A stretch of DNA of 63,201 nucleotides, the filler included, from Mycoplasmatota bacterium (GTDB lineage Bacteria > Bacillota_I > Bacilli_A > RF39 > UBA660), in assembly GCA_012727915.1 (NCBI GenBank). It is 5 parts of 5 records of this genome, joined end to end, with 100 filler letters (N's around TTAATTAATTAA, not from the genome) between each part and the next. Parts side by side here need not be neighbours in the genome. Positions count along the whole stretch, not along the records: positions 1 to 26,547 come from JAAYGD010000004.1; 4 more parts are not named here. One strand, written 5' to 3'. The position numbers were made by a program, and so were the translations under genes. The notes beneath the pieces are model-generated. The model was not told the origin of the DNA and ran no database searches. It saw only the letters and a program-made list of their open reading frames with translations. Positions 1-63,201 of this stretch are shown piece by piece. Positions within the stretch are counted from its first letter, which is position 1; each line of letters begins with the position of its first letter.

Positions 1-257
1 GCTTTAGCCATTTGCTTCATTACATCTTTTACTTGAACCCATTCTTCATCAGATTCTATTACTTCAAAAGAATATGTTCCATCTTTTTCAACTAAAATTG
101 ATGCATAAATTCTAACCATATCATTTTCATCAGGTTCATTTAAAGTATATAAAATATAATCCTTACCTGTTGATTTCATATTAAAAACAGTTAAAACTTC
201 TGCTTCTTTTTCTGTTCCATCTTCCGCTAAAACTATTATTGTTTGTTTTTCTTCCAT
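1..257 (-). CDS. DUF1292 (YrzB-like) small acidic protein, 3' end beyond window
   Basis: Not in ORF track. Manual translation MEEKQTIIVLAEDGTEKEAEVLTVFNMKSTGKDYILYTLNEPDENDMVRIYAS...IESDEEWVQVKDVMKQMAK; RBS GAGGTG upstream. Confidence 0.75.
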   Translation of the reverse strand, partial: MEEKQTIIVLAEDGTEKEAEVLTVFNMKSTGKDYILYTLNEPDENDMVRIYASILVEKDGTYSFEVIESDEEWVQVKDVMKQMAK

Positions 258-305
258 AATCGTTCACCTCTTTATTCTTTATTGATTTAATTATATCACA
301 ATTAA

Positions 306-587
306 TTATTTTTTGTATACCTTTTTTATAATAAAATACTTACAATTATAAGCACAGTTATTTTTTATATACTTATCTATATCTCTAATGTTATTTATAT
401 TATTTGCTTTCTTATTATTTAAGCCATAAAAACCTTTAAGTCTAAGCTTGCCATAAGCCCAATCTCCAATAATATAATCGAAATCATAAAAATAATCTGT
501 ATATTTTGATTTCAATTCTTCAAGATCAAATCCTTCTTTTTCATCTTTTTCTAATTCATATTCATTATTTTCTAATACTATTTTCAT
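306..587 (-). CDS. YutD/DUF1027 family protein
   Basis: DYIIGDWAYGKLRLKGFY and NCAYNCKYF motifs; start moved to the ATG after an AAGGAG RBS. Confidence 0.85.
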   Translation of the reverse strand: MKIVLENNEYELEKDEKEGFDLEELKSKYTDYFYDFDYIIGDWAYGKLRLKGFYGLNNKKANNINNIRDIDKYIKNNCAYNCKYFIIKKVYKK

Positions 588-588
588 A

Positions 589-2268
589 TTAATACTCCTT
601 AATATATGCACTATTTCTATTTTTATATCCCAATAAACTTGATGATGATGACCAAGTCATATATCCACCATCTAATTTAGCATCAAATAAAGCTTTAATT
701 TGTTGTTCAATTTCATTAGAATTATATTTATATCCTTGCATTGGATTTTGCGCTAAAATCCAAGTTCTAACTATTGCGGGTGTAGGTATTTCTTGCTGTC
801 TATTGTATGCTTCCTTTGACCAATTATACATTAAATCATAAGGCTTTTCCCAAGGAATGGGAATTCCATAAGAATTTAAAGCAAAATGATCAGGATAAGG
901 CATGCCACTTATTACATCAACTACATTTGATATTGCTGGCCAATATTGACCATATGCAGTTATATACTTATTAACCGATTCACCAAATACATCCGCAGAT
1001 ACATAGGCATTTAATTTGTGTATTTCATCACAAGCATACATTAAAAATCTTTGTATAGCTTGAATCTTTTCTTCCTCATATTCGTTTCTAAAATCTAAAC
1101 TATTATTTTTTTCTAATCCCACTATTCTATCTGGAAATCTTACGTAATCAAATTGTATTTCATTAAACCCCATTTCCTTAACTGCTTCTTTTGCAAGTTC
1201 AATGTTAAATTCCCATACAAATCTACTAAATGCACTTGGCCATGTTCCATCATCAAAAGATTTATTATATCTTTTATCATATATTCCAACCTCAGGATTA
1301 TCTTTAACTAAATAATCATCTTTAAATGCAGTTATTCTTCCTATTACATAAAAACCATTATCTTTTAATTTTTTTATAGCATTTTTATAATTATCAAAAC
1401 TATTAATAGCGTATTTATAATTAGTTGGAGACATCTTCTCATATACTTTGGATTTATAAGCAGGAGCTTTATAATCTTTAATATCTACTACAAAAGCATT
1501 TATCTTAGTTTTTTTAGCGTATTCTATGTAAGCATCAATATTTCCAATTATGTTTCTTCCTCCATTTAAATAAAAAGCATATACTTTTTCTGGCATAATA
1601 TTATCTTCAAAAATTGGTTTAGTAAATGGATAATAGTCTAAGCTTGCTCCAGTACCTCCAGCATTGCTATAAAAATCTCTTCTATTCTCGTGTATATTAT
1701 AATATTTATCGGGTTCATAATGTAATAGTGCTTCTTCTTCATCTAACACTATATATTTTGCATATACATAACTTTCTATACCATCTTTTAAAATTTTATA
1801 AGCATTTACTTCACCAGTATCTAACAATTGATCATAACCAATAACCTCTAATTTTTCTCCTTTATTTGAAACTCCATTTATTTTTGAGTTATTTATATTT
1901 TCATATAATGTTGTATGTGTTCTAACATATATTTCTTTTTCTTTCACTATTTCTATTCTATCTTTTACTAAATCTTCCTTTAAAACGAATACTTTTTTAT
2001 TATTATAAGTTATCTCAATATAATCATTTTCATCATTATAATTTTTTTCATTTACTATTATTTTATATCCTCTATTTACTTCATCTATCTTTTCATTATT
2101 TAAATCATATAAAGAAGCCATATTCTCTTTGCTCGAAATATATAAGTGAACATATTTTTCTTTCACTTCTTCTTTTTTATTTGATGTTAATATAATTAAA
2201 AATATAATTATAAGAATTAAATCAATTAATATTAGTATAATATTTTTCCACTTCAATTTTCTTTTCAT
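589..2268 (-). CDS. Membrane-anchored putative glycoside hydrolase (DUF4015-like TIM barrel) with SH3-like N-terminal region
   Basis: N-terminal TM helix; INAFVVDIKD, IGRITAFKD, GFNEIQFDYVRFP, VSADVFG and MPYPDHF motifs. Confidence 0.75.
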   Translation of the reverse strand: MKRKLKWKNIILILIDLILIIIFLIILTSNKKEEVKEKYVHLYISSKENMASLYDLNNEKIDEVNRGYKIIVNEKNYNDENDYIEITYNNKKVFVLKEDLVKDRIEIVKEKEIYVRTHTTLYENINNSKINGVSNKGEKLEVIGYDQLLDTGEVNAYKILKDGIESYVYAKYIVLDEEEALLHYEPDKYYNIHENRRDFYSNAGGTGASLDYYPFTKPIFEDNIMPEKVYAFYLNGGRNIIGNIDAYIEYAKKTKINAFVVDIKDYKAPAYKSKVYEKMSPTNYKYAINSFDNYKNAIKKLKDNGFYVIGRITAFKDDYLVKDNPEVGIYDKRYNKSFDDGTWPSAFSRFVWEFNIELAKEAVKEMGFNEIQFDYVRFPDRIVGLEKNNSLDFRNEYEEEKIQAIQRFLMYACDEIHKLNAYVSADVFGESVNKYITAYGQYWPAISNVVDVISGMPYPDHFALNSYGIPIPWEKPYDLMYNWSKEAYNRQQEIPTPAIVRTWILAQNPMQGYKYNSNEIEQQIKALFDAKLDGGYMTWSSSSSLLGYKNRNSAYIKEY

Positions 2269-2275
2269 ATTGACC

Positions 2276-3010
2276 TCAATTTGAATTTATTAAATATTGA
2301 GATACCAAATAAAATATTCCAATTAAAATTGCTATTACAATTAAAAAAATTAAAGTAATCATTTTAGAAAAACTTTTTTCATCTTTAGAATTTGAATTTA
2401 AATCTTCAAAGTCATCTTTTTCAAATTCAAAAGTATTTGAATTTGGCTTTAAATCTAATTTGCGATTATTTATTGAAGAATTAGTAAGTTCTTCTTCATC
2501 ATTTCCTTTTAAATCTTTAAATAAGTCTAATGTTTTTTCTTCATTATCCGTTATTTTTTCCATCATTTGTGATAAATCTTTTTCTTGAGTAAAAAAATCA
2601 GATTCTTTTGAAGTAACAGATAATCCCTTTAATATATCATATTGTGTGTTTGATATTTTTCTAATCTTTTCGGAATCTTCTTCTATTCCATCTTTCTTTT
2701 TTTTAATTAATTCATTTATATCATAATCTTTTGTATCAGGTTCATCTAAATCAACACTAATTCTTTCTTGTTTTTTTTCTTCAATACCAATAATACTACT
2801 ATATTCTCTTGATTTCTTATATGTTTCTCTACTACTCATCATTTCTTTAATTCTATTAATATCTATTTCATTTACATTATCAATAAGAGTAATATTACTA
2901 GTTGGATCTTTTTTTTCAACATAAATTTCATCATATAAAAAACTATTTTTATCTTCTCTTCTTGGAGATTCATTATTATCTTTATGAAATTTTTCCATTC
3001 TAGTTTTCAT
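2276..3010 (-). CDS. Hypothetical acidic protein with C-terminal membrane anchor
   Basis: 244-aa ORF, D/E/K-rich, single C-terminal hydrophobic helix, GGTG RBS. Confidence 0.6.
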   Translation of the reverse strand: MKTRMEKFHKDNNESPRREDKNSFLYDEIYVEKKDPTSNITLIDNVNEIDINRIKEMMSSRETYKKSREYSSIIGIEEKKQERISVDLDEPDTKDYDINELIKKKKDGIEEDSEKIRKISNTQYDILKGLSVTSKESDFFTQEKDLSQMMEKITDNEEKTLDLFKDLKGNDEEELTNSSINNRKLDLKPNSNTFEFEKDDFEDLNSNSKDEKSFSKMITLIFLIVIAILIGIFYLVSQYLINSN

Positions 3011-3116
3011 ATAATCACCAACCTATTATAATAATAACATATTATTGACATTTTTTAAATAAATAAGGTTGATTTTAAAAGCATTATTAAATATAATTAT
3101 TTATGGTGGTGATAAA

Positions 3117-3305
3117 ATGTTTTTTGTAGAAAAAGATAAATGCATCGGTTGTGGTTCTTGTGTAAATATTGCACCAGAAGTATTTGAATTTGATAGCGAC
3201 AACCTTGCAAAAGCAAAAGAAAATGTTGGAGACGAATTTAAAGATATAGGAATGGAAGCTTTAGAAAACTGTCCAACAAACGCAATTGTTTATAAAAAAG
3301 AATAA
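3117..3305 (+). CDS. Monocluster ferredoxin
   Basis: CIGCGSC...APEVF...CPTNAI; start moved to ATG 3117 after GGTGGTG RBS. Confidence 0.9.
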   Translation: MFFVEKDKCIGCGSCVNIAPEVFEFDSDNLAKAKENVGDEFKDIGMEALENCPTNAIVYKKE

Positions 3306-3309
3306 TTAA

Positions 3310-4026
3310 TTATTCTTTTTTATTTGCCAAAGCATATAATTGTTTAATTTCTTTAGGTTTTAATTTTCTTTTTTTGCCGGATATTAAACCCTCTAATGTT
3401 AATAATCCTATTCTTACTCTAGTTAATTTCACAACATCAAACCCAATACTTTCAAACATTTTTTTAATTTCATGATTTTTTCCTTCATGAATAGTAATTT
3501 CTACAATAGAATTTTTATCGTCAGAACTTTTTATTTTAACTCTATCTGGAATACACAAATCTCCATCTATATTTATGCCTTGTTTTAATAATCTTACATG
3601 TTCGCCTTTCATTATAGGTTTAACTTTTGCAATATATACCTTTTCTATATTGTTTTTTGGATGAGTCATCATATTTGCAAATTCTCCATCATTTGTTATT
3701 ATCAATAATCCAGTAGTATCATAATCTAATCTTCCAACTGGATATAATCTTGTTTCCGTTTCAAAATAATCCATTACTGTCTTTCTTTTTTTATCATCAG
3801 ATGTAGTTGTAACAACTCCTCTAGGTTTATTAAACAAATAATATTCTTTGTCTTGCTTTTCTAATTTGTATCCATCTATTATTACAACATCATTCCCATC
3901 CACTTTTGTTCCAAGTTCTGTAATAATTTTATTATTAACTAATACTTTCCCTTTTTTAATTAATTCCTCAGCTTTTCTTCTTGAACAATATCCAGACTCA
4001 GATATATATTTTTGTAATCTTTCCAT
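3310..4026 (-). CDS. rluB: rRNA pseudouridine synthase (RluB/RsuA family)
   Basis: S4 domain MERLQKYI...SRRKAE; catalytic VGRLDYDTTGLL. Confidence 0.85.
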   Translation of the reverse strand: MERLQKYISESGYCSRRKAEELIKKGKVLVNNKIITELGTKVDGNDVVIIDGYKLEKQDKEYYLFNKPRGVVTTTSDDKKRKTVMDYFETETRLYPVGRLDYDTTGLLIITNDGEFANMMTHPKNNIEKVYIAKVKPIMKGEHVRLLKQGINIDGDLCIPDRVKIKSSDDKNSIVEITIHEGKNHEIKKMFESIGFDVVKLTRVRIGLLTLEGLISGKKRKLKPKEIKQLYALANKKE

Positions 4027-5403
4027 TTAAAACTCACAATTTCCCGGAGTTCTTGGATAAGGAATAACATCTCTAATGTTTTCTACACCAGTTAGATATA
4101 TCAACAATCTTTCAAATCCCATTCCAAAACCAGAATGAATAGTACCACCATATCTTCTTAAATTTAAGTACCAATCAAGAGATTCATAAGGAACATTTTT
4201 TTCTTTCATTATTTTTTTCATTACTTCTAATCTCTCTTCTCTTTGAGAACCACCCATTAATTCCCCTGCACCGGGAACTAATAAATCAACTGCCGCTACA
4301 GTTTTATTATCGTCATTTAATCTCATATAAAAAGCTTTTATATCTTTAGGCCAATTTGTAATGAATACTGGGGATTTAAAATGAACTTCTGTTAAATATT
4401 TTTCATGTTCAGTAGCGATATCTTTACCTTGTTCAGGTTTTATTTCAAAATCTTTTTTAGAATTAATTAATATGTTTATAGCGTCTTCATGAGTTACCTT
4501 AGCAAAATTACTTTTTAAAATAGATTCTAATTTATTTAATAATGTAGTATCCACAAATTTATTTAAAAATTCCATTTCTAAAGGGCAATTATCTAAAACA
4601 TATTTTATAATATACTTTAAAAAATCTTCTTCCATATTCATTAAACAATCTAAATCACAAAACGCCAATTCTGGTTCAATCATCCAAAATTCTGAAGCAT
4701 GTATTTTTGTATTAGATACTTCTGCTCTAAAAGTAGGACCAAAAGTATATATCCTTTTAAATGCATGCGCAAAAGTTTCTCCTTCTAATTGACCAGTTAC
4801 ACATAATCCAACCTTTTTCCCAAAAAAATCTTTATCATATTCTACTTTCTTTGATGCCGCTACTCTGTCTAAATCTAAAGTAGTAATTTGAAATAGCTCT
4901 CCAGCTCCCTCTCCATCATTAGAAGTAATTATAGGAGTATGTACATAAATATAATTATTATCTTGAAAATACTTATGAATAGCCATTGAAGTAACACTTC
5001 TTATTCTAAATACAGCTTGAAACAGATTTGTTCTTGGTCTTAGATACGCAATTTCTCTTAAAAATTCTCTTGAATGACTCTTTGGTTGCAAAGGATAGTC
5101 ATCATCACAATCACCTAATACTTCAATTTTATCTAATTTTAATTCAAACTCTTGACCTTTAGAAGGGGAGTCAATTAAAATACCATATGCTCTTATAGCG
5201 CTTCCTAATTTAACTTTTTGAATTTCATCAAAGTTACTATTGCTATCATCATAAACTAATTGAATAGTCTTAAAATATGTTCCATCATAAACATCTATAA
5301 AACCATATTCTTTTTGTTTTCTATGATTTTTAACCCATCCTTCAATTATTAAATCTTCATTTATTAATTTTTCTATATAAATATCTTTAATATCTTTTAG
5401 CAT
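4027..5403 (-). CDS. asnS: Asparagine-tRNA ligase
   Basis: YTFGPTFRAE, EFWMIEPE, GGSQREER and HSGFGMGFER motifs. Confidence 0.97.
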   Translation of the reverse strand: MLKDIKDIYIEKLINEDLIIEGWVKNHRKQKEYGFIDVYDGTYFKTIQLVYDDSNSNFDEIQKVKLGSAIRAYGILIDSPSKGQEFELKLDKIEVLGDCDDDYPLQPKSHSREFLREIAYLRPRTNLFQAVFRIRSVTSMAIHKYFQDNNYIYVHTPIITSNDGEGAGELFQITTLDLDRVAASKKVEYDKDFFGKKVGLCVTGQLEGETFAHAFKRIYTFGPTFRAEVSNTKIHASEFWMIEPELAFCDLDCLMNMEEDFLKYIIKYVLDNCPLEMEFLNKFVDTTLLNKLESILKSNFAKVTHEDAINILINSKKDFEIKPEQGKDIATEHEKYLTEVHFKSPVFITNWPKDIKAFYMRLNDDNKTVAAVDLLVPGAGELMGGSQREERLEVMKKIMKEKNVPYESLDWYLNLRRYGGTIHSGFGMGFERLLIYLTGVENIRDVIPYPRTPGNCEF

Positions 5404-5484
5404 ACTTTCCTCCGTTTTTTATATTATATCATTTTTTTATTCATATTTTTATTATTTTATTATATAATTATAATGAGGTGAATT

Positions 5485-6285
5485 ATGGAATTAATAAAAT
5501 ACATAATCCTTGGAATAATACAAGGATTTACTGAACCAATACCTGTATCTTCAAGTGGACATTTATTATTATTTAAAAACATATTTTATATGGATGCTTT
5601 AAATGATCTTAATTTTGAAATTATAGTTAATTTTGGAAGTCTAATTGCAATTGTATACATTTATAGAAAAGAAATCTTAGAAATATTTAATGGATTTATT
5701 AATTACATAAAAACAAAAAATAAAAAATTTAAAGATGAATTTAATTATGTTATGTTTATCATAATAGCCACTATTCCAGTTGGAATATTAGGTTATTTAT
5801 TAAAAGATTATATAGAAATGTATAACACCACTAAAACTGTAGGCATATCATTACTAGTTACATCTGCGCTACTATATTTGATTACAAAAACTAATGGTAA
5901 AAAAACAGAGAAAGATATGAACTATAAAGATGCTTTATATGTTGGATTTATGCAAGTATTTGCACTTATCCCTGGAATAAGTAGAAGTGGTATGACCTTA
6001 TCATCTGGAATGTTTAGAAACTTAAAAAAAGAAGTAGCATTAAAATATAGTTTCATGTTATATATACCAATAAGTATTGCAACTATGATATTAGGAATGA
6101 GTGATTTCGTTAGTAGTTCTTCATTTAGTGATTTATGGTTATCTTATTTACTTGGTATGATTGCTTCTACAATCGTTACATATTTTACATTTAAGTGGTT
6201 TAGAAATATTTTATTAAAAGATAAGATTAAATATTTTGTAATATATTGCTTTATAGCAGGATTAATTGCTCTATTAGTATTATAA
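5485..6285 (+). CDS. uppP: Undecaprenyl-diphosphate phosphatase
   Basis: GIIQGFTEPIPVSSSGHL and PGISRSGMT motifs; multi-pass membrane protein. Confidence 0.95.
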   Translation: MELIKYIILGIIQGFTEPIPVSSSGHLLLFKNIFYMDALNDLNFEIIVNFGSLIAIVYIYRKEILEIFNGFINYIKTKNKKFKDEFNYVMFIIIATIPVGILGYLLKDYIEMYNTTKTVGISLLVTSALLYLITKTNGKKTEKDMNYKDALYVGFMQVFALIPGISRSGMTLSSGMFRNLKKEVALKYSFMLYIPISIATMILGMSDFVSSSSFSDLWLSYLLGMIASTIVTYFTFKWFRNILLKDKIKYFVIYCFIAGLIALLVL

Positions 6286-6301
6286 AAAAATTAACAAATT
6301 G

Positions 6302-7378
6302 TTAATTTTTTTCTTCTTCATTATCTAACTTATTAACTTCTACTCTATTAATAGATTCAAATTTATTTGATATTTTTTCTGTAGTTACATGAACATCCTT
6401 AACATCTCTAGATACCTTATCTATACTCTTAGAAAGATCATCCCATCTTTCTCTATATCTTCCAAATTCAAGACTTAGTGCATTTAATTCTTTTTGAATA
6501 ATCAAAGCATATTTATCTCTCTCAATATTATGTATTACTGTTTGAACAACTGTTAGCATTGACATTAATGTTGTCGGAGATGTTAACCAAATTCTTTTCT
6601 TATAAGCATAATCAACAATATCTTGATGATAAGCATATAGTTCTGCGAACAAAGCTTCCGCTGGTAAAAACATAAAAGCTTGATCAGAAGTAACATTAGT
6701 TATTATATATTTACTAGCAATATCATCAATATGTTTTTTTACGTCTATTTTAAATTTTTTCTCATAATTATCTCTTTCTATTTTACTTATATTTTTATCT
6801 ACCATATTTTGATAATTTTCTAAAGGGAATTTTGAATCGATTGCTATAAGTCCTAAAGGTTCAGGAGCATATATTACTGCATCCGCTAAAGTTCCGTTTT
6901 CAAATTTATGTTGTAATTCATATATTTTTAAATTATTCTCACCAAATATACTTGATAAAATATGCTTTAAAGTTACTTCTCCAAAAGTACCTCTACTTTT
7001 TTTATCAGTCAATATTCCTTGTAAAGATACTATATCAGTAGACAATGAATCAATTTTCTTTTGTGCCTCATCAATTTTTGTCAATCTTTCTACTATTGAA
7101 GTAAAGGTTTTATTTGTTTTTTCAAAATTTAAATCCAATCTTTCAGTTACTTTGTTATTTATAAGATTTAATCTGTCTTCAATTTTTCTATTTAAACCCT
7201 CAAAATCTTGAAATAATGTTCTTGTAAAATCACTTTTAAAATCACCAATTTCCTTAGTTATATTTGTTTCTAATTTTCCTAATCTTTCAGTAATATTTCC
7301 TTCACTAATATTCTTAAACAAAGATATAGTTACTAATATTACTAATAAAACTAATAATCCTATAATTATATATTCCAT
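6302..7378 (-). CDS. rmuC: DNA recombination protein RmuC
   Basis: N-terminal TM, coiled coil, KSRGTFGE, IDSKFPLENY, FMFLPAE, TSPTTL. Confidence 0.92.
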   Translation of the reverse strand: MEYIIIGLLVLLVILVTISLFKNISEGNITERLGKLETNITKEIGDFKSDFTRTLFQDFEGLNRKIEDRLNLINNKVTERLDLNFEKTNKTFTSIVERLTKIDEAQKKIDSLSTDIVSLQGILTDKKSRGTFGEVTLKHILSSIFGENNLKIYELQHKFENGTLADAVIYAPEPLGLIAIDSKFPLENYQNMVDKNISKIERDNYEKKFKIDVKKHIDDIASKYIITNVTSDQAFMFLPAEALFAELYAYHQDIVDYAYKKRIWLTSPTTLMSMLTVVQTVIHNIERDKYALIIQKELNALSLEFGRYRERWDDLSKSIDKVSRDVKDVHVTTEKISNKFESINRVEVNKLDNEEEKN

Positions 7379-7379
7379 A

Positions 7380-7955
7380 TTAATTCTCCTTTATTTTATT
7401 TTTTAATATTAAAGAAACTAAATAAGTTAATAATACTATTAAACACATTTGTATTAATTTCCAAATATCTCCACTACTAGTTATTACTGTTTTCCCAACA
7501 TAACTCCAAAAGAATATAATAGAAGGTTTAGAAATTAATACTGCTGGTATAAACTTCTTTGGGCTCATATTAGATAAGCCTGATGAAATGTTAATTGCAA
7601 AAGCAGGAGTAAATGGTAATGCCATTAATACAACTAATGCTGGAAATGAAACCTTTTTAATATAAGTTAATGTATCTCTAACTTTACTATCGTTTTTCAT
7701 ATCTCTATCCCATCTTTGACCGAACCCTTTTTTAAATGAATAAAATGATAATAAACAACCCAAACAAGTCGCAAACCAATTAATTATAAATCCTAAAATA
7801 GGACCAAAAGCAATAGCGTTAAATGATAAGAATACTGCTAAAGGTAATATTGGGAACACTGATTCTAATATAATAATAAATACACCAAATAAAGGGCCCA
7901 ATTCCTTTAAATTATTTATAAAAAAGTCTACTATTTGACCAAATATTTCTTGCAT
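7380..7955 (-). CDS. TVP38/DedA (VTT domain) membrane protein
   Basis: ILESVFPILPL and PFTPAFAINISSGLS motifs. Confidence 0.85.
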   Translation of the reverse strand: MQEIFGQIVDFFINNLKELGPLFGVFIIILESVFPILPLAVFLSFNAIAFGPILGFIINWFATCLGCLLSFYSFKKGFGQRWDRDMKNDSKVRDTLTYIKKVSFPALVVLMALPFTPAFAINISSGLSNMSPKKFIPAVLISKPSIIFFWSYVGKTVITSSGDIWKLIQMCLIVLLTYLVSLILKNKIKEN

Positions 7956-7962
7956 ATATCTC

Positions 7963-9285
7963 CTAATTTGCTATAACATAAGGATTAACTTGTGAACCGG
8001 TTCCTCCTGTTATTATTACATTTTTTCTTAAAGTAACAACTGGTCTTACACCTAAACTCGATGAAGCTGCAACATTATATATTGTTCCTGATACGCTTAA
8101 ACCGTGATTTACCCAAGAATAAGTCCCCGTTGCTATCAATGTTCTAGTACTTTGATCAGTATAAATATAATTTTGATTTCTACATTGATATTGCCCTCTT
8201 GCTGTACAAGTAGATTCTGTAGATGCATTTAAGAACTCTTCTGGATATAACAATCTCATATATTTATCCTTTAAAGGAAATACTGATTTTCCTCCTGTTT
8301 TTCCAATAACATCACAAGAATCTTTAACATACGAACTAGTTAAGTAATCTGCTCTATTTAAACCTATTACTGTCCCATACTTATTTAGACAAATATCAAT
8401 TTTCTCTAACATTTTACTATAAGTCATTATAGTTGTTTTTTCATATCCTGTATCTCCAAACAATCTGTTATACATAAAACTGAATTGTCTATACTCTGCA
8501 GGGGAATATGCGGGAAGAGGAGCATTTTCAAGCAAATCTGAATATCCATAATTAGTTGCTGGTTGACTATAATAAATACTTGCTGGAGTATTGTGTACAT
8601 TATCAAATACAGATGAAAAAGCAGATCTATCTCTTACAATAGTAATTGTTTCATCTTCATTAATACTCACTATTCTATAACATGAATTAGTTGAAGAAGC
8701 ACAATTTATATTGCTTGTATCCCATGGCGCTATTAAATAATTATTAGGTTGAGTTCCACTATTTGTATCAGTTAAGTAACCATCAGAAGTTGCTAAACCT
8801 ACTGAGTTAGTCTTTGTAATTCCACCTCTAAAAATATATTTGTTATCCCATTTATACAAACCATTTCCAGCATATTTATTTATTGATATATCCTTACCAG
8901 CTACAGTAGCCAATAAAGTATTTTTTAAATAAGTTGGACTTGAGGCAGTATTAACTAATTCATAAACTAAAGCATCGTTATTTGCAGTATCAATTTTAGA
9001 ATAAACATAACCCGTAATTGGATTATCAGTTATAGGATCTTTTATTGGACATTTCAAATAATTTTTGCATAATGTAGTCATTAACATTGGTTCTGCTAAA
9101 CCAATATTATAATCTGATGCATATATTTCAGCAGCAGTTGTAATCATATTAACTACTTCTTCCTTAGACTTTTCCTTTGAAGAATCAAGTAAATCTGAAA
9201 TTGAAGGAATAGAAATAACAACTATAATAGAAACTAAAACAAGAACTACTAATATTTCAATTAATGTAAATCCTTTTTTATTCAT
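7963..9285 (-). CDS. Type IV prepilin-like protein with large Cys-containing C-terminal domain (minor pilin/adhesin)
   Basis: Class III signal KKG|FTLIE plus hydrophobic helix; C-terminus GVRPVVTL...ITGGTGSQVNPYVI. Confidence 0.85.
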   Translation of the reverse strand: MNKKGFTLIEILVVLVLVSIIVVISIPSISDLLDSSKEKSKEEVVNMITTAAEIYASDYNIGLAEPMLMTTLCKNYLKCPIKDPITDNPITGYVYSKIDTANNDALVYELVNTASSPTYLKNTLLATVAGKDISINKYAGNGLYKWDNKYIFRGGITKTNSVGLATSDGYLTDTNSGTQPNNYLIAPWDTSNINCASSTNSCYRIVSINEDETITIVRDRSAFSSVFDNVHNTPASIYYSQPATNYGYSDLLENAPLPAYSPAEYRQFSFMYNRLFGDTGYEKTTIMTYSKMLEKIDICLNKYGTVIGLNRADYLTSSYVKDSCDVIGKTGGKSVFPLKDKYMRLLYPEEFLNASTESTCTARGQYQCRNQNYIYTDQSTRTLIATGTYSWVNHGLSVSGTIYNVAASSSLGVRPVVTLRKNVIITGGTGSQVNPYVIAN

Positions 9286-9293
9286 ATTATCTC

Positions 9294-9629
9294 CTATTCT
9301 TCATATCTATATGATAATTCATTATTAGCATTTAAATAACTTGTTACATAACCAGCCATTGCCACATTGTCTATAGGATCTATTATTGGGCATTGAAGAT
9401 ATGAATTTTCACATAAAGTTGATACAGTAACGTTAGATCCTAAAGTTAAATTATTATTAACAAAATAAAGTTTTCCAGAATTAACAATTAATTCTACTAA
9501 CTTTTCTTTTTCTTTGATTTTATTTTCCTCTCTTGTAGAAATAAAACTTGGAATAGCAATAGCTAATATTATTCCAAGCAACGCTATTATAGATATTACC
9601 TCTATCATTGTAAAAGCTTTATTATTCAT
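9294..9629 (-). CDS. Small type IV prepilin (ComGC-like size)
   Basis: NKA|FTMIE signal, hydrophobic helix ending IAIP, TLCENSYLQCPIIDP. Confidence 0.85.
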   Translation of the reverse strand: MNNKAFTMIEVISIIALLGIILAIAIPSFISTREENKIKEKEKLVELIVNSGKLYFVNNNLTLGSNVTVSTLCENSYLQCPIIDPIDNVAMAGYVTSYLNANNELSYRYEE

Positions 9630-9708
9630 ATAATCACCTACTATATATTATTATATAATTATTAGGTGATAAAATCAAACAATAAATAAAAAGAATAATG
9701 AATAATCA

Positions 9709-11916
9709 TTATTCTTTATCTGAAAAGAAATCATCGAAAAATTGATCGTCACTATTGTCTTCTTCTTTAATTGATTTTATAACATCATCTATATTAGTAT
9801 TTATTTTTAATTCTTCAGTTACAGGTTCTTCCTTAACTATTAATTCTTCTTCTTTCGATTCTTCTTTAACAAATAATTCTTCCTCTTTAGGTTGTTCTTT
9901 AATAATCAACTCTGCTTCTTTTGGTTCTTCCTTAATTGTTAATTCCTCTGTAATTGGTTTATCTTCCTTTTTCTCTTGTTCTTCTTCAGCTTCTAATTCC
10001 GCTATTTTAGCATCTATTTTTTTAATTAGTTCATCAATGTCAAAGGAAGAATTCTCTGGTTCATTTGAATTTATACCATGAACTGGAGGCCTTTCTCCAA
10101 GATAAGGATTATTTTTAAAAATATCTTCTGGCATTCTATCTTTAATTCCAAAATCCATAGGTCTTGGAGCTTTATACATATCTTGTGCTCCTAACATTTT
10201 CTTTTGTCTTGATTCATCTACAAAATCTTTTAAGTTAAAGTATTCTATTTCTCTTTTAACTCTTTCTGGAAATTTTCCTTCTGAATAATTTGGCATATTC
10301 CAATTTATTTCGGAAGCAAATTTTAAAGAAGTCTTAAATGGAGAATTTCTATGCTTTAAAATAATAGCATCTTTAAATTTTAATCTTTGAAGTTCCGCTA
10401 CTGTTATTAACGGCCTTACTTCTTCTTTATCCTTAGTTTTAATCTTTCTTTCGCCTGCCAATTTACTTATTTCTTCTAATGACTTTAATTCGCTACTCAA
10501 CAAATATATAGTGTTTGCGCAGTTTCCTTTTATTGTTTCTGCTTCTTCTGCACCATATACTTGATTTAATTGTGCAAAGTTTTGAATAATTAAATTGAAT
10601 CTAATTTGTCTAGATCTAGCAGCTGTAATCATAGTAGTAACATCTTTAAGAGCTGGTAAGTTTGCAAATTCATCTAATATAAAATTAGTTCTAACTTTTA
10701 ATTTTCCATCAGGATTATTTTGAGCTACATCTATTAAGCTTTCATAACATTGTTTAATAAATATAGTTGCTAAAGCATGATATGTTTTCTTTTCATCTTG
10801 AATTACCAAAAAAACTGCAGTCTTTTTTCTTCCTATATCCATAATATCAAAATCACTATAAGATAACATCTCAGATAAATTCTCAGCCATCGCAAATATA
10901 TTAACCTTTTGTCTAAATACCGAAATTATTCCTCCTTGAGTTTCATTAGGAGCATTAACAGTACCAGATGCATTAATATAAGCAGAATTTTTTTCATCTT
11001 TTGAAGAAAAATATTCTTTCATATATGTTCCAGAACCCAATCTTTTTTCTCCAACAGTAAGCATTAATATAATTGAATTTAAATTAATTTGATTAATATC
11101 TTTTACATCTTGAAATAATCCTTGAGCCAAACCAGTAAAGAAGTCTGCAGCAGTATTTTGCCAAAAAGGATCATCTGTTTTTTCATCACTTAATATATTA
11201 ATTGCTAAATCTCTAAGCAATTCATTACTTTTATCACTATTGCCTGATTTATATAAATCATATGGAAGTGTAAGAGGATTCCATGCGTTTCCTTTTTGAG
11301 GTTCTCTAAAGTTTAACACAACAATATTATAATTCTTTGCCTTTAAATATTCATAATTCTTTCTATATATTTCACCTTTAGGATCGGTAATAATCATAGA
11401 CTCACCATGTTTTGCTAATATATTTACTAAAGGTTGAACCATACAAGATGTTTTACCAGAACCAGTAGCTCCAACTATTAACGAATGTGACTCTCCGTCA
11501 TCTACCCATAATTCATCTTCTTTTACTATTAAAGGTACTCCTCCTCCAGAATATGATTCACTAGAAGGATTTACACTTTTCATTCCAATAGCACTTTTTA
11601 TCTCTTTTTCTTTTGCCCAAGTTTCATAGCCATCATTTTTTTTATCTATTTTCTTAAAGCCTAAACCTTTTTCTCTTTCAAAAAAATGAGAAGTTACTGA
11701 TATTGCTACTAAAACTATACCCGCTATAAAAAAAGTTATCGTATAAACAATATATTCTGGAAAAAAAGCTTCAATAGGATTAAATCCATAAAATATAGCA
11801 TACTTAGAAAAATAAGACAAATTTAAAACTCCTATTGCAACAACATATAAGAACAATAGTGCTCCAAGAACATATTTTATTATATCTTTTTCTGTAGCTT
11901 TAAATTTAAATTTCAT
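9709..11916 (-). CDS. virD4: VirD4/TraG-family type IV coupling protein with long acidic tail
   Basis: Two N-terminal TMs; Walker A GATGSGKT; ITDPKGE; DPFW; Walker B FILDEFANL; ARSRQIRFNLIIQNFAQL. Confidence 0.93.
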   Translation of the reverse strand: MKFKFKATEKDIIKYVLGALLFLYVVAIGVLNLSYFSKYAIFYGFNPIEAFFPEYIVYTITFFIAGIVLVAISVTSHFFEREKGLGFKKIDKKNDGYETWAKEKEIKSAIGMKSVNPSSESYSGGGVPLIVKEDELWVDDGESHSLIVGATGSGKTSCMVQPLVNILAKHGESMIITDPKGEIYRKNYEYLKAKNYNIVVLNFREPQKGNAWNPLTLPYDLYKSGNSDKSNELLRDLAINILSDEKTDDPFWQNTAADFFTGLAQGLFQDVKDINQINLNSIILMLTVGEKRLGSGTYMKEYFSSKDEKNSAYINASGTVNAPNETQGGIISVFRQKVNIFAMAENLSEMLSYSDFDIMDIGRKKTAVFLVIQDEKKTYHALATIFIKQCYESLIDVAQNNPDGKLKVRTNFILDEFANLPALKDVTTMITAARSRQIRFNLIIQNFAQLNQVYGAEEAETIKGNCANTIYLLSSELKSLEEISKLAGERKIKTKDKEEVRPLITVAELQRLKFKDAIILKHRNSPFKTSLKFASEINWNMPNYSEGKFPERVKREIEYFNLKDFVDESRQKKMLGAQDMYKAPRPMDFGIKDRMPEDIFKNNPYLGERPPVHGINSNEPENSSFDIDELIKKIDAKIAELEAEEEQEKKEDKPITEELTIKEEPKEAELIIKEQPKEEELFVKEESKEEELIVKEEPVTEELKINTNIDDVIKSIKEEDNSDDQFFDDFFSDKE
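9802..9951 (-). repeat. In-frame 33-nt (11-aa) tandem repeat, ~4.5 copies, in the VirD4 tail
   Basis: TEELTIKEEPK/EAELIIKEQPK/EEELFVKEESK/EEELIVKEEPV/TEELKI. Confidence 0.85.
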
Positions 11917-11924
11917 AATTCCCC

Positions 11925-12611
11925 TTATAATCTATATTTGTTTGCTCTATATACTTTAATTCCCACAAATGAAAGTATTGATAAAATTGATACTCCTATT
12001 ATAATCCATAAATATGATTTTGTCTTTACTTTTGTTTCATATTCTTCTACAACATTATCACCATCTTTATTAAATATTATTTCAATATTTCTAGACTCTT
12101 TTAAAGGAGAATGAAACCAATAATAAGTGTTAGATTTTTCATCATAACTTAAGGCATTATGTCTAATTACCTCAAATGGCAATGAAATACTAATAGAATA
12201 ATTCACAATATTACCATCACCATAAAATTCGTTTTCTATTGAAGAAGCAGTTAAAGAACAAGTTGAATCATTACACTTCGTAATAAAGTTTTCGTATTTT
12301 CCTTCTAAAAATACTGGGGTACTAAAATTAGAAAAAGAAGTTATTCTTTTTAAAGTGTAATTAATATTATTGTCTACAGTATTATCTATTATTTTATAAT
12401 TATATTTTTCTGCGTCTCTCTTAACACTATTTTTTAAATTAATAAAGTCATCTTCAGTCATTACTGCAGATGTGCCTTCAAAAGACATATTATCATAGCG
12501 AAAATTTATACTTTCAGTAATATTTAAACTCTCATCAATATTAAAACTGTAATAAATATTACATCCAGATAAAGTAATTATACAAAATAATATAATAAAT
12601 AATTTTTTCAT
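11925..12611 (-). CDS. Lipoprotein with C-terminal TM anchor (LppM-like architecture)
   Basis: Lipobox LSG|C; SISLPFEVIRHNA...YYW; C-terminal hydrophobic helix followed by basic residues. Confidence 0.65.
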   Translation of the reverse strand: MKKLFIILFCIITLSGCNIYYSFNIDESLNITESINFRYDNMSFEGTSAVMTEDDFINLKNSVKRDAEKYNYKIIDNTVDNNINYTLKRITSFSNFSTPVFLEGKYENFITKCNDSTCSLTASSIENEFYGDGNIVNYSISISLPFEVIRHNALSYDEKSNTYYWFHSPLKESRNIEIIFNKDGDNVVEEYETKVKTKSYLWIIIGVSILSILSFVGIKVYRANKYRL

Positions 12612-12619
12612 TATTTCAC

Positions 12620-15600
12620 CTACTTATAAGTTGCAAAAGAATTCAATTCTTTCCAGTAACTATCTGAAGCTCTTTTAGCGTCTACTCTTACACCACCACC
12701 GCCAGAATGAATAATATACAAATCGTCTCCAGCGTCTCCAATTCCATTTTGATTTTTATCTTCAAATCCCATATATATCATAACATGTCTAGAATTTCCA
12801 GAATAATTATATGCATCCCCAGCTTTTCCAGCAGACGAATTACATAAAATATCTCCAGGAGTCAATAAAGGAAGAACGCTATCTCCAAAATTTTTAAATT
12901 CCGGAATGCTTTCAAATTGAAAAGATCTAGTATATTCGGTTTCTGAATTACACACTGCACCCATTACAGGGAAAGTTTGGTTATCGAACACTTGAAATGT
13001 TTGGTTCAATACCCAATTAACATAACCATCACAATCAAGACCAGCCACTCCCGCATTAAAACTTCCGCCAGTATCATCATAAGATACAAATAATAATCTT
13101 TCTTCATAAGAGTTAGCTAATCTAGCATAATCTTCCTCCATTTGATTTTCATAGTACGGAACCCCATTAAAAGTATATTCATGCAGTTCACCCCACTTTG
13201 GATTAAATCCTTCTTTATACCATGATCTAGCCCATTCTGAACATCTAATTGCAGAATAACTATATTTAAAAGCATGTTTACCAATCATACCTGCATCAGG
13301 TCCGCTTTTTTTAATATCAACACATTCCGGATCATTTTCAATGTCACAAGCTCCACAATATCTTACTTTTCCAAACAAAGAAGAGGCATACGCTAAAACC
13401 CTTTTTCCAGCATAAGTAGGAGCGTGATCTGTATACCATTTTGCTTTTGAATAATAATTTTTTAAATTGGTTTTGCATTGTCCTACATTCTCATAAACAA
13501 TACAATCTGCCCATCCTGGAATTTCAATGATTAAACATTCTTTTAAATAATTATCAATTGTTGATGATAAATCATCTCTATAGTTTAAATATTTTCTTGT
13601 TATTTCAGCAACATAATTACTATCGTTTTCAAACCTATTATTCATATCACTTGAAGGCAAATGAGAATATAGAGCTTTTAATACAATTGACACTCCCTGA
13701 TCGATAGAAATGCTGCTTCCATTTAAAGTGGGACCATTTTCACTATCTATAGTTGTCATAATTTCATTGATTTGAGAATTATTCATCTCAGCATATTTAA
13801 ATATTGCATCAATTAATTCATAATTATTTGCGCTTAATGTTTCAAACATATCTTTTGAACTTCTAAATTCAAATTGAGCAAACAAACTTAGAGGAATAAG
13901 ATTAAATCCCACTTTGACACTATCATATGCAGATTTGTCCATTTCACCAATGATTTCAACCAAAGATTTTCTTCCAAAATAATTATAATTTATATCAGCA
14001 AAAGATGATATTCCATATTCAGTTGAAATAGTCATTGTATCAAAATTTATTTTATCAGCATATTTACTATAAGCACCTTTTTTATTTTCAAATATTGACC
14101 TAAAGTAATTTAAATCAAAGTCTATTTTCATTAATCCAAAACCACCATATTTGGAATTTTCATAGTCTGCAATAGCTCTCATTAAATTAAAACTTTTTTT
14201 AGATTTAAAGGAATAAAATGCCAAACCACCATTTAATGTACAACTACCAACAGGATGCTTTTCAGTTGATTCACAAATATAATCGTAGTTTTCCGCACCC
14301 GTAAATAAATTCTCAGGATTGATAAACTCTTTTTGACCTCCAACTATTTTATATAAACCAAAATGTAAATGAGGTCCTGTTGATTTTCCCGTTGTACCCA
14401 TTATTCCAATCGGATCTCCCATAGATACATGCATTCCTGCAGATACCATAGGAAGCTCTTTAAAGTGATGATACGTACTATAATATGTTTCGCCACTTAT
14501 AGTATGTTGAATTGTAACTGTATTCCCCGCAACTTCCTGAAATCCAGCAATAGTAACAACCCCATCATAAACTGCATAAATGGTTTTATCTTGTTTTGCA
14601 ACAACATCTATTCCATTATGAAACTTGTAAGGTGTAGTAGCTCTTTCACTCTCAAAAGGATTAATTCTCAATCCAAATTTTGATGTAATTGAAAAAGTGC
14701 CCTCTATAGGTCTTCTTAAAAAAGACAATACTTCACCAGGTATTCCTCCAGGAACATAACACTCATCTATCTCTTCTTCTTCATCATATAGATGTCTCCA
14801 TATTTCATAATATGCCATTATGTCTTCAATTATAGGATCTACAACTCCTATTTCCTCAAATAATTCTGGGAACAATAAAGCAACCAGATTTTCTCCATTG
14901 GTTCCTATTTCAGAATTTTTTAATCTAAATGCATATCCTTCTTCATCATATTCAGTTGAATAAAAATATATATATCTATCTTCCTCATCAATATTTAAAT
15001 CACTTTCCAAATCAGAACATGATCTTCCTTCTTTGCTTTCATCAATTTTTGTTACATATTCCGAAGAAATGAACACAGTATTATAAGTAATATTTCCATC
15101 AGAACCGACTTTAGGATTACATCTATATTTAGCTACTTTAATTGATTCCAAATGATTAAATACTTCCTCTACATATTCTGATCTTAAACTTAGTTTTTCA
15201 TCAGTTATTTCTTCTACCAATATAGTTTTACCATCGCCTAAATCGAGTAAAACCTTATTCTCTTCCAATTCCTCTTCAGAACCATCAAAATACAAAGTTG
15301 CTGCGACTAAAGGAATGTTTGTAACTCCATATTTTGCTTTAAATTGATTACTTTTATCTAAAATCATTTCAAAAAGTGCTTGTTCATTAGTTGCGAATTT
15401 ACCATACAAAAGCAAATTTTTTGTTTTTTCAGAAAAAGTTTGCGCAAAGTTAGCTGTTGCAACTGCTGCAGTATTAACCCCTCCTACTATAAGTGAAATT
15501 CCTTCAACCATTTTCATCATAGCACCCACAATTAAAACTATTGTCAAAATAAATGCAATTGCACCAGATGCAATCATAAATATTTTCTTTTTATTTTTTT

Positions 15601-15943
15601 TAAAAAATTTATTTATGAATGATTCGTTTGTAGTCCCTTCTACTTCCAAATCGTTTGAGTCACTAAACTTATCACCAAAAGAATCCTGATTTGATTCAGG
15701 ATTATCATTACTTGAATCTCCTTTAGAGCTTAAAGGATCTGATCCATCACTTTTTCCCAAAAGCTTATTCTGGAAATTTTTGCCTACACCTTCTATTTTT
15801 CGTCCAATCTTTGGATCTACACCTATACTTCGCCATGCAGCATCTTTGCCGGTTTTCATAAGTTTGTTTTTAAGATTGCTTGGGGCTTTTTCTTTAGCAT
15901 TTGGGGCTTTCTTTTCTTGATTATTATTATCTGGTTCATTCAT
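12620..15943 (-). CDS. Large T4SS-associated peptidoglycan hydrolase (TM + M23 peptidase + NlpC/P60-like domain)
   Basis: M23: ITSKFGLR, HNGID, YHH, GKSTGPHLHF. NlpC/P60: GLDCDGYVNWV...PGDIL...HVMIYMG...IIHS. Confidence 0.88.
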   Translation of the reverse strand: MNEPDNNNQEKKAPNAKEKAPSNLKNKLMKTGKDAAWRSIGVDPKIGRKIEGVGKNFQNKLLGKSDGSDPLSSKGDSSNDNPESNQDSFGDKFSDSNDLEVEGTTNESFINKFFKKNKKKIFMIASGAIAFILTIVLIVGAMMKMVEGISLIVGGVNTAAVATANFAQTFSEKTKNLLLYGKFATNEQALFEMILDKSNQFKAKYGVTNIPLVAATLYFDGSEEELEENKVLLDLGDGKTILVEEITDEKLSLRSEYVEEVFNHLESIKVAKYRCNPKVGSDGNITYNTVFISSEYVTKIDESKEGRSCSDLESDLNIDEEDRYIYFYSTEYDEEGYAFRLKNSEIGTNGENLVALLFPELFEEIGVVDPIIEDIMAYYEIWRHLYDEEEEIDECYVPGGIPGEVLSFLRRPIEGTFSITSKFGLRINPFESERATTPYKFHNGIDVVAKQDKTIYAVYDGVVTIAGFQEVAGNTVTIQHTISGETYYSTYHHFKELPMVSAGMHVSMGDPIGIMGTTGKSTGPHLHFGLYKIVGGQKEFINPENLFTGAENYDYICESTEKHPVGSCTLNGGLAFYSFKSKKSFNLMRAIADYENSKYGGFGLMKIDFDLNYFRSIFENKKGAYSKYADKINFDTMTISTEYGISSFADINYNYFGRKSLVEIIGEMDKSAYDSVKVGFNLIPLSLFAQFEFRSSKDMFETLSANNYELIDAIFKYAEMNNSQINEIMTTIDSENGPTLNGSSISIDQGVSIVLKALYSHLPSSDMNNRFENDSNYVAEITRKYLNYRDDLSSTIDNYLKECLIIEIPGWADCIVYENVGQCKTNLKNYYSKAKWYTDHAPTYAGKRVLAYASSLFGKVRYCGACDIENDPECVDIKKSGPDAGMIGKHAFKYSYSAIRCSEWARSWYKEGFNPKWGELHEYTFNGVPYYENQMEEDYARLANSYEERLLFVSYDDTGGSFNAGVAGLDCDGYVNWVLNQTFQVFDNQTFPVMGAVCNSETEYTRSFQFESIPEFKNFGDSVLPLLTPGDILCNSSAGKAGDAYNYSGNSRHVMIYMGFEDKNQNGIGDAGDDLYIIHSGGGGVRVDAKRASDSYWKELNSFATYK

Positions 15944-15969
15944 AAATTATCACCACCTATTTGTGCTCG

Positions 15970-17754
15970 TTAGTAACCGCCTCCACTACCAAATGAATCT
16001 AATTCTTCTTGAGTTACCTCAACAGATATTCTCATTCTTCTATTTCCACAAACAAATAAAGCTTCTCCTTGACTATATCTCTTAATGCTCTCTTTTTCAT
16101 TATCATTTAAATCAATTAATAAAGATAAGTCTTCTACAGCTTGTTTTTTTAATCCCATAACTATATAGTATGAAGCATTGTCAAAAATTGCTTTACCTTG
16201 TGTTATTACAGCTTGTCCAGAGAAATCACTTGGTTGTTGTGTAATTATTATAGTTCCAGTATTATATTTTCTTGCTCTTCTTTGAACTTGAGCTAAAAAT
16301 TCTGCTCCTAATTCATTATTAGCTGCTAATAATACATGGGCTTCATCAACAGACAAAATAGTATTTACAGATTTATCTAAGCATAATCCCCATGCATATT
16401 TTAATATATTAAAGAACAGAGCATTTTTAATATTAGTTTCTGCATTCATTAACTCTTTTATATTAAATACTATAAAGTGAGTATTACCATTAATTGTTGT
16501 ATGTCCATCAAAATAAAATTTCAACTCTCTTGTCAAAGGTCTAATTTTTATTTCTAATTTTTCCATTATGTCTCGTTCGTGTGTTTTATCTATATATTGT
16601 GATAATCTACCTTTAATTGTTGCATAAACATCAGAGAATGTTGGATACATACTAGATGTTAACGTTGTAAAGTCGGTATCAAAATCAATTCCAAATCTTT
16701 TATATGTATCTTGAACTACTTCAATAAATAAAGTAAGAATATCTTCAGTTATACTTGGATCATAATATTTCATAAATGCCTTTAAAAATTGTAAAGACTT
16801 AGTTAATACTGTATAGCCCAATCCTTCTTTCAATTCGTCTTCATCAGCATCTAATATTATTTCAAGTGGATTTACCATTCCAAATTCTCCACCTTTACCT
16901 AAATCTACAAAGTTTCCACCATATAATTTAGTCATTTCTGATATTTCGCCTTCAGGATCTATTGCAACTATTTGATAATCATTTCTAATGTGACCTCTAA
17001 GTACTAATTTAGCAGTAGTACTCTTTCCACTACCAGATGTTCCTAAAATAATTAAATTAGCGTTATTTCTATTGTTTTCTTTCTTAATTTGGTATAAGAA
17101 TTGATTAAATAATATAACTCCACCAGAGAAATCAACTCCTAACAATGTAGCTAATCCTTCATCTTTAACACTATCGAATATAAATGGATACATAGCTGAA
17201 ATAGTAGGACTTGCTATTGGAGTACCAACTCTTTTTTCAACTTCTTGTTTTGGAAATATTGGAAGCATAGATTTAAATACTTTTTCTTGATCGAATCTCA
17301 ATGAAAGCGCTTTCATATCAGCAGCTTCTAAATAATTTTTAGTATTTATTTTTCTTAAATCCAATTCCTCTTTTGTATCCGCAACAATCATTAAATGCAT
17401 TTGAAAATCAAATATTTTTGATTGAGATGATGCAATTTGGCTAGTAAAATATTCTAATGATTCTAAATCTTGTCTAAATCTTTCTTTTAAAGTTTGATCT
17501 TTTTCTTCTATATATTTTTGCTTTAAATCAGCAATTTGCTTATTTAACATCTTAGATAAACTAGAAAAGGGTACTGGTATATGTTTAATTACTATTTTTA
17601 CTCCAGGCAAACTAGATATAGAAGATAAAAAACCTGTTTGTATTACTTTTGGGTAAGCAATTACAGTTAATATAGTTGCATACTTATCACTTATTACAAA
17701 CTCACTAGCTTTAAATTCTAAATCTTTTGGAGCTATTTCTGCTTTTATATTCAT
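15970..17754 (-). CDS. virB4: VirB4/TrsE-like T4SS ATPase
   Basis: NANLIILGTSGSGKS, IDPEGE, PTFSD, VDEAH, RRARKYN..IIITQQPSDF, QGEALF. Confidence 0.92.
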   Translation of the reverse strand: MNIKAEIAPKDLEFKASEFVISDKYATILTVIAYPKVIQTGFLSSISSLPGVKIVIKHIPVPFSSLSKMLNKQIADLKQKYIEEKDQTLKERFRQDLESLEYFTSQIASSQSKIFDFQMHLMIVADTKEELDLRKINTKNYLEAADMKALSLRFDQEKVFKSMLPIFPKQEVEKRVGTPIASPTISAMYPFIFDSVKDEGLATLLGVDFSGGVILFNQFLYQIKKENNRNNANLIILGTSGSGKSTTAKLVLRGHIRNDYQIVAIDPEGEISEMTKLYGGNFVDLGKGGEFGMVNPLEIILDADEDELKEGLGYTVLTKSLQFLKAFMKYYDPSITEDILTLFIEVVQDTYKRFGIDFDTDFTTLTSSMYPTFSDVYATIKGRLSQYIDKTHERDIMEKLEIKIRPLTRELKFYFDGHTTINGNTHFIVFNIKELMNAETNIKNALFFNILKYAWGLCLDKSVNTILSVDEAHVLLAANNELGAEFLAQVQRRARKYNTGTIIITQQPSDFSGQAVITQGKAIFDNASYYIVMGLKKQAVEDLSLLIDLNDNEKESIKRYSQGEALFVCGNRRMRISVEVTQEELDSFGSGGGY

Positions 17755-18305
17755 ATAGACATCACCGTCCTAAACTCAGTATTAGTACCACCATTTAAGA
17801 AATTATCTAATATAACTCTTAGATCTTCATTAGTTGTTTGAGCTGAATTTATTTCGCAATTAGCCAAATTATTTATTAATGATCTAATTTTCTTTTGAAT
17901 TAATTCAGGATTTTTTTCTTTAAATAATAAGAAGTACTCTGTATCAACAACATTATTATTTATAAAATATTCTCCTTTTTCCATATCTTCTAATATCATT
18001 TTTCTTACTTGGGGCTTTGTAACATCGTTATACAATAATTGAAGATGACTTAAATAAAGAGTAATATCTACAGGTCTATCTGCTATAATAATCCAAAATT
18101 CATAATCAATACTATTATAGAAAGTTCTCAAGTTTTCTATTATTCTTGCTTGAGAGTCTTCATCCAATATAAATATGTTTTTTGGACTAATTTTTACTCC
18201 AGTTACCTTTTCATCATTATCTAAAATTATTGCTCCATTAGTAATTGCTTTAACTGGAACAAATATTTCTGTACTTCTATTTAGGTTGTTCTTTTGTGAA
18301 CTCAT
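17751..18305 (-). CDS. TrsD-like T4SS component (VirB4-associated soluble subunit)
   Basis: Lies between PrgI-like and VirB4 genes and overlaps both; PVKAITNG...VKISPKNIFILDEDSQ pattern. Confidence 0.6.
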   Translation of the reverse strand: MSSQKNNLNRSTEIFVPVKAITNGAIILDNDEKVTGVKISPKNIFILDEDSQARIIENLRTFYNSIDYEFWIIIADRPVDITLYLSHLQLLYNDVTKPQVRKMILEDMEKGEYFINNNVVDTEYFLLFKEKNPELIQKKIRSLINNLANCEINSAQTTNEDLRVILDNFLNGGTNTEFRTVMSI

Positions 18306-18600
18306 AAAATCCCCATCCTCTCCATAAATATTTTCGTTGATTTGTAAAAAAACGATACATTGATATTAAAAACGATATTACATTATGATAATTTGGTATT
18401 GGCATTACTAACAAAGCTGTAAATAATGCTGGTAGCAGAACAATTATTGTAGTTAATATTGAATCAGTTCCTATAATTAATAACAATAAGAATGATCCCA
18501 TTATTCCAAAACCAAATATTACTAAATCTATTGGAGTAAACATATTAAATATAAGTTGTCCTTTTTTAGTATTTGCTGGTATTAAATATAATCCTTTCAC
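18277..18600 (-). CDS. PrgI/VirB3-like small membrane protein
   Basis: YLIPAN...IFNMFT, two TM helices, basic ..RKYLW tail; position between VirB6-like and VirB4 genes. Confidence 0.7.
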   Translation of the reverse strand: MKGLYLIPANTKKGQLIFNMFTPIDLVIFGFGIMGSFLLLLIIGTDSILTTIIVLLPALFTALLVMPIPNYHNVISFLISMYRFFTNQRKYLWRGWGFYEFTKEQPK

Positions 18601-18625
18601 TAGTTTATCCCTCCTTTTTATAATA

Positions 18626-20626
18626 TTATTTTAAAGCTTTTCCTTGTTTAATTCTAGCATCTAAAGCAGCATCCTCTGAGAAATTTGGATCTTTCGATAA
18701 AGCCTCAACTTGAGATGTAATTCCTTTAATAGTTGCATCCAAATCTTGCAATTGGAAAGATACATCCAAAGATTCTTGTTGTTCTCTCGTAAATTCTGCA
18801 GATTTGTGCCCCAATCTTGTATTTAAAGAATCTATCATAGTAGTATAATTTGCAATTTCCGCTGCAGAAGCACCTCTCGCTGTTGCCGTACTTCTATCGA
18901 TTTCTAATTTAGTTATTTGATCATTTAAAGAGTTAATTTCTTGAGATATCATTGCTGTATTACTTTGAGACATAGCTTGTTTTTGACCCAATACTATAGA
19001 TTTAAATTGATTATCAAGCACAAGGTTTTTCTTTTTAGCATATGTTTCTGAATACATTTTTGAATTTGCAAATTTCTTTGCTTGAGTTTCTTTATATTCG
19101 TCCGCCAATTCTCTTTGGCCACTTGCAACATATGAATTATATGTAGCATCTCCTGCATAACTTGCTTGAAATCCATTTACTAAATCTGTATATTCAGCTT
19201 CTCTTTCAACTGATTGAGAATCCATTCTATCAAATCCTTTCTTCTTTTGAACATTTTCATTAATTTGCTTATCTAATTGACCTCTACGTTGCTTATAAGC
19301 TAACTTATCTGAAGTATGTCTTGCTTGAAGAACCCCACCTTTAGCGCCCGCTTGAGCACCACCACTTCCAGCAGCCTTTAAATCACCAAATATTTCTTTT
19401 CTTTTATCATTAAATTGTCTAAATTTTCCTGGTGTCCAACTTGGATCATCTTGTAATTTCTTTTCATCGTGCTTTCTCATAGCATAACCACCAACCATAC
19501 CAGCAGCAGCAGCCCCTACACCTATTCCAGCTCCGACAATTCCACTTATTGCTTTTCCATCTTCACTTGGTTTGTATCCTAATAATTCTTCTAAGAATTT
19601 TGGAGCGGTTTGCATAAACGCTATTATTGCTAACATTATAAATATTACCTCAAATACTCCTATATCAGAACTTAAACCAGCATCTGCATAATTTTCTAAT
19701 TTTAAATCCACTATTAAATTTGTCATCAAAAACAATATTGAAAGCCTAATAAATAAAGATATATATACTTTTATTGCGGTACTAGACCATCTAGCAAAAA
19801 TTCCTTTTGATGCTGAAGCAGGGTCTAAATATGAAATAATTGCGATTGGAGAAATTATTTCTATTATTAATAGTTTTATAGACCTTAATGCTATCTCAAT
19901 CGTCATTTTAATAAAAGATATTAATAACATTACACCTACAATTGTGGAAATAATAGACATATAATATAGTCTATATTCTGTACCAAATAATCCTCCTGTA
20001 TGGCTTGTTATTGCGCCTTTATTTGATAATGCTTTAATACCATTTTGTTTTAATTGATCTAACGCAGTTGAAGTTTCTTCATCAAGCTCAACATCTGGAT
20101 TCTTTCCAACAAAAATTGCAAACATCCCTCTTGCAATTACATCTCCTTCGTTTTCTCCAACTACTACCCCTGTTCCTGTATCTAAAAATATTCTTTTTAA
20201 AATACCATTATTACCATCTGTTCCTTTTATTACCAACTCTTGAATACCATATGCCATATCAAAAACTGTTGGCATAATTACAACTAATATTACAGTAACG
20301 ATTGCATGTGTAAATATTTTACTTAATCCTTTTTGTTTATCACTTACCATATCAGGATTTGCAATCATAGTAATAATTGAAAACGCCAATTTAAAAAACA
20401 TTGCAAGCGCTAAAAACACATAAATATTTCCTGCTACTTTACTTGCTATTCCACCCGTATCAAAACCCGAATCAAAAAAACCACTTAAATCAACTAAATT
20501 CATTGCAACTTTATAAACCGGACCTAATAAACCATAAATGATGCCATCAATGAATAAAAATAGATTTCTTAATAAATCGCTAATAATCGGTAATCTAAAA
20601 GAAAAAACATCTAACAAAGCACTCAT
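18626..20626 (-). CDS. VirB6/TrbL-like polytopic T4SS channel protein with long C-terminal coiled-coil extension
   Basis: Multiple TMs in the first ~380 aa with RSIKLLIIEIISPIAIISYLDP...FARW; Gly/Ala-rich segment; helical C-terminal tail. Confidence 0.75.
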   Translation of the reverse strand: MSALLDVFSFRLPIISDLLRNLFLFIDGIIYGLLGPVYKVAMNLVDLSGFFDSGFDTGGIASKVAGNIYVFLALAMFFKLAFSIITMIANPDMVSDKQKGLSKIFTHAIVTVILVVIMPTVFDMAYGIQELVIKGTDGNNGILKRIFLDTGTGVVVGENEGDVIARGMFAIFVGKNPDVELDEETSTALDQLKQNGIKALSNKGAITSHTGGLFGTEYRLYYMSIISTIVGVMLLISFIKMTIEIALRSIKLLIIEIISPIAIISYLDPASASKGIFARWSSTAIKVYISLFIRLSILFLMTNLIVDLKLENYADAGLSSDIGVFEVIFIMLAIIAFMQTAPKFLEELLGYKPSEDGKAISGIVGAGIGVGAAAAGMVGGYAMRKHDEKKLQDDPSWTPGKFRQFNDKRKEIFGDLKAAGSGGAQAGAKGGVLQARHTSDKLAYKQRRGQLDKQINENVQKKKGFDRMDSQSVEREAEYTDLVNGFQASYAGDATYNSYVASGQRELADEYKETQAKKFANSKMYSETYAKKKNLVLDNQFKSIVLGQKQAMSQSNTAMISQEINSLNDQITKLEIDRSTATARGASAAEIANYTTMIDSLNTRLGHKSAEFTREQQESLDVSFQLQDLDATIKGITSQVEALSKDPNFSEDAALDARIKQGKALK

Positions 20627-20691
20627 ATAGCATTATCACCTATCTTCATATAATATATATTAATTATAACATATTATTAAAAATATAATAA

Positions 20692-20720
20692 AAAAAAACA
20701 ATTTATTAAATTGTTTTTTT
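20692..20720 (-). terminator. Intrinsic terminator after the VirB2-like gene
   Basis: Inverted repeat AAAAAAACAAT-TTATTAA-ATTGTTTTTTT with a long T-tract on the minus strand. Confidence 0.6.
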
Positions 20721-20721
20721 A

Positions 20722-21057
20722 TTAATCATCAGTTTCACTATCTGGAACTTTTGTTTCTTCTTGATAACCCGCCTTATCATTCCAGCATTCTCTCCATTGA
20801 TCTCCACCTACAACACCAGTTAATAATCTTACAACTATAATTAATAAGAATACTCCCACTGCTGCAGCAGCTCTTTTCCCCAACATAGAAGTTGCAGCTT
20901 TTATAGCCTTTTCATCTCCTGAAGAAACAGCTTTAAGCAAATCAACAGATCCAATTACAAGTAATACAATCGGAACCGCTATCAGAATTACATTATATGC
21001 TATTTTTACATACTTAATTATCTCTTCGAAATGTTCATTAACACAAACTAATATCAT
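20722..21057 (-). CDS. VirB2/TrbC-like (T4SS pilin-like) two-helix membrane protein
   Basis: Two hydrophobic helices joined by a charged loop (SSGDEKAIKAA..MLGKR); directly upstream of the VirB6-like gene. Confidence 0.65.
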   Translation of the reverse strand: MILVCVNEHFEEIIKYVKIAYNVILIAVPIVLLVIGSVDLLKAVSSGDEKAIKAATSMLGKRAAAAVGVFLLIIVVRLLTGVVGGDQWRECWNDKAGYQEETKVPDSETDD

Positions 21058-21114
21058 ATTGTTCTCCTTTCACTATAATTTAATAATACTTTATTAAATA
21101 TACTTTGTCAATAT

Positions 21115-22092
21115 TTATGATTTGAAAAAACCCATCATTTGTTGTTTATCTTCTTTATTTACTTGTTTAGTAAAGCCTAATCTCGCAAGCAAACTATCCA
21201 AGTTTCTACTAAACATCCTATCATTTAAAGGGGGTATACTATAATAAACCTTTGTTTTAGCTTCATACTCAAAGTCTGATACATCTTTAGTATCTAACAA
21301 ACTTTTATTTAAAACAATCTTTTTTCCACCAAGTTTATCAAATATGTCACCTTGTCGTCTAATTAATTTGTTTAATTTAATTGTAGATGGTTCTAATAAA
21401 TATAGCACATCATTGCATACTCCTTCATCACCACTTACATTTAAATCTACTAGTAAAATATCATACATAGGACTTAACCTTACTATTTCATCAAATAAAT
21501 CAGCGTTTGTTGTAGAATACATATCTTTATCATTATAATAAATAAAATCTGTTCTATCTACTTCTAATGCCGCTACTTTATAATTTAATGTAAGTTGTTT
21601 TTTCAACATATATATTAATGATGTTGCTCCAGCATGAGAAGTTAAATTTTTAAATCCTAATACTTTTACATTTTTTTCTATTACTTTATTAGTAACTTCC
21701 TTAGTTAAATTATCAATTTGATGAATATGTGCTACATCTTTATAAGTATTAGTATGATTCATCAAATACTCAATACCTTCTTTATTCTTAGTGAAATTAT
21801 ATATTCCAATAGATATTAATTTAGATAAAAACAAAGAAGATGCAGCTTGGGGAGTATCATCCAATAAGAATATAATTTTACTCATATCCATATTTGAAGA
21901 TAATACTTGTAAATTTTTAAGATCAGAATAATTCTTAATAGCAGTTATATCTAAAATCATTTTGTTATAAAAAAAATTGGAGAACATTTTTATTAATTCA
22001 TTGGCTTCAAATTCTCCATTTACTTTTTTTATTATTTCAACATTTAATGAATTTAGTTTATCGTCTAACAAATTTGCAACTACTATGTTCAT
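21115..22092 (-). CDS. TadZ/CpaE-like protein (receiver-like N-terminus, degenerate MinD/ParA-type P-loop domain)
   Basis: VLGFKNLTSHAGATSL, VAALEVD, YDILLVDLN and IVLNK follow MinD-fold motif order; tad gene context. Confidence 0.6.
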   Translation of the reverse strand: MNIVVANLLDDKLNSLNVEIIKKVNGEFEANELIKMFSNFFYNKMILDITAIKNYSDLKNLQVLSSNMDMSKIIFLLDDTPQAASSLFLSKLISIGIYNFTKNKEGIEYLMNHTNTYKDVAHIHQIDNLTKEVTNKVIEKNVKVLGFKNLTSHAGATSLIYMLKKQLTLNYKVAALEVDRTDFIYYNDKDMYSTTNADLFDEIVRLSPMYDILLVDLNVSGDEGVCNDVLYLLEPSTIKLNKLIRRQGDIFDKLGGKKIVLNKSLLDTKDVSDFEYEAKTKVYYSIPPLNDRMFSRNLDSLLARLGFTKQVNKEDKQQMMGFFKS

Positions 22093-22102
22093 GGTTCACC
22101 TT

Positions 22103-22513
22103 CTATAAATCTTTTAAATTAAATATTATATTTGTTTCTCCTGTTACTGGAGCACTTAAAAACTCTCCTATAACGGGCATATTGAAAGACATATAAGTTG
22201 TAACTCTATAATATTCACCTCGATCGGTAACCATTCTTTCAACACAATAACCATGAGAGGTGTTCAAACATTGTCCCAAAGCTTTAGATCGAGTACTATA
22301 TTGTCCACCATAATATTTAACTTCAGCTAAATATGTATCGATTTTTTCTTTTGCATTATCCCAACCTTCAAATTGTTCTAATAAACTAATAATTTGATTT
22401 TTGTGCCTAAAAGTGATTGCATAATTAAGACCAATAGCCATAATGCTAATATAAATAGATATAAATATTAATATTAATTTAAATAATAACGTACTACCTA
22501 TGGCCTCTTTCAA
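22103..22513 (-). CDS. TadE-like pseudopilin/minor pilin
   Basis: TTG start with GAGGTG RBS; MKEAIG + hydrophobic helix, Cys pair, YYRVTTYMSFNMPVIG C-terminal strand pattern. Confidence 0.6.
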   Translation of the reverse strand: MKEAIGSTLLFKLILIFISIYISIMAIGLNYAITFRHKNQIISLLEQFEGWDNAKEKIDTYLAEVKYYGGQYSTRSKALGQCLNTSHGYCVERMVTDRGEYYRVTTYMSFNMPVIGEFLSAPVTGETNIIFNLKDL

Positions 22514-22558
22514 TATGCATCACCTCACAATATTTTAAAATACATTATATAATAGAAA

Positions 22559-22723
22559 TTATTTATAAGTTCCTGGGGTAGTATCTTGTGTTGTTGTTGG
22601 GTCCCAAACTTCTCCGGCTTCTTCTTTCTTATCATTGAAAAAAATCCAAAAAAATGCAAGCACTGCACCTATAGCAATTATTGTTATGATAGTTAATGTA
22701 GTTTCTCCTGTTGCTGCCTTCAT
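22559..22723 (-). CDS. 54-aa Flp-like pilin candidate (missing from ORF track)
   Basis: Manual translation MKAATGETTLTIITIIAIGAVLAFFWIFFNDKKEEAGEVWDPTTTQDTTPGTYK; strong RBS AGAAAGGAGG at 22731-22740; follows tadC. Confidence 0.75.
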   Translation of the reverse strand: MKAATGETTLTIITIIAIGAVLAFFWIFFNDKKEEAGEVWDPTTTQDTTPGTYK

Positions 22724-22808
22724 TAATATCCCTCCTTTCTATCATATAATTTGATTGTATAATATTTATTTCTTTTTTACAAGTTAAGTTATCTTTTATT
22801 TACACTAT

Positions 22809-23591
22809 TTAGATTGCAAAATTAGTCATCATTGCAAATAACAATACCGCCATTACTCCTAAACCTACGACAGTAAGCATAATCATACTCTTATTTTCCA
22901 TCTTATCTAATCTTTCTTTATAACGAGTACTTCTTGCTTTATTTTGTAAAGATGAAACACTTTTTGAAAACATAATTAATTGTTCATGCTTATCATCTTG
23001 AGATCCCAAACTAAGTCTATATAGTAATCTCATCATTCTAACAGAATCAGATACTGGATACATTTTTGCAAAATCCATATATGGCTCCACAGTTGAATTA
23101 CCAGCATTAATCTTCGCTATCAATTCTTTTAATCCTGGTTTAAACACTTCAGGAGCACTATCAATAGATCTTGAAATTGCAACTGGTATTGTATAATGTT
23201 GAGATAATATTTCTAAGCTTTTTAAAAAATATGGTAATTGTAAATCAATCATATGTAGATGTCTTTTATAAAAAGATTTTACTGAAGAATAGCCTTGTTT
23301 AAATATTAAATATCCTAAAACAAAAGACGCTAATATATTAATAAAATTCATATTATTTAAGAATAAGAAAATAAACACTACAATCGTAACAATTCCATTT
23401 CTAATTCTTTTACTATATTCAGCATTAACATCAACATCATCACCATATTTTGATTTCAAAAAGAATTCATAATCATCTTCCATCATACCTCTAAAGTATT
23501 CTTGATTATCATCAATAAATTTCTTTGAATCAATTAATCTGTGACTTTGAAATATAAATAATACTATTACTCCTATTAAAATAAACTCCAT
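22809..23591 (-). CDS. TadC-like pilus platform membrane protein
   Basis: TM pair, then IDLQLPYFLKSLEILSQ..IPVAI (T2SS-F-like), C-terminal TM; second platform gene after TadA. Confidence 0.7.
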   Translation of the reverse strand: MEFILIGVIVLFIFQSHRLIDSKKFIDDNQEYFRGMMEDDYEFFLKSKYGDDVDVNAEYSKRIRNGIVTIVVFIFLFLNNMNFINILASFVLGYLIFKQGYSSVKSFYKRHLHMIDLQLPYFLKSLEILSQHYTIPVAISRSIDSAPEVFKPGLKELIAKINAGNSTVEPYMDFAKMYPVSDSVRMMRLLYRLSLGSQDDKHEQLIMFSKSVSSLQNKARSTRYKERLDKMENKSMIMLTVVGLGVMAVLLFAMMTNFAI

Positions 23592-24487
23592 TATTCAGCC
23601 CCCACATTCTCATTATAATATTTCTCTCCACTTAACAAGAAATAACTATTTGTAAGAACTATTAAATGTAATATTAAATTAATTTTTATATCATCCAATA
23701 AATCTATGTATGCATCCACTCCCAATAAATATTGAACTAACATTACCATGAAATATAAAGCTACACCCAACTTAAGAAATGATTTTTGGAATGATTTTCT
23801 ATCTATTCTATCTCTATAAACGGCTTCTACTAAGCTATCTATATCTATTAACATAGCATCTAAAGTTTCAGTACTATCTAATGAACCTTCTTTAGTAATT
23901 TGTAAAAACAATTGATGCATATTCTTTATCATATAATAATCATATTTAGTATTCATATAAGAAATAGATTCATCTATTGATCCGTTCTCATAAGATAAAT
24001 CAATCATATGTTTTACATCAGATAATAATGGATCTTCTAATATTCCAGAAGCATATACTCCTTCTAATGACTTAACAAAAGATTGAGTTACTGAAAACTC
24101 CATTATAGTATTTGTTGTATAAACTTGAATTTGTTCAAATAAATATTCACTATATAATCTTTTATATCTCAAGAACGCTAAATAAGGAACAATTACCATA
24201 GCAAGTATTACATATATTGTTGATATTATAATGCTATAAAAATATAGGTAAGATATTACCGCAGCTCCTCCTCCAAACATAATCATTTGAGAAATATACT
24301 CTTTAGTAGAATATTCTAATCCTAATGCTTTAACCTTTTCACTTATCTTTTTATAAGAATAAGGACTAATCCTTTCATATAAATCTTTTGTTTGTTGAAT
24401 TATAAATTTATATGAATTTTCACTAGTACTTTGTCTATAAAACAATATGAAAAGCGCTAATAACATTAATACAACTAGTACCCACAT
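23591..24487 (-). CDS. TadB-like pilus platform membrane protein
   Basis: TadB-like TM topology; directly downstream of the TadA ATPase. Confidence 0.7.
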   Translation of the reverse strand: MWVLVVLMLLALFILFYRQSTSENSYKFIIQQTKDLYERISPYSYKKISEKVKALGLEYSTKEYISQMIMFGGGAAVISYLYFYSIIISTIYVILAMVIVPYLAFLRYKRLYSEYLFEQIQVYTTNTIMEFSVTQSFVKSLEGVYASGILEDPLLSDVKHMIDLSYENGSIDESISYMNTKYDYYMIKNMHQLFLQITKEGSLDSTETLDAMLIDIDSLVEAVYRDRIDRKSFQKSFLKLGVALYFMVMLVQYLLGVDAYIDLLDDIKINLILHLIVLTNSYFLLSGEKYYNENVGAE

Positions 24488-24501
24488 ATAACACCTACTT
24501 T

Positions 24502-25566
24502 CTAAAGAACTTCTTCTATATTAAAAATATTATTTTTTATAGTTACTCCTTGTGCAGACAAATATCCAATTAAATACTTAGTTGGATTAGATAAAAATAC
24601 TTGTCCATTCATTGCTTTTCTATATATTGTATTGTGTTTTGCTATATTATTTTCATCAACATAAAATTCACATACTTCACATACTTCACGAATAAACCTC
24701 TTTGTTTCTTTATCTTGATAACCTCTAATATGTACTCCTAATTGAACATATCTATGTATAGACTTTAAAAATTGCTCAATATCAATATTAGATTCAAGCA
24801 AACTATACATACGAGATGGAATACTTTCAGCTTTATCAGAGTGAATAGTAGATAATATGTTATGTCCAGATGAAATAGAGTTTCTTACTGCCATAACAGC
24901 TTCTGCAGTACGAACCTCTGATAATAAGATCCATCTAGGATTTTGTCTCATACAAGTTACTAATACTTCACTATAAGATGCAATATTATTTGTTTTCATT
25001 GCAACTATATCTCTTTGAGGAAATATCTTATCTAAATGTAATTCCAATGTATCCTCTATTGTTATTAGTTTTTCATCTTCTTTAGTATGAGAAGCTAAAT
25101 ACTTTAAAAACTCAGTTTTACCAGAACCAGTTTCTCCACTAATTAAAATATTACAATGTCCTTCTACACATCTAATTAAAAAATCATGTATCTCTTCTGT
25201 TATATATTTTTCTTCTAATATCTTATCTTTTTTCAACCTTATCTTTGCGGGAGTTTTACGCATTAACATTGCTATACCATTTTTAGCAATAGAATCATGA
25301 ATAAAGTTCAAACGTAATTCAGCACTCTCAGCATCCAAAAACGGATGGGCCATATTAAATGTTTTACCCATCATATTTGAACATTGAAAAGCAAGTTTTT
25401 CTATTATAGCGTTAGTAACATCTTGAACTTCTGCCCTATATACTCCTTTAGATAAAGATTTTAACCACAACTGACCATTGTTTGTGTATGAAACATCAGT
25501 TATATCATCATCATTTAAAAATCTTGCTAAAGGGCCGAAATCAACATTATTGAACATATTGTCCAT
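24502..25566 (-). CDS. tadA: TadA/CpaF (VirB11-family) ATPase
   Basis: DDDITDV, NILISGETGSGKT, ITIEDTLEL, MRQNPRWILLSEVRTAEA, SGH..LSTIH. Confidence 0.9.
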   Translation of the reverse strand: MDNMFNNVDFGPLARFLNDDDITDVSYTNNGQLWLKSLSKGVYRAEVQDVTNAIIEKLAFQCSNMMGKTFNMAHPFLDAESAELRLNFIHDSIAKNGIAMLMRKTPAKIRLKKDKILEEKYITEEIHDFLIRCVEGHCNILISGETGSGKTEFLKYLASHTKEDEKLITIEDTLELHLDKIFPQRDIVAMKTNNIASYSEVLVTCMRQNPRWILLSEVRTAEAVMAVRNSISSGHNILSTIHSDKAESIPSRMYSLLESNIDIEQFLKSIHRYVQLGVHIRGYQDKETKRFIREVCEVCEFYVDENNIAKHNTIYRKAMNGQVFLSNPTKYLIGYLSAQGVTIKNNIFNIEEVL

Positions 25567-25591
25567 AAATTCATCCCCTTTTTATTATTTA

Positions 25592-26419
25592 TTATTGCTC
25601 TTCAGGTATTACATCAGGCAATTGATCTTCAGTAATCAAACCAGTATTTATTTCTAAAAATAATTTTAATTCTTGATTCGATATTATTGGAGTTAAATTC
25701 TCTTTATTTCCACTCTTATAAGATTGAGTAGTAGGTACAGGAACTAACTCAGCAGCTATAGTTCTAACATTTTGCAAATACAATGCTTTTCTTAACAATA
25801 AATGAATATCTTCAGGAACCGCAAACAACAATATACTAGGTCTTCTAGTTTGTTCACTATTCTCAAATACATGTTCTCCACTATTATCTTTAACTGCAAG
25901 TATCTTAACATTTTCAACTAATTTTCCATAAATAACTTTTCCATCTGGATCTAAAGCTTTTAAATAAATATCAATAAAATTGTCAGGAAACATTGAATTA
26001 CCATAAGTTAAATCAACATCTACTGGTAAATTAAATGCAGTAAATCCATCTCTAATATTAATAAATGCAGAATCTGGCAATCTACTTTCAGTTATTATAT
26101 TATCCTCATAAAACATACTTCCAAATGGGATATATGCATTATAATTAGACCATTTTCCCACAATTAAATTAGGATTCTTAATTACTTTTCCTTTAACCAT
26201 TGCTGGTGGAACTTGCGCAATTCCTATCATATCTTCAGTTATTTTTGTTCTTGGTTGAATAGAAACCTTAGCATAAGGTATATCTACCGGTTGAATAGCT
26301 TGATTTACTCTATAATTATATCCAAAAAATATAATAAGTACTCCAAGTACTACTCCTAAAATAGTTACTGTATTCTTATTTTGAAAAAACTTCTTTAATT
26401 TAAAACCTAAATTTCCCAT
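25592..26419 (-). CDS. CpaB/RcpC-like SAF-domain Tad assembly protein
   Basis: N-terminal TM; SAF-like YAKVSIQPRTKITEDMI; GNSMFPDNFIDIY and LVENVKILAVKD. Confidence 0.8.
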   Translation of the reverse strand: MGNLGFKLKKFFQNKNTVTILGVVLGVLIIFFGYNYRVNQAIQPVDIPYAKVSIQPRTKITEDMIGIAQVPPAMVKGKVIKNPNLIVGKWSNYNAYIPFGSMFYEDNIITESRLPDSAFINIRDGFTAFNLPVDVDLTYGNSMFPDNFIDIYLKALDPDGKVIYGKLVENVKILAVKDNSGEHVFENSEQTRRPSILLFAVPEDIHLLLRKALYLQNVRTIAAELVPVPTTQSYKSGNKENLTPIISNQELKLFLEINTGLITEDQLPDVIPEEQ

Positions 26420-26508
26420 CTTTATTCTCCTTCTATACTATTATGTAATAATATTATCATAAATATATAAAACTTTCCATATCTTTTTACACTTATTGAT
26501 AAAAATAA

Positions 26509-26532
26509 AAGAATCAATTAATATTGATTCTT
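26509..26532 (-). terminator. Hairpin terminator upstream of the tad operon
   Basis: AAGAATCAAT-TAAT-ATTGATTCTT inverted repeat with adjacent T-rich tract on the minus strand. Confidence 0.6.
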
Positions 26533-26547
26533 AATTATTATTTTTTA

Positions 26548-26647
26548 NNNNNNNNNNNNNNNNNNNNNNNNNNNNNNNNNNNNNNNNNNNNTTAATTAAT
26601 TAANNNNNNNNNNNNNNNNNNNNNNNNNNNNNNNNNNNNNNNNNNNN
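26548..26647. other. Artificial contig linker
   Basis: N44-TTAATTAATTAA-N44 (stop codons in all six frames). Confidence 0.99.
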
Positions 26648-26684
26648 AAATTTTTAAACCAGCAAACTTGTCAGTTCCCATCAT
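26648..26684 (-). CDS. rpoC: RNA polymerase beta' subunit, first codons only
   Basis: MMGTDKFAGLKI begins just after the rpoB stop; cut by contig end. Confidence 0.75.
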
Positions 26685-26685
26685 A

Positions 26686-29600
26686 TTATTCATCTCCCCC
26701 TTCTTCTATATCACTAAAGTCCATTTCTAAATCTTCTTCAACTACTTTTTCTTCAACTACTTTTTCTTCAACAAGAGGCAGTTCTTCTTTTACATCATCT
26801 TTTATTTCTTCTATAGAAAGCAATACATTTTCTCTTGTTTCTTCATCTTCTAATTGTTTTAAATCTACTTCTTCATCTTTTTCATTAATTAATGATATAT
26901 TTAATCCTAATGCTTGGAATTCCTTAATTAATACTCTAAATGATTCTGGTAATCCAGGTGGTTGAATTGGATTTCCTTTAACTAATGATTCATAAGTCTT
27001 TACTCTTCCTACTACATCATCTGATTTAATTGTTAATATTTCTTGTAAAATGTTTGCAGCTCCATAAGCATATAAAGCCCAGACTTCCATTTCTCCAAAT
27101 CTTTGACCACCAAATTGTGCTTTTCCTCCTAATGGTTGTTGTGTTACTAATGAATAAGGTCCAGTGCTTCTAGCGTGAATTTTATCATCAACCATGTGAT
27201 GAAGTTTAATCATATACATAACCCCAACACTTATTCTATTATCAAATGGTTCGCCAGTTCTACCATCATATAAAACCATTTTTCCATCTTCATCCATTTT
27301 TGCTTCTTTCATTAAATCTTTAATATCATCTAATGTTGCTCCATCAAATACTGGAGTAGCCGTATGAATTCCTAATGATTTTGCTGCCATTCCTAAATGT
27401 AATTCCAAAATTTGTCCAATATTCATACGAGATGGAACTCCTTGTGAATTAAGTAATATGTCAACTGGTCTTCCATCAGCCATATATGGCATATCTTCTT
27501 GAGGTAAAACTAAAGATACAACACCTTTATTACCATGTCTTCCTGCCATCTTGTCTCCAACAGATACTTTTCTTTTTTGTATAATTGAAACACGAACTAC
27601 CATATTTACTCCACTAGGTAATTCATCTGATTCTTTTTTAGTAGTAATTTTAATATCGTGAACTATTCCACCTTCACCGTGTTCTACTCTTAATGAAGTA
27701 TCCCTTACTTCTCTAGTTTTTTCACCAAATATAGCATGCAATAATTTTTCTTCTGAAGTTAATTCAACCATCCCTTTTGGAGTTACTTTACCAACAAGAA
27801 TGTCTCCTTCAAATACTTCAGTACCAATTCTAATTATTCCATTTATATCCAAATTTTTTCTATTTTCTTCAGAAACATTAGGTATATCTCTTGTTATTTC
27901 TTCGGGTCCTAATTTTGTTTCTCTACATTGAATTTCATAATTTTCTATCTTTAATGAAGTATATGCATCATCTTTAACAATTCTTTCATTAATAACAACT
28001 GCATCTTCATAATTGTATCCATCAAAAGTCATAAACGCTATAACAACATTTTTACCTAATGCTAATTCACCTTTATCAGTACTTGGGCCATCACCTATAA
28101 CCATTCCAGCTTTAACAACATCTCCAACTCTTACAATTGGAATTTGGTGATAACAAGTTGCAACATTTGATCTTTCATAATTTTTCAAATAATAAACATC
28201 TTTAGCTTCTTTATTTTTTACAACAATTTTTGTAGAATCAACATAATCTACTATACCATCTGCTTTTGCAATAACAACAGCTCCACTATCTTTTGCAGCT
28301 ATATGCTCAACTCCTGTTGCCACTAAAGGAGCTTCTGTTTTTAATAAAGGTAAAGCTTGACGTTGCATATTAGCACCCATCAATGTTCTAGTTGCATCAT
28401 CATTATCTAAAAATGGAATACAACTAGCAGTTATTGATACTATTTGTTGAGGAGATACATCTATGTAGTCAACTTCTTCTTTTTTAGCCATAATTGTATC
28501 GCCTTTATACCTAACAACTACATTATCTTCTAATATAGTACCATCTTCTCCAAGTTTAACTCCTGCTTGAGAAATCATATAATCATTTTCTTCATCAGCA
28601 GTTAAGTATTCAATATTATCTTTATATACTTTATAATCCTTAACTTTTGCATAAGGAGTCATAATAAAACCATAATCATTAATTTTTGCATAACTTGCCA
28701 AAGAAGTTATTAATCCTATATTTTGACCTTCAGGAGATTCTATAGGGCAAATTCTTCCATAATGAGATTCATTTACGTCACGAACTTCCATACCCGCTCT
28801 ATCTCTAGATAATCCTCCGGGTCCTAATGCTGAAAGTCTTCTTTTATTAGTTAATTCCGCAATTGGATTTTGTTGATCCATAAATTGAGATAACTGAGAA
28901 GAACCAAATAATTCTTTGATTACAGCAGTTAAAGGTCTTATATTAACCAAGTTCTTTGGAGTAGCAGTAGATAAATCAACAGTACTCATTTTATCTCTAA
29001 TAATTCTTTCTGTTCTTGCTAAACCAATTCTAAATTGATTTTGTAATAGTTCTCCAACTTGTCTAACTCTTCTATTTGCTAAATGATCTATTTCATCAAT
29101 ATTTCCTATTCCTTGTAACAAATTTAAATAATAAGAAACAGATGCATATACATCAGAAATAGTTAATCTTTTTATGATTAAATTTTGGTCGTTTCCTATA
29201 ATTTCAACTACTTTGTCAGGATTAAGTTTAGAATATACTTTTATTGTTTGAACTTTATTATAAGTATCTAAAGTTTCATTAATTTTTAATTCCTTAACAT
29301 TATATCCTTCTTTAAATATAGGTCTTATTTCTTCTAATATATCTTTAGTTATAACAGTTCCTTCATCAACTATTACTTTACCTTTAATTTTTATTTTTTC
29401 AGCTAATTTACATCCTAATAAACGATCACAAACATCTAATTTCTTATTAAATTTATAACGTCCTACTTTTGCCAAATCATATTTAAATTCATCAAAAAAC
29501 TTAGTGATTAAATGATTTTTAGCACTATCCAAAGTTGCGGGTTCTCCTGGTCTTAGTTTTTCATATATTTCTATTAATGCTTGGTCAGTATTTTTAGTTG

Positions 29601-30273
29601 AATCTTTATCAATGGTATTTATTATATATGGATCTTCACCAAACGCTTCTTTAATTTCTTCATCTGTTGATAAACCAAAAGTTCTCAATAAAGTTGTAAT
29701 AGGCACTTTTCTTGTCCTATCTATTCTAACATAAAATACATCTCTAGAATCCATTTCAAATTCTAACCAAGTTCCTCTAGTAGGAATAACTTGGCATGCA
29801 AAAACAGCTCTACCATTTTTGTCTATTTCTTTAGTATAATAAACACTTGGAGAACGCACTAATTGAGAAACAATAACCCTTTCAGCACCATTTACAATAA
29901 AAGTACCGTTTTCAGTCATTAAAGGAATATTTCCCAAAAATATTTCTTGTTCTTTAACTTCACCAGTTTCATTATTAAATAATCTTGCTTGAACCATTAA
30001 AGGAGAAGCATAGGTTAGATTTCTATCTTTACAATCTTTTATAGAATATTTAGGAGATTCAAATACGTAATCTCCAAAATCTAGTGAAAGATTTCCCGAA
30101 AAACTTTCAATCGGAAACAAATCGTTTAATACTTCTTTTACTCCATCTGTTACAAACCACTGATAAGATTTTTTTTGAATTTCTAATAAGTTTGTTAACT
30201 CTAGGAGATTCCCCCATTTAGAAAATGATGCCCTTTCACGATATGAACCGAATTTTTCGAATTTATAAGCCAT
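26686..30273 (-). CDS. rpoB: RNA polymerase beta subunit
   Basis: [32 protein letters not shown] and GGQRFGEME motifs. Confidence 0.99.
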
Positions 30274-30388
30274 TTTTTCACCCCATAATATTAAATTTTT
30301 TCAAAGAGCCGTGTAAAAAAGGTACACGCTACCAATTTATAATATTAACAAAAATAGTCAAACAAGTCAATGAAAAACATTGATTTTT

Positions 30389-30967
30389 TTAATTTTCTGC
30401 ACAAATAATCCAAAAACCTTTACTTTTTGTTAATATATTCAAATTATAATAAGCTTTTAAATGCTCTGTTATACTTTTGGCTCCTTGATCTTTTCTTATT
30501 ACAAAGTATAACTTACCATTTTCATTTAAAAACTCTTTTGCTCCAATTAAGATTTCTAAAACTTTTTCTTTGCCCGCTCTAATTGGTGGATTTGTAATAA
30601 TATAATCATATTTATTAGTAACATTAATATATGCATCACTTTCAAAAACAGTTATATCATTTAATTTATATTTATCAATATTTTTTCTAGAAAGATGTAT
30701 TGCTCTTTTATTAATATCAATCATATCTACAGTGCAATTATAATTCATTTTTAAATATATTCCTATTACACCATATCCACAACCAACATCTAATATTTTG
30801 CCATCAATTTCCTTAATGTTTTCTAATAATAACTTTGTTCCATAATCAACATTGTTTTTTGAAAAAACACCATTATCAACAAAAAAATCATATTGTTTTT
30901 CATTTATTATTGAATTAATAATTTTAATATTCGATTTTATATTATTATTAGTAAAATAATGATCCAT
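30389..30967 (-). CDS. RsmC-like (YbxB) class I SAM methyltransferase
   Basis: GVFSK..VDYGT, LDVGCGYG, TNPPIRAGK; conserved rplL-rpoB position in Bacilli. Confidence 0.9.
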   Translation of the reverse strand: MDHYFTNNNIKSNIKIINSIINEKQYDFFVDNGVFSKNNVDYGTKLLLENIKEIDGKILDVGCGYGVIGIYLKMNYNCTVDMIDINKRAIHLSRKNIDKYKLNDITVFESDAYINVTNKYDYIITNPPIRAGKEKVLEILIGAKEFLNENGKLYFVIRKDQGAKSITEHLKAYYNLNILTKSKGFWIICAEN

Positions 30968-30988
30968 AAAAACACCTCATAAAAGCAA

Positions 30989-31010
30989 AAAACCTATTAA
31001 TATAGGTTTT
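30989..31010 (-). terminator. Intrinsic terminator after rplL
   Basis: AAAACCTAT-TAAT-ATAGGTTTT hairpin with T-tract. Confidence 0.75.
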
Positions 31011-31011
31011 A

Positions 31012-31380
31012 TTATTTTAATTCTACTGCTGCTCCAGCTTCTTCTAGTTTTGCTTTTAACTCTTCAGCTTCTTCTTTTTTAACATTTTCTTTAATGTTTC
31101 CGCCAGCTTCTGTTAAATTTTTAGCTTCTACTAATCCTAAGCCTGTAGCTTCTCTTACGATTTTAATAACTGCTATCTTATTAGCTCCAGCTCCTGTTAA
31201 TACTACATTGAATGAAGTTTTTTCTTCTACAGCTTCTGCTGCTGCTGGTGCTGCTGCTACCGCTACTGCACTAGGATCTATTCCTAATTCTTCCTTCATT
31301 GCTTCAACTAGTTCTAATACTTCTACTACGCTCATTTCTTTTAATGATTCGATAAAACTTTCTTTAGTTAACTTTGCCAT
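31012..31380 (-). CDS. rplL: 50S ribosomal protein L7/L12
   Basis: Ala-rich hinge; [30 protein letters not shown]. Confidence 0.98.
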
Positions 31381-31381
31381 A

Positions 31382-31882
31382 TTAATTTCCCTCCTCTTTT
31401 AATTTTTCGGCATATAATTTCAAAGATATACTTAAGTTGTTTATAACACCAAGCATTCCACTTGCCAACATAGTTATCAAAGCGTCTCTTGATGGTATTG
31501 CTGACAATTTTGTTAATACTTCCATAGATGTTTCCTTACCATCTACGATTCCACCTTTAACTTTTAATAATTCATATTTTTTTGAAAAATCTGCAATTAT
31601 TTTTATTGGAGTTATTGAATCTTCACCAAATACTACAGCACTTGGTCCAAATGTACAATAATCCATGTTAAATTTTAAATCGTCTAAAGCTCTTTTTGTC
31701 ATAGTGTTTTTGTAAATTTTCATTTCAGAATTGCTTTTCTTTAATTCTTTTCTAATCAAAGATATTTGTTCATCTGTTAATCCTCTATAATCAAAGAATA
31801 TAGTAGATGCAGATTTTGATATTTTATCCGAAATTTCTGAAACAACACCTTTTTTTTGTTCTAGAATTTTTTCATTAGCCAT
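31382..31882 (-). CDS. rplJ: 50S ribosomal protein L10
   Basis: DYRGLT, KNTM, GPSA and KGGIVDG motifs; operon position. Confidence 0.97.
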
Positions 31883-31898
31883 AACTCACCTCCTAAAT

Positions 31899-31996
31899 AA
31901 AAACTCTCATTATACATAACGAGAGTTTAAAATAACATTGTTATTTAAACCCTCGGTAGGAATATTATGCTTTTTTAGCCCCTACTGTCTATGGGT
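31899..31996 (-). promoter_or_regulatory. L10 leader (autoregulatory RNA) with attenuator hairpin
   Basis: Minus strand AGACAGTAGG...TAATATTCCTACCGAGG, then AAACTCTC..GAGAGTTTT hairpin before the rplJ RBS. Confidence 0.85.
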
Positions 31997-32031
31997 ATCG
32001 CTTTTCAAATTGTATTATATATTAATAATTA

Positions 32032-32724
32032 TTATTTGTCAAAGGAATTTAAATCTAATTTAATTCCTGGACCCATTGTAGATGAAATTGATATATTTTT
32101 TACATAATCACCTTTAACTATTGAAGGTTTTGATTTCATAATTACTTCAACGAAGGTTTTTAAATTTTCAATCAATTTATTTTCATCAAAAGAAGATTTT
32201 CCAAGGATAGCATGAACATTTCCAAACGAATCTGTTTTATATTCAACTTTTCCTTTTTTAATATCTTCAACGGCCTTAACAACATCTAAAGTAACAGTTC
32301 CAACTTTTGGATTAGGCATTAAACCTTTAGGTCCTAATATTTTTCCTAATTTTCCAAGTGCTGGCATCATATCAGGAGTTGAAATTATTACATCGAAATC
32401 CATCCAATTTTCAGATTCTATTTTATGTAATATATCTTGCTCTCCAACATAATCAGCTCCAGCTTTTTCTGCATCTTTTGCTTTATCACCTTTTGCTACA
32501 ACTAGAACTTTTTTACTTTTTCCTGTTCCGTGAGGTAACACTATAGCTCCTCTTAATTGTTGTTCGGCTTTTTTTACATCTACATTTAATTTTATTGCAA
32601 TTTCAACTGTTTCGTCAAATTTTGAAGTGCTAGTTTCCTTAACTAATTTTATAGCCTCTTCGACATTATATGCTTTGTTTCTATCAATTTTAGAAATTGA
32701 ATTTTTATATTTTTTACCTTTCAC
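32032..32724 (-). CDS. rplA: 50S ribosomal protein L1
   Basis: [36 protein letters not shown]. Confidence 0.99.
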
Positions 32725-32734
32725 TTTTCCTCCT

Positions 32735-32765
32735 TATGTGGTTAATACGGTTTTCCTCCCACATA
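32735..32765 (-). promoter_or_regulatory. L1-binding mRNA site upstream of rplA
   Basis: Minus strand TATGTGGGAGG...AACCACATA, the GTGGGAG..ACCAC L1 target fold. Confidence 0.7.
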
Positions 32766-32781
32766 GGTAATAACCTATATG

Positions 32782-33207
32782 TTAATCCTTAATTTCTATT
32801 CCCATGTTATATGCTGTACCTTCAATAGTCTTCATTGCATTTTCAATAGAATATGCATTTAAATCTACAGCTTTAATTTCCGCAATTTCTCTTAGTTGAG
32901 CTCTTGTTAAAGATCCAACTTTTTCTGTTCTTCCTTTTGCTCCAGCTTTTTCTACCTTTGCATACTTTTTAATTAAAAAAGCTGCTGGTGGAGTTTTAAC
33001 TTTGAAATCGAAAGAACGATCTTCATAAATACTAATTACTACTGGTAGAATATCTCCCATTTTGTCTTTAGTTGCTTCATTAAACTTTAAACAAAATTCT
33101 TGAGAATTTACGCCTGCAGGTCCCAACGCAGTACCAACTGGTGGTCCAGGTGTAGCTCTTCCAGCAGGAACTTGTAATTTTATTACTTTTACTGCTTCTT
33201 TTGCCAC
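32782..33207 (-). CDS. rplK: 50S ribosomal protein L11
   Basis: IKLQVPAGRATPGPPVGTALG; GTG start at 33207 after GGAGGTG RBS. Confidence 0.98.
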   Translation of the reverse strand: MAKEAVKVIKLQVPAGRATPGPPVGTALGPAGVNSQEFCLKFNEATKDKMGDILPVVISIYEDRSFDFKVKTPPAAFLIKKYAKVEKAGAKGRTEKVGSLTRAQLREIAEIKAVDLNAYSIENAMKTIEGTAYNMGIEIKD

Positions 33208-33237
33208 GAAAAACACCTCCTATAATATTTTTTCGCG

Positions 33238-33268
33238 GAGTGGTATTATTGCTAATCCGCTCCCACTC
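33238..33268 (-). promoter_or_regulatory. L1-binding mRNA site upstream of rplK
   Basis: Minus strand GAGTGGGAGCG...ATACCACTC hairpin. Confidence 0.7.
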
Positions 33269-33332
33269 AATCACTATAAATTAATATAGCAAAGTTATTT
33301 TATCACTATATATATTTATTTGCAATCAATTT

Positions 33333-33872
33333 TTAAAAAATCTTTTCAACTTGATATATTTTTGCTTCAATTGTTGTTTCTTGACCAAATAAATCGATTA
33401 TTACTTTTAATTCTTGATTTTCAAAATCCAATTCTTGAATTTTTCCTATCATAGTTTTAAATGGTCCATCTGTAATTTTAACTTTTTCCCCAACTTGTAA
33501 TTCGTTTCCTAATTCTAATCTACTCATTCCCATATTTGCGAGTATTCTATCTATTTCTGATGGAAGTAAAGGTATTGGCTTTGCGCCTTTTCCACTTGAA
33601 CCGATAAATCCAGTTACTCCGGGTGTATTTCTAACTACATACCAAGCTTCATCAGACATAATCATCTCTACTAATATATAGCCCGGAAACATCTTTTTTG
33701 TTTTTTCTTTTGTAACTCCATCTTTAGTTTCTTCAATTTTATGTTCTGGAAGTATTACTCTAAAAATATTATCTTGCATATTCATTGAATTAATACGCAT
33801 TTCTAATTTTTCTTTGACTTTATTTTCGTGTCCAGAATAAGTATTAACTACATACCATTGCTTACTTTCCAT
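33333..33872 (-). CDS. nusG: Transcription termination/antitermination factor NusG
   Basis: WYVVNTYSGHENKVK, FPGYILVEM, VRNTPGVTGF, KOW domain. Confidence 0.98.
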   Translation of the reverse strand: MESKQWYVVNTYSGHENKVKEKLEMRINSMNMQDNIFRVILPEHKIEETKDGVTKEKTKKMFPGYILVEMIMSDEAWYVVRNTPGVTGFIGSSGKGAKPIPLLPSEIDRILANMGMSRLELGNELQVGEKVKITDGPFKTMIGKIQELDFENQELKVIIDLFGQETTIEAKIYQVEKIF

Positions 33873-33874
33873 GA

Positions 33875-34054
33875 TTACCCCACAATGCTTTTAAAAAAAG
33901 CAAATAAAATATCTAATAAGAAAAAGAATAAGGCAAAGAATATCATAAAGGATATTGTTGCAATTGAGTATTTGACCATCTCTTTTTTTGTTGGCCATTT
34001 AATCTTTGCGGTTTCTTTTTTTACACTAATAAAAAATTCTTTTATTTTTTTCAT
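33875..34054 (-). CDS. secE: Preprotein translocase subunit SecE (59 aa; missing from ORF track)
   Basis: Manual translation MKKIKEFFISVKKETAKIKWPTKKEMVKYSIATISFMIFFALFFFLLDILFAFFKSIVG; directly upstream of nusG. Confidence 0.95.
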   Translation of the reverse strand: MKKIKEFFISVKKETAKIKWPTKKEMVKYSIATISFMIFFALFFFLLDILFAFFKSIVG

Positions 34055-34130
34055 TTAACCACCTTTTCCCAAAATAAAAACACTTTCACGTGCTCTATAA
34101 ACGAGATAATAGCACAATTATTATACATTG

Positions 34131-34748
34131 TCAATTAATTTGTATTTCATCGATTATTTTTCTTACCTTTATTCTTATTCTTTGTATAGAACTATCTACG
34201 GATTTATAACTCTTATTTAGTAACTGAGATATTTCGTTGTAATCAAAATTATTTATTTTTAAGTCAAAAACTTCTTTTTCCAATGGAGTTAATATTGAAT
34301 ATATTTTTTCAAATAATTCTTTTTTGCTCTCTTTATATTCATATAGCTCACTAGGATTTGTCCCTTTTTCAAAAAAAACATCTAGCAAAGTATTCTCATC
34401 ATCATTTATCTTCTCATCTAAAGAAACAGAATCATTTAATAAAGTATGCTTTTTTCTACTTGCTTTTTTTAATAAAGAAAAAATTTGTCTTTCCATACAA
34501 AGATTAGCAAAAGTTTTAAATTGAGCATTTTTTTCTTGATCAAAAGAAACAATTGCTTCGGATAATCCAAGCATTCCCTCTTGATATAAGTCTTCATATT
34601 CTAATCCTATTTTTTTTCCATATTTTAAGTATTTTTTAGCTTTTAAATCAACTATAGGTTTGTACTTATCATATAATATATTTAGAGCATTTTCATCTTT
34701 TTCTTCAACTAAATATATTAATTCATAATCATTTATATTTTTATACAA
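34131..34748 (-). CDS. sigH: SigH/ComX-like sigma-70 family factor
   Basis: EDLYQEGMLGL, FKTFANLC, KSVDSSIQRIRIK; rlmB-sigH-secE synteny. Confidence 0.8.
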   Translation of the reverse strand: MYKNINDYELIYLVEEKDENALNILYDKYKPIVDLKAKKYLKYGKKIGLEYEDLYQEGMLGLSEAIVSFDQEKNAQFKTFANLCMERQIFSLLKKASRKKHTLLNDSVSLDEKINDDENTLLDVFFEKGTNPSELYEYKESKKELFEKIYSILTPLEKEVFDLKINNFDYNEISQLLNKSYKSVDSSIQRIRIKVRKIIDEIQIN

Positions 34749-34757
34749 TGTTACCTC

Positions 34758-35453
34758 CTAGCTTCTATTTTTTAATATTTCATAAATAATAATTCCTGCC
34801 GAAACAGATGCATTCAAACTGTTAATTTTTCCTTTCATAGGAATTTTTACTAACATATCACACTTTTCTTTTGTAAGTTTACTAATTCCTTTACCTTCGT
34901 TCCCAATTATTAAAACCAAAGGATATATATATTTTTGCTTATCATATATTTGATTTGTATCTAATGAGGAACCGATTATCCAATAACCCTTTTTTTTCAG
35001 TTTATCAATCGTAGTGTTTATATTTATTACTTTTATTATTTTCATATTGTCTAATGCCCCAGAACTAGTTTTCATAACAGTTGAATTAATATCTACGCTT
35101 CTATCTTCCGGAATTATTATTCCATCTACTCCTGCCGCTTCACAAGTTCTTATTATAGCTCCAAAATTATGTGGATCTTCTATATGATCAAGAATTACAA
35201 GAAATCCATTGCTATTAGTTACATCTTCAATTTCGAAATATTTGTAATCGGGTATATCTAAAATTATACCTTGATGATTTCCATTATCAATTTTAAACAT
35301 TTCTTGTTTTGATTTATATATTACTTCAATCTTTCTTTTTGTTATTTCATTTAACAAATTATTGTCATTAAAATTATCATATAAATATATTTTATTGATT
35401 TTTTTATTATTTTTTAGTAATTCCAAAGCTACATTTTTACCTATCACTATCAT
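34758..35453 (-). CDS. rlmB: 23S rRNA G2251 2'-O-methyltransferase
   Basis: NHQG, LDHIEDPHNFGAIIRT, GNEGKG, SLNASV; ATGA overlap with the mrnC stop. Confidence 0.93.
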   Translation of the reverse strand: MIVIGKNVALELLKNNKKINKIYLYDNFNDNNLLNEITKRKIEVIYKSKQEMFKIDNGNHQGIILDIPDYKYFEIEDVTNSNGFLVILDHIEDPHNFGAIIRTCEAAGVDGIIIPEDRSVDINSTVMKTSSGALDNMKIIKVININTTIDKLKKKGYWIIGSSLDTNQIYDKQKYIYPLVLIIGNEGKGISKLTKEKCDMLVKIPMKGKINSLNASVSAGIIIYEILKNRS

Positions 35454-35821
35454 TTTATACTCCAAATATAATTCATTATTTGATCATTTCTTTCAATGTT
35501 ATTGTTTATATAACAATATCCAATTAATGCTTCTAATGCAGTAGAATGTTTATAAGTTAAAATATCAGTATTTTTTGGTTTAGAGTTTGTTTTTGAATTT
35601 CTAGCCCTCTTTAATATTTCTATTTCTTCTTCATTAAAAAAATTATTATCAATCATATTTTTTAAAAATAATGCTTGTGATTTGGCAGAAACATACTTTT
35701 TAGCTTCCTTTTGCAAATCATTTACTTTGCTTATATTTTTATTTATCAAATAATTTCTTACATATAACTCATATACCGAATCTCCAATATACGCTAAAAC
35801 TATAGAATTAAACTCATTCAT
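35450..35821 (-). CDS. mrnC: Mini-ribonuclease III
   Basis: LAYIGDSVYELYVR, YVSAKSQA, KRARN, STALEALIGY. Confidence 0.93.
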   Translation of the reverse strand: MNEFNSIVLAYIGDSVYELYVRNYLINKNISKVNDLQKEAKKYVSAKSQALFLKNMIDNNFFNEEEIEILKRARNSKTNSKPKNTDILTYKHSTALEALIGYCYINNNIERNDQIMNYIWSIK

Positions 35822-35867
35822 TTATATCACCACAAATATAATAACATAAAAGTAAGAATATTAATTC

Positions 35868-36152
35868 TTACTTTTGTATCTTAATTATATATTCCCCCTC
35901 TTTTGAAAACAAATATTTTTCTCTCGCATATCGCGCTACATAATCTTCATCATTTAATTTATTCATTTCATCTTCTAAATTCTCTTTTTTAGTTTTAGTT
36001 GAACCAAGCGTGTTTTCTAATGCTTTTTTTTCTTTATTAAGAGATATTACTCTACCCAACACAGTAAGTATACTTCCAAACATTAATGACAATATTAAAA
36101 AAGAAAAAATTATTCTAACAATGCTTTTTTTCAATTTATGTTTTCTTTTCAT
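35868..36152 (-). CDS. divIC: Septum formation initiator (DivIC/FtsB)
   Basis: TM, coiled coil, DYVARYAREKYLFSKEGE. Confidence 0.88.
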   Translation of the reverse strand: MKRKHKLKKSIVRIIFSFLILSLMFGSILTVLGRVISLNKEKKALENTLGSTKTKKENLEDEMNKLNDEDYVARYAREKYLFSKEGEYIIKIQK

Positions 36153-36249
36153 TAGTCAACACCCTTCCTTGGTAGGATTGTAACACTCAAAAAAAAGCAT
36201 ATCAATATATAAACTATTAACTTTACTTAAATTAACAAAAAAAAGAGTT

Positions 36250-36546
36250 TTATTCCTCTTCTTCTACTTCTTCAGATTTAACATCTTCAGCTTTTTCGTA
36301 TTCAGCAATAATTATTTCATTAAACATATCTCTTGTTTCTTGATTAATAGGATGTACTATATCTCTATAATCACCTACAGCATTTCTTCGACTAGGCATT
36401 GCAACAAATGGTCCATTATCACCTTCAATGATTTTTATATCATGAATTGCAAAGCAATCATCTATCAAAATTGATACTATTCCTTTCATACGAGAATTTT
36501 CTTTTTCGATTTTACGAACATTTACTGATGTTATTTTCACAAGCAC
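36250..36546 (-). CDS. spoVG: Septation regulator SpoVG
   Basis: KITSVNVRK, FAIHDIKIIEG, FVAMPSRR, RDIVHPIN. Confidence 0.95.
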   Translation of the reverse strand: MLVKITSVNVRKIEKENSRMKGIVSILIDDCFAIHDIKIIEGDNGPFVAMPSRRNAVGDYRDIVHPINQETRDMFNEIIIAEYEKAEDVKSEEVEEEE

Positions 36547-36611
36547 CTCTCCTTTTGAACATATTTCAAGTTAATAGTACAGCATAATTTAAAAAAAATC
36601 AATATAATTTA

Positions 36612-37412
36612 TTAATTTTCCTTTAAATATAATGCATTTGATATAAAAATGAAATCCTCAACTGAAATTTGTTCTGCTCTTATATTTAGTGGGTAATTTC
36701 TTTTTAATAAAATATCTTCAATAAAATTAAAGTCATAATCATCTAAATTGTTCTTTAAAGTTTTTCTTTTATGCTTAAATGAATCCCTAACTAACTTATA
36801 AAATATATCTTCATTTAAAGCCTTGGCTCTATTTATCTTTTTTGATAGTTTTAATACTATACTATCTACATTAGGTTGTGGTACGAACGATTGCCTTGAT
36901 ACGTTCATTATTTTTTTTACATCATAATTGTAATTGATAAATACACTAAGAGAATTATAGGCTTTTGAATTTGGTTTAGCATTAAAGCGATCTCCAACTT
37001 CTTTTTGAACCATTATTATTATTCTGTAAACATCAATATCTTCATTAATTATTTTTTCTATTATTGGTGTAGTAATATAATAAGGAAGATTAGATATTAT
37101 AAATAGTTTATTAAACTTATATTTATTAATATCTTCCTTAATATTTCTATTTAAAAAATCATCATATATAATTGCTAAATTTGATTCTTTTATATCATTT
37201 AAATACTTTTCTAAATCTTTATCTATTTCATATCCTAATACATATTTAAAATTTTTTACTAATTTTTTTGTTAATACTCCTGACCCACAACCTATTTCAA
37301 TTACTAAAGAATCATCCTCAAAATCAGATAAATTAATTATTTTATCTATAATATTTTCATCTTTAATAAAGTTTTGCCCAAATTTTTTCTTAAAATTATA
37401 ATTATATTTCAT
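36612..37412 (-). CDS. rsmA: 16S rRNA adenine dimethyltransferase
   Basis: KKFGQNF, EIGCGSG, SNLPYYITTP, MVQKEV. Confidence 0.95.
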   Translation of the reverse strand: MKYNYNFKKKFGQNFIKDENIIDKIINLSDFEDDSLVIEIGCGSGVLTKKLVKNFKYVLGYEIDKDLEKYLNDIKESNLAIIYDDFLNRNIKEDINKYKFNKLFIISNLPYYITTPIIEKIINEDIDVYRIIIMVQKEVGDRFNAKPNSKAYNSLSVFINYNYDVKKIMNVSRQSFVPQPNVDSIVLKLSKKINRAKALNEDIFYKLVRDSFKHKRKTLKNNLDDYDFNFIEDILLKRNYPLNIRAEQISVEDFIFISNALYLKEN

Positions 37413-37428
37413 CTTACCTCTAAAAAAT

Positions 37429-37447
37429 AAGAGACATTCAGTCTCTT
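37429..37447 (-). terminator. Hairpin terminator after the 3D-domain gene
   Basis: AAGAGAC-ATTCA-GTCTCTT followed by a T-rich tract on the minus strand. Confidence 0.55.
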
Positions 37448-37982
37448 ACCATCCATATCTTAATACCTCGTATATAACACTTGATCTTCCAACCTGTTTG
37501 ACTTCTTCTTCATCTTGAAAACCAAATGCTAAATCCATTAATTTGCCTTTTATTGCGCTTCCTCTATCTAATACAATGGCAAGAAAAGGTTCTTTATATA
37601 TTTTTACTCCAGTTACTCTTACAACAGTACCAAATGGAACAGCTCTATCAGCCGCAACAATCCTTACTGTTCCAAAAGTTTTATCTTCATAATATATATT
37701 ATTGTTTCTAATATCATATCCCGAAGCGGTTATACCCGAACATCCATAGCAATCAGCACCATATGCAGTCATTTTTCCCTCATAAGTTTCAATTACTTCA
37801 AAAGTTTGTTTTGCGTCTGCTATCTCAACTTTTTTTTCTACAACTACAAGATTATCTTTTTCAACAAAATAATTGTTTTTTTTATATTCAATATTAGAAA
37901 AAAAACTATATTTATAAATTAATATAAACGCATTAAATAATACTATAAATCCTATTAATATAAATGAAATTATTTTCTTCAA
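37446..37982 (-). CDS. 3D-domain (MltA-like/YabE-type) cell wall protein
   Basis: N-terminal TM; TAY...GITASG, VAAD..VPFGT, DRGSAIKG..MDL. Confidence 0.85.
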   Translation of the reverse strand: MKKIISFILIGFIVLFNAFILIYKYSFFSNIEYKKNNYFVEKDNLVVVEKKVEIADAKQTFEVIETYEGKMTAYGADCYGCSGITASGYDIRNNNIYYEDKTFGTVRIVAADRAVPFGTVVRVTGVKIYKEPFLAIVLDRGSAIKGKLMDLAFGFQDEEEVKQVGRSSVIYEVLRYGW

Positions 37983-38017
37983 GTTTCACCTCATAATACT
38001 ATTTAATAATATCATTT

Positions 38018-38770
38018 TTACTTATTAAAGTCAAATATTTGGATAGTGTTATTATAGAGATTTTCTTTTATAACATTTGGATTTTGCCCTTTAATTTCTG
38101 AGATTTTATCTATTATATTTTCAATATACAAAGGACTATTCAGCTTACCTCTAAATGGTTCTGGAGTTAAATAAGGAGAATCTGTTTCAACAACAATACA
38201 ATCTAATGGTATATCTTTTAATGTTTGTTTTAAATTTGAATTTTTAAACGTTAAAACTCCGCCAATACCAAGTTTATATCCTAATTTTATAAAGTTATTA
38301 GCAACCTCGATTCCTTTACTAAATGCATGTATAATTCCATTTAATTTATAATTTGATAGAATATTTAATATATCTTCTGTTGCTTCTCTATTATGTATTA
38401 CAACTGAGCAATTATTTTTTTGAGCAATATTTAATTGTTTAATAAACATCGCTTTTTGCTTTTCTTTATTATCTTTAATCCAATAATAATCTAGTCCGAT
38501 TTCTCCAACTCCCAATATTTTATTATGCTTTAATTGTGCTTCTAGCTCTAAAAAATCATTTTCATTTATTAAATCCACCTCAGAAGGATGAAAACCAACT
38601 GTTCCATAAACATTTTTATATTTTTTTGTTAATTCTATTACTTCTTTATTTGAAATGGGATTAACTCCACTTATTATTAATATAATGTCTTTTTTCTCAA
38701 TTTCTTTCATTAAAACAGCAATATCATCATAATATTCACTTAATATATGGCAATGAGTATCAACAATCAT
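38018..38770 (-). CDS. tatD: TatD family DNase
   Basis: DTHCH, GFHP, GEIGLDYY, IHNREA, ETDSPYLTP. Confidence 0.95.
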   Translation of the reverse strand: MIVDTHCHILSEYYDDIAVLMKEIEKKDIILIISGVNPISNKEVIELTKKYKNVYGTVGFHPSEVDLINENDFLELEAQLKHNKILGVGEIGLDYYWIKDNKEKQKAMFIKQLNIAQKNNCSVVIHNREATEDILNILSNYKLNGIIHAFSKGIEVANNFIKLGYKLGIGGVLTFKNSNLKQTLKDIPLDCIVVETDSPYLTPEPFRGKLNSPLYIENIIDKISEIKGQNPNVIKENLYNNTIQIFDFNK

Positions 38771-38809
38771 ATATCTCCTATTAAAAAAAACAATATTTAA
38801 TATTGCTTT

Positions 38810-39073
38810 TTATGAAAACAATCCTATTATATATTGAACCGGTTCATAAAAGAATATAGCAAAAGGATGCATATTTGAAAATAAAGATCCTTCCACCATA
38901 CTTAATATATAAGGCCCTACGAAATAATAAGCTACCAAAAACACCAATATCCTAATTGGTACATAATCTAATTTAATAAGTTCAAGTAGCATAGATACTA
39001 ACTTAAAAACTATTGAAATTACGATTAATCCAATTATTATAGGTAATAAAATATTTATAAAAAAATCCACCAT
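38810..39073 (-). CDS. Hypothetical small membrane protein
   Basis: 87-aa hydrophobic ORF with GGAGG RBS and a downstream hairpin (38783-38810). Confidence 0.65.
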   Translation of the reverse strand: MVDFFINILLPIIIGLIVISIVFKLVSMLLELIKLDYVPIRILVFLVAYYFVGPYILSMVEGSLFSNMHPFAIFFYEPVQYIIGLFS

Positions 39074-39126
39074 ATTTATCCTCCATCATTAAACATTATA
39101 ACAAAACAATTATTTAATAACAACCT

Positions 39127-40647
39127 TTATTCGATTCTTGTAAATAATATATCTATTTTTTCTACTGTAATATTATTTTCTAAATTACCAAATTTATAAA
39201 TAGAATCATACGAAATAATTTTTGTATTTATAGAGTTAATTATTTTATTTGATGTGTCTGGCAAAAACGGTTTTAATAATATTCCTATAATTCTAATTGA
39301 TTCTATAATATTATATAAAACATTATTTAATTTATCATAATTTTCATCTTTAGCCAAAATCCAAGGAGTGGTATCATCAATATATTTATTGCATATTCTG
39401 GCTAAATCTATAATGTTTGATAAAGCTAAACTAATATTTGTTTTTTCAATTGCTTCATCGACTTTTTTAGGTGTTTTAGATACTTCTTCAATAAATTTGT
39501 TATCTATTTCATCATTTTTTTCTGTTTTTTTAACAATTCCATCAAAATATTTTAATGACATTGCTATTGTCCTATTAATTAAATTTCCCAAAGTATTTGC
39601 CAAATCTGAATTAATTTTTTCTTTAATTAACTCTTTTGATATTAATCCATCGCTTGTAATTGGCATTGAACTCAATATATAATATCTAATTTGATCTAAC
39701 CCAAAATCATTAACTAATTCATCTGCATATAAAACATTACCTCTAGATTTACTCATCTTTTCTTTATCAGAAATTAACCATTGATGCCCAAAAATTGTTT
39801 TAGGAAGTTCTTCTTCAAGCGCAAGTAATAAAATTGGCCAATAAATAGCATGAAATCTATATATATCTTTTCCAATTATTTGAAGATCTGCTGGCCAATA
39901 TTTATTAAATTTCTCGCTTTTATTGTTTATATCATAATCTAAGAAAGTAATATAATTTGAAAGAGCATCGATCCATACATATATTACATTGTTTTTATCA
40001 AATGGAACCTTAACTCCCCAATCAAAGGAGCTTCTTGTTACACATAAATCTTGTAATCCGGGTTTAATAAAATTATTAATTATCTCAGTTTTTCTAAAAT
40101 CTGGTTGTAAAAATAATGGGTTTTTTTCAATATAATCTAATAATTTGTCAGTATAATTTGATAATTTAAGAAAATATGATTCTTCCTTCTTTTTTTCTAC
40201 ATTTCTTCCACAATCAGGACATTTTCCATCTATTAATTGAAGATCGGTATAAAATGATTCACAAGGTATGCAATACCATCCTTCATATACATCCTTATAA
40301 ATATCTCCTTTATCGTATAATTTTTGAAATATATTAGATACTATCTCTTTATGTTTAATATCTGACGTCCTAACAAAACTATCATATGAAATATTCAACA
40401 TATCATAGTTTTCTCGAACTATTTTTGATATATTATCAACATAATCTTGTTCAGTAACATTATTTTCTTGAGCTTTTATATGTACTTTCTCTCCGTGTTC
40501 ATCAGTACCAGTTTGAAAATATACATCAAAACCTTTTAATCTTTTATATCTTGCAATTGAATCCGCTAAAACCACTTCATATACATTACCTATATGAGGT
40601 TTCCCCGAAGCATATACAATTGCAGTCGTAATATAATATTTTTCCAT
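39127..40647 (-). CDS. metG: Methionine-tRNA ligase (short form, no C-terminal dimerisation domain)
   Basis: YITTAIVY..GKPHIGN, TGTDEHG, Zn knuckle CxxC/CPDC, YVWIDAL, KMSKS. Confidence 0.97.
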   Translation of the reverse strand: MEKYYITTAIVYASGKPHIGNVYEVVLADSIARYKRLKGFDVYFQTGTDEHGEKVHIKAQENNVTEQDYVDNISKIVRENYDMLNISYDSFVRTSDIKHKEIVSNIFQKLYDKGDIYKDVYEGWYCIPCESFYTDLQLIDGKCPDCGRNVEKKKEESYFLKLSNYTDKLLDYIEKNPLFLQPDFRKTEIINNFIKPGLQDLCVTRSSFDWGVKVPFDKNNVIYVWIDALSNYITFLDYDINNKSEKFNKYWPADLQIIGKDIYRFHAIYWPILLLALEEELPKTIFGHQWLISDKEKMSKSRGNVLYADELVNDFGLDQIRYYILSSMPITSDGLISKELIKEKINSDLANTLGNLINRTIAMSLKYFDGIVKKTEKNDEIDNKFIEEVSKTPKKVDEAIEKTNISLALSNIIDLARICNKYIDDTTPWILAKDENYDKLNNVLYNIIESIRIIGILLKPFLPDTSNKIINSINTKIISYDSIYKFGNLENNITVEKIDILFTRIE

Positions 40648-40649
40648 AC

Positions 40650-40850
40650 TATCCTCCTAATAAAAAAAACTATAAACTTAAGGACGACTAATCGCGGTAC
40701 CACCTTAATTCATAGTATTCTATGCACTTAATTCTTTAACGCAGAAATACGATTAACTCCAAAACCATATTCAATAATATAATTATACTTGTTTCACCAA
40801 ATCAAGCTCTCTAAAATAATTATTATTATTTACTCGTTTCTTCAATGTCA
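40650..40850 (-). promoter_or_regulatory. Met T-box riboswitch
   Basis: T-box AAGGTGGTACCGCG (40693-40706); stem I AGAGAGC..GGTGAAA; specifier GAAT-ATG-G with ATG at 40766-40768. Confidence 0.92.
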
Positions 40851-40854
40851 TTTA

Positions 40855-43800
40855 TTAATAAATTATATCATTTATAGTATATTTGTCAATTAATATTATC
40901 AATTCTAAAGCATAATATAGCCAATGCTTTTCAAGCTTAGTTAACTCAATTGTTATTTTTAATCTTTTATATTCATAGGAAAATTTAAACATTTTTCCGA
41001 TAGATAGAGTTCTTTGATAAAAATCATTGATTTCAATAGAATCGGTTTTTTCTTTAGAAATATATATATCTATTGAATTTTTATTTTGATTTATTTTTTC
41101 AACTCCTTTTTCATTTGCTAACTTTTCAAACCATTCTTGATACATATATAATAGCAACTTCTCATTTATTCTTCCAAACCTATCCTCAATTTCTTTTTTA
41201 ACTTCTAACAATTTTTCATAACTATCAATTTCATTTATTCGTTTATGAATTTCAATCTTTAAAGATTCATCTTTTACATAGCTATCATCTATGTGTGTAT
41301 CTATGTTTATTAAAGAAGTGTCTAAACTTTCTGTCTCTTTTTGGTAATTTCCTTTTATTTTTTCAACTTCTTCGTTAACCATTTTTGTATATAATTCAAT
41401 TCCAACCGAATCTATAAATCCTGATTGCTCACTGCCTAATATATCTCCAGATCCTCTTATTGATAAGTCTCTAATAGCTATTGATAAACCACTGCCAAGT
41501 TCAGTGAATTCTTTAATTGTTTTCAAGCGTTTTGTTGCGGTTTCACCTAAATTTTTCCTCTTATCATACATTAAATATGCATATGCAATCTTATTTGTTC
41601 TTCCAACTCTTCCTCTTATTTGATAAAGTTGACTCAATCCAAATCTATCAGCATCAATTATTATTAAAGTATTTACATTGGGAATATCAATTCCAGTTTC
41701 AATAATTGTAGTACAAATTAGTACATCATATTTTTGATCTATAAAATCAATCATAATATTTTCTATATCATTTTTTTTCATTTTTCCATGAGCATATACA
41801 ATTCTAGCTTCGCTAACTAAACTTTGAATTTCTTGAACTTTTCGTTCGATTTTTTCTATATTATTAAATAATATATATATTTGACCTTTTCTAACAAGTT
41901 CTTTATAAATTGCTTCTTTAATTATTTGATTGTTTTCTTCTAATACATAAGTTTGAATTGGATATCTGTTAACTGGTGGTGTTTCAATTAAAGACAAATC
42001 TCTCAAACCAATTAAAGCCATTTGCATTGTTCTAGGAATTGGAGTTGCAGATAAAGTTAAAACATCAATATTCGTTTTATATTCTTTTATTTTTTCTTTA
42101 TGCGTAACTCCAAATCTTTGTTCTTCGTCGATTATTAACAAGCCTAGAGATTTAAATTCTATATCTTTACTAAGTAATCTATGGGTTCCAAAAACCATAT
42201 CAATAGACCCTTTTTTTAGACCTTCAATAATTCTATTTACTTCCTTTTTTGAAGTAAATCTATTTAAAATTACAATAGAGAACGGATAATTTTTAAATCT
42301 AGATATTGCATTATTATACTGTTGATTTGACAACAATGTTGTTGGGCATAAATAAGCAACTTGTTTACCACTATTTACTGCTTTAAACATAGCTCTAAAA
42401 GCAACCTCTGTCTTTCCATAACCAACATCCCCACACAATATTCTATCCATTGGACTATTAGATTCCATATCTTTCTTTATTTGCATAGTAGATATTAATT
42501 GGTCTTTTGTTTCTTCATAAATAAATTCTTTTTCAAAATTTATTTGTTCTTCGTCATCTTTATTAAATGCAAAACCTTCAGTTGCCTTTCTTTCGGCAGA
42601 AAGTTTAATTAGTTTTTCTGCAATATCTTTAATTCTATTTTTAACTTTATATTTTGTGTTTACCCAGTCGCTTCCGCCCAAACTATTAATTTTTGGTTTT
42701 AATCCCTCATTTAAGGAATATTTAGTAATTAAATCAATTTTTTCAACTGGAATATATAAATTTTCATTATTTTTATATTTGATTAACAAGTAATCCTTAA
42801 TTGCACCATTTTTATTTAACGCAATTATACCCGAATAAATTCCTATTCCATGTGCTTCGTGAACAACGTAATCACCAATATTTAGCTTAGACATGTCTTT
42901 AATTTTTGTGCCAAATCTAAATTTGCTATTATATTGTCTTTTATTATCTAATTGTTTGTAAATATTTGATTCAGAAATTACAATATAATTCTCAAATATA
43001 AAACCTTGATTTAATTTTTTTTCAATTACATTAATTGAATTAGCAAATATTTTCGATTCGTTTGTATTTATTACATTAATATTGATTAACTCCTTGAAAT
43101 TATCAATTTTCTTCTTTGAATCAAAAGCAATTATTACAGTTTTATGTTCTTTAATATAGAAATTTAAATCTTTTCTCAATAATTCAAAATTTTCATTATA
43201 GTTTGTAACTTCTTTTATATCTAAATATACTTTATTTTTTATACTTGAAATATTATCTAATGTATTTAAGTAAATTGTGTTTTTTGCTTTAAAATCATAA
43301 AGAGAATGAAAATAATTTGTATTTGGTTCGATTTCATTACTTTTTGTATGTTCAATTATTTGTTCTTGTAATCTAACATAAGATTTTTCAATAAGATTAT
43401 AATCTTTAAATATAACTATTTCATTTTCTAAATAATCTAATATAGAAGAAACTTCTTCATATTTCGCTAGATATTTTTGCTTTTTTATTGAGTTTTCAGT
43501 ATTAGAAATAAATTCACTTACCGGATAAATAACTATTTCCTCTATATTATTTATTGATAGTTGAGTTTCTAATTCAAAATATCTTAGGGATTCAATTGTA
43601 TTATCCCAAAATTCAATCCTTACTGGTTTGTCTGATAACGATGGAAAAACATCTAATATAAACCCTCTATTAGCAATGTCCCCGGTTTTATTGATTAAAG
43701 GAGTTATTTCATAACCTATTGAATCTAAATTGTTTATTAATTTTTCTTTTTCTATAATTTGCCCAGTTTTTATGTTAATGCAATTCTTTTTCCATGAATT

Positions 43801-44044
43801 TTTTTTGGGCAATAAACGAATCAAACCCATAAAATCGGTCACAACTATATGTTTTTCTTTAGAAAATACAATCTCGTTAATTGTTTCCAATCTAGTCATT
43901 TCTAATTCGGGGCTAGAAGCCAAAAACTCTTCAGATAAAAAATCATCTGTAGGAAAAAATAGTACATTATTATTATAATTAATTAATGAATTAAATATTT
44001 TGTTGGCTTCATATAAAGTATTAGTGACAACCAATATGTTATTC
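40855..44044 (-). CDS. mfd: Transcription-repair coupling factor, 5' end cut by contig break
   Basis: GDYVVHEAHGIG, MDRILCGDVGYGKTEVA, DEEQRFG, QIRGRVGR; TRCF C-terminal domain. Confidence 0.97.
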
Positions 44045-44144
44045 NNNNNNNNNNNNNNNNNNNNNNNNNNNNNNNNNNNNNNNNNNNNTTAATTAATTAA
44101 NNNNNNNNNNNNNNNNNNNNNNNNNNNNNNNNNNNNNNNNNNNN
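44045..44144. other. Artificial contig linker
   Basis: N44-TTAATTAATTAA-N44. Confidence 0.99.
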
Positions 44145-44146
44145 AT

Positions 44147-44524
44147 GACTATATAAATCAAGGTATGTCTAGGGAAGAAGCAATTGACTTTTTAAATAGA
44201 TCTGATGTTAGTGTTAAGTGGTTAATTGGTCCAAAAGAAACAAGTGTTTTTGAAAGTAAAGAAGATATGTTGTCTTATTTAAATAATGATGAGTTCTTGG
44301 GAGTTAGTTTAAAAAATACAAGTATTGAAAACTACTTACAAGAAAATCAAAATGATTTGTTAAATATTATTGGTAAACAAAAAGAAGCTAGTAGTTTTAG
44401 TTCATTTATGAAAGAACTTCATGAAATGGGACCAACTGCAGTAGGTTTATTTATTGCATATGAAATGATTCAATATGGACTTGCATTTCCAACAGGAGGA
44501 TTGAGTTTAGCGTTACCATTTTAA
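44147..44524 (+). CDS. C-terminal fragment of a hypothetical protein
   Basis: Frame is open back to the contig edge; ends in hydrophobic GLAFPTGGLSLALPF. Confidence 0.55.
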   Translation, partial: DYINQGMSREEAIDFLNRSDVSVKWLIGPKETSVFESKEDMLSYLNNDEFLGVSLKNTSIENYLQENQNDLLNIIGKQKEASSFSSFMKELHEMGPTAVGLFIAYEMIQYGLAFPTGGLSLALPF

Positions 44525-44597
44525 ATATAAATATAAAAAATATGATATTATATATAATGTTGTATTTTTTTATTGTGTAAAAATAGAGAGGACAAAA

Positions 44598-46355
44598 ATG
44601 ATTAAATTAATTAAAAACTTAAGTAAGAGAGATTGGATATTTATATTTATTAGTATAGGATTAATAGTAGTACAGGTATGGTTAGATTTAAAAATGCCTG
44701 ATTATATGTCAGAAGTTACTAAATTAGTTCAAACTGAAGGTTCAAAGATAGAAGAAATAATTGTACAAGGTATTTATATGTTACTTTGTGCTTTGGGTAG
44801 TTTGTTGGCTGCTATTGTTGTTGGGTATTTAATATCAAATATAGGTGCTTCTTTTTCTATGAGAACTAGAAAGAAATTGTTTAACAAAGTAGAAAGTTTA
44901 GGAATGGAAGAAATTAAATTATTTAAAACAAGTAGTTTGATTACAAGAACTACAAATGATATTACAAATATAGAAATGTTTGTAATTATGGGATTACAAT
45001 TATTAATTAAATCACCTATAACAGTAATATGGGCTGTTACAAAGATATTAAATAAAAGTTGGCAGTGGAGTGCATTAACAGCAGGAATTGTTGTAATATT
45101 ATTGATTTTTATAGGTATTATGATAATGTTAGTTATTCCTAAGTTTAAAATAATACAAAAGTTAATAGATAAATTAAATGAAGTTACTAGAGAAAATTTA
45201 ACGGGTATTAGAGTAGTTAGAGCTTTTAATGCTGAAGATTATCAAGAGAAGAAGTTCGAAGTAGTAAATAATGATCTTACTAAATTACAAATGTTTACTC
45301 AAAGAATGATGTCAATAATGCAACCATTGATGTTTTTACTTATGTATTTTTTAACATTATTTATTTATGTAATAGGCGCCAATCTAATAAAAGATGCTTT
45401 GATGGTAGATAGATTAAATATATTTGGAGATATGATAGTATTTTCTTCATATGCTATACAAGTAATAATGTCATTTTTAATGTTAGCTTTTGTATTTATA
45501 TTTTTACCAAGAGCACAAGTATCTGCTAAGAGAATTAATGAAGTATTTAATACACATTCAAAGATAATAGATGGAAAAATAGATAAAAGTGTTACTAAAG
45601 AAAAAGGTACTATTGAATTTAAGAATGTATCATTTAAATATCCTGATGCAGAAGAATATTTATTAAAAAATATATCTTTTAAAATTAATAAAGGAGAAAC
45701 GGTTGCATTTATTGGATCAACTGGTTCTGGTAAATCCACTTTAATTAACTTAATACCTAGATTTTATGATGCTACTGATGGAGAGGTAATAGTGGATGGT
45801 TTAAATGTAAAAGAATATAATTCTAAATTCCTTTATAATAAATTAGGTTATGTAACTCAAAAAGCAGTTATATTTAATGGAAGTGTAAGTTATAATGTAA
45901 ACTATGGAGATAATGGTAAAAAAGGAAAAAAAGCAATTAAAGAAGCAATAAAAATAGCACAAGCAGAAGATTTTGTTTTGAAGATGGAAGATAAATATGA
46001 TTATCATTTAGCTGCTAATGGTACTAATTTATCAGGTGGTCAAAAACAAAGAATTTCTATCGCTAGGGCAATAGCAAGAAATCCAGAAATATATATATTT
46101 GATGATAGTTTTTCTGCATTAGATTATAAGACTGATAGTATTTTAAGAAAAGAATTAAAAAAATATACTAAAGAATCAACAAATTTAATAGTGGCTACAA
46201 GAATAGGTACAATAATGGATGCTGATAAAATAATAGTTTTAGATAAAGGAGAATGTGTAGGAATTGGAACACATAAAGAATTATTAAATAGTTGCAAAGT
46301 ATATAAAGAAATAGCGCTATCTCAACTTAGTAAGGAGGAACTAGAAAATGAATAA
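44598..46355 (+). CDS. ABC exporter ATPase/permease, subunit 1 (multidrug type)
   Basis: Six-TM domain, GSTGSGKS, LSGGQKQR, degenerate Walker B FDDSFSALD. Confidence 0.93.
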   Translation: MIKLIKNLSKRDWIFIFISIGLIVVQVWLDLKMPDYMSEVTKLVQTEGSKIEEIIVQGIYMLLCALGSLLAAIVVGYLISNIGASFSMRTRKKLFNKVESLGMEEIKLFKTSSLITRTTNDITNIEMFVIMGLQLLIKSPITVIWAVTKILNKSWQWSALTAGIVVILLIFIGIMIMLVIPKFKIIQKLIDKLNEVTRENLTGIRVVRAFNAEDYQEKKFEVVNNDLTKLQMFTQRMMSIMQPLMFLLMYFLTLFIYVIGANLIKDALMVDRLNIFGDMIVFSSYAIQVIMSFLMLAFVFIFLPRAQVSAKRINEVFNTHSKIIDGKIDKSVTKEKGTIEFKNVSFKYPDAEEYLLKNISFKINKGETVAFIGSTGSGKSTLINLIPRFYDATDGEVIVDGLNVKEYNSKFLYNKLGYVTQKAVIFNGSVSYNVNYGDNGKKGKKAIKEAIKIAQAEDFVLKMEDKYDYHLAANGTNLSGGQKQRISIARAIARNPEIYIFDDSFSALDYKTDSILRKELKKYTKESTNLIVATRIGTIMDADKIIVLDKGECVGIGTHKELLNSCKVYKEIALSQLSKEELENE

Positions 46356-48699
46356 TGGTCGAAAACATGGTCCTCAAATAGTAGGAGTTGAAAAACCTAA
46401 AGATCTAAAAATGGCTTTAAAAAAACTATTTAAGAGTTTAAATAAATATAAGAACAAAATATTTGTTGCACTTTTATTAGCGGTATTTGGTTCTATTTTA
46501 ACTTTAATAGCGCCTAATAAACTATCTGATCTAGTAGATGAAATATCTAAAGGATTATTTTTAAATAAAGAAAAATTAGAAATAGTAACAAAAGAAATTA
46601 CAAGTAATATATCGGAAGATAGTTTTAAAATTATTGTTCCAGAAATTCTAGATTTAAAAATTGATCAAACAAGTACTTATAAAATATTAAATTCTAATAT
46701 AATTAATCAAAATGATAAAGATAAATATATGGATTTCTTAAATAAATTAAAAGTGTCAAATGGTTTACAGTATACATTAAAATATATATTAGAACTACCA
46801 ACTAGTATTACTAATATAATTCTTCCAATATCAAATTATAATGGTATTGAAATCAATACTGAAGATAAAATATTATTTATTAATATTATGAATGAAGATA
46901 AAGAAAGCATTGATTTAAAATCAATGCCTAATAGTATTAATAAAATATTATTTCCTGAAAGTATAATAGAAAATAGAGTAATCACTACAAAAGATAAAGT
47001 ATCTTTTATAAGTGTTATGTCTAGTATAGATGAAGAATATAATGTAAATGAATTGTATAGTAATATTGATAAATTACCAATTAATATAAAAGAAATAATT
47101 GAACCTAAAATTAATTTAGATATTGTTAAATATATTACAGTATTTCTAATTATAGTTTATTTATTGAATTCTATATTTAGTTATACAGGTTATTTTATAA
47201 TGACTACAGTAGCTAACAGATATGCTAAAGGGTTAAGAACTAAAATATCTAATAAAATAAATAAATTGCCATTAAAATATTTTGATAATAATACTACTGG
47301 AGATGTATTATCAAGAGTAACAAATGATGTTGATATGATTTCTCAATCATTAAATCAGAGTTTAGATACTATTGTAAGTAGTGCTGCTTTATTATTTGGA
47401 TCTTTAATAATGATGTTTTATACTAATTGGATTATGGCTATAACTGCAATTATTTCTTCTTTGTTTGGATTTGTATTTATGGCAATAGTGTTAAAAAAAT
47501 CTCAAAAATATTTTTTTCAAAGACAAGAGAATCTTGGTAAATTAAATGGTCATATTGAAGAGATATATTCTGGATTAAATGTTGTAAAAGTATATAATGG
47601 AGTAGAAGATTCTAATAAACAATTTGATTTATTTAATAAAGAAGTTTATGAAACAAGTAGAAAGAGTCAATTCTTTTCTGGTTTAATGCAACCTATGATG
47701 ATTTTTATAGGTAATTTTGGATATGTTGCGGTATGTATAGTAGGAGCTTTACTTACTATGAATGATGTAATATCTTTTGGTGTAATAGTTGCGTTTATTA
47801 TGTATGTTAGATTATTTACTCAACCAATGGCTAGAATAGCGCAAGCATTGACAACTCTTCAAGGAGCTGCAGCATCAACCGAAAGAGTATTTGAATTTGT
47901 TGATGAAAAAGAAATGATTGATGAATCAAATATTAAAAAGATTTTAAAAAGAAAAGATGTTGAAGGGAATATAGAATTTGAAAATGTATCTTTTGGATAT
48001 GAAGAAGATAAAACTATTATTAAAGATTTTAGTGCAAAAGCTTTACCTGGTCAAAAAATTGCTATTGTTGGTCCTACTGGAGCAGGTAAAACTACAATGG
48101 TTAATCTTTTAATGAAATTTTATGATGTAAATAATGGTGATATTAAAATAGATGGAAAATCTATTAAGGAATTAAAGAGAGAAAATGTACACTCATTATT
48201 TACTATGGTATTACAAGATACTTGGTTATTTAATGGAACAATTAAAGAAAACATTATATATAATCATAAAGATGTAGATGATGAAACATTACAAAAAATA
48301 TGTGAAACAGTAGGAATAGATCATTTTATTAAAACATTACCTAATGGATATGATTCTTTAATATCAGATAATGATAGTGTTTCTGCAGGTCAAAGACAAT
48401 TATTAACTATTGCTAGAGGTATGATTAATAATGCTCCTTTACTTATATTAGATGAAGCAACTAGTAATGTAGATACTAGAACTGAAGAATTAGTTCAAAA
48501 AGCAATGGATAAGATTACTGAAGGAAAAACTTCATTTATTATTGCGCATAGATTATCTACAATTAAGAATGCTGATTTAATTTTAGTAATGAAAGATGGA
48601 AATATTATTGAACAAGGTAAACACAAAGATTTAATTAATAAAAATGGATTCTATGCTGAATTATATAATTCTCAATTTACAAAACAAGGAATTAATTAA
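46348..48699 (+). CDS. ABC exporter ATPase/permease, subunit 2, with large loop insertion
   Basis: GPTGAGKT, SAGQRQL, LDEATSNVD, IAHRLST; ~190 extra aa between TM1 and TM2. Confidence 0.93.
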   Translation: MNNGRKHGPQIVGVEKPKDLKMALKKLFKSLNKYKNKIFVALLLAVFGSILTLIAPNKLSDLVDEISKGLFLNKEKLEIVTKEITSNISEDSFKIIVPEILDLKIDQTSTYKILNSNIINQNDKDKYMDFLNKLKVSNGLQYTLKYILELPTSITNIILPISNYNGIEINTEDKILFINIMNEDKESIDLKSMPNSINKILFPESIIENRVITTKDKVSFISVMSSIDEEYNVNELYSNIDKLPINIKEIIEPKINLDIVKYITVFLIIVYLLNSIFSYTGYFIMTTVANRYAKGLRTKISNKINKLPLKYFDNNTTGDVLSRVTNDVDMISQSLNQSLDTIVSSAALLFGSLIMMFYTNWIMAITAIISSLFGFVFMAIVLKKSQKYFFQRQENLGKLNGHIEEIYSGLNVVKVYNGVEDSNKQFDLFNKEVYETSRKSQFFSGLMQPMMIFIGNFGYVAVCIVGALLTMNDVISFGVIVAFIMYVRLFTQPMARIAQALTTLQGAAASTERVFEFVDEKEMIDESNIKKILKRKDVEGNIEFENVSFGYEEDKTIIKDFSAKALPGQKIAIVGPTGAGKTTMVNLLMKFYDVNNGDIKIDGKSIKELKRENVHSLFTMVLQDTWLFNGTIKENIIYNHKDVDDETLQKICETVGIDHFIKTLPNGYDSLISDNDSVSAGQRQLLTIARGMINNAPLLILDEATSNVDTRTEELVQKAMDKITEGKTSFIIAHRLSTIKNADLILVMKDGNIIEQGKHKDLINKNGFYAELYNSQFTKQGIN

Positions 48700-48743
48700 A
48701 AAAAATAAAATTATTGTGTATAATATTATTAGGAGGCAATTTT

Positions 48744-49601
48744 ATGAAAAAAATTATTAGTTTGTTATTGATTACATTTTTAATGTCTGGATGTGGCAAT
48801 ACAAATCCTATAAACAATGAAAAAGAGAATGTAAATAATGATGAAAAGTTTGAAAAATTAATTATTAAAACTGAAATTACAAATAAAGAAGCAAAACAAA
48901 GTTCTTATTTAGTATTTCTATCACCAATTGGTTTAAGGAAAGAAGAACCAGGAGAAGCAAATCAAAGTGGATATTATGGGCCATTTGAAACAAATGAAAA
49001 TGGGGAAGTAGAAATTGAAATGTCTTATAATAGAGATTTGCAATATTATTTAGAAAGTAATGATAATAAGAAACCCGGGTATTTAGAAGTATTTGTTACT
49101 ACTAAAGAAGATAAATATATAAGAAATCCTTTAAATAAAAAAACTGAGATTAAGTTTATAAAAAATGATACTGATGAACCATATCCAGAGATTCCTTATT
49201 ATTCTTCAATTGAAAATATAACGATTCCATTTACTGATAAATATCCAGATGGAGTGTTATCACTTACATTTCAAGATGCTGATTTTGTAATTAAATTTGA
49301 ATTTGAGGAAGGATTTAAACCAACAAATTCTTATGAGACATTTATATTTTGGAATGATCCTTCTATGCCTAGTGGTATTGGAATAGTAAATGTTGGAAGA
49401 ATAAATAGAGAGTTCCAATATTGGGATACACCATTTTATAAAAAGGATAATCTAGCTAGTAAGACTGGAACAATAATAGTAAAAGATTTTAATACAAATA
49501 AAAATATAGAATATGTTGGATATCCAAAAATTGTATCTTTTGATAAAGATGGTAATTGTAATCAAGGTGATATAGTTAAGATTACTATTCCTAAACAATA
49601 A
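48744..49601 (+). CDS. Hypothetical lipoprotein
   Basis: MKKIISLLLITFLMSG|C lipobox; AGGAGG RBS. Confidence 0.75.
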   Translation: MKKIISLLLITFLMSGCGNTNPINNEKENVNNDEKFEKLIIKTEITNKEAKQSSYLVFLSPIGLRKEEPGEANQSGYYGPFETNENGEVEIEMSYNRDLQYYLESNDNKKPGYLEVFVTTKEDKYIRNPLNKKTEIKFIKNDTDEPYPEIPYYSSIENITIPFTDKYPDGVLSLTFQDADFVIKFEFEEGFKPTNSYETFIFWNDPSMPSGIGIVNVGRINREFQYWDTPFYKKDNLASKTGTIIVKDFNTNKNIEYVGYPKIVSFDKDGNCNQGDIVKITIPKQ

Positions 49602-49614
49602 AAAACAAAAATAT

Positions 49615-51222
49615 TTATTTTTGTTTTTTTATTGAAGCTTCAATAAATGAATCAAATAATGGATGAGGTTTATATGGTCTTGATCTAAATTCTGGATGGA
49701 ATTGACATGCGATAAAGAATTTATGATTTTTTAATTCTATCATTTCTATTAAATCTGATTTTTCATTTATACCAGAAAATATCATTCCTTTTTGTTCTAA
49801 TAATTCTTTATACTTATTATTGAATTCATATCTATGTCTATGTCTTTCTAATATTTTATTTTTATTATATACATTGTAAGCTAAAGTATCTTTTTTTATT
49901 GTACATTCGTAATTACCTAATCTTAAGGTTCCACCTTTATTTATTATAGATTTTTGATCAGCCATTAAATCAATAATTGGATTTAATGTATTTTCATTAA
50001 ATTCAGTTGAATTAGCGTCTTTTATATCACAAACATTTCTTGCAAATTCAATTATTGCAAGTTGTAATCCTAAACATAAACCTAAGAAGGGTATATTATT
50101 TTCTCTAGCATAAGTAATAGCTTTTATTTTTCCTTCTATTCCTCTTATACCAAAACCTCCAGGAACAATAATTCCTTTAGATGTTTTAAATATTTTTTTT
50201 AAATCAATATTATTCTTTTCTAATAGTTCAGAATCTACCCAATTAACTTTTATTTTTTTATTATAATTATAACCAGCATGTGTTAATGCTTCATTAACTG
50301 ATAAATAAGCATCATGTAATTCAACATATTTTCCTACAAGCGCAATTTCTATTTCATCTTTTAAATTATCTACAGTTTTAATTAACTTCTTCCAATATTC
50401 TATCTTAGCTTTTCTAATAGGTAATTCAAATTGTTTTAAAATAGTTTCATCAATTTTTTGATTATAATAATCTATTGGAATTTGATATATATTTTTTACA
50501 TCTAATGAATCAATTATATTTTCTTTAGGTATTGAACAAAATAAAGATAATTTAGTTTTTATTTGATCTCCAGTATCAAAAGGAGCTCTACATACTAATG
50601 CATCTGGTGTTATTCCTAAATTTCTTAAATCTTTTACACTGTTTTGTGTTGGTTTAGTTTTTAATTCCCATGATCCATAAAGATATGGTATTAAAGTGCA
50701 GTGTAAAAAGAAAGTATTACTTTTACCTAATTCATATTGAATTTGTCTAATTGACTCAATAAAGGGTTGAGATTCTATATCTCCTACAGTTCCTCCAATT
50801 TCAGTTATTACAATATCAGCTTTACTGGATAAACCTGCTTCAAATATTTTATTTTTTATTTCATTAGTAACATGAGGTACCATCTGTACAGTTGAACCCA
50901 AATAATCTCCATGTCTTTCTTTTTCAATTACTTGAGAATATATTTTTCCACTAGTAATATTAGAGCTATAATTTAATTCTTCATCTATGAATCTTTCATA
51001 ATGTCCTAAGTCTAAATCGGTTTCACAACCATCATATGTTACAAAAACCTCTCCATGTTGCATAGGATTCATAGTGCCTGGATCCACATTAAAATAAGGA
51101 TCAAACTTTTGCATAAAGACTTTATATCCTCTGGATTTTAATAATAAAGCAATAGAAGATGCAGTTATTCCTTTTCCTAATCCCGAAACAACTCCACCAG
51201 TTACAAAAACATATTTAGTCAT
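49615..51222 (-). CDS. pyrG: CTP synthase
   Basis: FVTGGVVSGLGKG, DLDLGHYERF, GLCLG, RHRHRYE, QFHPE. Confidence 0.99.
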   Translation of the reverse strand: MTKYVFVTGGVVSGLGKGITASSIALLLKSRGYKVFMQKFDPYFNVDPGTMNPMQHGEVFVTYDGCETDLDLGHYERFIDEELNYSSNITSGKIYSQVIEKERHGDYLGSTVQMVPHVTNEIKNKIFEAGLSSKADIVITEIGGTVGDIESQPFIESIRQIQYELGKSNTFFLHCTLIPYLYGSWELKTKPTQNSVKDLRNLGITPDALVCRAPFDTGDQIKTKLSLFCSIPKENIIDSLDVKNIYQIPIDYYNQKIDETILKQFELPIRKAKIEYWKKLIKTVDNLKDEIEIALVGKYVELHDAYLSVNEALTHAGYNYNKKIKVNWVDSELLEKNNIDLKKIFKTSKGIIVPGGFGIRGIEGKIKAITYARENNIPFLGLCLGLQLAIIEFARNVCDIKDANSTEFNENTLNPIIDLMADQKSIINKGGTLRLGNYECTIKKDTLAYNVYNKNKILERHRHRYEFNNKYKELLEQKGMIFSGINEKSDLIEMIELKNHKFFIACQFHPEFRSRPYKPHPLFDSFIEASIKKQK

Positions 51223-51280
51223 AAAAAAATCACCTCTAAATGAATTTCGAGAGTGATTAGGCTCTTAATAATTATAACAC
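51223..51280 (-). promoter_or_regulatory. pyrG promoter and leader hairpin/attenuator
   Basis: Minus strand TGTTATAAT extended -10, then AATCACTCTC..AGAGGTGATT hairpin and T-tract right before the ATG. Confidence 0.55.
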
Positions 51281-51362
51281 TAAATTTTAAATTGTTAACA
51301 ACTTTTATATCTTTTATTGACAACTGATATAATAGTTCTATAATTAAATTAGGAGGAAACTA

Positions 51363-52082
51363 GTGAAAAATTTAATGAAAATAGTTCTAACATTATTAGT
51401 ATGCATAATACTTGTTGGATGTGGCAATACAGAAAAAGAAGAAACAAATAATAACACAAATAATATTAATGATGAAACAAAAGTAACTACTATTGCAGAA
51501 TCTTATGCAAAATATTCGGAATTAAAAAGTCAAATGTTTGAAAAACTATCTGATTCAATTCCAGATAATAACTCTATGTTACCATTAACATTATTAGGAT
51601 TTGCATCTATGGACTTTATAATGGTGCCTATTACTATGTGTGGAGTTAAAGAAAGTGAAGCTGCAATATTTTATTCTATGTATAATGATTTAAAATATAC
51701 AAGTAATGATAATGAATGCACTATTACCTATTCTGTTGAAGGCAAAACAAATAAATTTATATCTTTATATGATAGAAATACAGATTCAGTTCAAACAAAG
51801 TTTTATGAAGATAATAAATTAATTATGATTAGTGAGTACATAAAATTAGATGATGGTTATGGTTCTCAACAATATATGTTAGATGATGATTTTGGATATT
51901 CAACTTCTTTTCGTTCAATTTTTAGAAATGAGTATATTGCAGTTGGTTTTTTTGAAAATGTTACATCAGAACCAACATCTCTGTTTAAAAATAAAAATTT
52001 GGTTAATACGGAGTGGACAAAAGGTGGTTCTAACTGGTCAGAATATGATAATGGAGAGTTCCAAACAATTCCAAATGAATAG
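51363..52082 (+). CDS. Hypothetical lipoprotein
   Basis: GTG start with AGGAGG RBS; lipobox LVG|C; Asn/Thr linker. Confidence 0.75.
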   Translation: MKNLMKIVLTLLVCIILVGCGNTEKEETNNNTNNINDETKVTTIAESYAKYSELKSQMFEKLSDSIPDNNSMLPLTLLGFASMDFIMVPITMCGVKESEAAIFYSMYNDLKYTSNDNECTITYSVEGKTNKFISLYDRNTDSVQTKFYEDNKLIMISEYIKLDDGYGSQQYMLDDDFGYSTSFRSIFRNEYIAVGFFENVTSEPTSLFKNKNLVNTEWTKGGSNWSEYDNGEFQTIPNE

Positions 52083-52108
52083 AAACAATTTGTTTCTATT
52101 TTTTTTTT
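52077..52108 (+). terminator. Intrinsic terminator
   Basis: AATAGAAACA-ATT-TGTTTCTATT plus long T-tract. Confidence 0.7.
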
Positions 52109-52158
52109 AGATATGATATAATATTTAATAATAAGTGAGATATATAGAAAGGTGTATT

Positions 52159-52293
52159 ATGGAAGAAGAAATAATAAAAGAAAAATCAATATTGTCAATG
52201 TCGAAAGAAGAATTAGAAAAAGCGTTTTCTCAATTATCTTTAGAAGAAATTGAGGGACTAATGAAAGCAATTTCCGAGGTGGAAAATGAATGA
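52159..52293 (+). CDS. 44-aa acidic helical microprotein (missing from ORF track)
   Basis: MEEEIIKEKSILSMSKEELEKAFSQLSLEEIEGLMKAISEVENE; RBS AGAAAGGTG; stop overlaps the next start (ATGAATGA). Confidence 0.65.
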   Translation: MEEEIIKEKSILSMSKEELEKAFSQLSLEEIEGLMKAISEVENE

Positions 52294-54259
52294 TATCCAA
52301 CAATATAAAGAAGAATTTGTAAAAAATGTTGCGGATGAATTAAGTGAAATCGAAGAAGGACTTAAAGTTTTACATTCAAAAAGAATTTTTCTAATTGATA
52401 CTCACGCTAAAAACTTTTATAATACTAAAGATATAGATAGAGTTGAGTTCCAAATGAATATTTTACGCGCAAGAAAAACTGTAATTGAAGGGCTTGTTGA
52501 TTATTATTCATATTTTAGAATAAAAAATATGACAGATTTGGAAATAGAAGAATATAGAATTGCAAAAGTTAACGAGTATAATCTAAAAATTGAAGAACAA
52601 AATAGAGAAAAAGAAAAAGCAGAAAAAGAACATATTGAATTAAAAGATGAATTAGATATTTTGGGTAAAAATTATATTTCTATGAATCCAGAGGAAAAAG
52701 AAACAGCATTAAAACGAAGCACTGAAATTCGTTCTAAACTTATTAAATATGAATCTAAAAGTGAATATGGGACATTTATTGTTTTTGAAAAAACTATTAA
52801 GAAATTAATTGAAGATAAACAAGAACTTAGTAATAAAAGCAATCAGGAGTTAAAAGATACCAAATTATCAGAAATAGAAAAAAGAAATACTATTGAATCA
52901 ATTTTAAGTAATATGGAAAAATATGGTATTAGTCCACTATACAAATTATTTGGAGCACTAGCAAATGATCCCGAAAAAGTTGAAAAAGTTATTGATTTAT
53001 TAGAAAATAATAGTGATTTGTTTAATATTTTCAATGACGATTCAGTTAAATTTAAAATAGATGAAAACATTCCTTATGGTATAAGAAACAAATTTAGATT
53101 TTATAATTATTTGAATAATGATGGTGTTGCAAAAATTAATAATGTTGAATCATTTAAAACAGTATTAGCAAAAGCAAAAACTGAATTTAATGAAAATAAA
53201 GAAAAACTTTCAAACGAATTAACTAGAGAAAAACTATATAAACTTGCTGAAAATTATAGAAATCAAGATGGTATAGATTACGAATTTTTAAAACTACATG
53301 AAGATAAATTTGATAAAGATTTATTAAATGAATATATGTATAACGATGAACAAAGAAAAAATAATTTAAAAGGAATCAAAAGATTTTTTAGAGGAAATAT
53401 TGAAGAAGCAGAAGTTTATGAGAACAAAGCTAACAAACAAAAAGAAATGATTTATAGTAGTATTACTTCATGGTACTTAAATCAATTCCCAAATGTTATT
53501 TCAAAGGGTATTAATCATTGGATTTTTGAAACTGAAACTTCAATAAATAAATTTTTAAATGAATTCCCAGAAAATGTTTTAGTCAGTGAGAATGCATTGA
53601 ATGGTTTATCAGAACAAGTTGATAAAGAAATAGAAAAAAACACATTAAGAAAAAAAGTAATAGAAGATAAAATCAATGCTTTAAGAGTAAATATTTATGA
53701 ATTAGCAGGTCAAGAATTAAAAGAACCTTTAGCAACTATTACCTACAGAAGACCTCAAAATGTTTATGAAACAATGGTTTCAGCTTATACTGAAGTTTTC
53801 TTAAGTAATTATATTAAAAAATTAGAAGAAGAAGCAAAAGAAAGCGCAAATAAATGGAAAGAGGAAGCTGGTAATAAAGATAAATTGGATTCTTCTGATC
53901 AAAGGGTAACCTATACAGAAACAGATCCGAATACAGGCGAAAAAAAATCTGGTGAGTTTGTGCTTAATATGGAACCAGTATTGTTAAATGATAAAGAAGC
54001 AGAAACTTTTTCCCCAATACCACTAGATGAAACTGCTAAAAAGATTTTAGAACCAATTGCTTTAGCTGAAACAGCTAAACAGAGTGAAGTTGATGATGGT
54101 ACAAAAGTTTATACTCCTACACATAGATCAAGTTTTTTAGAAGAAATTAAAGATATGTCTCCAGATCAAATTAGAGAGTATTTAAGTGAAGTGGTTAACG
54201 ATATGCCTAATGGTGAAATAAATATTGGTGAAGAACCTCCACAAGGGCCTCATAGATAG
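52286..54259 (+). CDS. Hypothetical 657-aa soluble coiled-coil protein
   Basis: E/K-rich helical sequence, no signal peptide or TM, GAGGTGG RBS, terminator follows. Confidence 0.7.
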   Translation: MNDIQQYKEEFVKNVADELSEIEEGLKVLHSKRIFLIDTHAKNFYNTKDIDRVEFQMNILRARKTVIEGLVDYYSYFRIKNMTDLEIEEYRIAKVNEYNLKIEEQNREKEKAEKEHIELKDELDILGKNYISMNPEEKETALKRSTEIRSKLIKYESKSEYGTFIVFEKTIKKLIEDKQELSNKSNQELKDTKLSEIEKRNTIESILSNMEKYGISPLYKLFGALANDPEKVEKVIDLLENNSDLFNIFNDDSVKFKIDENIPYGIRNKFRFYNYLNNDGVAKINNVESFKTVLAKAKTEFNENKEKLSNELTREKLYKLAENYRNQDGIDYEFLKLHEDKFDKDLLNEYMYNDEQRKNNLKGIKRFFRGNIEEAEVYENKANKQKEMIYSSITSWYLNQFPNVISKGINHWIFETETSINKFLNEFPENVLVSENALNGLSEQVDKEIEKNTLRKKVIEDKINALRVNIYELAGQELKEPLATITYRRPQNVYETMVSAYTEVFLSNYIKKLEEEAKESANKWKEEAGNKDKLDSSDQRVTYTETDPNTGEKKSGEFVLNMEPVLLNDKEAETFSPIPLDETAKKILEPIALAETAKQSEVDDGTKVYTPTHRSSFLEEIKDMSPDQIREYLSEVVNDMPNGEINIGEEPPQGPHR

Positions 54260-54260
54260 T

Positions 54261-54287
54261 AAAAGATGAATAAATTCATCTTTTTTT
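54261..54287 (+). terminator. Intrinsic terminator
   Basis: AAAAGATGAA-TAAA-TTCATCTTTTTTT. Confidence 0.8.
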
Positions 54288-54382
54288 GTGTAAAATAATA
54301 ATAAAAAAAGCACTAATAAAATTAATTGGTTGATTTTGTTTTTTAGTTGTGTTAATATTTATAATAGAAGGAGTAAAAGTAA

Positions 54383-54913
54383 ATGAAAAGAATATTAAAA
54401 GCAGCTTTATTAGTAGTTGCAGTAATGGTTTTATCAGGGTGTGTAAAATATAGAATTGACATGAATATAGGAAAAGATAAATCAGTAGATTTGGGAATAA
54501 TTTATATGATGGATACTAGTTTTGCCGATTCAATGAACCCAGAAGAAACCCCAGAAGAAACAACGGAAGAAACTGAAGAAGTACCAGTAGAGGTTCCTGT
54601 TGAAGAAGAAACAACTATGGCGATGGATGCTATAGATCCGGAAAATTTCAAATTTTTAGAAGAAAAAGGATTTAAGGTTGAACCTTATACAGAAAAGATT
54701 GAAGAAAAAAATTATGAAGGAGTTAAAATATCTAAAACTTATCCTAACATAGATGATATTACTTCTGAAAATCCAATAATATTTGATTTTACAAAAATGA
54801 TGCATGGACAACAAAACGTGAAAGATAATCAATTGTTTACAAAAGATGGTGAAAAATATGTTGCTAATTTTGTATTTGATATGTCTGAAACAGCAGGAGA
54901 AACACAAGAACAT
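54383..54913 (+). CDS. LppM-like lipoprotein, 3' end cut by contig break
   Basis: Lipobox LSG|CVKYRIDMNIGKDKS; acidic linker. Confidence 0.65.
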
Positions 54914-55013
54914 NNNNNNNNNNNNNNNNNNNNNNNNNNNNNNNNNNNNNNNNNNNNTTAATTAATTAANNNNNNNNNNNNNNNNNNNNNNNNNNNNNNN
55001 NNNNNNNNNNNNN
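54914..55013. other. Artificial contig linker
   Basis: N44-TTAATTAATTAA-N44. Confidence 0.99.
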
Positions 55014-55045
55014 GGTTGCAGGTTCAAATCCTGTTTTCCCGACCA
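55014..55045 (+). tRNA. 3' part of a tRNA, probably tRNA-Pro (gene end or att-site copy)
   Basis: GGTTGCAGGTTCAAATCCTGTTTTCCCGACCA: T-arm GCAGG-TTCAAAT-CCTGT, acceptor strand TTTCCCG-A-CCA as in Bacilli tRNA-Pro; anticodon not visible. Confidence 0.8.
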
Positions 55046-55054
55046 GAGAAGAAC

Positions 55055-55080
55055 AAACCCTTATTTTATAAGGGTTTTTT
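55055..55080 (+). terminator. Terminator-like hairpin after the tRNA
   Basis: AAACCCTTAT-TTT-ATAAGGGTTT plus T-tract. Confidence 0.75.
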
Positions 55081-55096
55081 GATGCCTTAAAAAAAC

Positions 55097-55116
55097 ACCC
55101 CTTAATTACCCCTTAA
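55097..55116. repeat. Direct repeat ACCCCTTAA x2 (putative integrase arm-type sites)
   Basis: Copies at 55097 and 55108, 11-bp period, about 50 bp from the tRNA 3' end. Confidence 0.5.
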
Positions 55117-55302
55117 AAACTTTTGCAATAAACAATAATATAGAGGTATTGAAAAACAAAATAATAAAAAAATGTATCATTGACAGAACAGAATTAATAG
55201 TATAAACTATCGATATATATGATAAGCGTTACTTTTATGAAATAGGGTAAGATTCTGAGGGAAAAGAATTTTCATACATATTTATATAAAGGAGGTGAAG
55301 TT

Positions 55303-55704
55303 ATGAAAACTTTTAAAAAAATGATATTAATTTTAATAGTATCTTTTATGTTCGCGGGATTTGGCGCTAAGGCTTTGGAATGGACAAAATCTTATTTAGA
55401 TATTAGAATTCCTGCATTTAGAGGAATCTGGAAAGATGGAGATTATACAAAAATTAACACTGGTTTCCAATATTTATATGTTTTAGATGCTAAAAATTTA
55501 TCAATGACAGAAAGCAGATCGATAGAAGCAAGGACCAGCCACAAAATAGCTCCTATTGGCGCCACGGCATGGAAAAAAGCAATTATTGAGGGTACGATAA
55601 ACTGGGGTACAAACAATTCAAGCCCAGGACTCTATGAATTACAAATTAGGACTGTAGACAACCATATCACTGCTACAAGGGTTTGGGGTTCATGGTCTTG
55701 GTAA
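55303..55704 (+). CDS. Small secreted beta-rich protein (DUF2712-like)
   Basis: Sec signal peptide ending AKA|; C-terminal VWGSWSW; strong AAGGAGGTG RBS; heads an ABC operon. Confidence 0.6.
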   Translation: MKTFKKMILILIVSFMFAGFGAKALEWTKSYLDIRIPAFRGIWKDGDYTKINTGFQYLYVLDAKNLSMTESRSIEARTSHKIAPIGATAWKKAIIEGTINWGTNNSSPGLYELQIRTVDNHITATRVWGSWSW

Positions 55705-55748
55705 TCTGATTTTAAATTCCCTCTTCTTACCTATAATGGAGATTTGAA

Positions 55749-56654
55749 ATGAAATTAATTAAAAAAAATAAAATTTTAATAATTATAATATTAATTTTTG
55801 GCCTATTTGGTTTTTTTGCTATATTTGAATATGTTAATTGGTGGAATCAGTATGAAGCCACTGTTGAGTATAAAAAAAATGAATGCTTGACTACAAAAGA
55901 TAAAGAGTACTTAAAGTATTGTGAAATGATAAAAACATCTCCTGAACTTAAGCAACAAGATACTGTAAATTTGTATTTTGATCTGTTAGCAACAAATTCT
56001 ATGAGATTTTTTCAAATAGTGTCGCCTTTATTAGTTGCAATAGCCGCGGTATACTCATTTCATAACAAATTGAAAAGCGGTTTTGTTAAAAATATACTGT
56101 CAAGAAAGAGTTATAAATCTTTCATGATCAAGAATATAATAAGATCTTGGAGATACGCAATTATTATACCAATTTTTCTTCTTATTCTTTTTGGATTATC
56201 CTTTTTAATATCTGGACACTTTAATTTTTATGATACACTAAAAAATTGGGATAAAACACCGTATGTTAGTTTAAAACATTTGCAAAACACAGGCTTATTT
56301 ATTTTCGTTTATATATCAAATTTTATTTTACACAGTATATTTTCTATAAATCTATTTTATATTGTAACAAAAAAATCTAAAAATTTTGCGTTAACTATAA
56401 TTGGTTTTTTAATTAGTTATATTGGAATATATATAGTACAAGAAGTGTTTATTGGAATTTATTTGTTAGGTAAATTATTAAAAATAAAACAAGGTACAGC
56501 ATATTTAAATTTTTCTTCAATTTGGAATTATACCTATGTTGATAATTTATTAATAAGTTTAGGAGTTACTTTATTATTAGTCGCTATATCTATATTTGTA
56601 CTTATAGCAACTTATAAAAACAAAGAAGAGGTGCTTTTAAAAAATGAAATATAA
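55749..56654 (+). CDS. ABC-2-type permease-like membrane protein
   Basis: About six TMs, SGFVKNILSR cytoplasmic motif; coupled to the next gene. Confidence 0.7.
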   Translation: MKLIKKNKILIIIILIFGLFGFFAIFEYVNWWNQYEATVEYKKNECLTTKDKEYLKYCEMIKTSPELKQQDTVNLYFDLLATNSMRFFQIVSPLLVAIAAVYSFHNKLKSGFVKNILSRKSYKSFMIKNIIRSWRYAIIIPIFLLILFGLSFLISGHFNFYDTLKNWDKTPYVSLKHLQNTGLFIFVYISNFILHSIFSINLFYIVTKKSKNFALTIIGFLISYIGIYIVQEVFIGIYLLGKLLKIKQGTAYLNFSSIWNYTYVDNLLISLGVTLLLVAISIFVLIATYKNKEEVLLKNEI

Positions 56655-57399
56655 AATTTTAGTTTACATGAATACTATACAATCTTTAATAAAAACTTCT
56701 AAATTTAAAACGATATTTTTAATAATTATATTGTTTAACTTATATGCAGTTATTACCCTTCCCCAAGACCTTTCATATATTGATAATTTAATTTTAATTT
56801 TTACCGATACTTATTATGTTCTTTTTTTAATTCTAACACTATTTTTCAATACTATTTATATTTCAGAGATGTTCGAGAAAAACAGTATGTATATTATGAG
56901 GTTTAAAAATAAGAAAGAGTATTTGAAAAATCTATTATCGATCATAGTGATAGGAAATTTTATATTATTCATAATAAATTGTATAGTTCTTTTAATTCCA
57001 TTAAACTTGCTCGTAGGAATAGATTTTAAAATTTTAAAATTTATGGACTATAATATTACTAATACTATTTATTTTATGTTTTATATTACTAGATTTTTCA
57101 TACTGATGTCAATGTGGATGATAATTAGCATTTTAATAGTTAAAATTGCGAGTTATAAAACATCTTTGTTATTAAACTTGATTTTATGTGCCGCACAAAT
57201 ATTTTCATCATATAATTTATCTATAATAAAAAACATATCAAGCATTAAACTTGGAATTTACGATTATTTTAGAGTATACAACTACGAGTCTTTTAATGTC
57301 GAATTATTATTTTCTGGTATTTATCTTTTTTTTATTTCTCTTTGTGTTTATATTTTATTCCAATTTTCTAAAAACAAAATAAGGAGTATTGAAATATGA
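56644..57399 (+). CDS. Permease-like membrane protein
   Basis: About six TMs; overlaps both neighbours in the operon. Confidence 0.65.
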   Translation: MKYKILVYMNTIQSLIKTSKFKTIFLIIILFNLYAVITLPQDLSYIDNLILIFTDTYYVLFLILTLFFNTIYISEMFEKNSMYIMRFKNKKEYLKNLLSIIVIGNFILFIINCIVLLIPLNLLVGIDFKILKFMDYNITNTIYFMFYITRFFILMSMWMIISILIVKIASYKTSLLLNLILCAAQIFSSYNLSIIKNISSIKLGIYDYFRVYNYESFNVELLFSGIYLFFISLCVYILFQFSKNKIRSIEI

Positions 57400-58079
57400 A
57401 TAAATTAATAATAAAGAAAGATTTTAATGATGTTTTATCAAATAAGAAAACAATACTTTCTATTATTTTTGTTTTGATTATGGTTGTTTATATAAATTCT
57501 TTATATATGTTAGACAAAAAAGCGTTTTATGTAAGCGTTATGGGGATTAATAACAGCATCAGAAATTTTGAGTGGCTTGATTTATTAGTATTTCTATTTT
57601 ATGTATTCATATATACTTATTTGTCATTATTCTTATTCACAAAAGATTTAAAAAATAGTTTGTCTAATATATTCTTAAGAATACATCCGAAAAATTATAT
57701 ACTATATAAGATGTTTAGTATATTTTTCATTACTTTGCTTGCATTAATACTCCAAAATATTTTTATTATTATTTTGGAGTATGTCTTTACAAAAGGATTA
57801 TATTTGAATTTTGATTATTTTTTTAAAAATTTATTGTTTATATATTTATTTCAAAGTACTTTTATATTCATATACATAATTTCGTCAAGGTATAAAATGC
57901 TTACTATGTTTTGGGTTTTGATGCTGTTGATAGCAGCGTTCATGTTTGATACTATAGTTATAAATTATAATTTAGTATATTTGATATTGCTTATAGTGTT
58001 TATTAATACTATAATATTAATAGGTTTTTCTAAATTGTTTAAAGATGTTTTTGAAAAAAAGAAGGAGATGATATTATGA
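57396..58079 (+). CDS. Permease-like membrane protein
   Basis: About six TMs, NIFLR motif; ATGA overlap with the ATPase gene. Confidence 0.65.
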   Translation: MNKLIIKKDFNDVLSNKKTILSIIFVLIMVVYINSLYMLDKKAFYVSVMGINNSIRNFEWLDLLVFLFYVFIYTYLSLFLFTKDLKNSLSNIFLRIHPKNYILYKMFSIFFITLLALILQNIFIIILEYVFTKGLYLNFDYFFKNLLFIYLFQSTFIFIYIISSRYKMLTMFWVLMLLIAAFMFDTIVINYNLVYLILLIVFINTIILIGFSKLFKDVFEKKKEMIL

Positions 58080-58717
58080 ATTTAGAAATAAAAAATCTTT
58101 CTAAAAAATTTAAAAATACATTCGTATTGGAAAACATAAATATGAATTTCGAAAGTGGCAAAATATATGGACTAGTCGGGAGAAATGGTTCGGGTAAAAG
58201 CGTTTTGTTAAAAATAATTTGTTCTTTTTACAATCCAAGCAGTGGAGAAGTATTGTTTGATAAAGTAAACATAAATTTGATGAATGGATTTCCGCCCGAT
58301 ACTAGAGCCTTAATTGAAAAACCAAACTTTATCTCTGATATGACCGGATATGAAAACCTAGAGTTGTTGGCGTCAATTCAGAAAAAAATTGGAAGTATAG
58401 AAATACTGGATGCATTAAAAAAAGTGAATTTACATGAAGAAAAAGACAAGAAATTTAGAGAGTATTCTCTAGGAATGAAACAAAAACTAGGAATAGCTCA
58501 AGTTATTATGGAAGATCCTAAACTGATGATTCTAGATGAACCTTTTAATGGGATTGAAGAAGAAACCGCAAAAGAATTAAGATCTATATTAAAGGAAGAG
58601 GCTAGAAAAGGCAAATTAATTATATTGGCTTCACACATAAAGGAAGATATTCAAGAACTTTGTGATGAAATTTATAGATTAGAATTAGGCAAAATAATAG
58701 AACATAATATAAAATAA
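58076..58717 (+). CDS. ABC transporter ATP-binding protein (BcrA/LanF-like signature)
   Basis: GRNGSGKS, YSLGMKQKLGIAQ, LDEPFNG, SH switch. Confidence 0.93.
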   Translation: MNLEIKNLSKKFKNTFVLENINMNFESGKIYGLVGRNGSGKSVLLKIICSFYNPSSGEVLFDKVNINLMNGFPPDTRALIEKPNFISDMTGYENLELLASIQKKIGSIEILDALKKVNLHEEKDKKFREYSLGMKQKLGIAQVIMEDPKLMILDEPFNGIEEETAKELRSILKEEARKGKLIILASHIKEDIQELCDEIYRLELGKIIEHNIK

Positions 58718-58828
58718 TAAAATCACACTCTTTATTCTAAATATTAAATTACTTCATTCTTTTTGTAAAGTTTGAATGAATAAATATGATAAAAATAGAT
58801 TAGATATTTATGAAAAGGAGATTAAAAT

Positions 58829-59149
58829 ATGAGCAAACCAGAGATACCAAACTTAAGAACATGGCCACGTAATTTAAGTAAAAGTCAATATGGAGGATTA
58901 TCTACCTCTCAATATGGAGGACTATCTACTTCTCAATATGGAGGACTATCTACTTCTCAATACGGTGGGTTATCTACATCACCAGGAGGAGGAATGTCTA
59001 CTTCTTCTTCAAACAGCTATAAAAGTAATATTCTCCCTTGGCCTTACTTCGTTAGAGAACTGGAGAAGAGAGGATATGATTGGGCATCAGTAATGATTAG
59101 GCAGTATTTACCTGAATTTTTATGGCCCGAAAATTTCTTTAATCAGTAA
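58829..59149 (+). CDS. Small Gly/Ser-rich octapeptide-repeat protein
   Basis: (SQYGGLST)x4 + SPGGGMST; AAAGGAG RBS; non-repetitive flanks TWPRNL and SNILPWPYFVRELEKRG. Confidence 0.8.
   Translation: MSKPEIPNLRTWPRNLSKSQYGGLSTSQYGGLSTSQYGGLSTSQYGGLSTSPGGGMSTSSSNSYKSNILPWPYFVRELEKRGYDWASVMIRQYLPEFLWPENFFNQ
58883..59002 (+). repeat. 24-nt in-frame tandem repeat, 5 units
   Basis: Units 1-4 differ only at synonymous positions (AGT/TCT, TAT/TAC, GGA/GGT/GGG, TTA/CTA, ACC/ACT/ACA). Confidence 0.9.
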
Positions 59150-59239
59150 ATAATAAACTATATTCAAACAATGTAGAAGCTTCGGTACTTCCGTGCAATT
59201 TCATCAACTTAGTAAACCTATAAAACTTTCAAAGATAAT

Positions 59240-60349
59240 TTAAAGTTTTGTTACTTTTTCGTAATATACATCTCTTATACCATTAATCATATCAACAGCT
59301 TTATCCTCATCATTAGGCATCATATGAGAATAAGTATTAAGAGTCATATTGATATCAGAATGACCTAATCTTTGGCTAATAACTGTAATAGGAATACCTT
59401 TTGAAAGTAGTAGAGATGCATGACTATGTCTAAAGTCATGTATCCTTATTTTTTTAACATTTGCTATTTTACAATACTGTTCTTTCTTTCTACCGATTGT
59501 AGACGGCGCTATAGGTTCTATACCTCCAAATATAAACCAATCTGTATTAAATCCTTCAAAGGTTTGGAAGTAATCTAATAAATCTAATAATGTTTGATTT
59601 AGAGTGTCATCTATTTTAATTATTCTAATTGATTTTCTAGTCTTTGGATCAGTTATGCAATATTGACCATTGATTTGTTCTTTAGAAATAGTTTTATTAA
59701 CATCTAACTTATAATTGTAGAAATCTTTCCAAGTAAGTGCTAAAGCTTCTCCTTGTCTTAATCCCGTATAATATAATGTTTCAAAGAACGTTCTATATAT
59801 TTGATTATCAACCACCGATATAAATTTTAAATATTCTTCTAATGTCCAGAAATCAACCTTTTTAGTTAATTCTCTTTTCCTTGTGAAGTTACCTGTTTTA
59901 CTAGCTATGTTTTCACTTAAGTTATAAAATTTTATTCCATAATTTAGTATTGATACCATTGCTCCATGTAGATTACTATTATATTTAAATTTAAACCCTT
60001 TATCTTCTAGTTCTCTTTGCCAAGAAGTATAAAGTCTTGTAGTTATTTTATCTATTCGATATTCACCAAAGTAGGGGAGAATATAATTTGTAAATCTACT
60101 AGCCACAGACCTATATGACTGTGGCTTTAATTTTATATAGATGTGATCATTATAACTCTCCCATAGTTCTTTAAATGTTATATATTCTATGTTTTCTTTA
60201 TTTGAAGTAATAAATTCAACTTCAGCATTTAGTGCTTCTTTTTTAGTTTTAAACCCGCTTTTTTCAAATTGCTTTTTATTACCAAATGAATCTTCTGAAT
60301 AAACTCTAAACTTCCAAAGTTTACTTTTCTTATCCTGATATGTCGGCAT
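59240..60349 (-). CDS. int: Tyrosine recombinase/integrase
   Basis: Arm-binding N-terminus (SGFKTKKEA); TGLRQGEALAL, KT, HDFRHSHAS, RLGH and TYSH catalytic motifs. Confidence 0.95.
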   Translation of the reverse strand: MPTYQDKKSKLWKFRVYSEDSFGNKKQFEKSGFKTKKEALNAEVEFITSNKENIEYITFKELWESYNDHIYIKLKPQSYRSVASRFTNYILPYFGEYRIDKITTRLYTSWQRELEDKGFKFKYNSNLHGAMVSILNYGIKFYNLSENIASKTGNFTRKRELTKKVDFWTLEEYLKFISVVDNQIYRTFFETLYYTGLRQGEALALTWKDFYNYKLDVNKTISKEQINGQYCITDPKTRKSIRIIKIDDTLNQTLLDLLDYFQTFEGFNTDWFIFGGIEPIAPSTIGRKKEQYCKIANVKKIRIHDFRHSHASLLLSKGIPITVISQRLGHSDINMTLNTYSHMMPNDEDKAVDMINGIRDVYYEKVTKL

Positions 60350-60617
60350 CTGTATTCCTCTTATATTTTAAATTTATTTCATTGTTAGCCATCTCGATAA
60401 TATAATCTAAATCTAAATCTAAGTATTCAATTACTTTTCTTGTTGGTACTATTATTGTTTTACTAATTGGCAACCTTTTTCCACTTTCTTTAACCTCATT
60501 TTCAATTGTGTTTCTAATGGCAATAGCGCTATCTCTACCACAGTTAGCAATTAATTGTATTTCTTTAATTCCTACCCATGGTTTAGATAAAATTTTGAAT
60601 AATTCTGTATAAGACAA
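60330..60617 (-). CDS. Excisionase-like small DNA-binding protein
   Basis: 95 aa; overlaps the int start; WVGIKEIQLIANCGRDSA HTH-like segment and IIVPTRKVIEYL wing-like segment. Confidence 0.55.
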   Translation of the reverse strand: MSYTELFKILSKPWVGIKEIQLIANCGRDSAIAIRNTIENEVKESGKRLPISKTIIVPTRKVIEYLDLDLDYIIEMANNEINLKYKRNTDADISG

Positions 60618-60633
60618 ACCATCACTCCCTCCC

Positions 60634-60650
60634 TGGTGACTATATCACCA
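60634..60650. promoter_or_regulatory. Putative operator palindrome between xis-like and XRE genes
   Basis: TGGTGA-CTATA-TCACCA in the divergent promoter region. Confidence 0.45.
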
Positions 60651-60776
60651 ATTAAGGGTATAATAACATCGCTTGGAGAGTTTGTCAACACTTTCAAACA
60701 ACTTTGTTGTAAAAATCACCAAAAAGTATTGTAATGTTAAAATTTATGTGTTATCATTTCCTTAATGAGGTGATTT

Positions 60777-61112
60777 ATGAAAGGTTCTAAAAATGCTTTA
60801 GCAGAAGTTATTACCAATGCTAGAAGTAAAAAAGGGATATCTATGAGAGAACTAGCAAGACTATCGGGAATGGATCATGCAGAGATATCAAGAATAGAAA
60901 AAGGAACAAGATTAAAGCCTAATATTCTGTTTTTAAGGAGACTAGCGGAGAACTTAGATTTGAGCCTAGTAGACCTATTAAAGACTGCAGGGTATAGTGA
61001 AATAGATATCAGTTGGGGATCAGGTAGAGAAGATAATAAATCTATAGTAGATTTAAAAAAAGAATTAGAAGATATTCAAGTATTAAATAATAATTTAGAA
61101 TCATCTGTTTCA
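60777..61112 (+). CDS. XRE-family HTH repressor, 3' end cut by contig break
   Basis: ARSKKGISMRELARLSGMDHAEISRIEKG..PN..LRRLAENL. Confidence 0.9.
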
Positions 61113-61212
61113 NNNNNNNNNNNNNNNNNNNNNNNNNNNNNNNNNNNNNNNNNNNNTTAATTAATTAANNNNNNNNNNNNNNNNNNNNNNNNNNNNNNNN
61201 NNNNNNNNNNNN
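61113..61212. other. Artificial contig linker
   Basis: N44-TTAATTAATTAA-N44. Confidence 0.99.
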
Positions 61213-62263
61213 TATAACCATGCATTTTACCTGTAATAAGCATTTCTTTTTGAGCAGTATTCCAATAATCATCATGGGTTAAACCTTTTTCTAATGTTTT
61301 TAAATCATAAATATACTCTCTCTTATCATCCATATGATTTTCTAATGATTTTTTTGCCCAATTAGGAATACAGTTATAATTATCATAATTTTTATTAAAA
61401 TATATAAAGTTTATTGCAAGTTCTCTTCTTACTACTAATTCTTCAATATATTTTTCATTATTTACTTCTTTATAAATATATAAAGGTGATATTTGTCCAA
61501 AATGTAAATACGGCGACATATTTGATTGATAATCTAAAGAAGGATCATTATGTAATTCATCATATTTATTTATTTTACTTTCGACAAAAACAGATAAATG
61601 TTTTTTTGCTTGAGAAGTTCCTCCAATAAAATATTTACTTTTAGATACAGAGTTATCTTTAAGATATTTTTCCATATTATCAAAATTAAAATAATCATCA
61701 ATTTCTATACTATTTTCTATACTTTCATATACGAAATCTTTTATATATTTACTCAATTGCTTATTAATTTTATTTCTAATAGTTGCTGCACTATATTCTT
61801 CTTTATTTGATACTTCTTCTATTGGTACAATAACATTTGTTTCTATTTGAACAAAATTTATATTTATCTTTTTTGAAACATTATTTCTCCATTCAATCTC
61901 TTTTTTTAAATATCCTCTGTCAGTAACTAATAATACAGCATCTTTTGAAAGTTCTATGATACCCTCATCAGGATTTTTTAATTCAATAATCATTTTAACA
62001 TTTCTTAAATTTAATGAGCTTTTAACTTCTTTTAAACCTTCAATCATAAAAGAATAATGTCTATAATTGGCTTCCGGGAAATCATTTGTTATTACAAAAT
62101 AAACAATTAATGGCTTTTCTAATTCGTTTGCTCTTCTAATTGAATACTCTAATGCATGGTTATACTCAGATCTTTGACTTGCTTGCATCCAATATACAAC
62201 ATAATCTCCATTTATATTAATGGCTTTATTATTCAAGTATTTTATTCTTTCTTTATCAATCAA
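61213..62263 (-). CDS. phrB: Class II CPD photolyase, 3' end cut by contig break
   Basis: YVVYWMQASQRSEYNHAL, EYSAATIR, SNMSPYLHFGQISP, EELVVRRELA, THDDYWN, GKMHGY. Confidence 0.92.
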
Positions 62264-62325
62264 TTTATACCTCTTAATTGAAATATATTCGTTTGTAAAT
62301 ATTTACAAGCAAATAGTTTCAATAT

Positions 62326-63006
62326 TTATTTATTAGTTCTTTCACTAATTACTCCATCAACAATTTCATAAACTTTATTACAAAACTCTAACATTCTTTC
62401 ATCATGAGTTACCATTATAGTTGCTTTTTTTTGATCTTTTGTTTCTTTAGCTAATAATTTAACGACTTCAAAAGCTCTCTTTGTATCTAAACTCGCAGTT
62501 GGCTCATCAGCAAAAATAACAGACGGTTGATGATATAGTGCTTTGGCGATTGCTGAACGTTGTCTTTCTCCTCCTGATAATTCATTAGGATATTTATTTT
62601 TAAATTTTTCTACATCTAGTTTCAAAAACAATTCATCCATCCATTTTTGATTAACCTCAGAATTAGTAATTTTATTATATAAAACCATTTGTTCCTTTAT
62701 TGTTAAAAACGGAATTAAATTAGAAGACTGTAAAATAAAACCTATGTTTTCTAATCTAATTTTTGATTTTTCTTTTATATTTAAATCACTGAAAGGTTGA
62801 TCTTTCAATAATACTTCCCCAGTTGTTGGTTTTTGTAAACCTCCTAATATTGTTAGAAAAGTTGATTTTCCGGAACCAGAAGGTCCAATAATACCAATTA
62901 ATTCTCCTTCATACGCAACAAAGTTTGTTTTTTTAAGTGCATTAATTATGTTATCCCCTTGTAAAAAATCTTTAGTTACATTTTTCATCTCTATTAGTGG
63001 TTTCAT
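62326..63006 (-). CDS. ABC transporter ATP-binding protein (HrtA/LolD-like)
   Basis: GPSGSGKST, LSGGERQR, ADEPTASLD, VTHD. Confidence 0.92.
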   Translation of the reverse strand: MKPLIEMKNVTKDFLQGDNIINALKKTNFVAYEGELIGIIGPSGSGKSTFLTILGGLQKPTTGEVLLKDQPFSDLNIKEKSKIRLENIGFILQSSNLIPFLTIKEQMVLYNKITNSEVNQKWMDELFLKLDVEKFKNKYPNELSGGERQRSAIAKALYHQPSVIFADEPTASLDTKRAFEVVKLLAKETKDQKKATIMVTHDERMLEFCNKVYEIVDGVISERTNK

Positions 63007-63007
63007 T

Positions 63008-63201
63008 TTAACCTCCTATTGCTTTCAATGGATCAATTTTTAATACTGCTTTAACTGAGAATAAACCTCCGAAAAAGGAAAACAATATAAACGACAAAGT
63101 AATTATTATATAAAATAAAATATTAATCGCAAAAGGAATTACGTTAGAAAGGAATATCCCTGTTAAAATTGTGAAAAATAGACCAATAACAAGACCAATA
63201 A
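63008..63201 (-). CDS. ABC permease (FtsX/HrtB-like), 3' end only
   Basis: Hydrophobic frame ending SVKAVLKIDPLKAIGG, directly upstream of the ATPase. Confidence 0.8.
   Translation of the reverse strand, partial: IGLVIGLFFTILTGIFLSNVIPFAINILFYIIITLSFILFSFFGGLFSVKAVLKIDPLKAIGG

Follow-up and report, generated by a model that had tools for sequence, protein, structure and literature searches.

Gene content of the locus

What does a type IV secretion system (T4SS) without an adjoining relaxase mean in an RF39 bacterium of the family UBA660: is it a part of a mobile element or a trait of the chromosome, and which function may it serve? The locus belongs to the genome of a Mycoplasmatota bacterium (GCA_012727915.1, here G000). 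The window, that is the whole stretch of DNA that was analysed, has a length of 63,201 nucleotides. Nineteen genes occupy the positions 6302-26419, all of them intact open reading frames on the minus strand. A Tad pilus module is followed by a Gram-positive T4SS gene set comprising a VirB2-like pilin, VirB6, PrgI, TrsD, VirB4, a wall hydrolase, a lipoprotein with LppM-like fold and VirD4:

26509..26532, minus strand: hairpin, likely terminating the last C2 gene (C2 being the adjoining contig) and lying directly ahead of the cpaB leader
25592..26419, minus strand: CpaB/RcpC of the Tad system (PF16976, E=0.0017; TIGR03177, E=4e-10, under the cut-off)
24502..25566, minus strand: TadA/CpaF (VirB11-like) ATPase (PF00437, E=3e-27; Walker A pattern in 19 of 20 homologs)
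23591..24487, minus strand: TadB-like platform protein, named by position (no Pfam match; family HMM matches the gene that follows tadA on pBMB67, E=1e-13)
22809..23591, minus strand: TadC-like platform protein, named by position (no Pfam match; family HMM matches genes of pBMB67, pLS20 and the G032 element)
22559..22723, minus strand: Flp-like small pilin of 54 aa (conserved family, n=30; HMM matches the gene behind T2SS-F on the zrk4 plasmid, E=9e-6)
22103..22513, minus strand: TadE-like pseudopilin, named from position and shape (conserved family, n=46; HMM matches pLS20 gene 40, E=6e-5)
21115..22092, minus strand: TadZ/CpaE-like protein, Rossmann domain and degenerate P-loop domain (model pLDDT 87)
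20722..21057, minus strand: VirB2-like T4SS pilin, one of four paralogs in G000
18626..20626, minus strand: VirB6/TrbL (PF19597, E=3e-10; fast evolving, dN/dS 0.15-0.51)
18277..18600, minus strand: PrgI/VirB3-like protein (PF12648, E=6e-4; HMM matches PrgI of pBMB67)
17751..18305, minus strand: TrsD-like protein, a separate N-terminal part of VirB4 (matches NF045975 positions 96-280)
15970..17754, minus strand: VirB4 ATPase (PF19044; dN/dS 0.015-0.04)
12620..15943, minus strand: wall hydrolase in the VirB1 slot, M23 in G000 (PF01551, E=7e-24)
11925..12611, minus strand: lipoprotein with LppM-like fold (model pLDDT 89)
9709..11916, minus strand: VirD4 coupling protein (PF02534, E=5e-54; above the NF045973 cut-off) with acidic linker and conserved DDxFFDDFF tail
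9294..9629, minus strand: type IV (N-methyl) pilin-like protein (PF07963; ComG-type models under the cut-off)
7963..9285, minus strand: large type IV pilin-like protein (PF07963, E=7e-7)
7380..7955, minus strand: TVP38/VTT membrane protein, chromosomal flank (PF09335)
6302..7378, minus strand: RmuC, chromosomal flank (PF02646, E=8e-57)

CpaB, TadA, TadB, TadC, the Flp pilin, TadE and TadZ are all present together, CpaB and TadA being assigned by family models near or below the cut-off, while the remaining five are named from their position, their fold and their homologs on plasmids. Foldseek matched the TadZ/CpaE-like model to SIMIBI P-loop proteins, including ParA (3ea0) and the two-domain protein 3fkq, which we take to be TadZ. 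Pfam revealed no prepilin peptidase within the locus. The T4SS genes form a clustered set of MPF_FATA type (VirB4, T4CP, VirB3, VirB6, VirB1-like). No match to a VirB8-like subunit was obtained in the locus with Pfam or NCBIfam, and the one candidate that was modelled, the lipoprotein, is LppM-like (top structural match 2nc8 with Z 11.9, rmsd 3.4 and 148 aligned; next match Z 7.4). All 54 loci with 10 kb of upstream sequence had the TrsD-like gene ahead of virB4. Among 79 VirB4 homologs the Walker B pattern was complete in all and Walker A in 76, the remaining three having close variants.

For the VirB2-like pilin, PF18895 was matched by 19 of 36 aligned homologs, though not by the copy in the locus; it was detected in 33 of 41 genomes at E<=0.001, in 18 above the cut-off, and not in G000. 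The VirB2 family HMM recovered the four G000 copies on the contigs C19, C41, C46 and C56, and up to seven pilin paralogs occurred per genome; homologs of the large type IV pilin-like protein are often located among them. The hydrolase slot has undergone domain swaps: 50 proteins carried SpoIID (22), M23 (19), CHAP (8) or one of two lysozyme families (5 and 4). The DDxFFDDFF motif terminates 47 of 49 VirD4 proteins, most of which have an intact Walker A, and no other G000 protein ends in it.

Locus borders and mobility genes

The initial annotation had based domestication on the lack of recognisable relaxase, integrase, replication and exclusion genes, with the caveat that mobility genes could lie beyond the contig end. 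The lack was confirmed: none of the 19 genes matched a Pfam family of these kinds, NCBIfam gave the same negative for 17 of them (7963-26419), and neither a relaxase nor an integrase adjoins the locus in G000. Extension of the contig removed the caveat. C2 and C19 share an overlap of exactly 127 nt that occurs in no other contig, and the relative G001 is collinear across this join. Beyond cpaB, C2 contributes surface-protein genes and trmL, not mobility genes; large secreted proteins are encoded upstream of cpaB. The terminator annotated there is indeed an inverted repeat past the stop codon of the last C2 gene, and the 53-nt stretch around it has a predicted fold of -11.2 kcal/mol, a value without shuffle control.

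The contigs C19 and C2 have no tyrosine recombinase, those of G000 being on C27, C28, C41 and C52, and a serine-recombinase query had a fragment on C63 as its sole match. No tRNA was present within the window. The two flanks had no direct repeat of at least 16 nt in common; common 14-mers numbered 6 versus 3.2 in shuffles. Searches for eight relaxase families found none in G000 (93.8 % complete), G001 and G002; seven were Pfam families with working controls, and the eighth was MOBC, whose control was silent. Three cognate plasmid relaxases had no match in G000 or the fetched loci. A scan for the HUH motif, recovering 4 of 5 control relaxases, retained 2 of 940 G000 ORFs (on C64 and C72).

No obvious break in composition had been noticed by eye; the locus has in fact a mildly raised GC content. 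It reaches 28.4 %, whereas the genome has 25.2 % and the flank 25.0 %, and ranks near the 95th percentile among 125 8-kb windows. GC3 and codon adaptation were scored for the 11 locus genes of sufficient length and lay within the 5-95 % range of the genome. The gaps of a few nucleotides described between the pilin genes and TVP38-rmuC are real (8, 7 and 1 nt), but virD4 and the N-methyl pilin genes are 79 nt apart. Either rmuC or tvp38 was present downstream in 21 of 45 loci having 9 kb of downstream sequence.

Conservation and descent

VirB4 was present in 285 of 299 genomes of the family UBA660 (95 %), 284 of them at E<1e-149, so the locus is not patchy among close relatives. VirD4 was detected in 114 and TadB in 101 of 119 family genomes, TadB being absent from several whole genera that retain VirB4. 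No close VirB4 was found among 344 genomes of 27 other Bacilli families. Single-copy retention is near-universal in these genomes of ~0.6-1.6 Mb, and virD4 lies beside virB4 in 39 of 45 loci. In G015 and G264 the operon persists though split by housekeeping genes. G037, a genome from a different order, carries the locus and its congener does not; the G037 contig has the same housekeeping neighbours, e.g., asnS.

The ATPases are as constrained as a core gene, with dN/dS of 0.015-0.036 against G001 compared with 0.029 for RpoB; VirB6, hydrolase and lipoprotein had values of 0.11-0.15 against G001 and 0.28-0.51 against G002 and G003. Synonymous distances of the locus match those of rpoBC. The tree of the ATPases mostly follows RpoBC, with a congruence close to that between RpoB and RpoC. 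A strict AU test was not decisive: the topology of RpoBC is rejected by VirB4, yet slices of RpoB and of RpoC likewise reject one another's.

The view of a domesticated, vertically inherited locus is thus well supported by prevalence, synteny with housekeeping genes, tree congruence, purifying selection and the missing relaxase, and we regard the T4SS locus as almost certainly a domesticated chromosomal trait. In an ancestor common to the family UBA660 (order RF39) and one sister order, the Tad and T4SS module of a conjugative element of the pLS20/pBMB67 type became fixed in the chromosome. This module has no relaxase, and its motors and membrane core are kept under strong selection.

Relation to known systems

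The nearest known systems are conjugative plasmids of Bacillus, the pLS20 family and the pBMB67 type, together with the zrk4 plasmid (CP074574). They likewise encode DUF5411, a TadA/'VirB11' motor, TadB/C-like proteins, VirB6-PrgI-TrsD-VirB4 and VirD4. Unlike the RF39 locus, all three are mobile and carry a MobL/MobP3 relaxase, their VirD4 proteins have no DDxFFDDFF tail, and their VirB4 proteins are only 23-30 % identical to that of RF39. A pilin homolog was not evident in pBMB67 (hhalign probability 0.15 %); the zrk4 plasmid has two T4SS_pilin-like genes as well as its relaxase, and VirB2-like pilins were consequently discarded as a sign of a non-conjugative function. Already present on relaxase-bearing plasmids, VirB2-like pilins, Tad genes and DUF5411 mark no new function.

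For VirB4 and the 184-aa TrsD-like protein, NCBIfam ranked the family of the Mycoplasma ICE (Mbov_0397 family) first, with a score of 343 versus a cut-off of 590. Thomasclavelia, Solobacterium and Erysipelotrichaceae were the nearest named library neighbours of VirB4 (identity <=34 %). G032, the nearest ICE-type VirB4 locus inspected, has ArdC and primase genes as in mobile elements.

The chromosomal relaxase-less T4SS of Patescibacteria, as described in PMC12102498 and PMC10633639, is also derived from MPF_FATA and lineage-wide. Both systems have arrays of VirB2-like pilins (PF18895), VirB6, PrgI, TrsD plus VirB4 and a wall hydrolase downstream, in small genomes that lack fatty acid or nucleotide synthesis and contain ComEC and type IV pili alongside. 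The RF39 locus differs by its LppM-fold lipoprotein, by the attached Tad module, the pili of TM7x being T4aP-like, and by a VirD4 that is kept and usually linked, whereas T4CP homologs near virB4 number 148 of 5,713 in Patescibacteria. A parallel between the Tad module and the second pilus of Saccharibacteria was rejected, as the loci of the latter are described as T4aP-like. Those proteins of the VirB4 sister clade that bear names belong to Erysipelotrichales, which may point to an origin separate from Patescibacteria; 20 of 150 library matches were looked up, six clusters were named, and the tree contains no identified Patescibacteria VirB4.

Function of the secretion system

A literature search found no paper joining the terms RF39 and VirB4. 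One run, stored as contigs and labelled FAIRE-seq, covers part of the locus (share 0.08) but was rejected as evidence for expression, since it may contain DNA; three further runs yielded no part of it. From comparative evidence, contact-dependent delivery of proteins to a host cell, in analogy to the proposal for Patescibacteria, has in our judgement an even chance of being correct. The Tad pilus and the VirB2-like pilins would attach to a cell nearby, presumably that of another bacterium. Local opening of the wall would fall to the hydrolase, and VirB4 would power the channel. VirD4 would recruit protein substrates via a conserved cytoplasmic partner docking on the DDxFFDDFF tail. The purpose may be to subdue or tap the target cell for lipids and nucleotides that RF39 cannot make.

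Protein delivery is supported by core-gene prevalence, the lack of a co-inherited relaxase, the constraint on the ATPases, the fast surface parts, the persistence of the split operon, the swapped hydrolase domains, the multiple pilin paralogs, the presence of a separate DNA uptake machine and the auxotrophies. FabB/F was absent from 5 of 5 genomes, two of these single-contig, and PurD from 24 of 24 family genomes. RF39 bacteria, widespread in human gut metagenomes and uncultivated, are described without fatty acid synthesis in the available text of PMC6784871; by the same account this auxotrophy could reflect uptake of exogenous fatty acids without contact. According to PMC10868615, RF39 makes its own peptidoglycan, thus the hydrolase may act on the own wall. 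Epibiotic growth of Southlakia epibionticum is reported to require a T4SS that has pilins but no relaxase (PMC10633639). The effector delivery or host-dependent lifestyle envisaged in the initial annotation fits the missing genes for fatty acid and purine synthesis and the precedent of Patescibacteria; the function itself we infer.

Several observations run against protein delivery, among them the possible uptake of fatty acids without contact, the peptidoglycan of RF39 itself, the plasmid-borne counterparts of the pilins, Tad genes and DUF5411, and the absence of TadB from whole genera with VirB4. VirD4 is retained beside virB4, unlike in the Southlakia epibionticum system, for which the available text of PMC10633639 gives no recognisable coupling protein. 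G025, a genome of the order's other family (90 % complete), lacks PurD, yet neither VirB4 nor VirD4 nor TadB was detected in it.

The main alternative, though rather unlikely, is that the machine still moves DNA, either as a host-controlled mating channel passing chromosomal DNA among kin without a known relaxase or in the service of in-trans relaxases of mobilisable elements. It gains weight from the near-universal VirD4 with a mostly intact Walker A and a score above the cut-off of the conjugal coupling-protein family, and from the relaxases elsewhere in the genomes: MOBV in 107 of 201 and MOBP in 16 of 101, a second, ICE-type VirB4 being uncommon. In both single-contig relatives checked, an element with a serine recombinase and MOBV lies 12-13 kb from virB4. 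These two MOBV proteins are, however, only 25 % alike, lie on opposite sides of the locus and have no match in 110 other loci; such patchy passengers do not account for a conservation at the level of RpoB. MOB-suite overlooked the relaxase of the related zrk4 plasmid, thus divergent relaxases can escape detection; against this, a profile of the three cognate relaxases, run on 5221 six-frame segments from G000, reached no better than E=0.11, and VirD4 is still constrained (dN/dS 0.036 versus G001) although G000, G001 and G002 lack the tested relaxase families.

A contact weapon or adhesion-secretion device of a free-living scavenger, directed at neighbours, biofilm, protists or the gut epithelium without an obligate host, would have the identical anatomy, and we assign it a low probability. 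The fast-evolving surface parts and the large secreted proteins upstream of cpaB fit, as does the expression of their own metabolism by RF39 cells in chicken caeca (PMC13155120). The Gram-positive T4SS of the Streptococcus suis 89K island, with a comparable VirB/VirD4 core, is reported to secrete a protease; in the available text of PMC12857230 this is an accessory pathogenicity island with no Tad module described, whereas the RF39 locus is a family-wide core. The annotated genes of the locus include no recognisable toxin-immunity pair, and the near-universal single-copy retention in such small genomes suggests an essential rather than an accessory device.

Import of DNA or nucleotides to feed a purine auxotroph would agree with the loss of PurD and with RmuC often adjoining the locus, but ComEC and a separate PilB-type ATPase were found in 5 of 5 genomes, hence DNA uptake has its own machine. 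The known members of the VirD4 class are coupling proteins for export, and an import channel seems improbable. A recently integrated or decaying ICE with mobility genes off the contig, for which the slightly raised GC and the presence of the locus in G037 but not in its congener might speak, is ruled out for practical purposes by prevalence, the C2 join with trmL and surface genes, tree congruence and synonymous distances, the housekeeping neighbours in G037 fitting mis-binning or descent better than element transfer.

Protein delivery could be extended to a lifestyle. Tentatively, RF39/UBA660, common in the guts of humans and animals, may be obligate epibionts of other bacteria, a possible second and independent origin of the lifestyle of Patescibacteria, within the Bacilli and by way of a domesticated Tad and T4SS plasmid machine. 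VirD4 would then have been rewired via its tail for effector export, and the lipoprotein, from its modelled LppM fold, may handle host-derived lipids.

Significance

Nearly all known functions of Gram-positive T4SS are in DNA transfer, with Patescibacteria as the survival-essential exception, according to the available text of a review (PMC12857230). A second lineage-wide case that keeps the coupling protein would show a conjugation machine turned into a housekeeping organelle. The near-universal contact machine offers a testable reason for the uncultivability of RF39: a host cell should be sought, not a richer medium. This family of uncultured bacteria with small genomes from guts and digesters keeps a plasmid-derived contact machine without the DNA-moving enzyme, which suggests that they may attach to other cells and exploit them.

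Structure of the locus and its upstream genes

The Tad pilus module and Gram-positive T4SS of the source genome G000 (873 kb, 76 contigs, 93.8 % complete) form an intact, core, relaxase-less locus under selection. Window positions 1-26547 are the entire contig C19; the contigs C22, C25, C28 and C32 follow after N spacers, and genes past 26547 (an rpoB-like gene among them) do not adjoin the locus. The names tadB, tadC, flp and tadE were based on position and HMM matches to plasmid genes, not on Pfam.

Upstream of cpaB, contig C2: genes for 266, 446, 1173 (DUF5411 at the start) and 526 aa, then a SpoU methylase (trmL-like) and DUF6568
6302..26547, minus strand, first half: cpaB, tadA, tadB, tadC, flp, tadE, tadZ-like, VirB2-like pilin, virB6, prgI
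6302..26547, minus strand, second half: trsD-like, virB4, wall hydrolase, lipoprotein, virD4, two N-methyl pilins, tvp38, rmuC
3069-3305, plus strand: small ferredoxin gene, flanked by rluB and a gene for 244 aa

The initial annotation was limited by the contig end just upstream of cpaB, beyond which mobility genes could lie. A join to contig C2 removed this limit: its 3' end overlaps the cpaB end of C19 by exactly 127 nt, a stretch present in no other contig, genome G001 is continuous across the join (88-93 % identity), and no mobility gene was found on C2. The machine probably starts on C2, because DUF5411 homologs also lie 5' of cpaB in G291, G053, G056, G075, G037 and G264, and the pLS20 gene ahead of the motor ATPase matches DUF5411 (E=1.4e-5).

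The predicted structure of the 325-aa tadZ-like protein comprises a Rossmann and a P-loop domain. For the modelled lipoprotein, the best fold match of 48,161 chains was LppM of M. tuberculosis (Z 11.9; next Z 7.4); the Pfam LppM model matched only 2 of 45 homologs. The accessible text of PMC5217060 states that LppM binds phosphatidylinositol mannosides and cites this as unpublished, thus lipid handling is a mere lead. A single-domain rhodanese gene was present 3' of virD4 in 24 of 45 loci (e.g. L086:2007-2294) and absent there in G000.

Distribution and synteny

VirB4 was encoded in 6/6 congeners and 23/24 genomes of the family UBA660 in a first sample. Of 299 family genomes with a completeness of at least 90 %, 285 encoded it, one of them with no more than a distant ICE-type match. 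The patchiness named initially as counter-evidence was thus not observed. VirD4 was found in 114 and TadB in 101 of 119 genomes. Three genomes without VirB4 carried VirD4, which indicates assembly gaps; all three proteins were absent from four (G104, G110, G126, G139). TadB was lacking in every sampled member of several genera with VirB4, so pilus and channel can be separated.

Among 399 scored Bacilli genomes (2 were not scored), 49 of the 50 from the family had a close VirB4 protein, as did G037 and G030; the latter, the only genome of its order, kept the tvp38-rmuC-uppP-asnS neighbourhood. The count was 0 in 344 genomes from 27 other Bacilli families. Searches for VirB4, VirD4 and TadB were negative in G025, a member of the other family of the order RF39. 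Both order-mates of G037, a genome of another order, lacked the locus, and its locus contig may be mis-binned. This contig (C76; L099, L176) carries an RF39-type locus with housekeeping neighbours; a congener is without the locus.

Synteny was counted in the best 80 of 555 VirB4 matches plus the window. With 10 kb available upstream of virB4 (54 loci), trsD was present in 54, virB6 in 53, a pilin in 51 and a Tad gene in 35; with 9 kb downstream (45 loci), virD4 in 39 and rmuC or tvp38 in 21. In G015, virB4 and hydrolase-lipoprotein-virD4 are about 30 kb apart, with housekeeping genes in between. The distance from virB4 to the Tad genes is about 620 kb in G264, where the latter adjoin genes which we take from their sequence to be ftsA-ftsZ.

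Descent, selection and plasmid relatives

In 35 genomes picked for long contigs, VirB4 and RpoB+RpoC trees had 19 of 32 splits in common, compared to 21 for RpoB and RpoC, 19 for length-matched slices and a mean of 0.15 for shuffled labels. The patristic correlation was lower for VirB4 (0.73 vs 0.84-0.93 within the family), two of 16 strong VirB4 splits were in conflict, and RpoB/C slices rejected the VirB4 tree with delta logL 219-251, each other's trees at 84-111. Inheritance is mostly vertical, as initially proposed; the trees are somewhat discordant around G037, G050 and G117. For the pair G000/G001, dN/dS was 0.015 for virB4, 0.036 for virD4, 0.034 for tadA and 0.029 for rpoB at similar dS; virB6, hydrolase and lipoprotein had 0.11-0.15.

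The RF39-type VirB4 formed a single clade (support 1.0) in a midpoint-rooted tree of 129 proteins, from which library fragments <540 aa and proteins >1000 aa were excluded. The VirB4 proteins P0002 (44 % identity) and P0003 (39 %) fell inside and may stand for other lineages that have the machine. Proteins named Thomasclavelia, Solobacterium and Erysipelotrichaceae belong to the sister clade; as the tree is midpoint-rooted, they suggest a donor rather than demonstrate one. In another Bacilli family, G032 C17 (L107-L108) carries an apparently mobile element of Tad and VirB6-VirB4 genes that includes ArdC and primase genes.

No plasmid VirB4 with >30 % identity was among the best 20 of 2,558 records. 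The plasmids pBMB67 and pLS20 and the zrk4 plasmid share a Tad-like motor module and the same T4SS core with the locus, but each carries a MobL/MobP3 relaxase. The accessible part of PMC8557374 calls the motor of the pLS20 family VirB11 and reports VirB2 absent from it. Genes 36-40 of pLS20 (L175:9446-12971) can be read as DUF5411, TadA and TadC- and TadE-like genes, and so as a module of Tad type instead of VirB11 alone. The zrk4 plasmid (CP074574) is typed non-mobilisable, yet a MobP3-like relaxase adjoins virD4 (L182:5987-7717).

Relaxase search and function of the machine

MOBT, MOBP, MOBQ, MOBL, MOBF and MOBH models had no match in five genomes (G000, G001, G002 and the single-contig G264 and G291), nor had MOBC, whose control was also silent. 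Relaxases of pLS20 and pBMB67 matched only each other in G000 and 175 loci, that of zrk4 had no match in G000 or any of 175 further loci, and a joint profile of the plasmid relaxases reached E=0.11 at best in G000. Integrases of G000 lie on contigs other than C19. The initial claim of a locus without relaxase or integrase was therefore borne out in G000. The MOBV model matched in two of the five genomes, both single-contig (G264, G291), each time beside a serine recombinase and 12-13 kb from virB4. This weighs for DNA transfer and against relaxase-less protein export, but the two MOBV proteins are only 25 % alike and match none of the other loci compared. We regard DNA transfer as unlikely. 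Among the matches listed with MOBV and virB4 on one contig in other genomes (G008, G159, G175, G072, G211), the distance was 28-71 kb. Across the order, MOBV occurred in 107 of 201 and MOBP in 16 of 101 genomes.

Of 49 VirD4 homologs with at least 600 aa, 47 terminate in DDxFFDDFF, preceded by an acidic linker of 33-192 residues (29 measurable homologs). The conserved tail implies a conserved partner. In the F plasmid, the acidic, Phe-ended tail of TraD binds the relaxosome protein TraM, so the tail alone does not tell whether proteins or DNA are the cargo.

A facultative weapon or adhesion device is marginally less probable than DNA transfer. DNA import appears improbable; ComEC and a PilB-type ATPase were both encoded in 5/5 genomes. 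A recent ICE can practically be dismissed for a locus of this prevalence and descent.

G000 holds further candidate surface genes. A second small cluster on C41 (L102:13783-19642) encodes a VirB2-like pilin, a 1464-aa Ig-domain surface protein and an LppM-like lipoprotein between presumably ftsX-like and cdaA-like genes; it may be a source of alternative surface parts. Long pilin paralogs on C46:1-1084 and C56:169-1149 have an identical 73-residue pilin domain and differing N-termini, a pattern suggestive of domain shuffling or gene conversion. For a genome of 873 kb, a gene on C17 (L106:1-6259) was surprising: it encodes 2086 aa or more, with GH94 and glucoamylase domains, and presumably resembles cyclic beta-1,2-glucan synthase.

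No literature joining RF39 or UBA660 to VirB4 or T4SS was found in a search with most subscription journals outside its scope. The accessible texts of PMC7301438, PMC10868615, PMC6784871, PMC13155120 and PMC12306168 do not mention a secretion system in RF39, though supplementary gene tables could list such genes; PMC13155120 places the genus CAG-460 in UBA660, order RF39. 'RF39' is absent from the main texts of PMC12102498 and PMC12857230.

FabB/F was missing in 5/5 genomes (control 14/14) and PurD in all 24 family genomes, including G000. With ComEC and the PilB-type ATPase present, this picture resembles Patescibacteria, for which the accessible part of PMC12102498 counts 2,417 genomes with VirB4 and 103 with relaxases among 3,035; the T4SS of S. 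epibionticum is described as essential in that of PMC10633639. For RF39, we give an even chance to a machine whose pili would attach to a neighbouring cell, with local opening of the wall, and whose VirD4 would mediate protein export into this cell.

Follow-up and report, generated by a model that had tools for sequence, protein, structure and literature searches.

The locus examined here places Tad-like genes beside those of a Gram-positive type IV secretion system (T4SS) in the genome of an RF39-type bacterium, which raises the question of whether the two sets form a single machine and what they do for the cell. The window, by which we mean the whole stretch of 63,201 nucleotides that was analyzed, consists of five contigs joined by N spacers, and rpoB at position 26686, apparently a neighbor of the locus, was rejected as an artifact of this joining. 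The original prediction of 15 co-oriented minus-strand genes without an intruding gene was borne out: all ORFs in 9709..26419 were intact, adjacent ones were spaced by -29 to 95 b, and no unrelated gene interrupted the row. Upstream of cpaB, 128 b remain before the end of the contig, which is overlapped there by 127 b of another contig, C2, onto which the locus probably continues. The features are as follows:

25592..26419, minus strand: cpaB/rcpC-like Tad assembly protein, 275 aa, one N-terminal membrane helix (TIGR03177, 4e-10)
24502..25566, minus strand: TadA/CpaF ATPase, 354 aa, Walker A at 144 (PF00437, T2SSE, 3e-27)
23591..24487, minus strand: TadB-like platform protein, 298 aa, paralogue of the TadC-like protein
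22809..23591, minus strand: TadC-like platform protein, 260 aa, nearest Atlas clusters T2SSF (score 0.95, TM 0.70)
22754..22782, minus strand: promoter-like site ahead of the Flp-like gene, low-scoring in this genome (9/12), conserved at this junction in relatives
22559..22723, minus strand: Flp-like small protein, 54 aa, one helix by hydropathy (alignment of 22)
22103..22513, minus strand: candidate TadE-like minor pilin, 136 aa (alignment of 29)
21115..22092, minus strand: TadZ/CpaE-like protein, 325 aa, receiver-like and ParA-like (SIMIBI) fold, model pLDDT 87
21083..21111, minus strand: near-consensus sigma-70-type promoter-like site starting the T4SS half, TTGACA-17-TATTAT, 11/12
20722..21057, minus strand: VirB2-like T4SS pilin, 111 aa, two helices, conserved cysteines
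18626..20626, minus strand: extended VirB6-like channel protein, 666 aa, about 7 hydrophobic segments (TrbL_4, 3e-10)
18277..18600, minus strand: PrgI/VirB3-like protein, 107 aa (TcpE, 6e-4; profile match to BTB_78p PrgI, 7e-4)
17751..18305, minus strand: TrsD-like protein, a separate N-terminal part of VirB4, 184 aa (NF045975 positions 96-280, 4e-17)
15970..17754, minus strand: VirB4 ATPase, 594 aa, Walker A at 238 (NF045975, 4e-102)
12620..15943, minus strand: membrane-anchored cell-wall hydrolase in the VirB1 position, 1107 aa, M23 (PF01551, 7e-24) and NlpC/P60-like C-terminus
11925..12611, minus strand: lipoprotein, 228 aa, LppM fold (Foldseek 2nc8, E 5e-7), C-terminal membrane helix
9709..11916, minus strand: VirD4 coupling ATPase, 735 aa, two membrane helices, Walker A and B, long acidic linker
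9724..9741, minus strand: terminal FFDDFF peptide of VirD4 (residues 726-731), which may dock a substrate or adaptor

Family models supported the predicted labels of virD4, virB4, virB6, tadA, cpaB and the M23 hydrolase; the others had no library match and were tested separately, and the Flp-like and TadE-like labels are based only on size, one N-terminal hydrophobic helix and position. TadA, TadB, TadC and CpaB, the set by which a Tad system is recognized, were all encoded at the locus. The CpaB family profile matched the SAF protein of plasmid BTB_78p (3e-39). TadB and TadC were found to be paralogues (HHalign 94.7%), and the TadB profile matched the gene after tadA on BTB_78p (3e-21). The TadC profile produced plasmid matches at 7e-18, 6e-13 and 3e-6, and none to the T2SSF-annotated protein of plasmid zrk4. 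The plasmid proteins were reached by profiles only; TadB as a single query had no match among them, nor did Pfam and PDB sequence searches with the TadZ and TadB alignments yield any match. Foldseek matches of the TadZ-like protein to SIMIBI/ParA proteins and to 3fkq, which we take to be a TadZ structure, were weak (E 1e-3), and its ParA-like domain lacked the canonical Walker A motif (GxxxxGK[ST]).

Flp prepilins carry a G at position -1 and an E at +5. This canonical cleavage motif was absent from the Flp-like protein, the consensus of 22 sequences starting with MKEATGELNLTV and having no leader. Judged by its sequence, assembly of the Flp-like protein into a filament is not certain, which counts against the pilus reading. 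Leaderless small proteins resembling it by eye were seen on pZB18 and on a pLS20-like plasmid, and the TadE-like profile weakly matched (1e-3) the gene after tadC on the latter. The prepilin peptidase TadV was not encoded in the locus; each genome contained one A24 peptidase, located here on another contig.

The T4SS half resembles the MPF-FATA type in having a VirB4 with intact motifs, VirD4, and VirB3/PrgI, VirB6, TrsD and a wall hydrolase near virB4; in a tree without MPF class references, VirB4 fell among proteins from Gram-positive plasmids and ICEs. Upstream of virB4, the ORFs of 184 and 107 aa matched the N-terminal part of NF045975. None of the locus ORFs had a family match to VirB8, and the fold of the lipoprotein, in which G16-C17 was invariant, was that of LppM and not of VirB8. 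PF18895 matched 17 of the 31 VirB2-like family members, not including the window's own copy, and an NCBIfam mycoplasma-ICE pilin-like family matched 4 of the 31. Two to four VirB2-like copies were present in 50 of 55 loci, and three further paralogues were identified elsewhere in the window's genome. The domains in the hydrolase slot also varied, with M23, SpoIID, lysozyme or Amidase_5 in 5 of the 8 relatives scanned.

The VirD4 protein matched its family models with high significance (PF02534, 5e-54; NF045973, 2e-89) and, in 57 of 58 loci, was encoded downstream of virB4 at a distance of no more than 10 kb. The FFDDFF peptide was present in 67 of 68 and 37 of 38 complete VirD4 proteins and absent from all 5 mobile-element VirD4 proteins, and its column identity was 0.92 to 0.97, compared to at most 0.78 in any 50-residue block. 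The acidic tails of the coupling proteins F TraD and Legionella DotL take substrates or adaptors (PMC3159463, PMC7434980). The sequence pattern suggests that FFDDFF is likely a substrate-docking tail, and it could serve as bait in a search for substrates.

A scan of the window by itself was uninformative (132 promoter sites versus 143 expected, and 3 terminators versus 4), and loci had to be compared. The promoter-like site of the T4SS half scored at least 10/12 in 85 of 96 loci and at least 11/12 in 71 (3% and 0.1% in shuffled sequences), where the genome background for sigma-70-type scores was 101 and 36 of 750, respectively. At the Flp-like junction, 51 of 85 scored at least 10/12 (5% in shuffled sequences). 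One of the six RNA runs listed contained part of the stretch (share 0.23); it was labelled FAIRE-seq and held contigs only, and thus speaks to neither transcription nor its level.

A VirB4 orthologue was identified in 151 of 159 genomes of the RF39-type family, RpoB in 155 and TadA in 134. The proposed survey of gene neighborhoods confirmed a conserved tad-virB4-virD4 linkage: the two halves were linked in 69 of 89 decidable genomes and split in 20, and the gene order was identical in 55 of 55 loci. In 20 further genomes, including whole genera (g40, 0/3; g59, 0/2), virB4 was present and no TadA orthologue was found. Mapped onto the RpoB tree, the halves have separated at least 3 times and TadA has been lost at least twice; in every split examined, TadA moved with TadB, TadC and CpaB. 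The RpoB and VirB4 trees shared 19 of 34 splits (0.2 when shuffled) without strong conflict, as did two halves of RpoB, and the VirB4 path lengths were 0.76 of those of RpoB; VirB4 thus tracks the RpoB phylogeny, at a slower evolutionary rate than RpoB itself. TadABC showed 3 strongly supported conflicts with RpoB. The RF39 TadA proteins formed one clade (91/74) with no resolved sister group, and the Tad module can therefore not be traced to the source element of VirB4. One genome of another order, G037, contained the whole locus and was rejected as evidence of age, its VirB4 nesting inside the RF39-type family and its RpoB outside; 2 of the 3 genomes of that order lacked the orthologue, and the G037 locus was treated as a misbinned contig or a transfer.

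The dN/dS ratios of all 15 genes relative to a congener ranged from 0.014 to 0.16 (0.016 for VirB4), and the locus GC3 of 0.12 to 0.17 resembled that of the genome (0.125 +/- 0.029). The locus genes were mostly single copy, and the housekeeping neighbors dedA and rmuC were common even to a sister order. It was also noted that rmuC was located downstream of the locus in 35 of 80 loci. No relaxase was found near the locus and, in a family search, no integrase on the contig that bears it. Six Pfam relaxase families had no match in the window's genome or in three near-complete relatives, in searches where the MOBC control was silent, MOBF, MOBH and MOBM were not covered, and binning loses mobile DNA. 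Of 161 genomes, 15 contained MobL and 40 MOBP. In the nearest mobile VirB4 relatives, a MobL-type relaxase gene was located beside virD4; it had no match in the window's genome. The locus thus lacked the linked relaxase, the integrase or replicon and the patchy horizontal spread of an ICE or conjugative plasmid, and had the chromosomal location, absence of relaxase and VirB2 pilin array of the Patescibacteria T4SS.

The genes are intact, vertically inherited, under purifying selection and without a linked relaxase, and they fall into two separable modules with promoter-like sites of their own. The best reading is a domesticated contact-dependent secretion system, convergent with that of Patescibacteria and with VirD4 retained: a Gram-positive (MPF-FATA) conjugation apparatus and a Tad-like module may have become fixed in the chromosome of the RF39-type ancestor and now serve the cell, an explanation that we favor tentatively. 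By analogy with the protein families, TadA with TadB/C, CpaB and TadZ would extend and retract a filament of the Flp- and TadE-like proteins, drawing the cell to a partner; the M23/NlpC protein would open peptidoglycan; VirB6, PrgI, TrsD and VirB4 would form the channel; and the VirB2-like pilins with variable outer domains would provide the contact surface. The weakest steps are that the FFDDFF tail might let VirD4 dock a conserved host substrate or adaptor, and that proteins might be delivered into, or exchanged with, a walled neighbor bacterium needed by genome-reduced, epibiont- or parasite-like cells. RF39 is described as genome-reduced and auxotrophic (PMC12306168, PMC13155120). The possibility of wall-less cells, in which only a foreign wall could be the target of the hydrolase, was dismissed (4 Mur ligase matches in the window's genome), and since Mur ligases are encoded, the hydrolase may act on the cell's own wall only. 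The proposal that a Tad filament makes cell contact for the T4SS is plausible because of the linkage, the unchanged order, the congruent trees and the chromosomal, relaxase-free status. Overall, the data suggest that RF39-type bacteria live by contact with other cells.

The stronger form of the prediction, an obligate hybrid in which TadA also takes the place of the missing VirB11 and the T4SS cannot function without it, is weakened by the separations and losses mapped onto the RpoB tree, by the T4SS half having its own promoter-like site and by the joint movement of TadA with TadB, TadC and CpaB, and we consider it very improbable. The linkage, which also occurs on several plasmids, would fit such a machine; TadA scored slightly higher on the VirB11 model (115 bits) than on the TadA model (106 bits), each far below its cut-off; and pLS20 gene 37 is drawn as VirB11 in a speculative model (PMC8557374). 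However, a VirB11 would be an obligate VirB4 partner without TadB/TadC, a pattern that the RF39 TadA did not show. Five near-complete genomes without a tadA orthologue had no TadB match either, in a search without a positive control; one of them (G094) had no ATPase of the family and another (G140) the PilB type only, while 3 of the 5 held another CpaF-type ATPase, a possible replacement there. Because the halves are separable and TadA was not found in 20 other genomes, TadA is probably a pilus motor rather than an obligate VirB11, and the pilus would be a helper and not an essential subunit. That the locus is an integrated conjugative element or what is left of one, or else a resident helper mobilizing relaxase-bearing elements in trans, is hardly probable at all. 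Descent from mobile elements is clear, and relaxases occur in a quarter of the genomes, with three MOBV genes in one closed genome, but the absence of integrase and relaxase at the locus, the dedA and rmuC neighbors, the genome-like GC3, the congruent trees and the purifying selection largely refute this as the main role; occasional mobilization in trans is possible.

Domesticated DNA exchange is unlikely but by no means far-fetched. In this reading, VirD4 and the channel would pass chromosomal DNA from kin to kin, or draw in DNA of neighbors to supply nucleotides, with no need of a classical relaxase, much as mycoplasmas transfer chromosomal DNA. VirD4 is retained at the locus, unlike in most Patescibacteria (near virB4 in 148 of 5,713, PMC12102498), the best VirB4 model is that of mycoplasma ICEs, with a sister clade that includes Erysipelotrichales-type elements, rmuC often adjoins the locus, and RF39 reportedly cannot make nucleotides de novo (PMC13155120). 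The acidic-aromatic tail recalls that of TraD, which binds TraM (PMC3159463), and it suits DNA transfer equally well because the TraD tail recruits DNA, not effectors. On the other hand, exchange alone would rarely hold genes to RpoB-level constraint where genomes are about 1 Mb in size; DNA uptake could be served by the separate PilB-type pilus system and the prepilin peptidase that are also present; and the variation in pilin outer domains and the swapping of hydrolase domains are more in keeping with foreign targets that change than with recognition of kin. Surface assembly with little or no translocation, in which VirB4 and VirB6 build a variable-tip VirB2 filament and Tad a second one for adhesion to particles, mucus or eukaryotic cells, would suit the position of the strongest conserved promoter-like sites before the two pilin-like genes, and the VirB2-like paralogues, whose pilin end is constant and whose N-terminal parts, of up to 576 aa, vary. 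It is improbable given an intact VirD4 that is constrained (dN/dS 0.039), has an invariant tail, and is unnecessary for pilus assembly (PMC12857230).

A more specific version of domesticated secretion, which we would sooner expect to fail than to hold, is that RF39 is an unrecognized abundant order within the Bacilli that preys or lives on other gut bacteria, having reached the Patescibacteria solution independently via a plasmid mating machine. If so, a retractile, leaderless Tad-like pilus would capture the partner, the variable VirB2 pilins and swapped hydrolases would set the host range, the invariant FFDDFF tail would load one conserved substrate class, and pLS20- and pAW63-type plasmids would use this leaderless Tad module as their unnamed mating pilus. 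An order-wide Bacilli lineage keeps a T4SS and VirD4 as conservatively as RNA polymerase, a testable clue to the lifestyle and uncultured state of RF39, which may need a partner cell.

The pairing is not unprecedented in Bacilli, as it occurs on plasmids BTB_78p and pZB18; nor is the Tad part or its ATPase new, the former being present on a pLS20-like plasmid and the latter published for pLS20 and pAW63. What differs is the status of the genes as fixed, strongly conserved and relaxase-free chromosomal genes, not the pairing. Our search of the openly accessible literature turned up nothing on a T4SS of RF39 or on Gram-positives with a named Tad-T4SS pairing. The B. thuringiensis plasmid BTB_78p (NC_018879) contains a Tad and T4SS gene set much like that of RF39; among plasmids, only one from Mycoplasmatota gave a better VirB4 match than BTB_78p and the pBMB67/pBMB68-type plasmids. 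A single BTB_78p region gave profile matches for CpaB (3e-39), TadA (3e-38), TadB (3e-21), TadC (7e-18), TadZ (6e-3), PrgI (7e-4), TrsD (6e-20), a short VirB4 (7e-91) and VirD4 (3e-57). It differs in being plasmid-borne, with a MobP3 relaxase adjoining virD4, the T4SS before Tad, a VirB4 of 29% identity, no FFDDFF tail and no pilin array seen. In pLS20 (genes 36-54), pAW63/pXO2 and Enterococcus pZB18, a CpaF/VirB11 ATPase is followed by two membrane proteins and small single-helix proteins, in operons that, like the RF39 locus, also hold VirD4, an extended VirB6, VirB4 and a wall hydrolase. In the available text of PMC8557374 and PMC1196294, the ATPase is called VirB11, its neighbors are listed as unknown and no Tad module is named. 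The RF39 TadB and TadC profiles matched the two membrane proteins, and the VirB11 gene of pLS20- and pAW63-type plasmids may be re-read as the motor of a Tad-like module. These operons are mobile, unlike the RF39 locus; pZB18 carries a TrbC/VirB2 gene, the CpaB and TadZ profiles had no match on pZB18 or the pLS20-like region, and pLS20 has a VirB8, none being recognized at the RF39 locus.

The Mycoplasma/Erysipelotrichales ICEs (NCBIfam Mbov_0395/Mbov_0397) are the source of the best VirB4 model, and such elements form the sister clade of the RF39 VirB4 (SH-aLRT 100); they differ in their patchy distribution, a MobL-type relaxase beside virD4, and the absence of tadA from the four 20-kb regions examined. 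The T4SS of Patescibacteria (Southlakia epibionticum ML1, TM7x), as described in the accessible parts of PMC12102498 and PMC10633639, is like that of RF39 an MPF-FATA system, chromosomal and mostly vertically inherited, with relaxases rare, in small genomes, with VirB4, TrsD, PrgI, VirB6, VirB2-like pilin arrays and adjacent wall hydrolases. The RF39 pilin arrays and variable hydrolase domains recall in particular the T4SS that is essential to the epibiont Southlakia. A 2025 review presents this system as the first proven host-essential one and describes Gram-positive T4SSs as universally lacking VirB11 (PMC12857230). Patescibacteria VirB4 was not identified among the 10 clusters looked up of 150 listed. 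Patescibacteria are a different phylum, in which VirD4 is mostly unlinked or dispensable, whereas it is encoded within the locus in RF39, and the linked Tad module belongs to the RF39 locus and not to their T4SS. A VirB4 tree without Patescibacteria sequences, in which the closest named relatives are of the Erysipelotrichales type, points to a separate origin of the RF39 system.

The array of 15 co-oriented minus-strand genes that the original prediction had placed at 9709 to 26419 was borne out, with intact ORFs and gaps of -29 to 95 b between the genes. The Tad-T4SS gene array is thus real in the studied genome, which is 873 kb in size with a GC content of 25% and is 93.8% complete. It was located on a contig of 26,547 b, the end of which is 128 b upstream of cpaB and shares a 127-b overlap with contig C2. 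A DUF5411 protein often precedes cpaB in the relatives (2 of the 4 upstream genes scanned), and a 1173-aa protein on contig C2 starts like the DUF5411 proteins, as judged by eye, so that the locus probably reaches beyond the contig end. The probable upstream continuation (C2, 2148 to 10093) contained a trmL-like gene (by eye), genes for two proteins that look secreted (526 and 1173 aa) and two more genes, followed by cpaB. The gene rpoB was rejected as a neighbor, since the window consists of five contigs joined by N spacers. We take the relatives Ca. Onthousia faecipullorum and Mycoplasma sp. CAG:877 to belong to order RF39, family UBA660, and the RF39 label of the group is presumptive. The locus was followed downstream by dedA, rmuC and two other genes:

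7963-9629, minus strand: a pair of genes resembling those of type IV prepilins (111 and 440 aa) and containing an N-methyl motif, after virD4

Of 80 surveyed loci (the best 80 of 560 matches), 46 matched a profile of the 440-aa gene, either after virD4 or within the virB2 array, and the single relative with such a gene that was scanned in Pfam (locus L108) had no N-methyl match. The shared part of this gene family may be the outer domain. The rmuC gene (6302 to 7378) came after the locus in 35 of the 80 loci, and also in the sister-order genome G030. A tyrosine integrase and an HTH gene at 59240 to 61160 were located on a separate contig (C28) and have no relation to the locus.

Library matches were obtained for virD4, virB4, trsD, prgI (a weak match), virB6, the M23 hydrolase gene, tadA and cpaB. 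TadB and TadC were found to be paralogs, with TadC lying closest to T2SSF clusters, and the TadZ model contained a receiver-like and a ParA-like domain, for which the Foldseek support was weak. PF18895 was matched by 17 of the 31 members of the VirB2-like family, the hydrolase carried an NlpC/P60-like domain at its C-terminal end, and the lipoprotein had an LppM fold. The Flp-like protein was searched for a leader and for the canonical prepilin motif, in the form that we assume for it, and neither was present; the sole A24 peptidase was encoded on another contig than the locus. The pilus module would therefore work like Tad and yet depart from it in two membership features, namely the prepilin motif in Flp and the peptidase in the locus.

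The locus is a core locus of the RF39-type family. Among the 159 family genomes that are at least 90% complete, VirB4 was present in 151, RpoB in 155 and TadA in 134, and the identities among the 150 places listed ranged from 64% to 99% for VirB4 and from 68% to 97% for RpoB. An orthologue-level match to VirD4 was found in 23 of 24 family genomes. When 399 genomes of the class were scored, VirB4 at the orthologue level was confined to the RF39-type family (49 of 50), G030, which is the single genome of its order, and G037 from another order; the remaining matches were at 28% to 34%. The order of the RF39-type family contains one other family, represented by a single genome that lacked both VirB4 and TadA. 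G030 was sister to the family on RpoB as well as VirB4, and had the same dedA-rmuC neighbors but no tadA orthologue; G037 was discordant and was set aside. Two divergent VirB4 proteins, P0002 and P0003 (44% and 39%), were placed on long branches inside the family clade.

For the comparison of trees, we picked 37 genomes, 31 with linked and 6 with split halves. The RpoB and VirB4 trees had 19 of 34 splits in common, 13 of them strong, with no strong conflicts, as compared to 19 common splits for two halves of RpoB and 0.2 for shuffled labels. TadABC and RpoB had 20 splits in common and 3 strong conflicts. The VirB4 path lengths were 0.76 of those of RpoB, and the GC3 of the locus was in line with that of the genome. 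Relative to a congener, the 15 genes all had dN/dS values of 0.014 to 0.16, as compared to 0.031 for rpoB; at greater distance, synonymous sites were saturated.

The original prediction treated the Tad and T4SS halves as one linked locus. This held for 69 of the 130 genomes with both places listed, in which tadA was located at most 25 kb upstream of virB4; however, the halves were provably unlinked in 20 genomes (41 were undecidable), and 20 further genomes contained virB4 without a tadA orthologue. The gene order was identical throughout the 55 loci for which the entire 10 kb upstream was available (among the best 80 of 560 matches), of which 48 extended to tadC, 4 contained flp-tadE-tadZ alone or in part and 3 contained no tad gene. 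According to the starred branches on the RpoB tree, the split state requires at least three changes and the loss of TadA at least two. No TadB match was obtained in five Tad-less genomes, three of which had a different canonical CpaF system, one PilB only and one none. Some family members had another Tad system of canonical type (normal leader on TadE, ParA-type CpaE, CpaF and T2SSF; regions L223, 7447 to 11262, L224 and L225), among them three without the TadA of the locus and one in which both were present.

The break points were mostly at tadC-flp, or at tadZ-virB2 or inside the following virB2 array, and once at tadE-tadZ. One further locus (L108-L109, G015:C5) was broken after virB4, with the hydrolase, lipoprotein and virD4 genes about 33 kb away. 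Two of these junctions, tadC-flp and tadZ-virB2, carried conserved sigma-70-type sites. At tadZ-virB2, such sites scored at least 10 of 12 in 85 of 96 junctions and at least 11 in 71 (shuffled, 3% and 0.1%), and at tadC-flp at least 10 in 51 of 85, kin not being independent in either count. The corresponding numbers were 23 of 106 for virB2-virB2, 6 of 40 for lipoprotein-virD4 and at most 6% for the rest of the 11 other junction types, with a genome background of 101 of 750 (at least 10) and 36 of 750 (at least 11). A score of 10 or 11 was also reached by five T4SS halves that have no tadZ upstream. The pattern favors constitutive transcription in separate units with pilin genes at the head, although a consensus match is not function.

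Of 68 complete VirD4 copies, 67 had FFDDFF or its Y variant at the C-terminal end, the exception being LFDDFF, and an FFDDFF-type end was found in 37 of 38 proteins of a second, partly overlapping set, from which 3 copies truncated at the ends of their loci had been removed and in which G030 was the exception. This end was preceded by an acidic linker of variable length in proteins of 679 to 974 aa, and its six columns were 92% to 97% identical, higher than any 50-residue block of the VirD4 ATPase. The motif was absent from all other ORFs of the studied genome and from 5 mobile VirD4 proteins. Acidic tails are described as binding TraM in the F coupling protein (PMC3159463) and as taking up effectors in the Dot/Icm coupling protein (PMC7434980). 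The FFDDFF end is a candidate docking tail.

VirB2-like genes were present in 2 to 4 copies in 50 of the 55 loci (among the best 80 of 560 matches), often as long forms with a C-terminal pilin, and three more were located elsewhere in the studied genome. Two of these three, on contigs C46 (1 to 1084) and C56 (169 to 1149), were 97% identical in the last 298 nt and unrelated in their N-terminal parts; these contigs overlap by 127 b, and the long paralogs are probably in tandem. Judged by their sequences, these two paralogs consist of a constant pilin end and putative exchangeable outer domains. Of 8 relatives scanned, 5 had an M23, SpoIID, lysozyme or Amidase_5 domain in the hydrolase slot and 3 gave no match of this kind, and the fastest-evolving genes encoded VirB6, the hydrolase, the lipoprotein and Flp. 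The VirB2 copies, swapped hydrolase domains and fast genes may be signs of a variable target. However, these cells encode Mur ligases, and the hydrolase may therefore serve their own wall.

What was observed is conservation, gene content and modularity, and any function assigned to the locus beyond these is inferred. Tentatively, we favor a domesticated contact-dependent secretion system that would be directed at another bacterium, by analogy with Southlakia, for which an essential T4SS with a pilin array is described (PMC10633639, PMC12102498), and in view of the RF39 genomes, described as reduced and auxotrophic (PMC12306168, PMC13155120). DNA exchange or uptake independent of a relaxase is the next reading, possible if rather unlikely. 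A role in adhesion only seems improbable. TadA in the VirB11 role, as the original prediction had proposed, is very unlikely; virB4 is also found without tadA. An ICE or helper is the least probable reading.

The relaxase search covered six families, exclusive of MOBF, MOBH and MOBM and with a MOBC control that gave no signal, and none of the six matched in the studied genome or in three near-complete relatives. In a closed relative, three MOBV genes were present, each at a distance of some 180 kb or more from the locus. Among 161 genomes, MobL was present in at least 15 and MOBP in at least 40 (30 above the cut-off), counts that are floors because binning loses mobile DNA, and none was nearer than about 35 kb to core virB4 or tadA (place tables compared by eye). 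The nearest mobile VirB4 relatives, at 31% to 34%, included Thomasclavelia, Solobacterium and Anaerorhabdus. In these, virD4 adjoins a MobL-type relaxase (Pfam match in 3 of 4), to which no match was found in the studied genome or in any fetched family locus.

Distant, mobile-looking elements in two other Bacilli genomes (L101-L102, G017:C3; L103, G032:C17) joined tadA-tadB-tadC with virB6 and virB4; no relaxase family matched among the candidates scanned, and one element sits in an RF39-type genome besides the core copy. The genes called VirB11 on plasmid pZB18 (L121, 14627 to 19736) and a pLS20-like plasmid (L122, 5153 to 9147) were flanked by TadB/TadC-like genes and by genes for leaderless single-helix proteins of 50 to 65 aa, annotated as hypothetical. 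Literature searches, without supplements, found no paper on an RF39 T4SS. TadA-like ATPases matched 748 plasmid records, the Gram-positive ones mostly from Bacillus, Listeria and Enterococcus.

The pairing of Tad and T4SS is already known from mobile elements. Plasmid BTB_78p carries a relaxase, VirD4, PrgI, TrsD, a short VirB4, NlpC/P60, CpaB, a TadZ-like ATPase, TadA, TadB and TadC, of which only the relaxase and the hydrolase went unmatched by the RF39 profiles. Both modules were also paired on pZB18 and one Mycoplasmatota plasmid, and the Tad part was present on the pLS20-like plasmid. The likeness to described ICE or plasmid families, raised in the original prediction, therefore applies to the architecture (BTB_78p, pZB18 and the Mycoplasmatota plasmid) and not to the studied locus itself.
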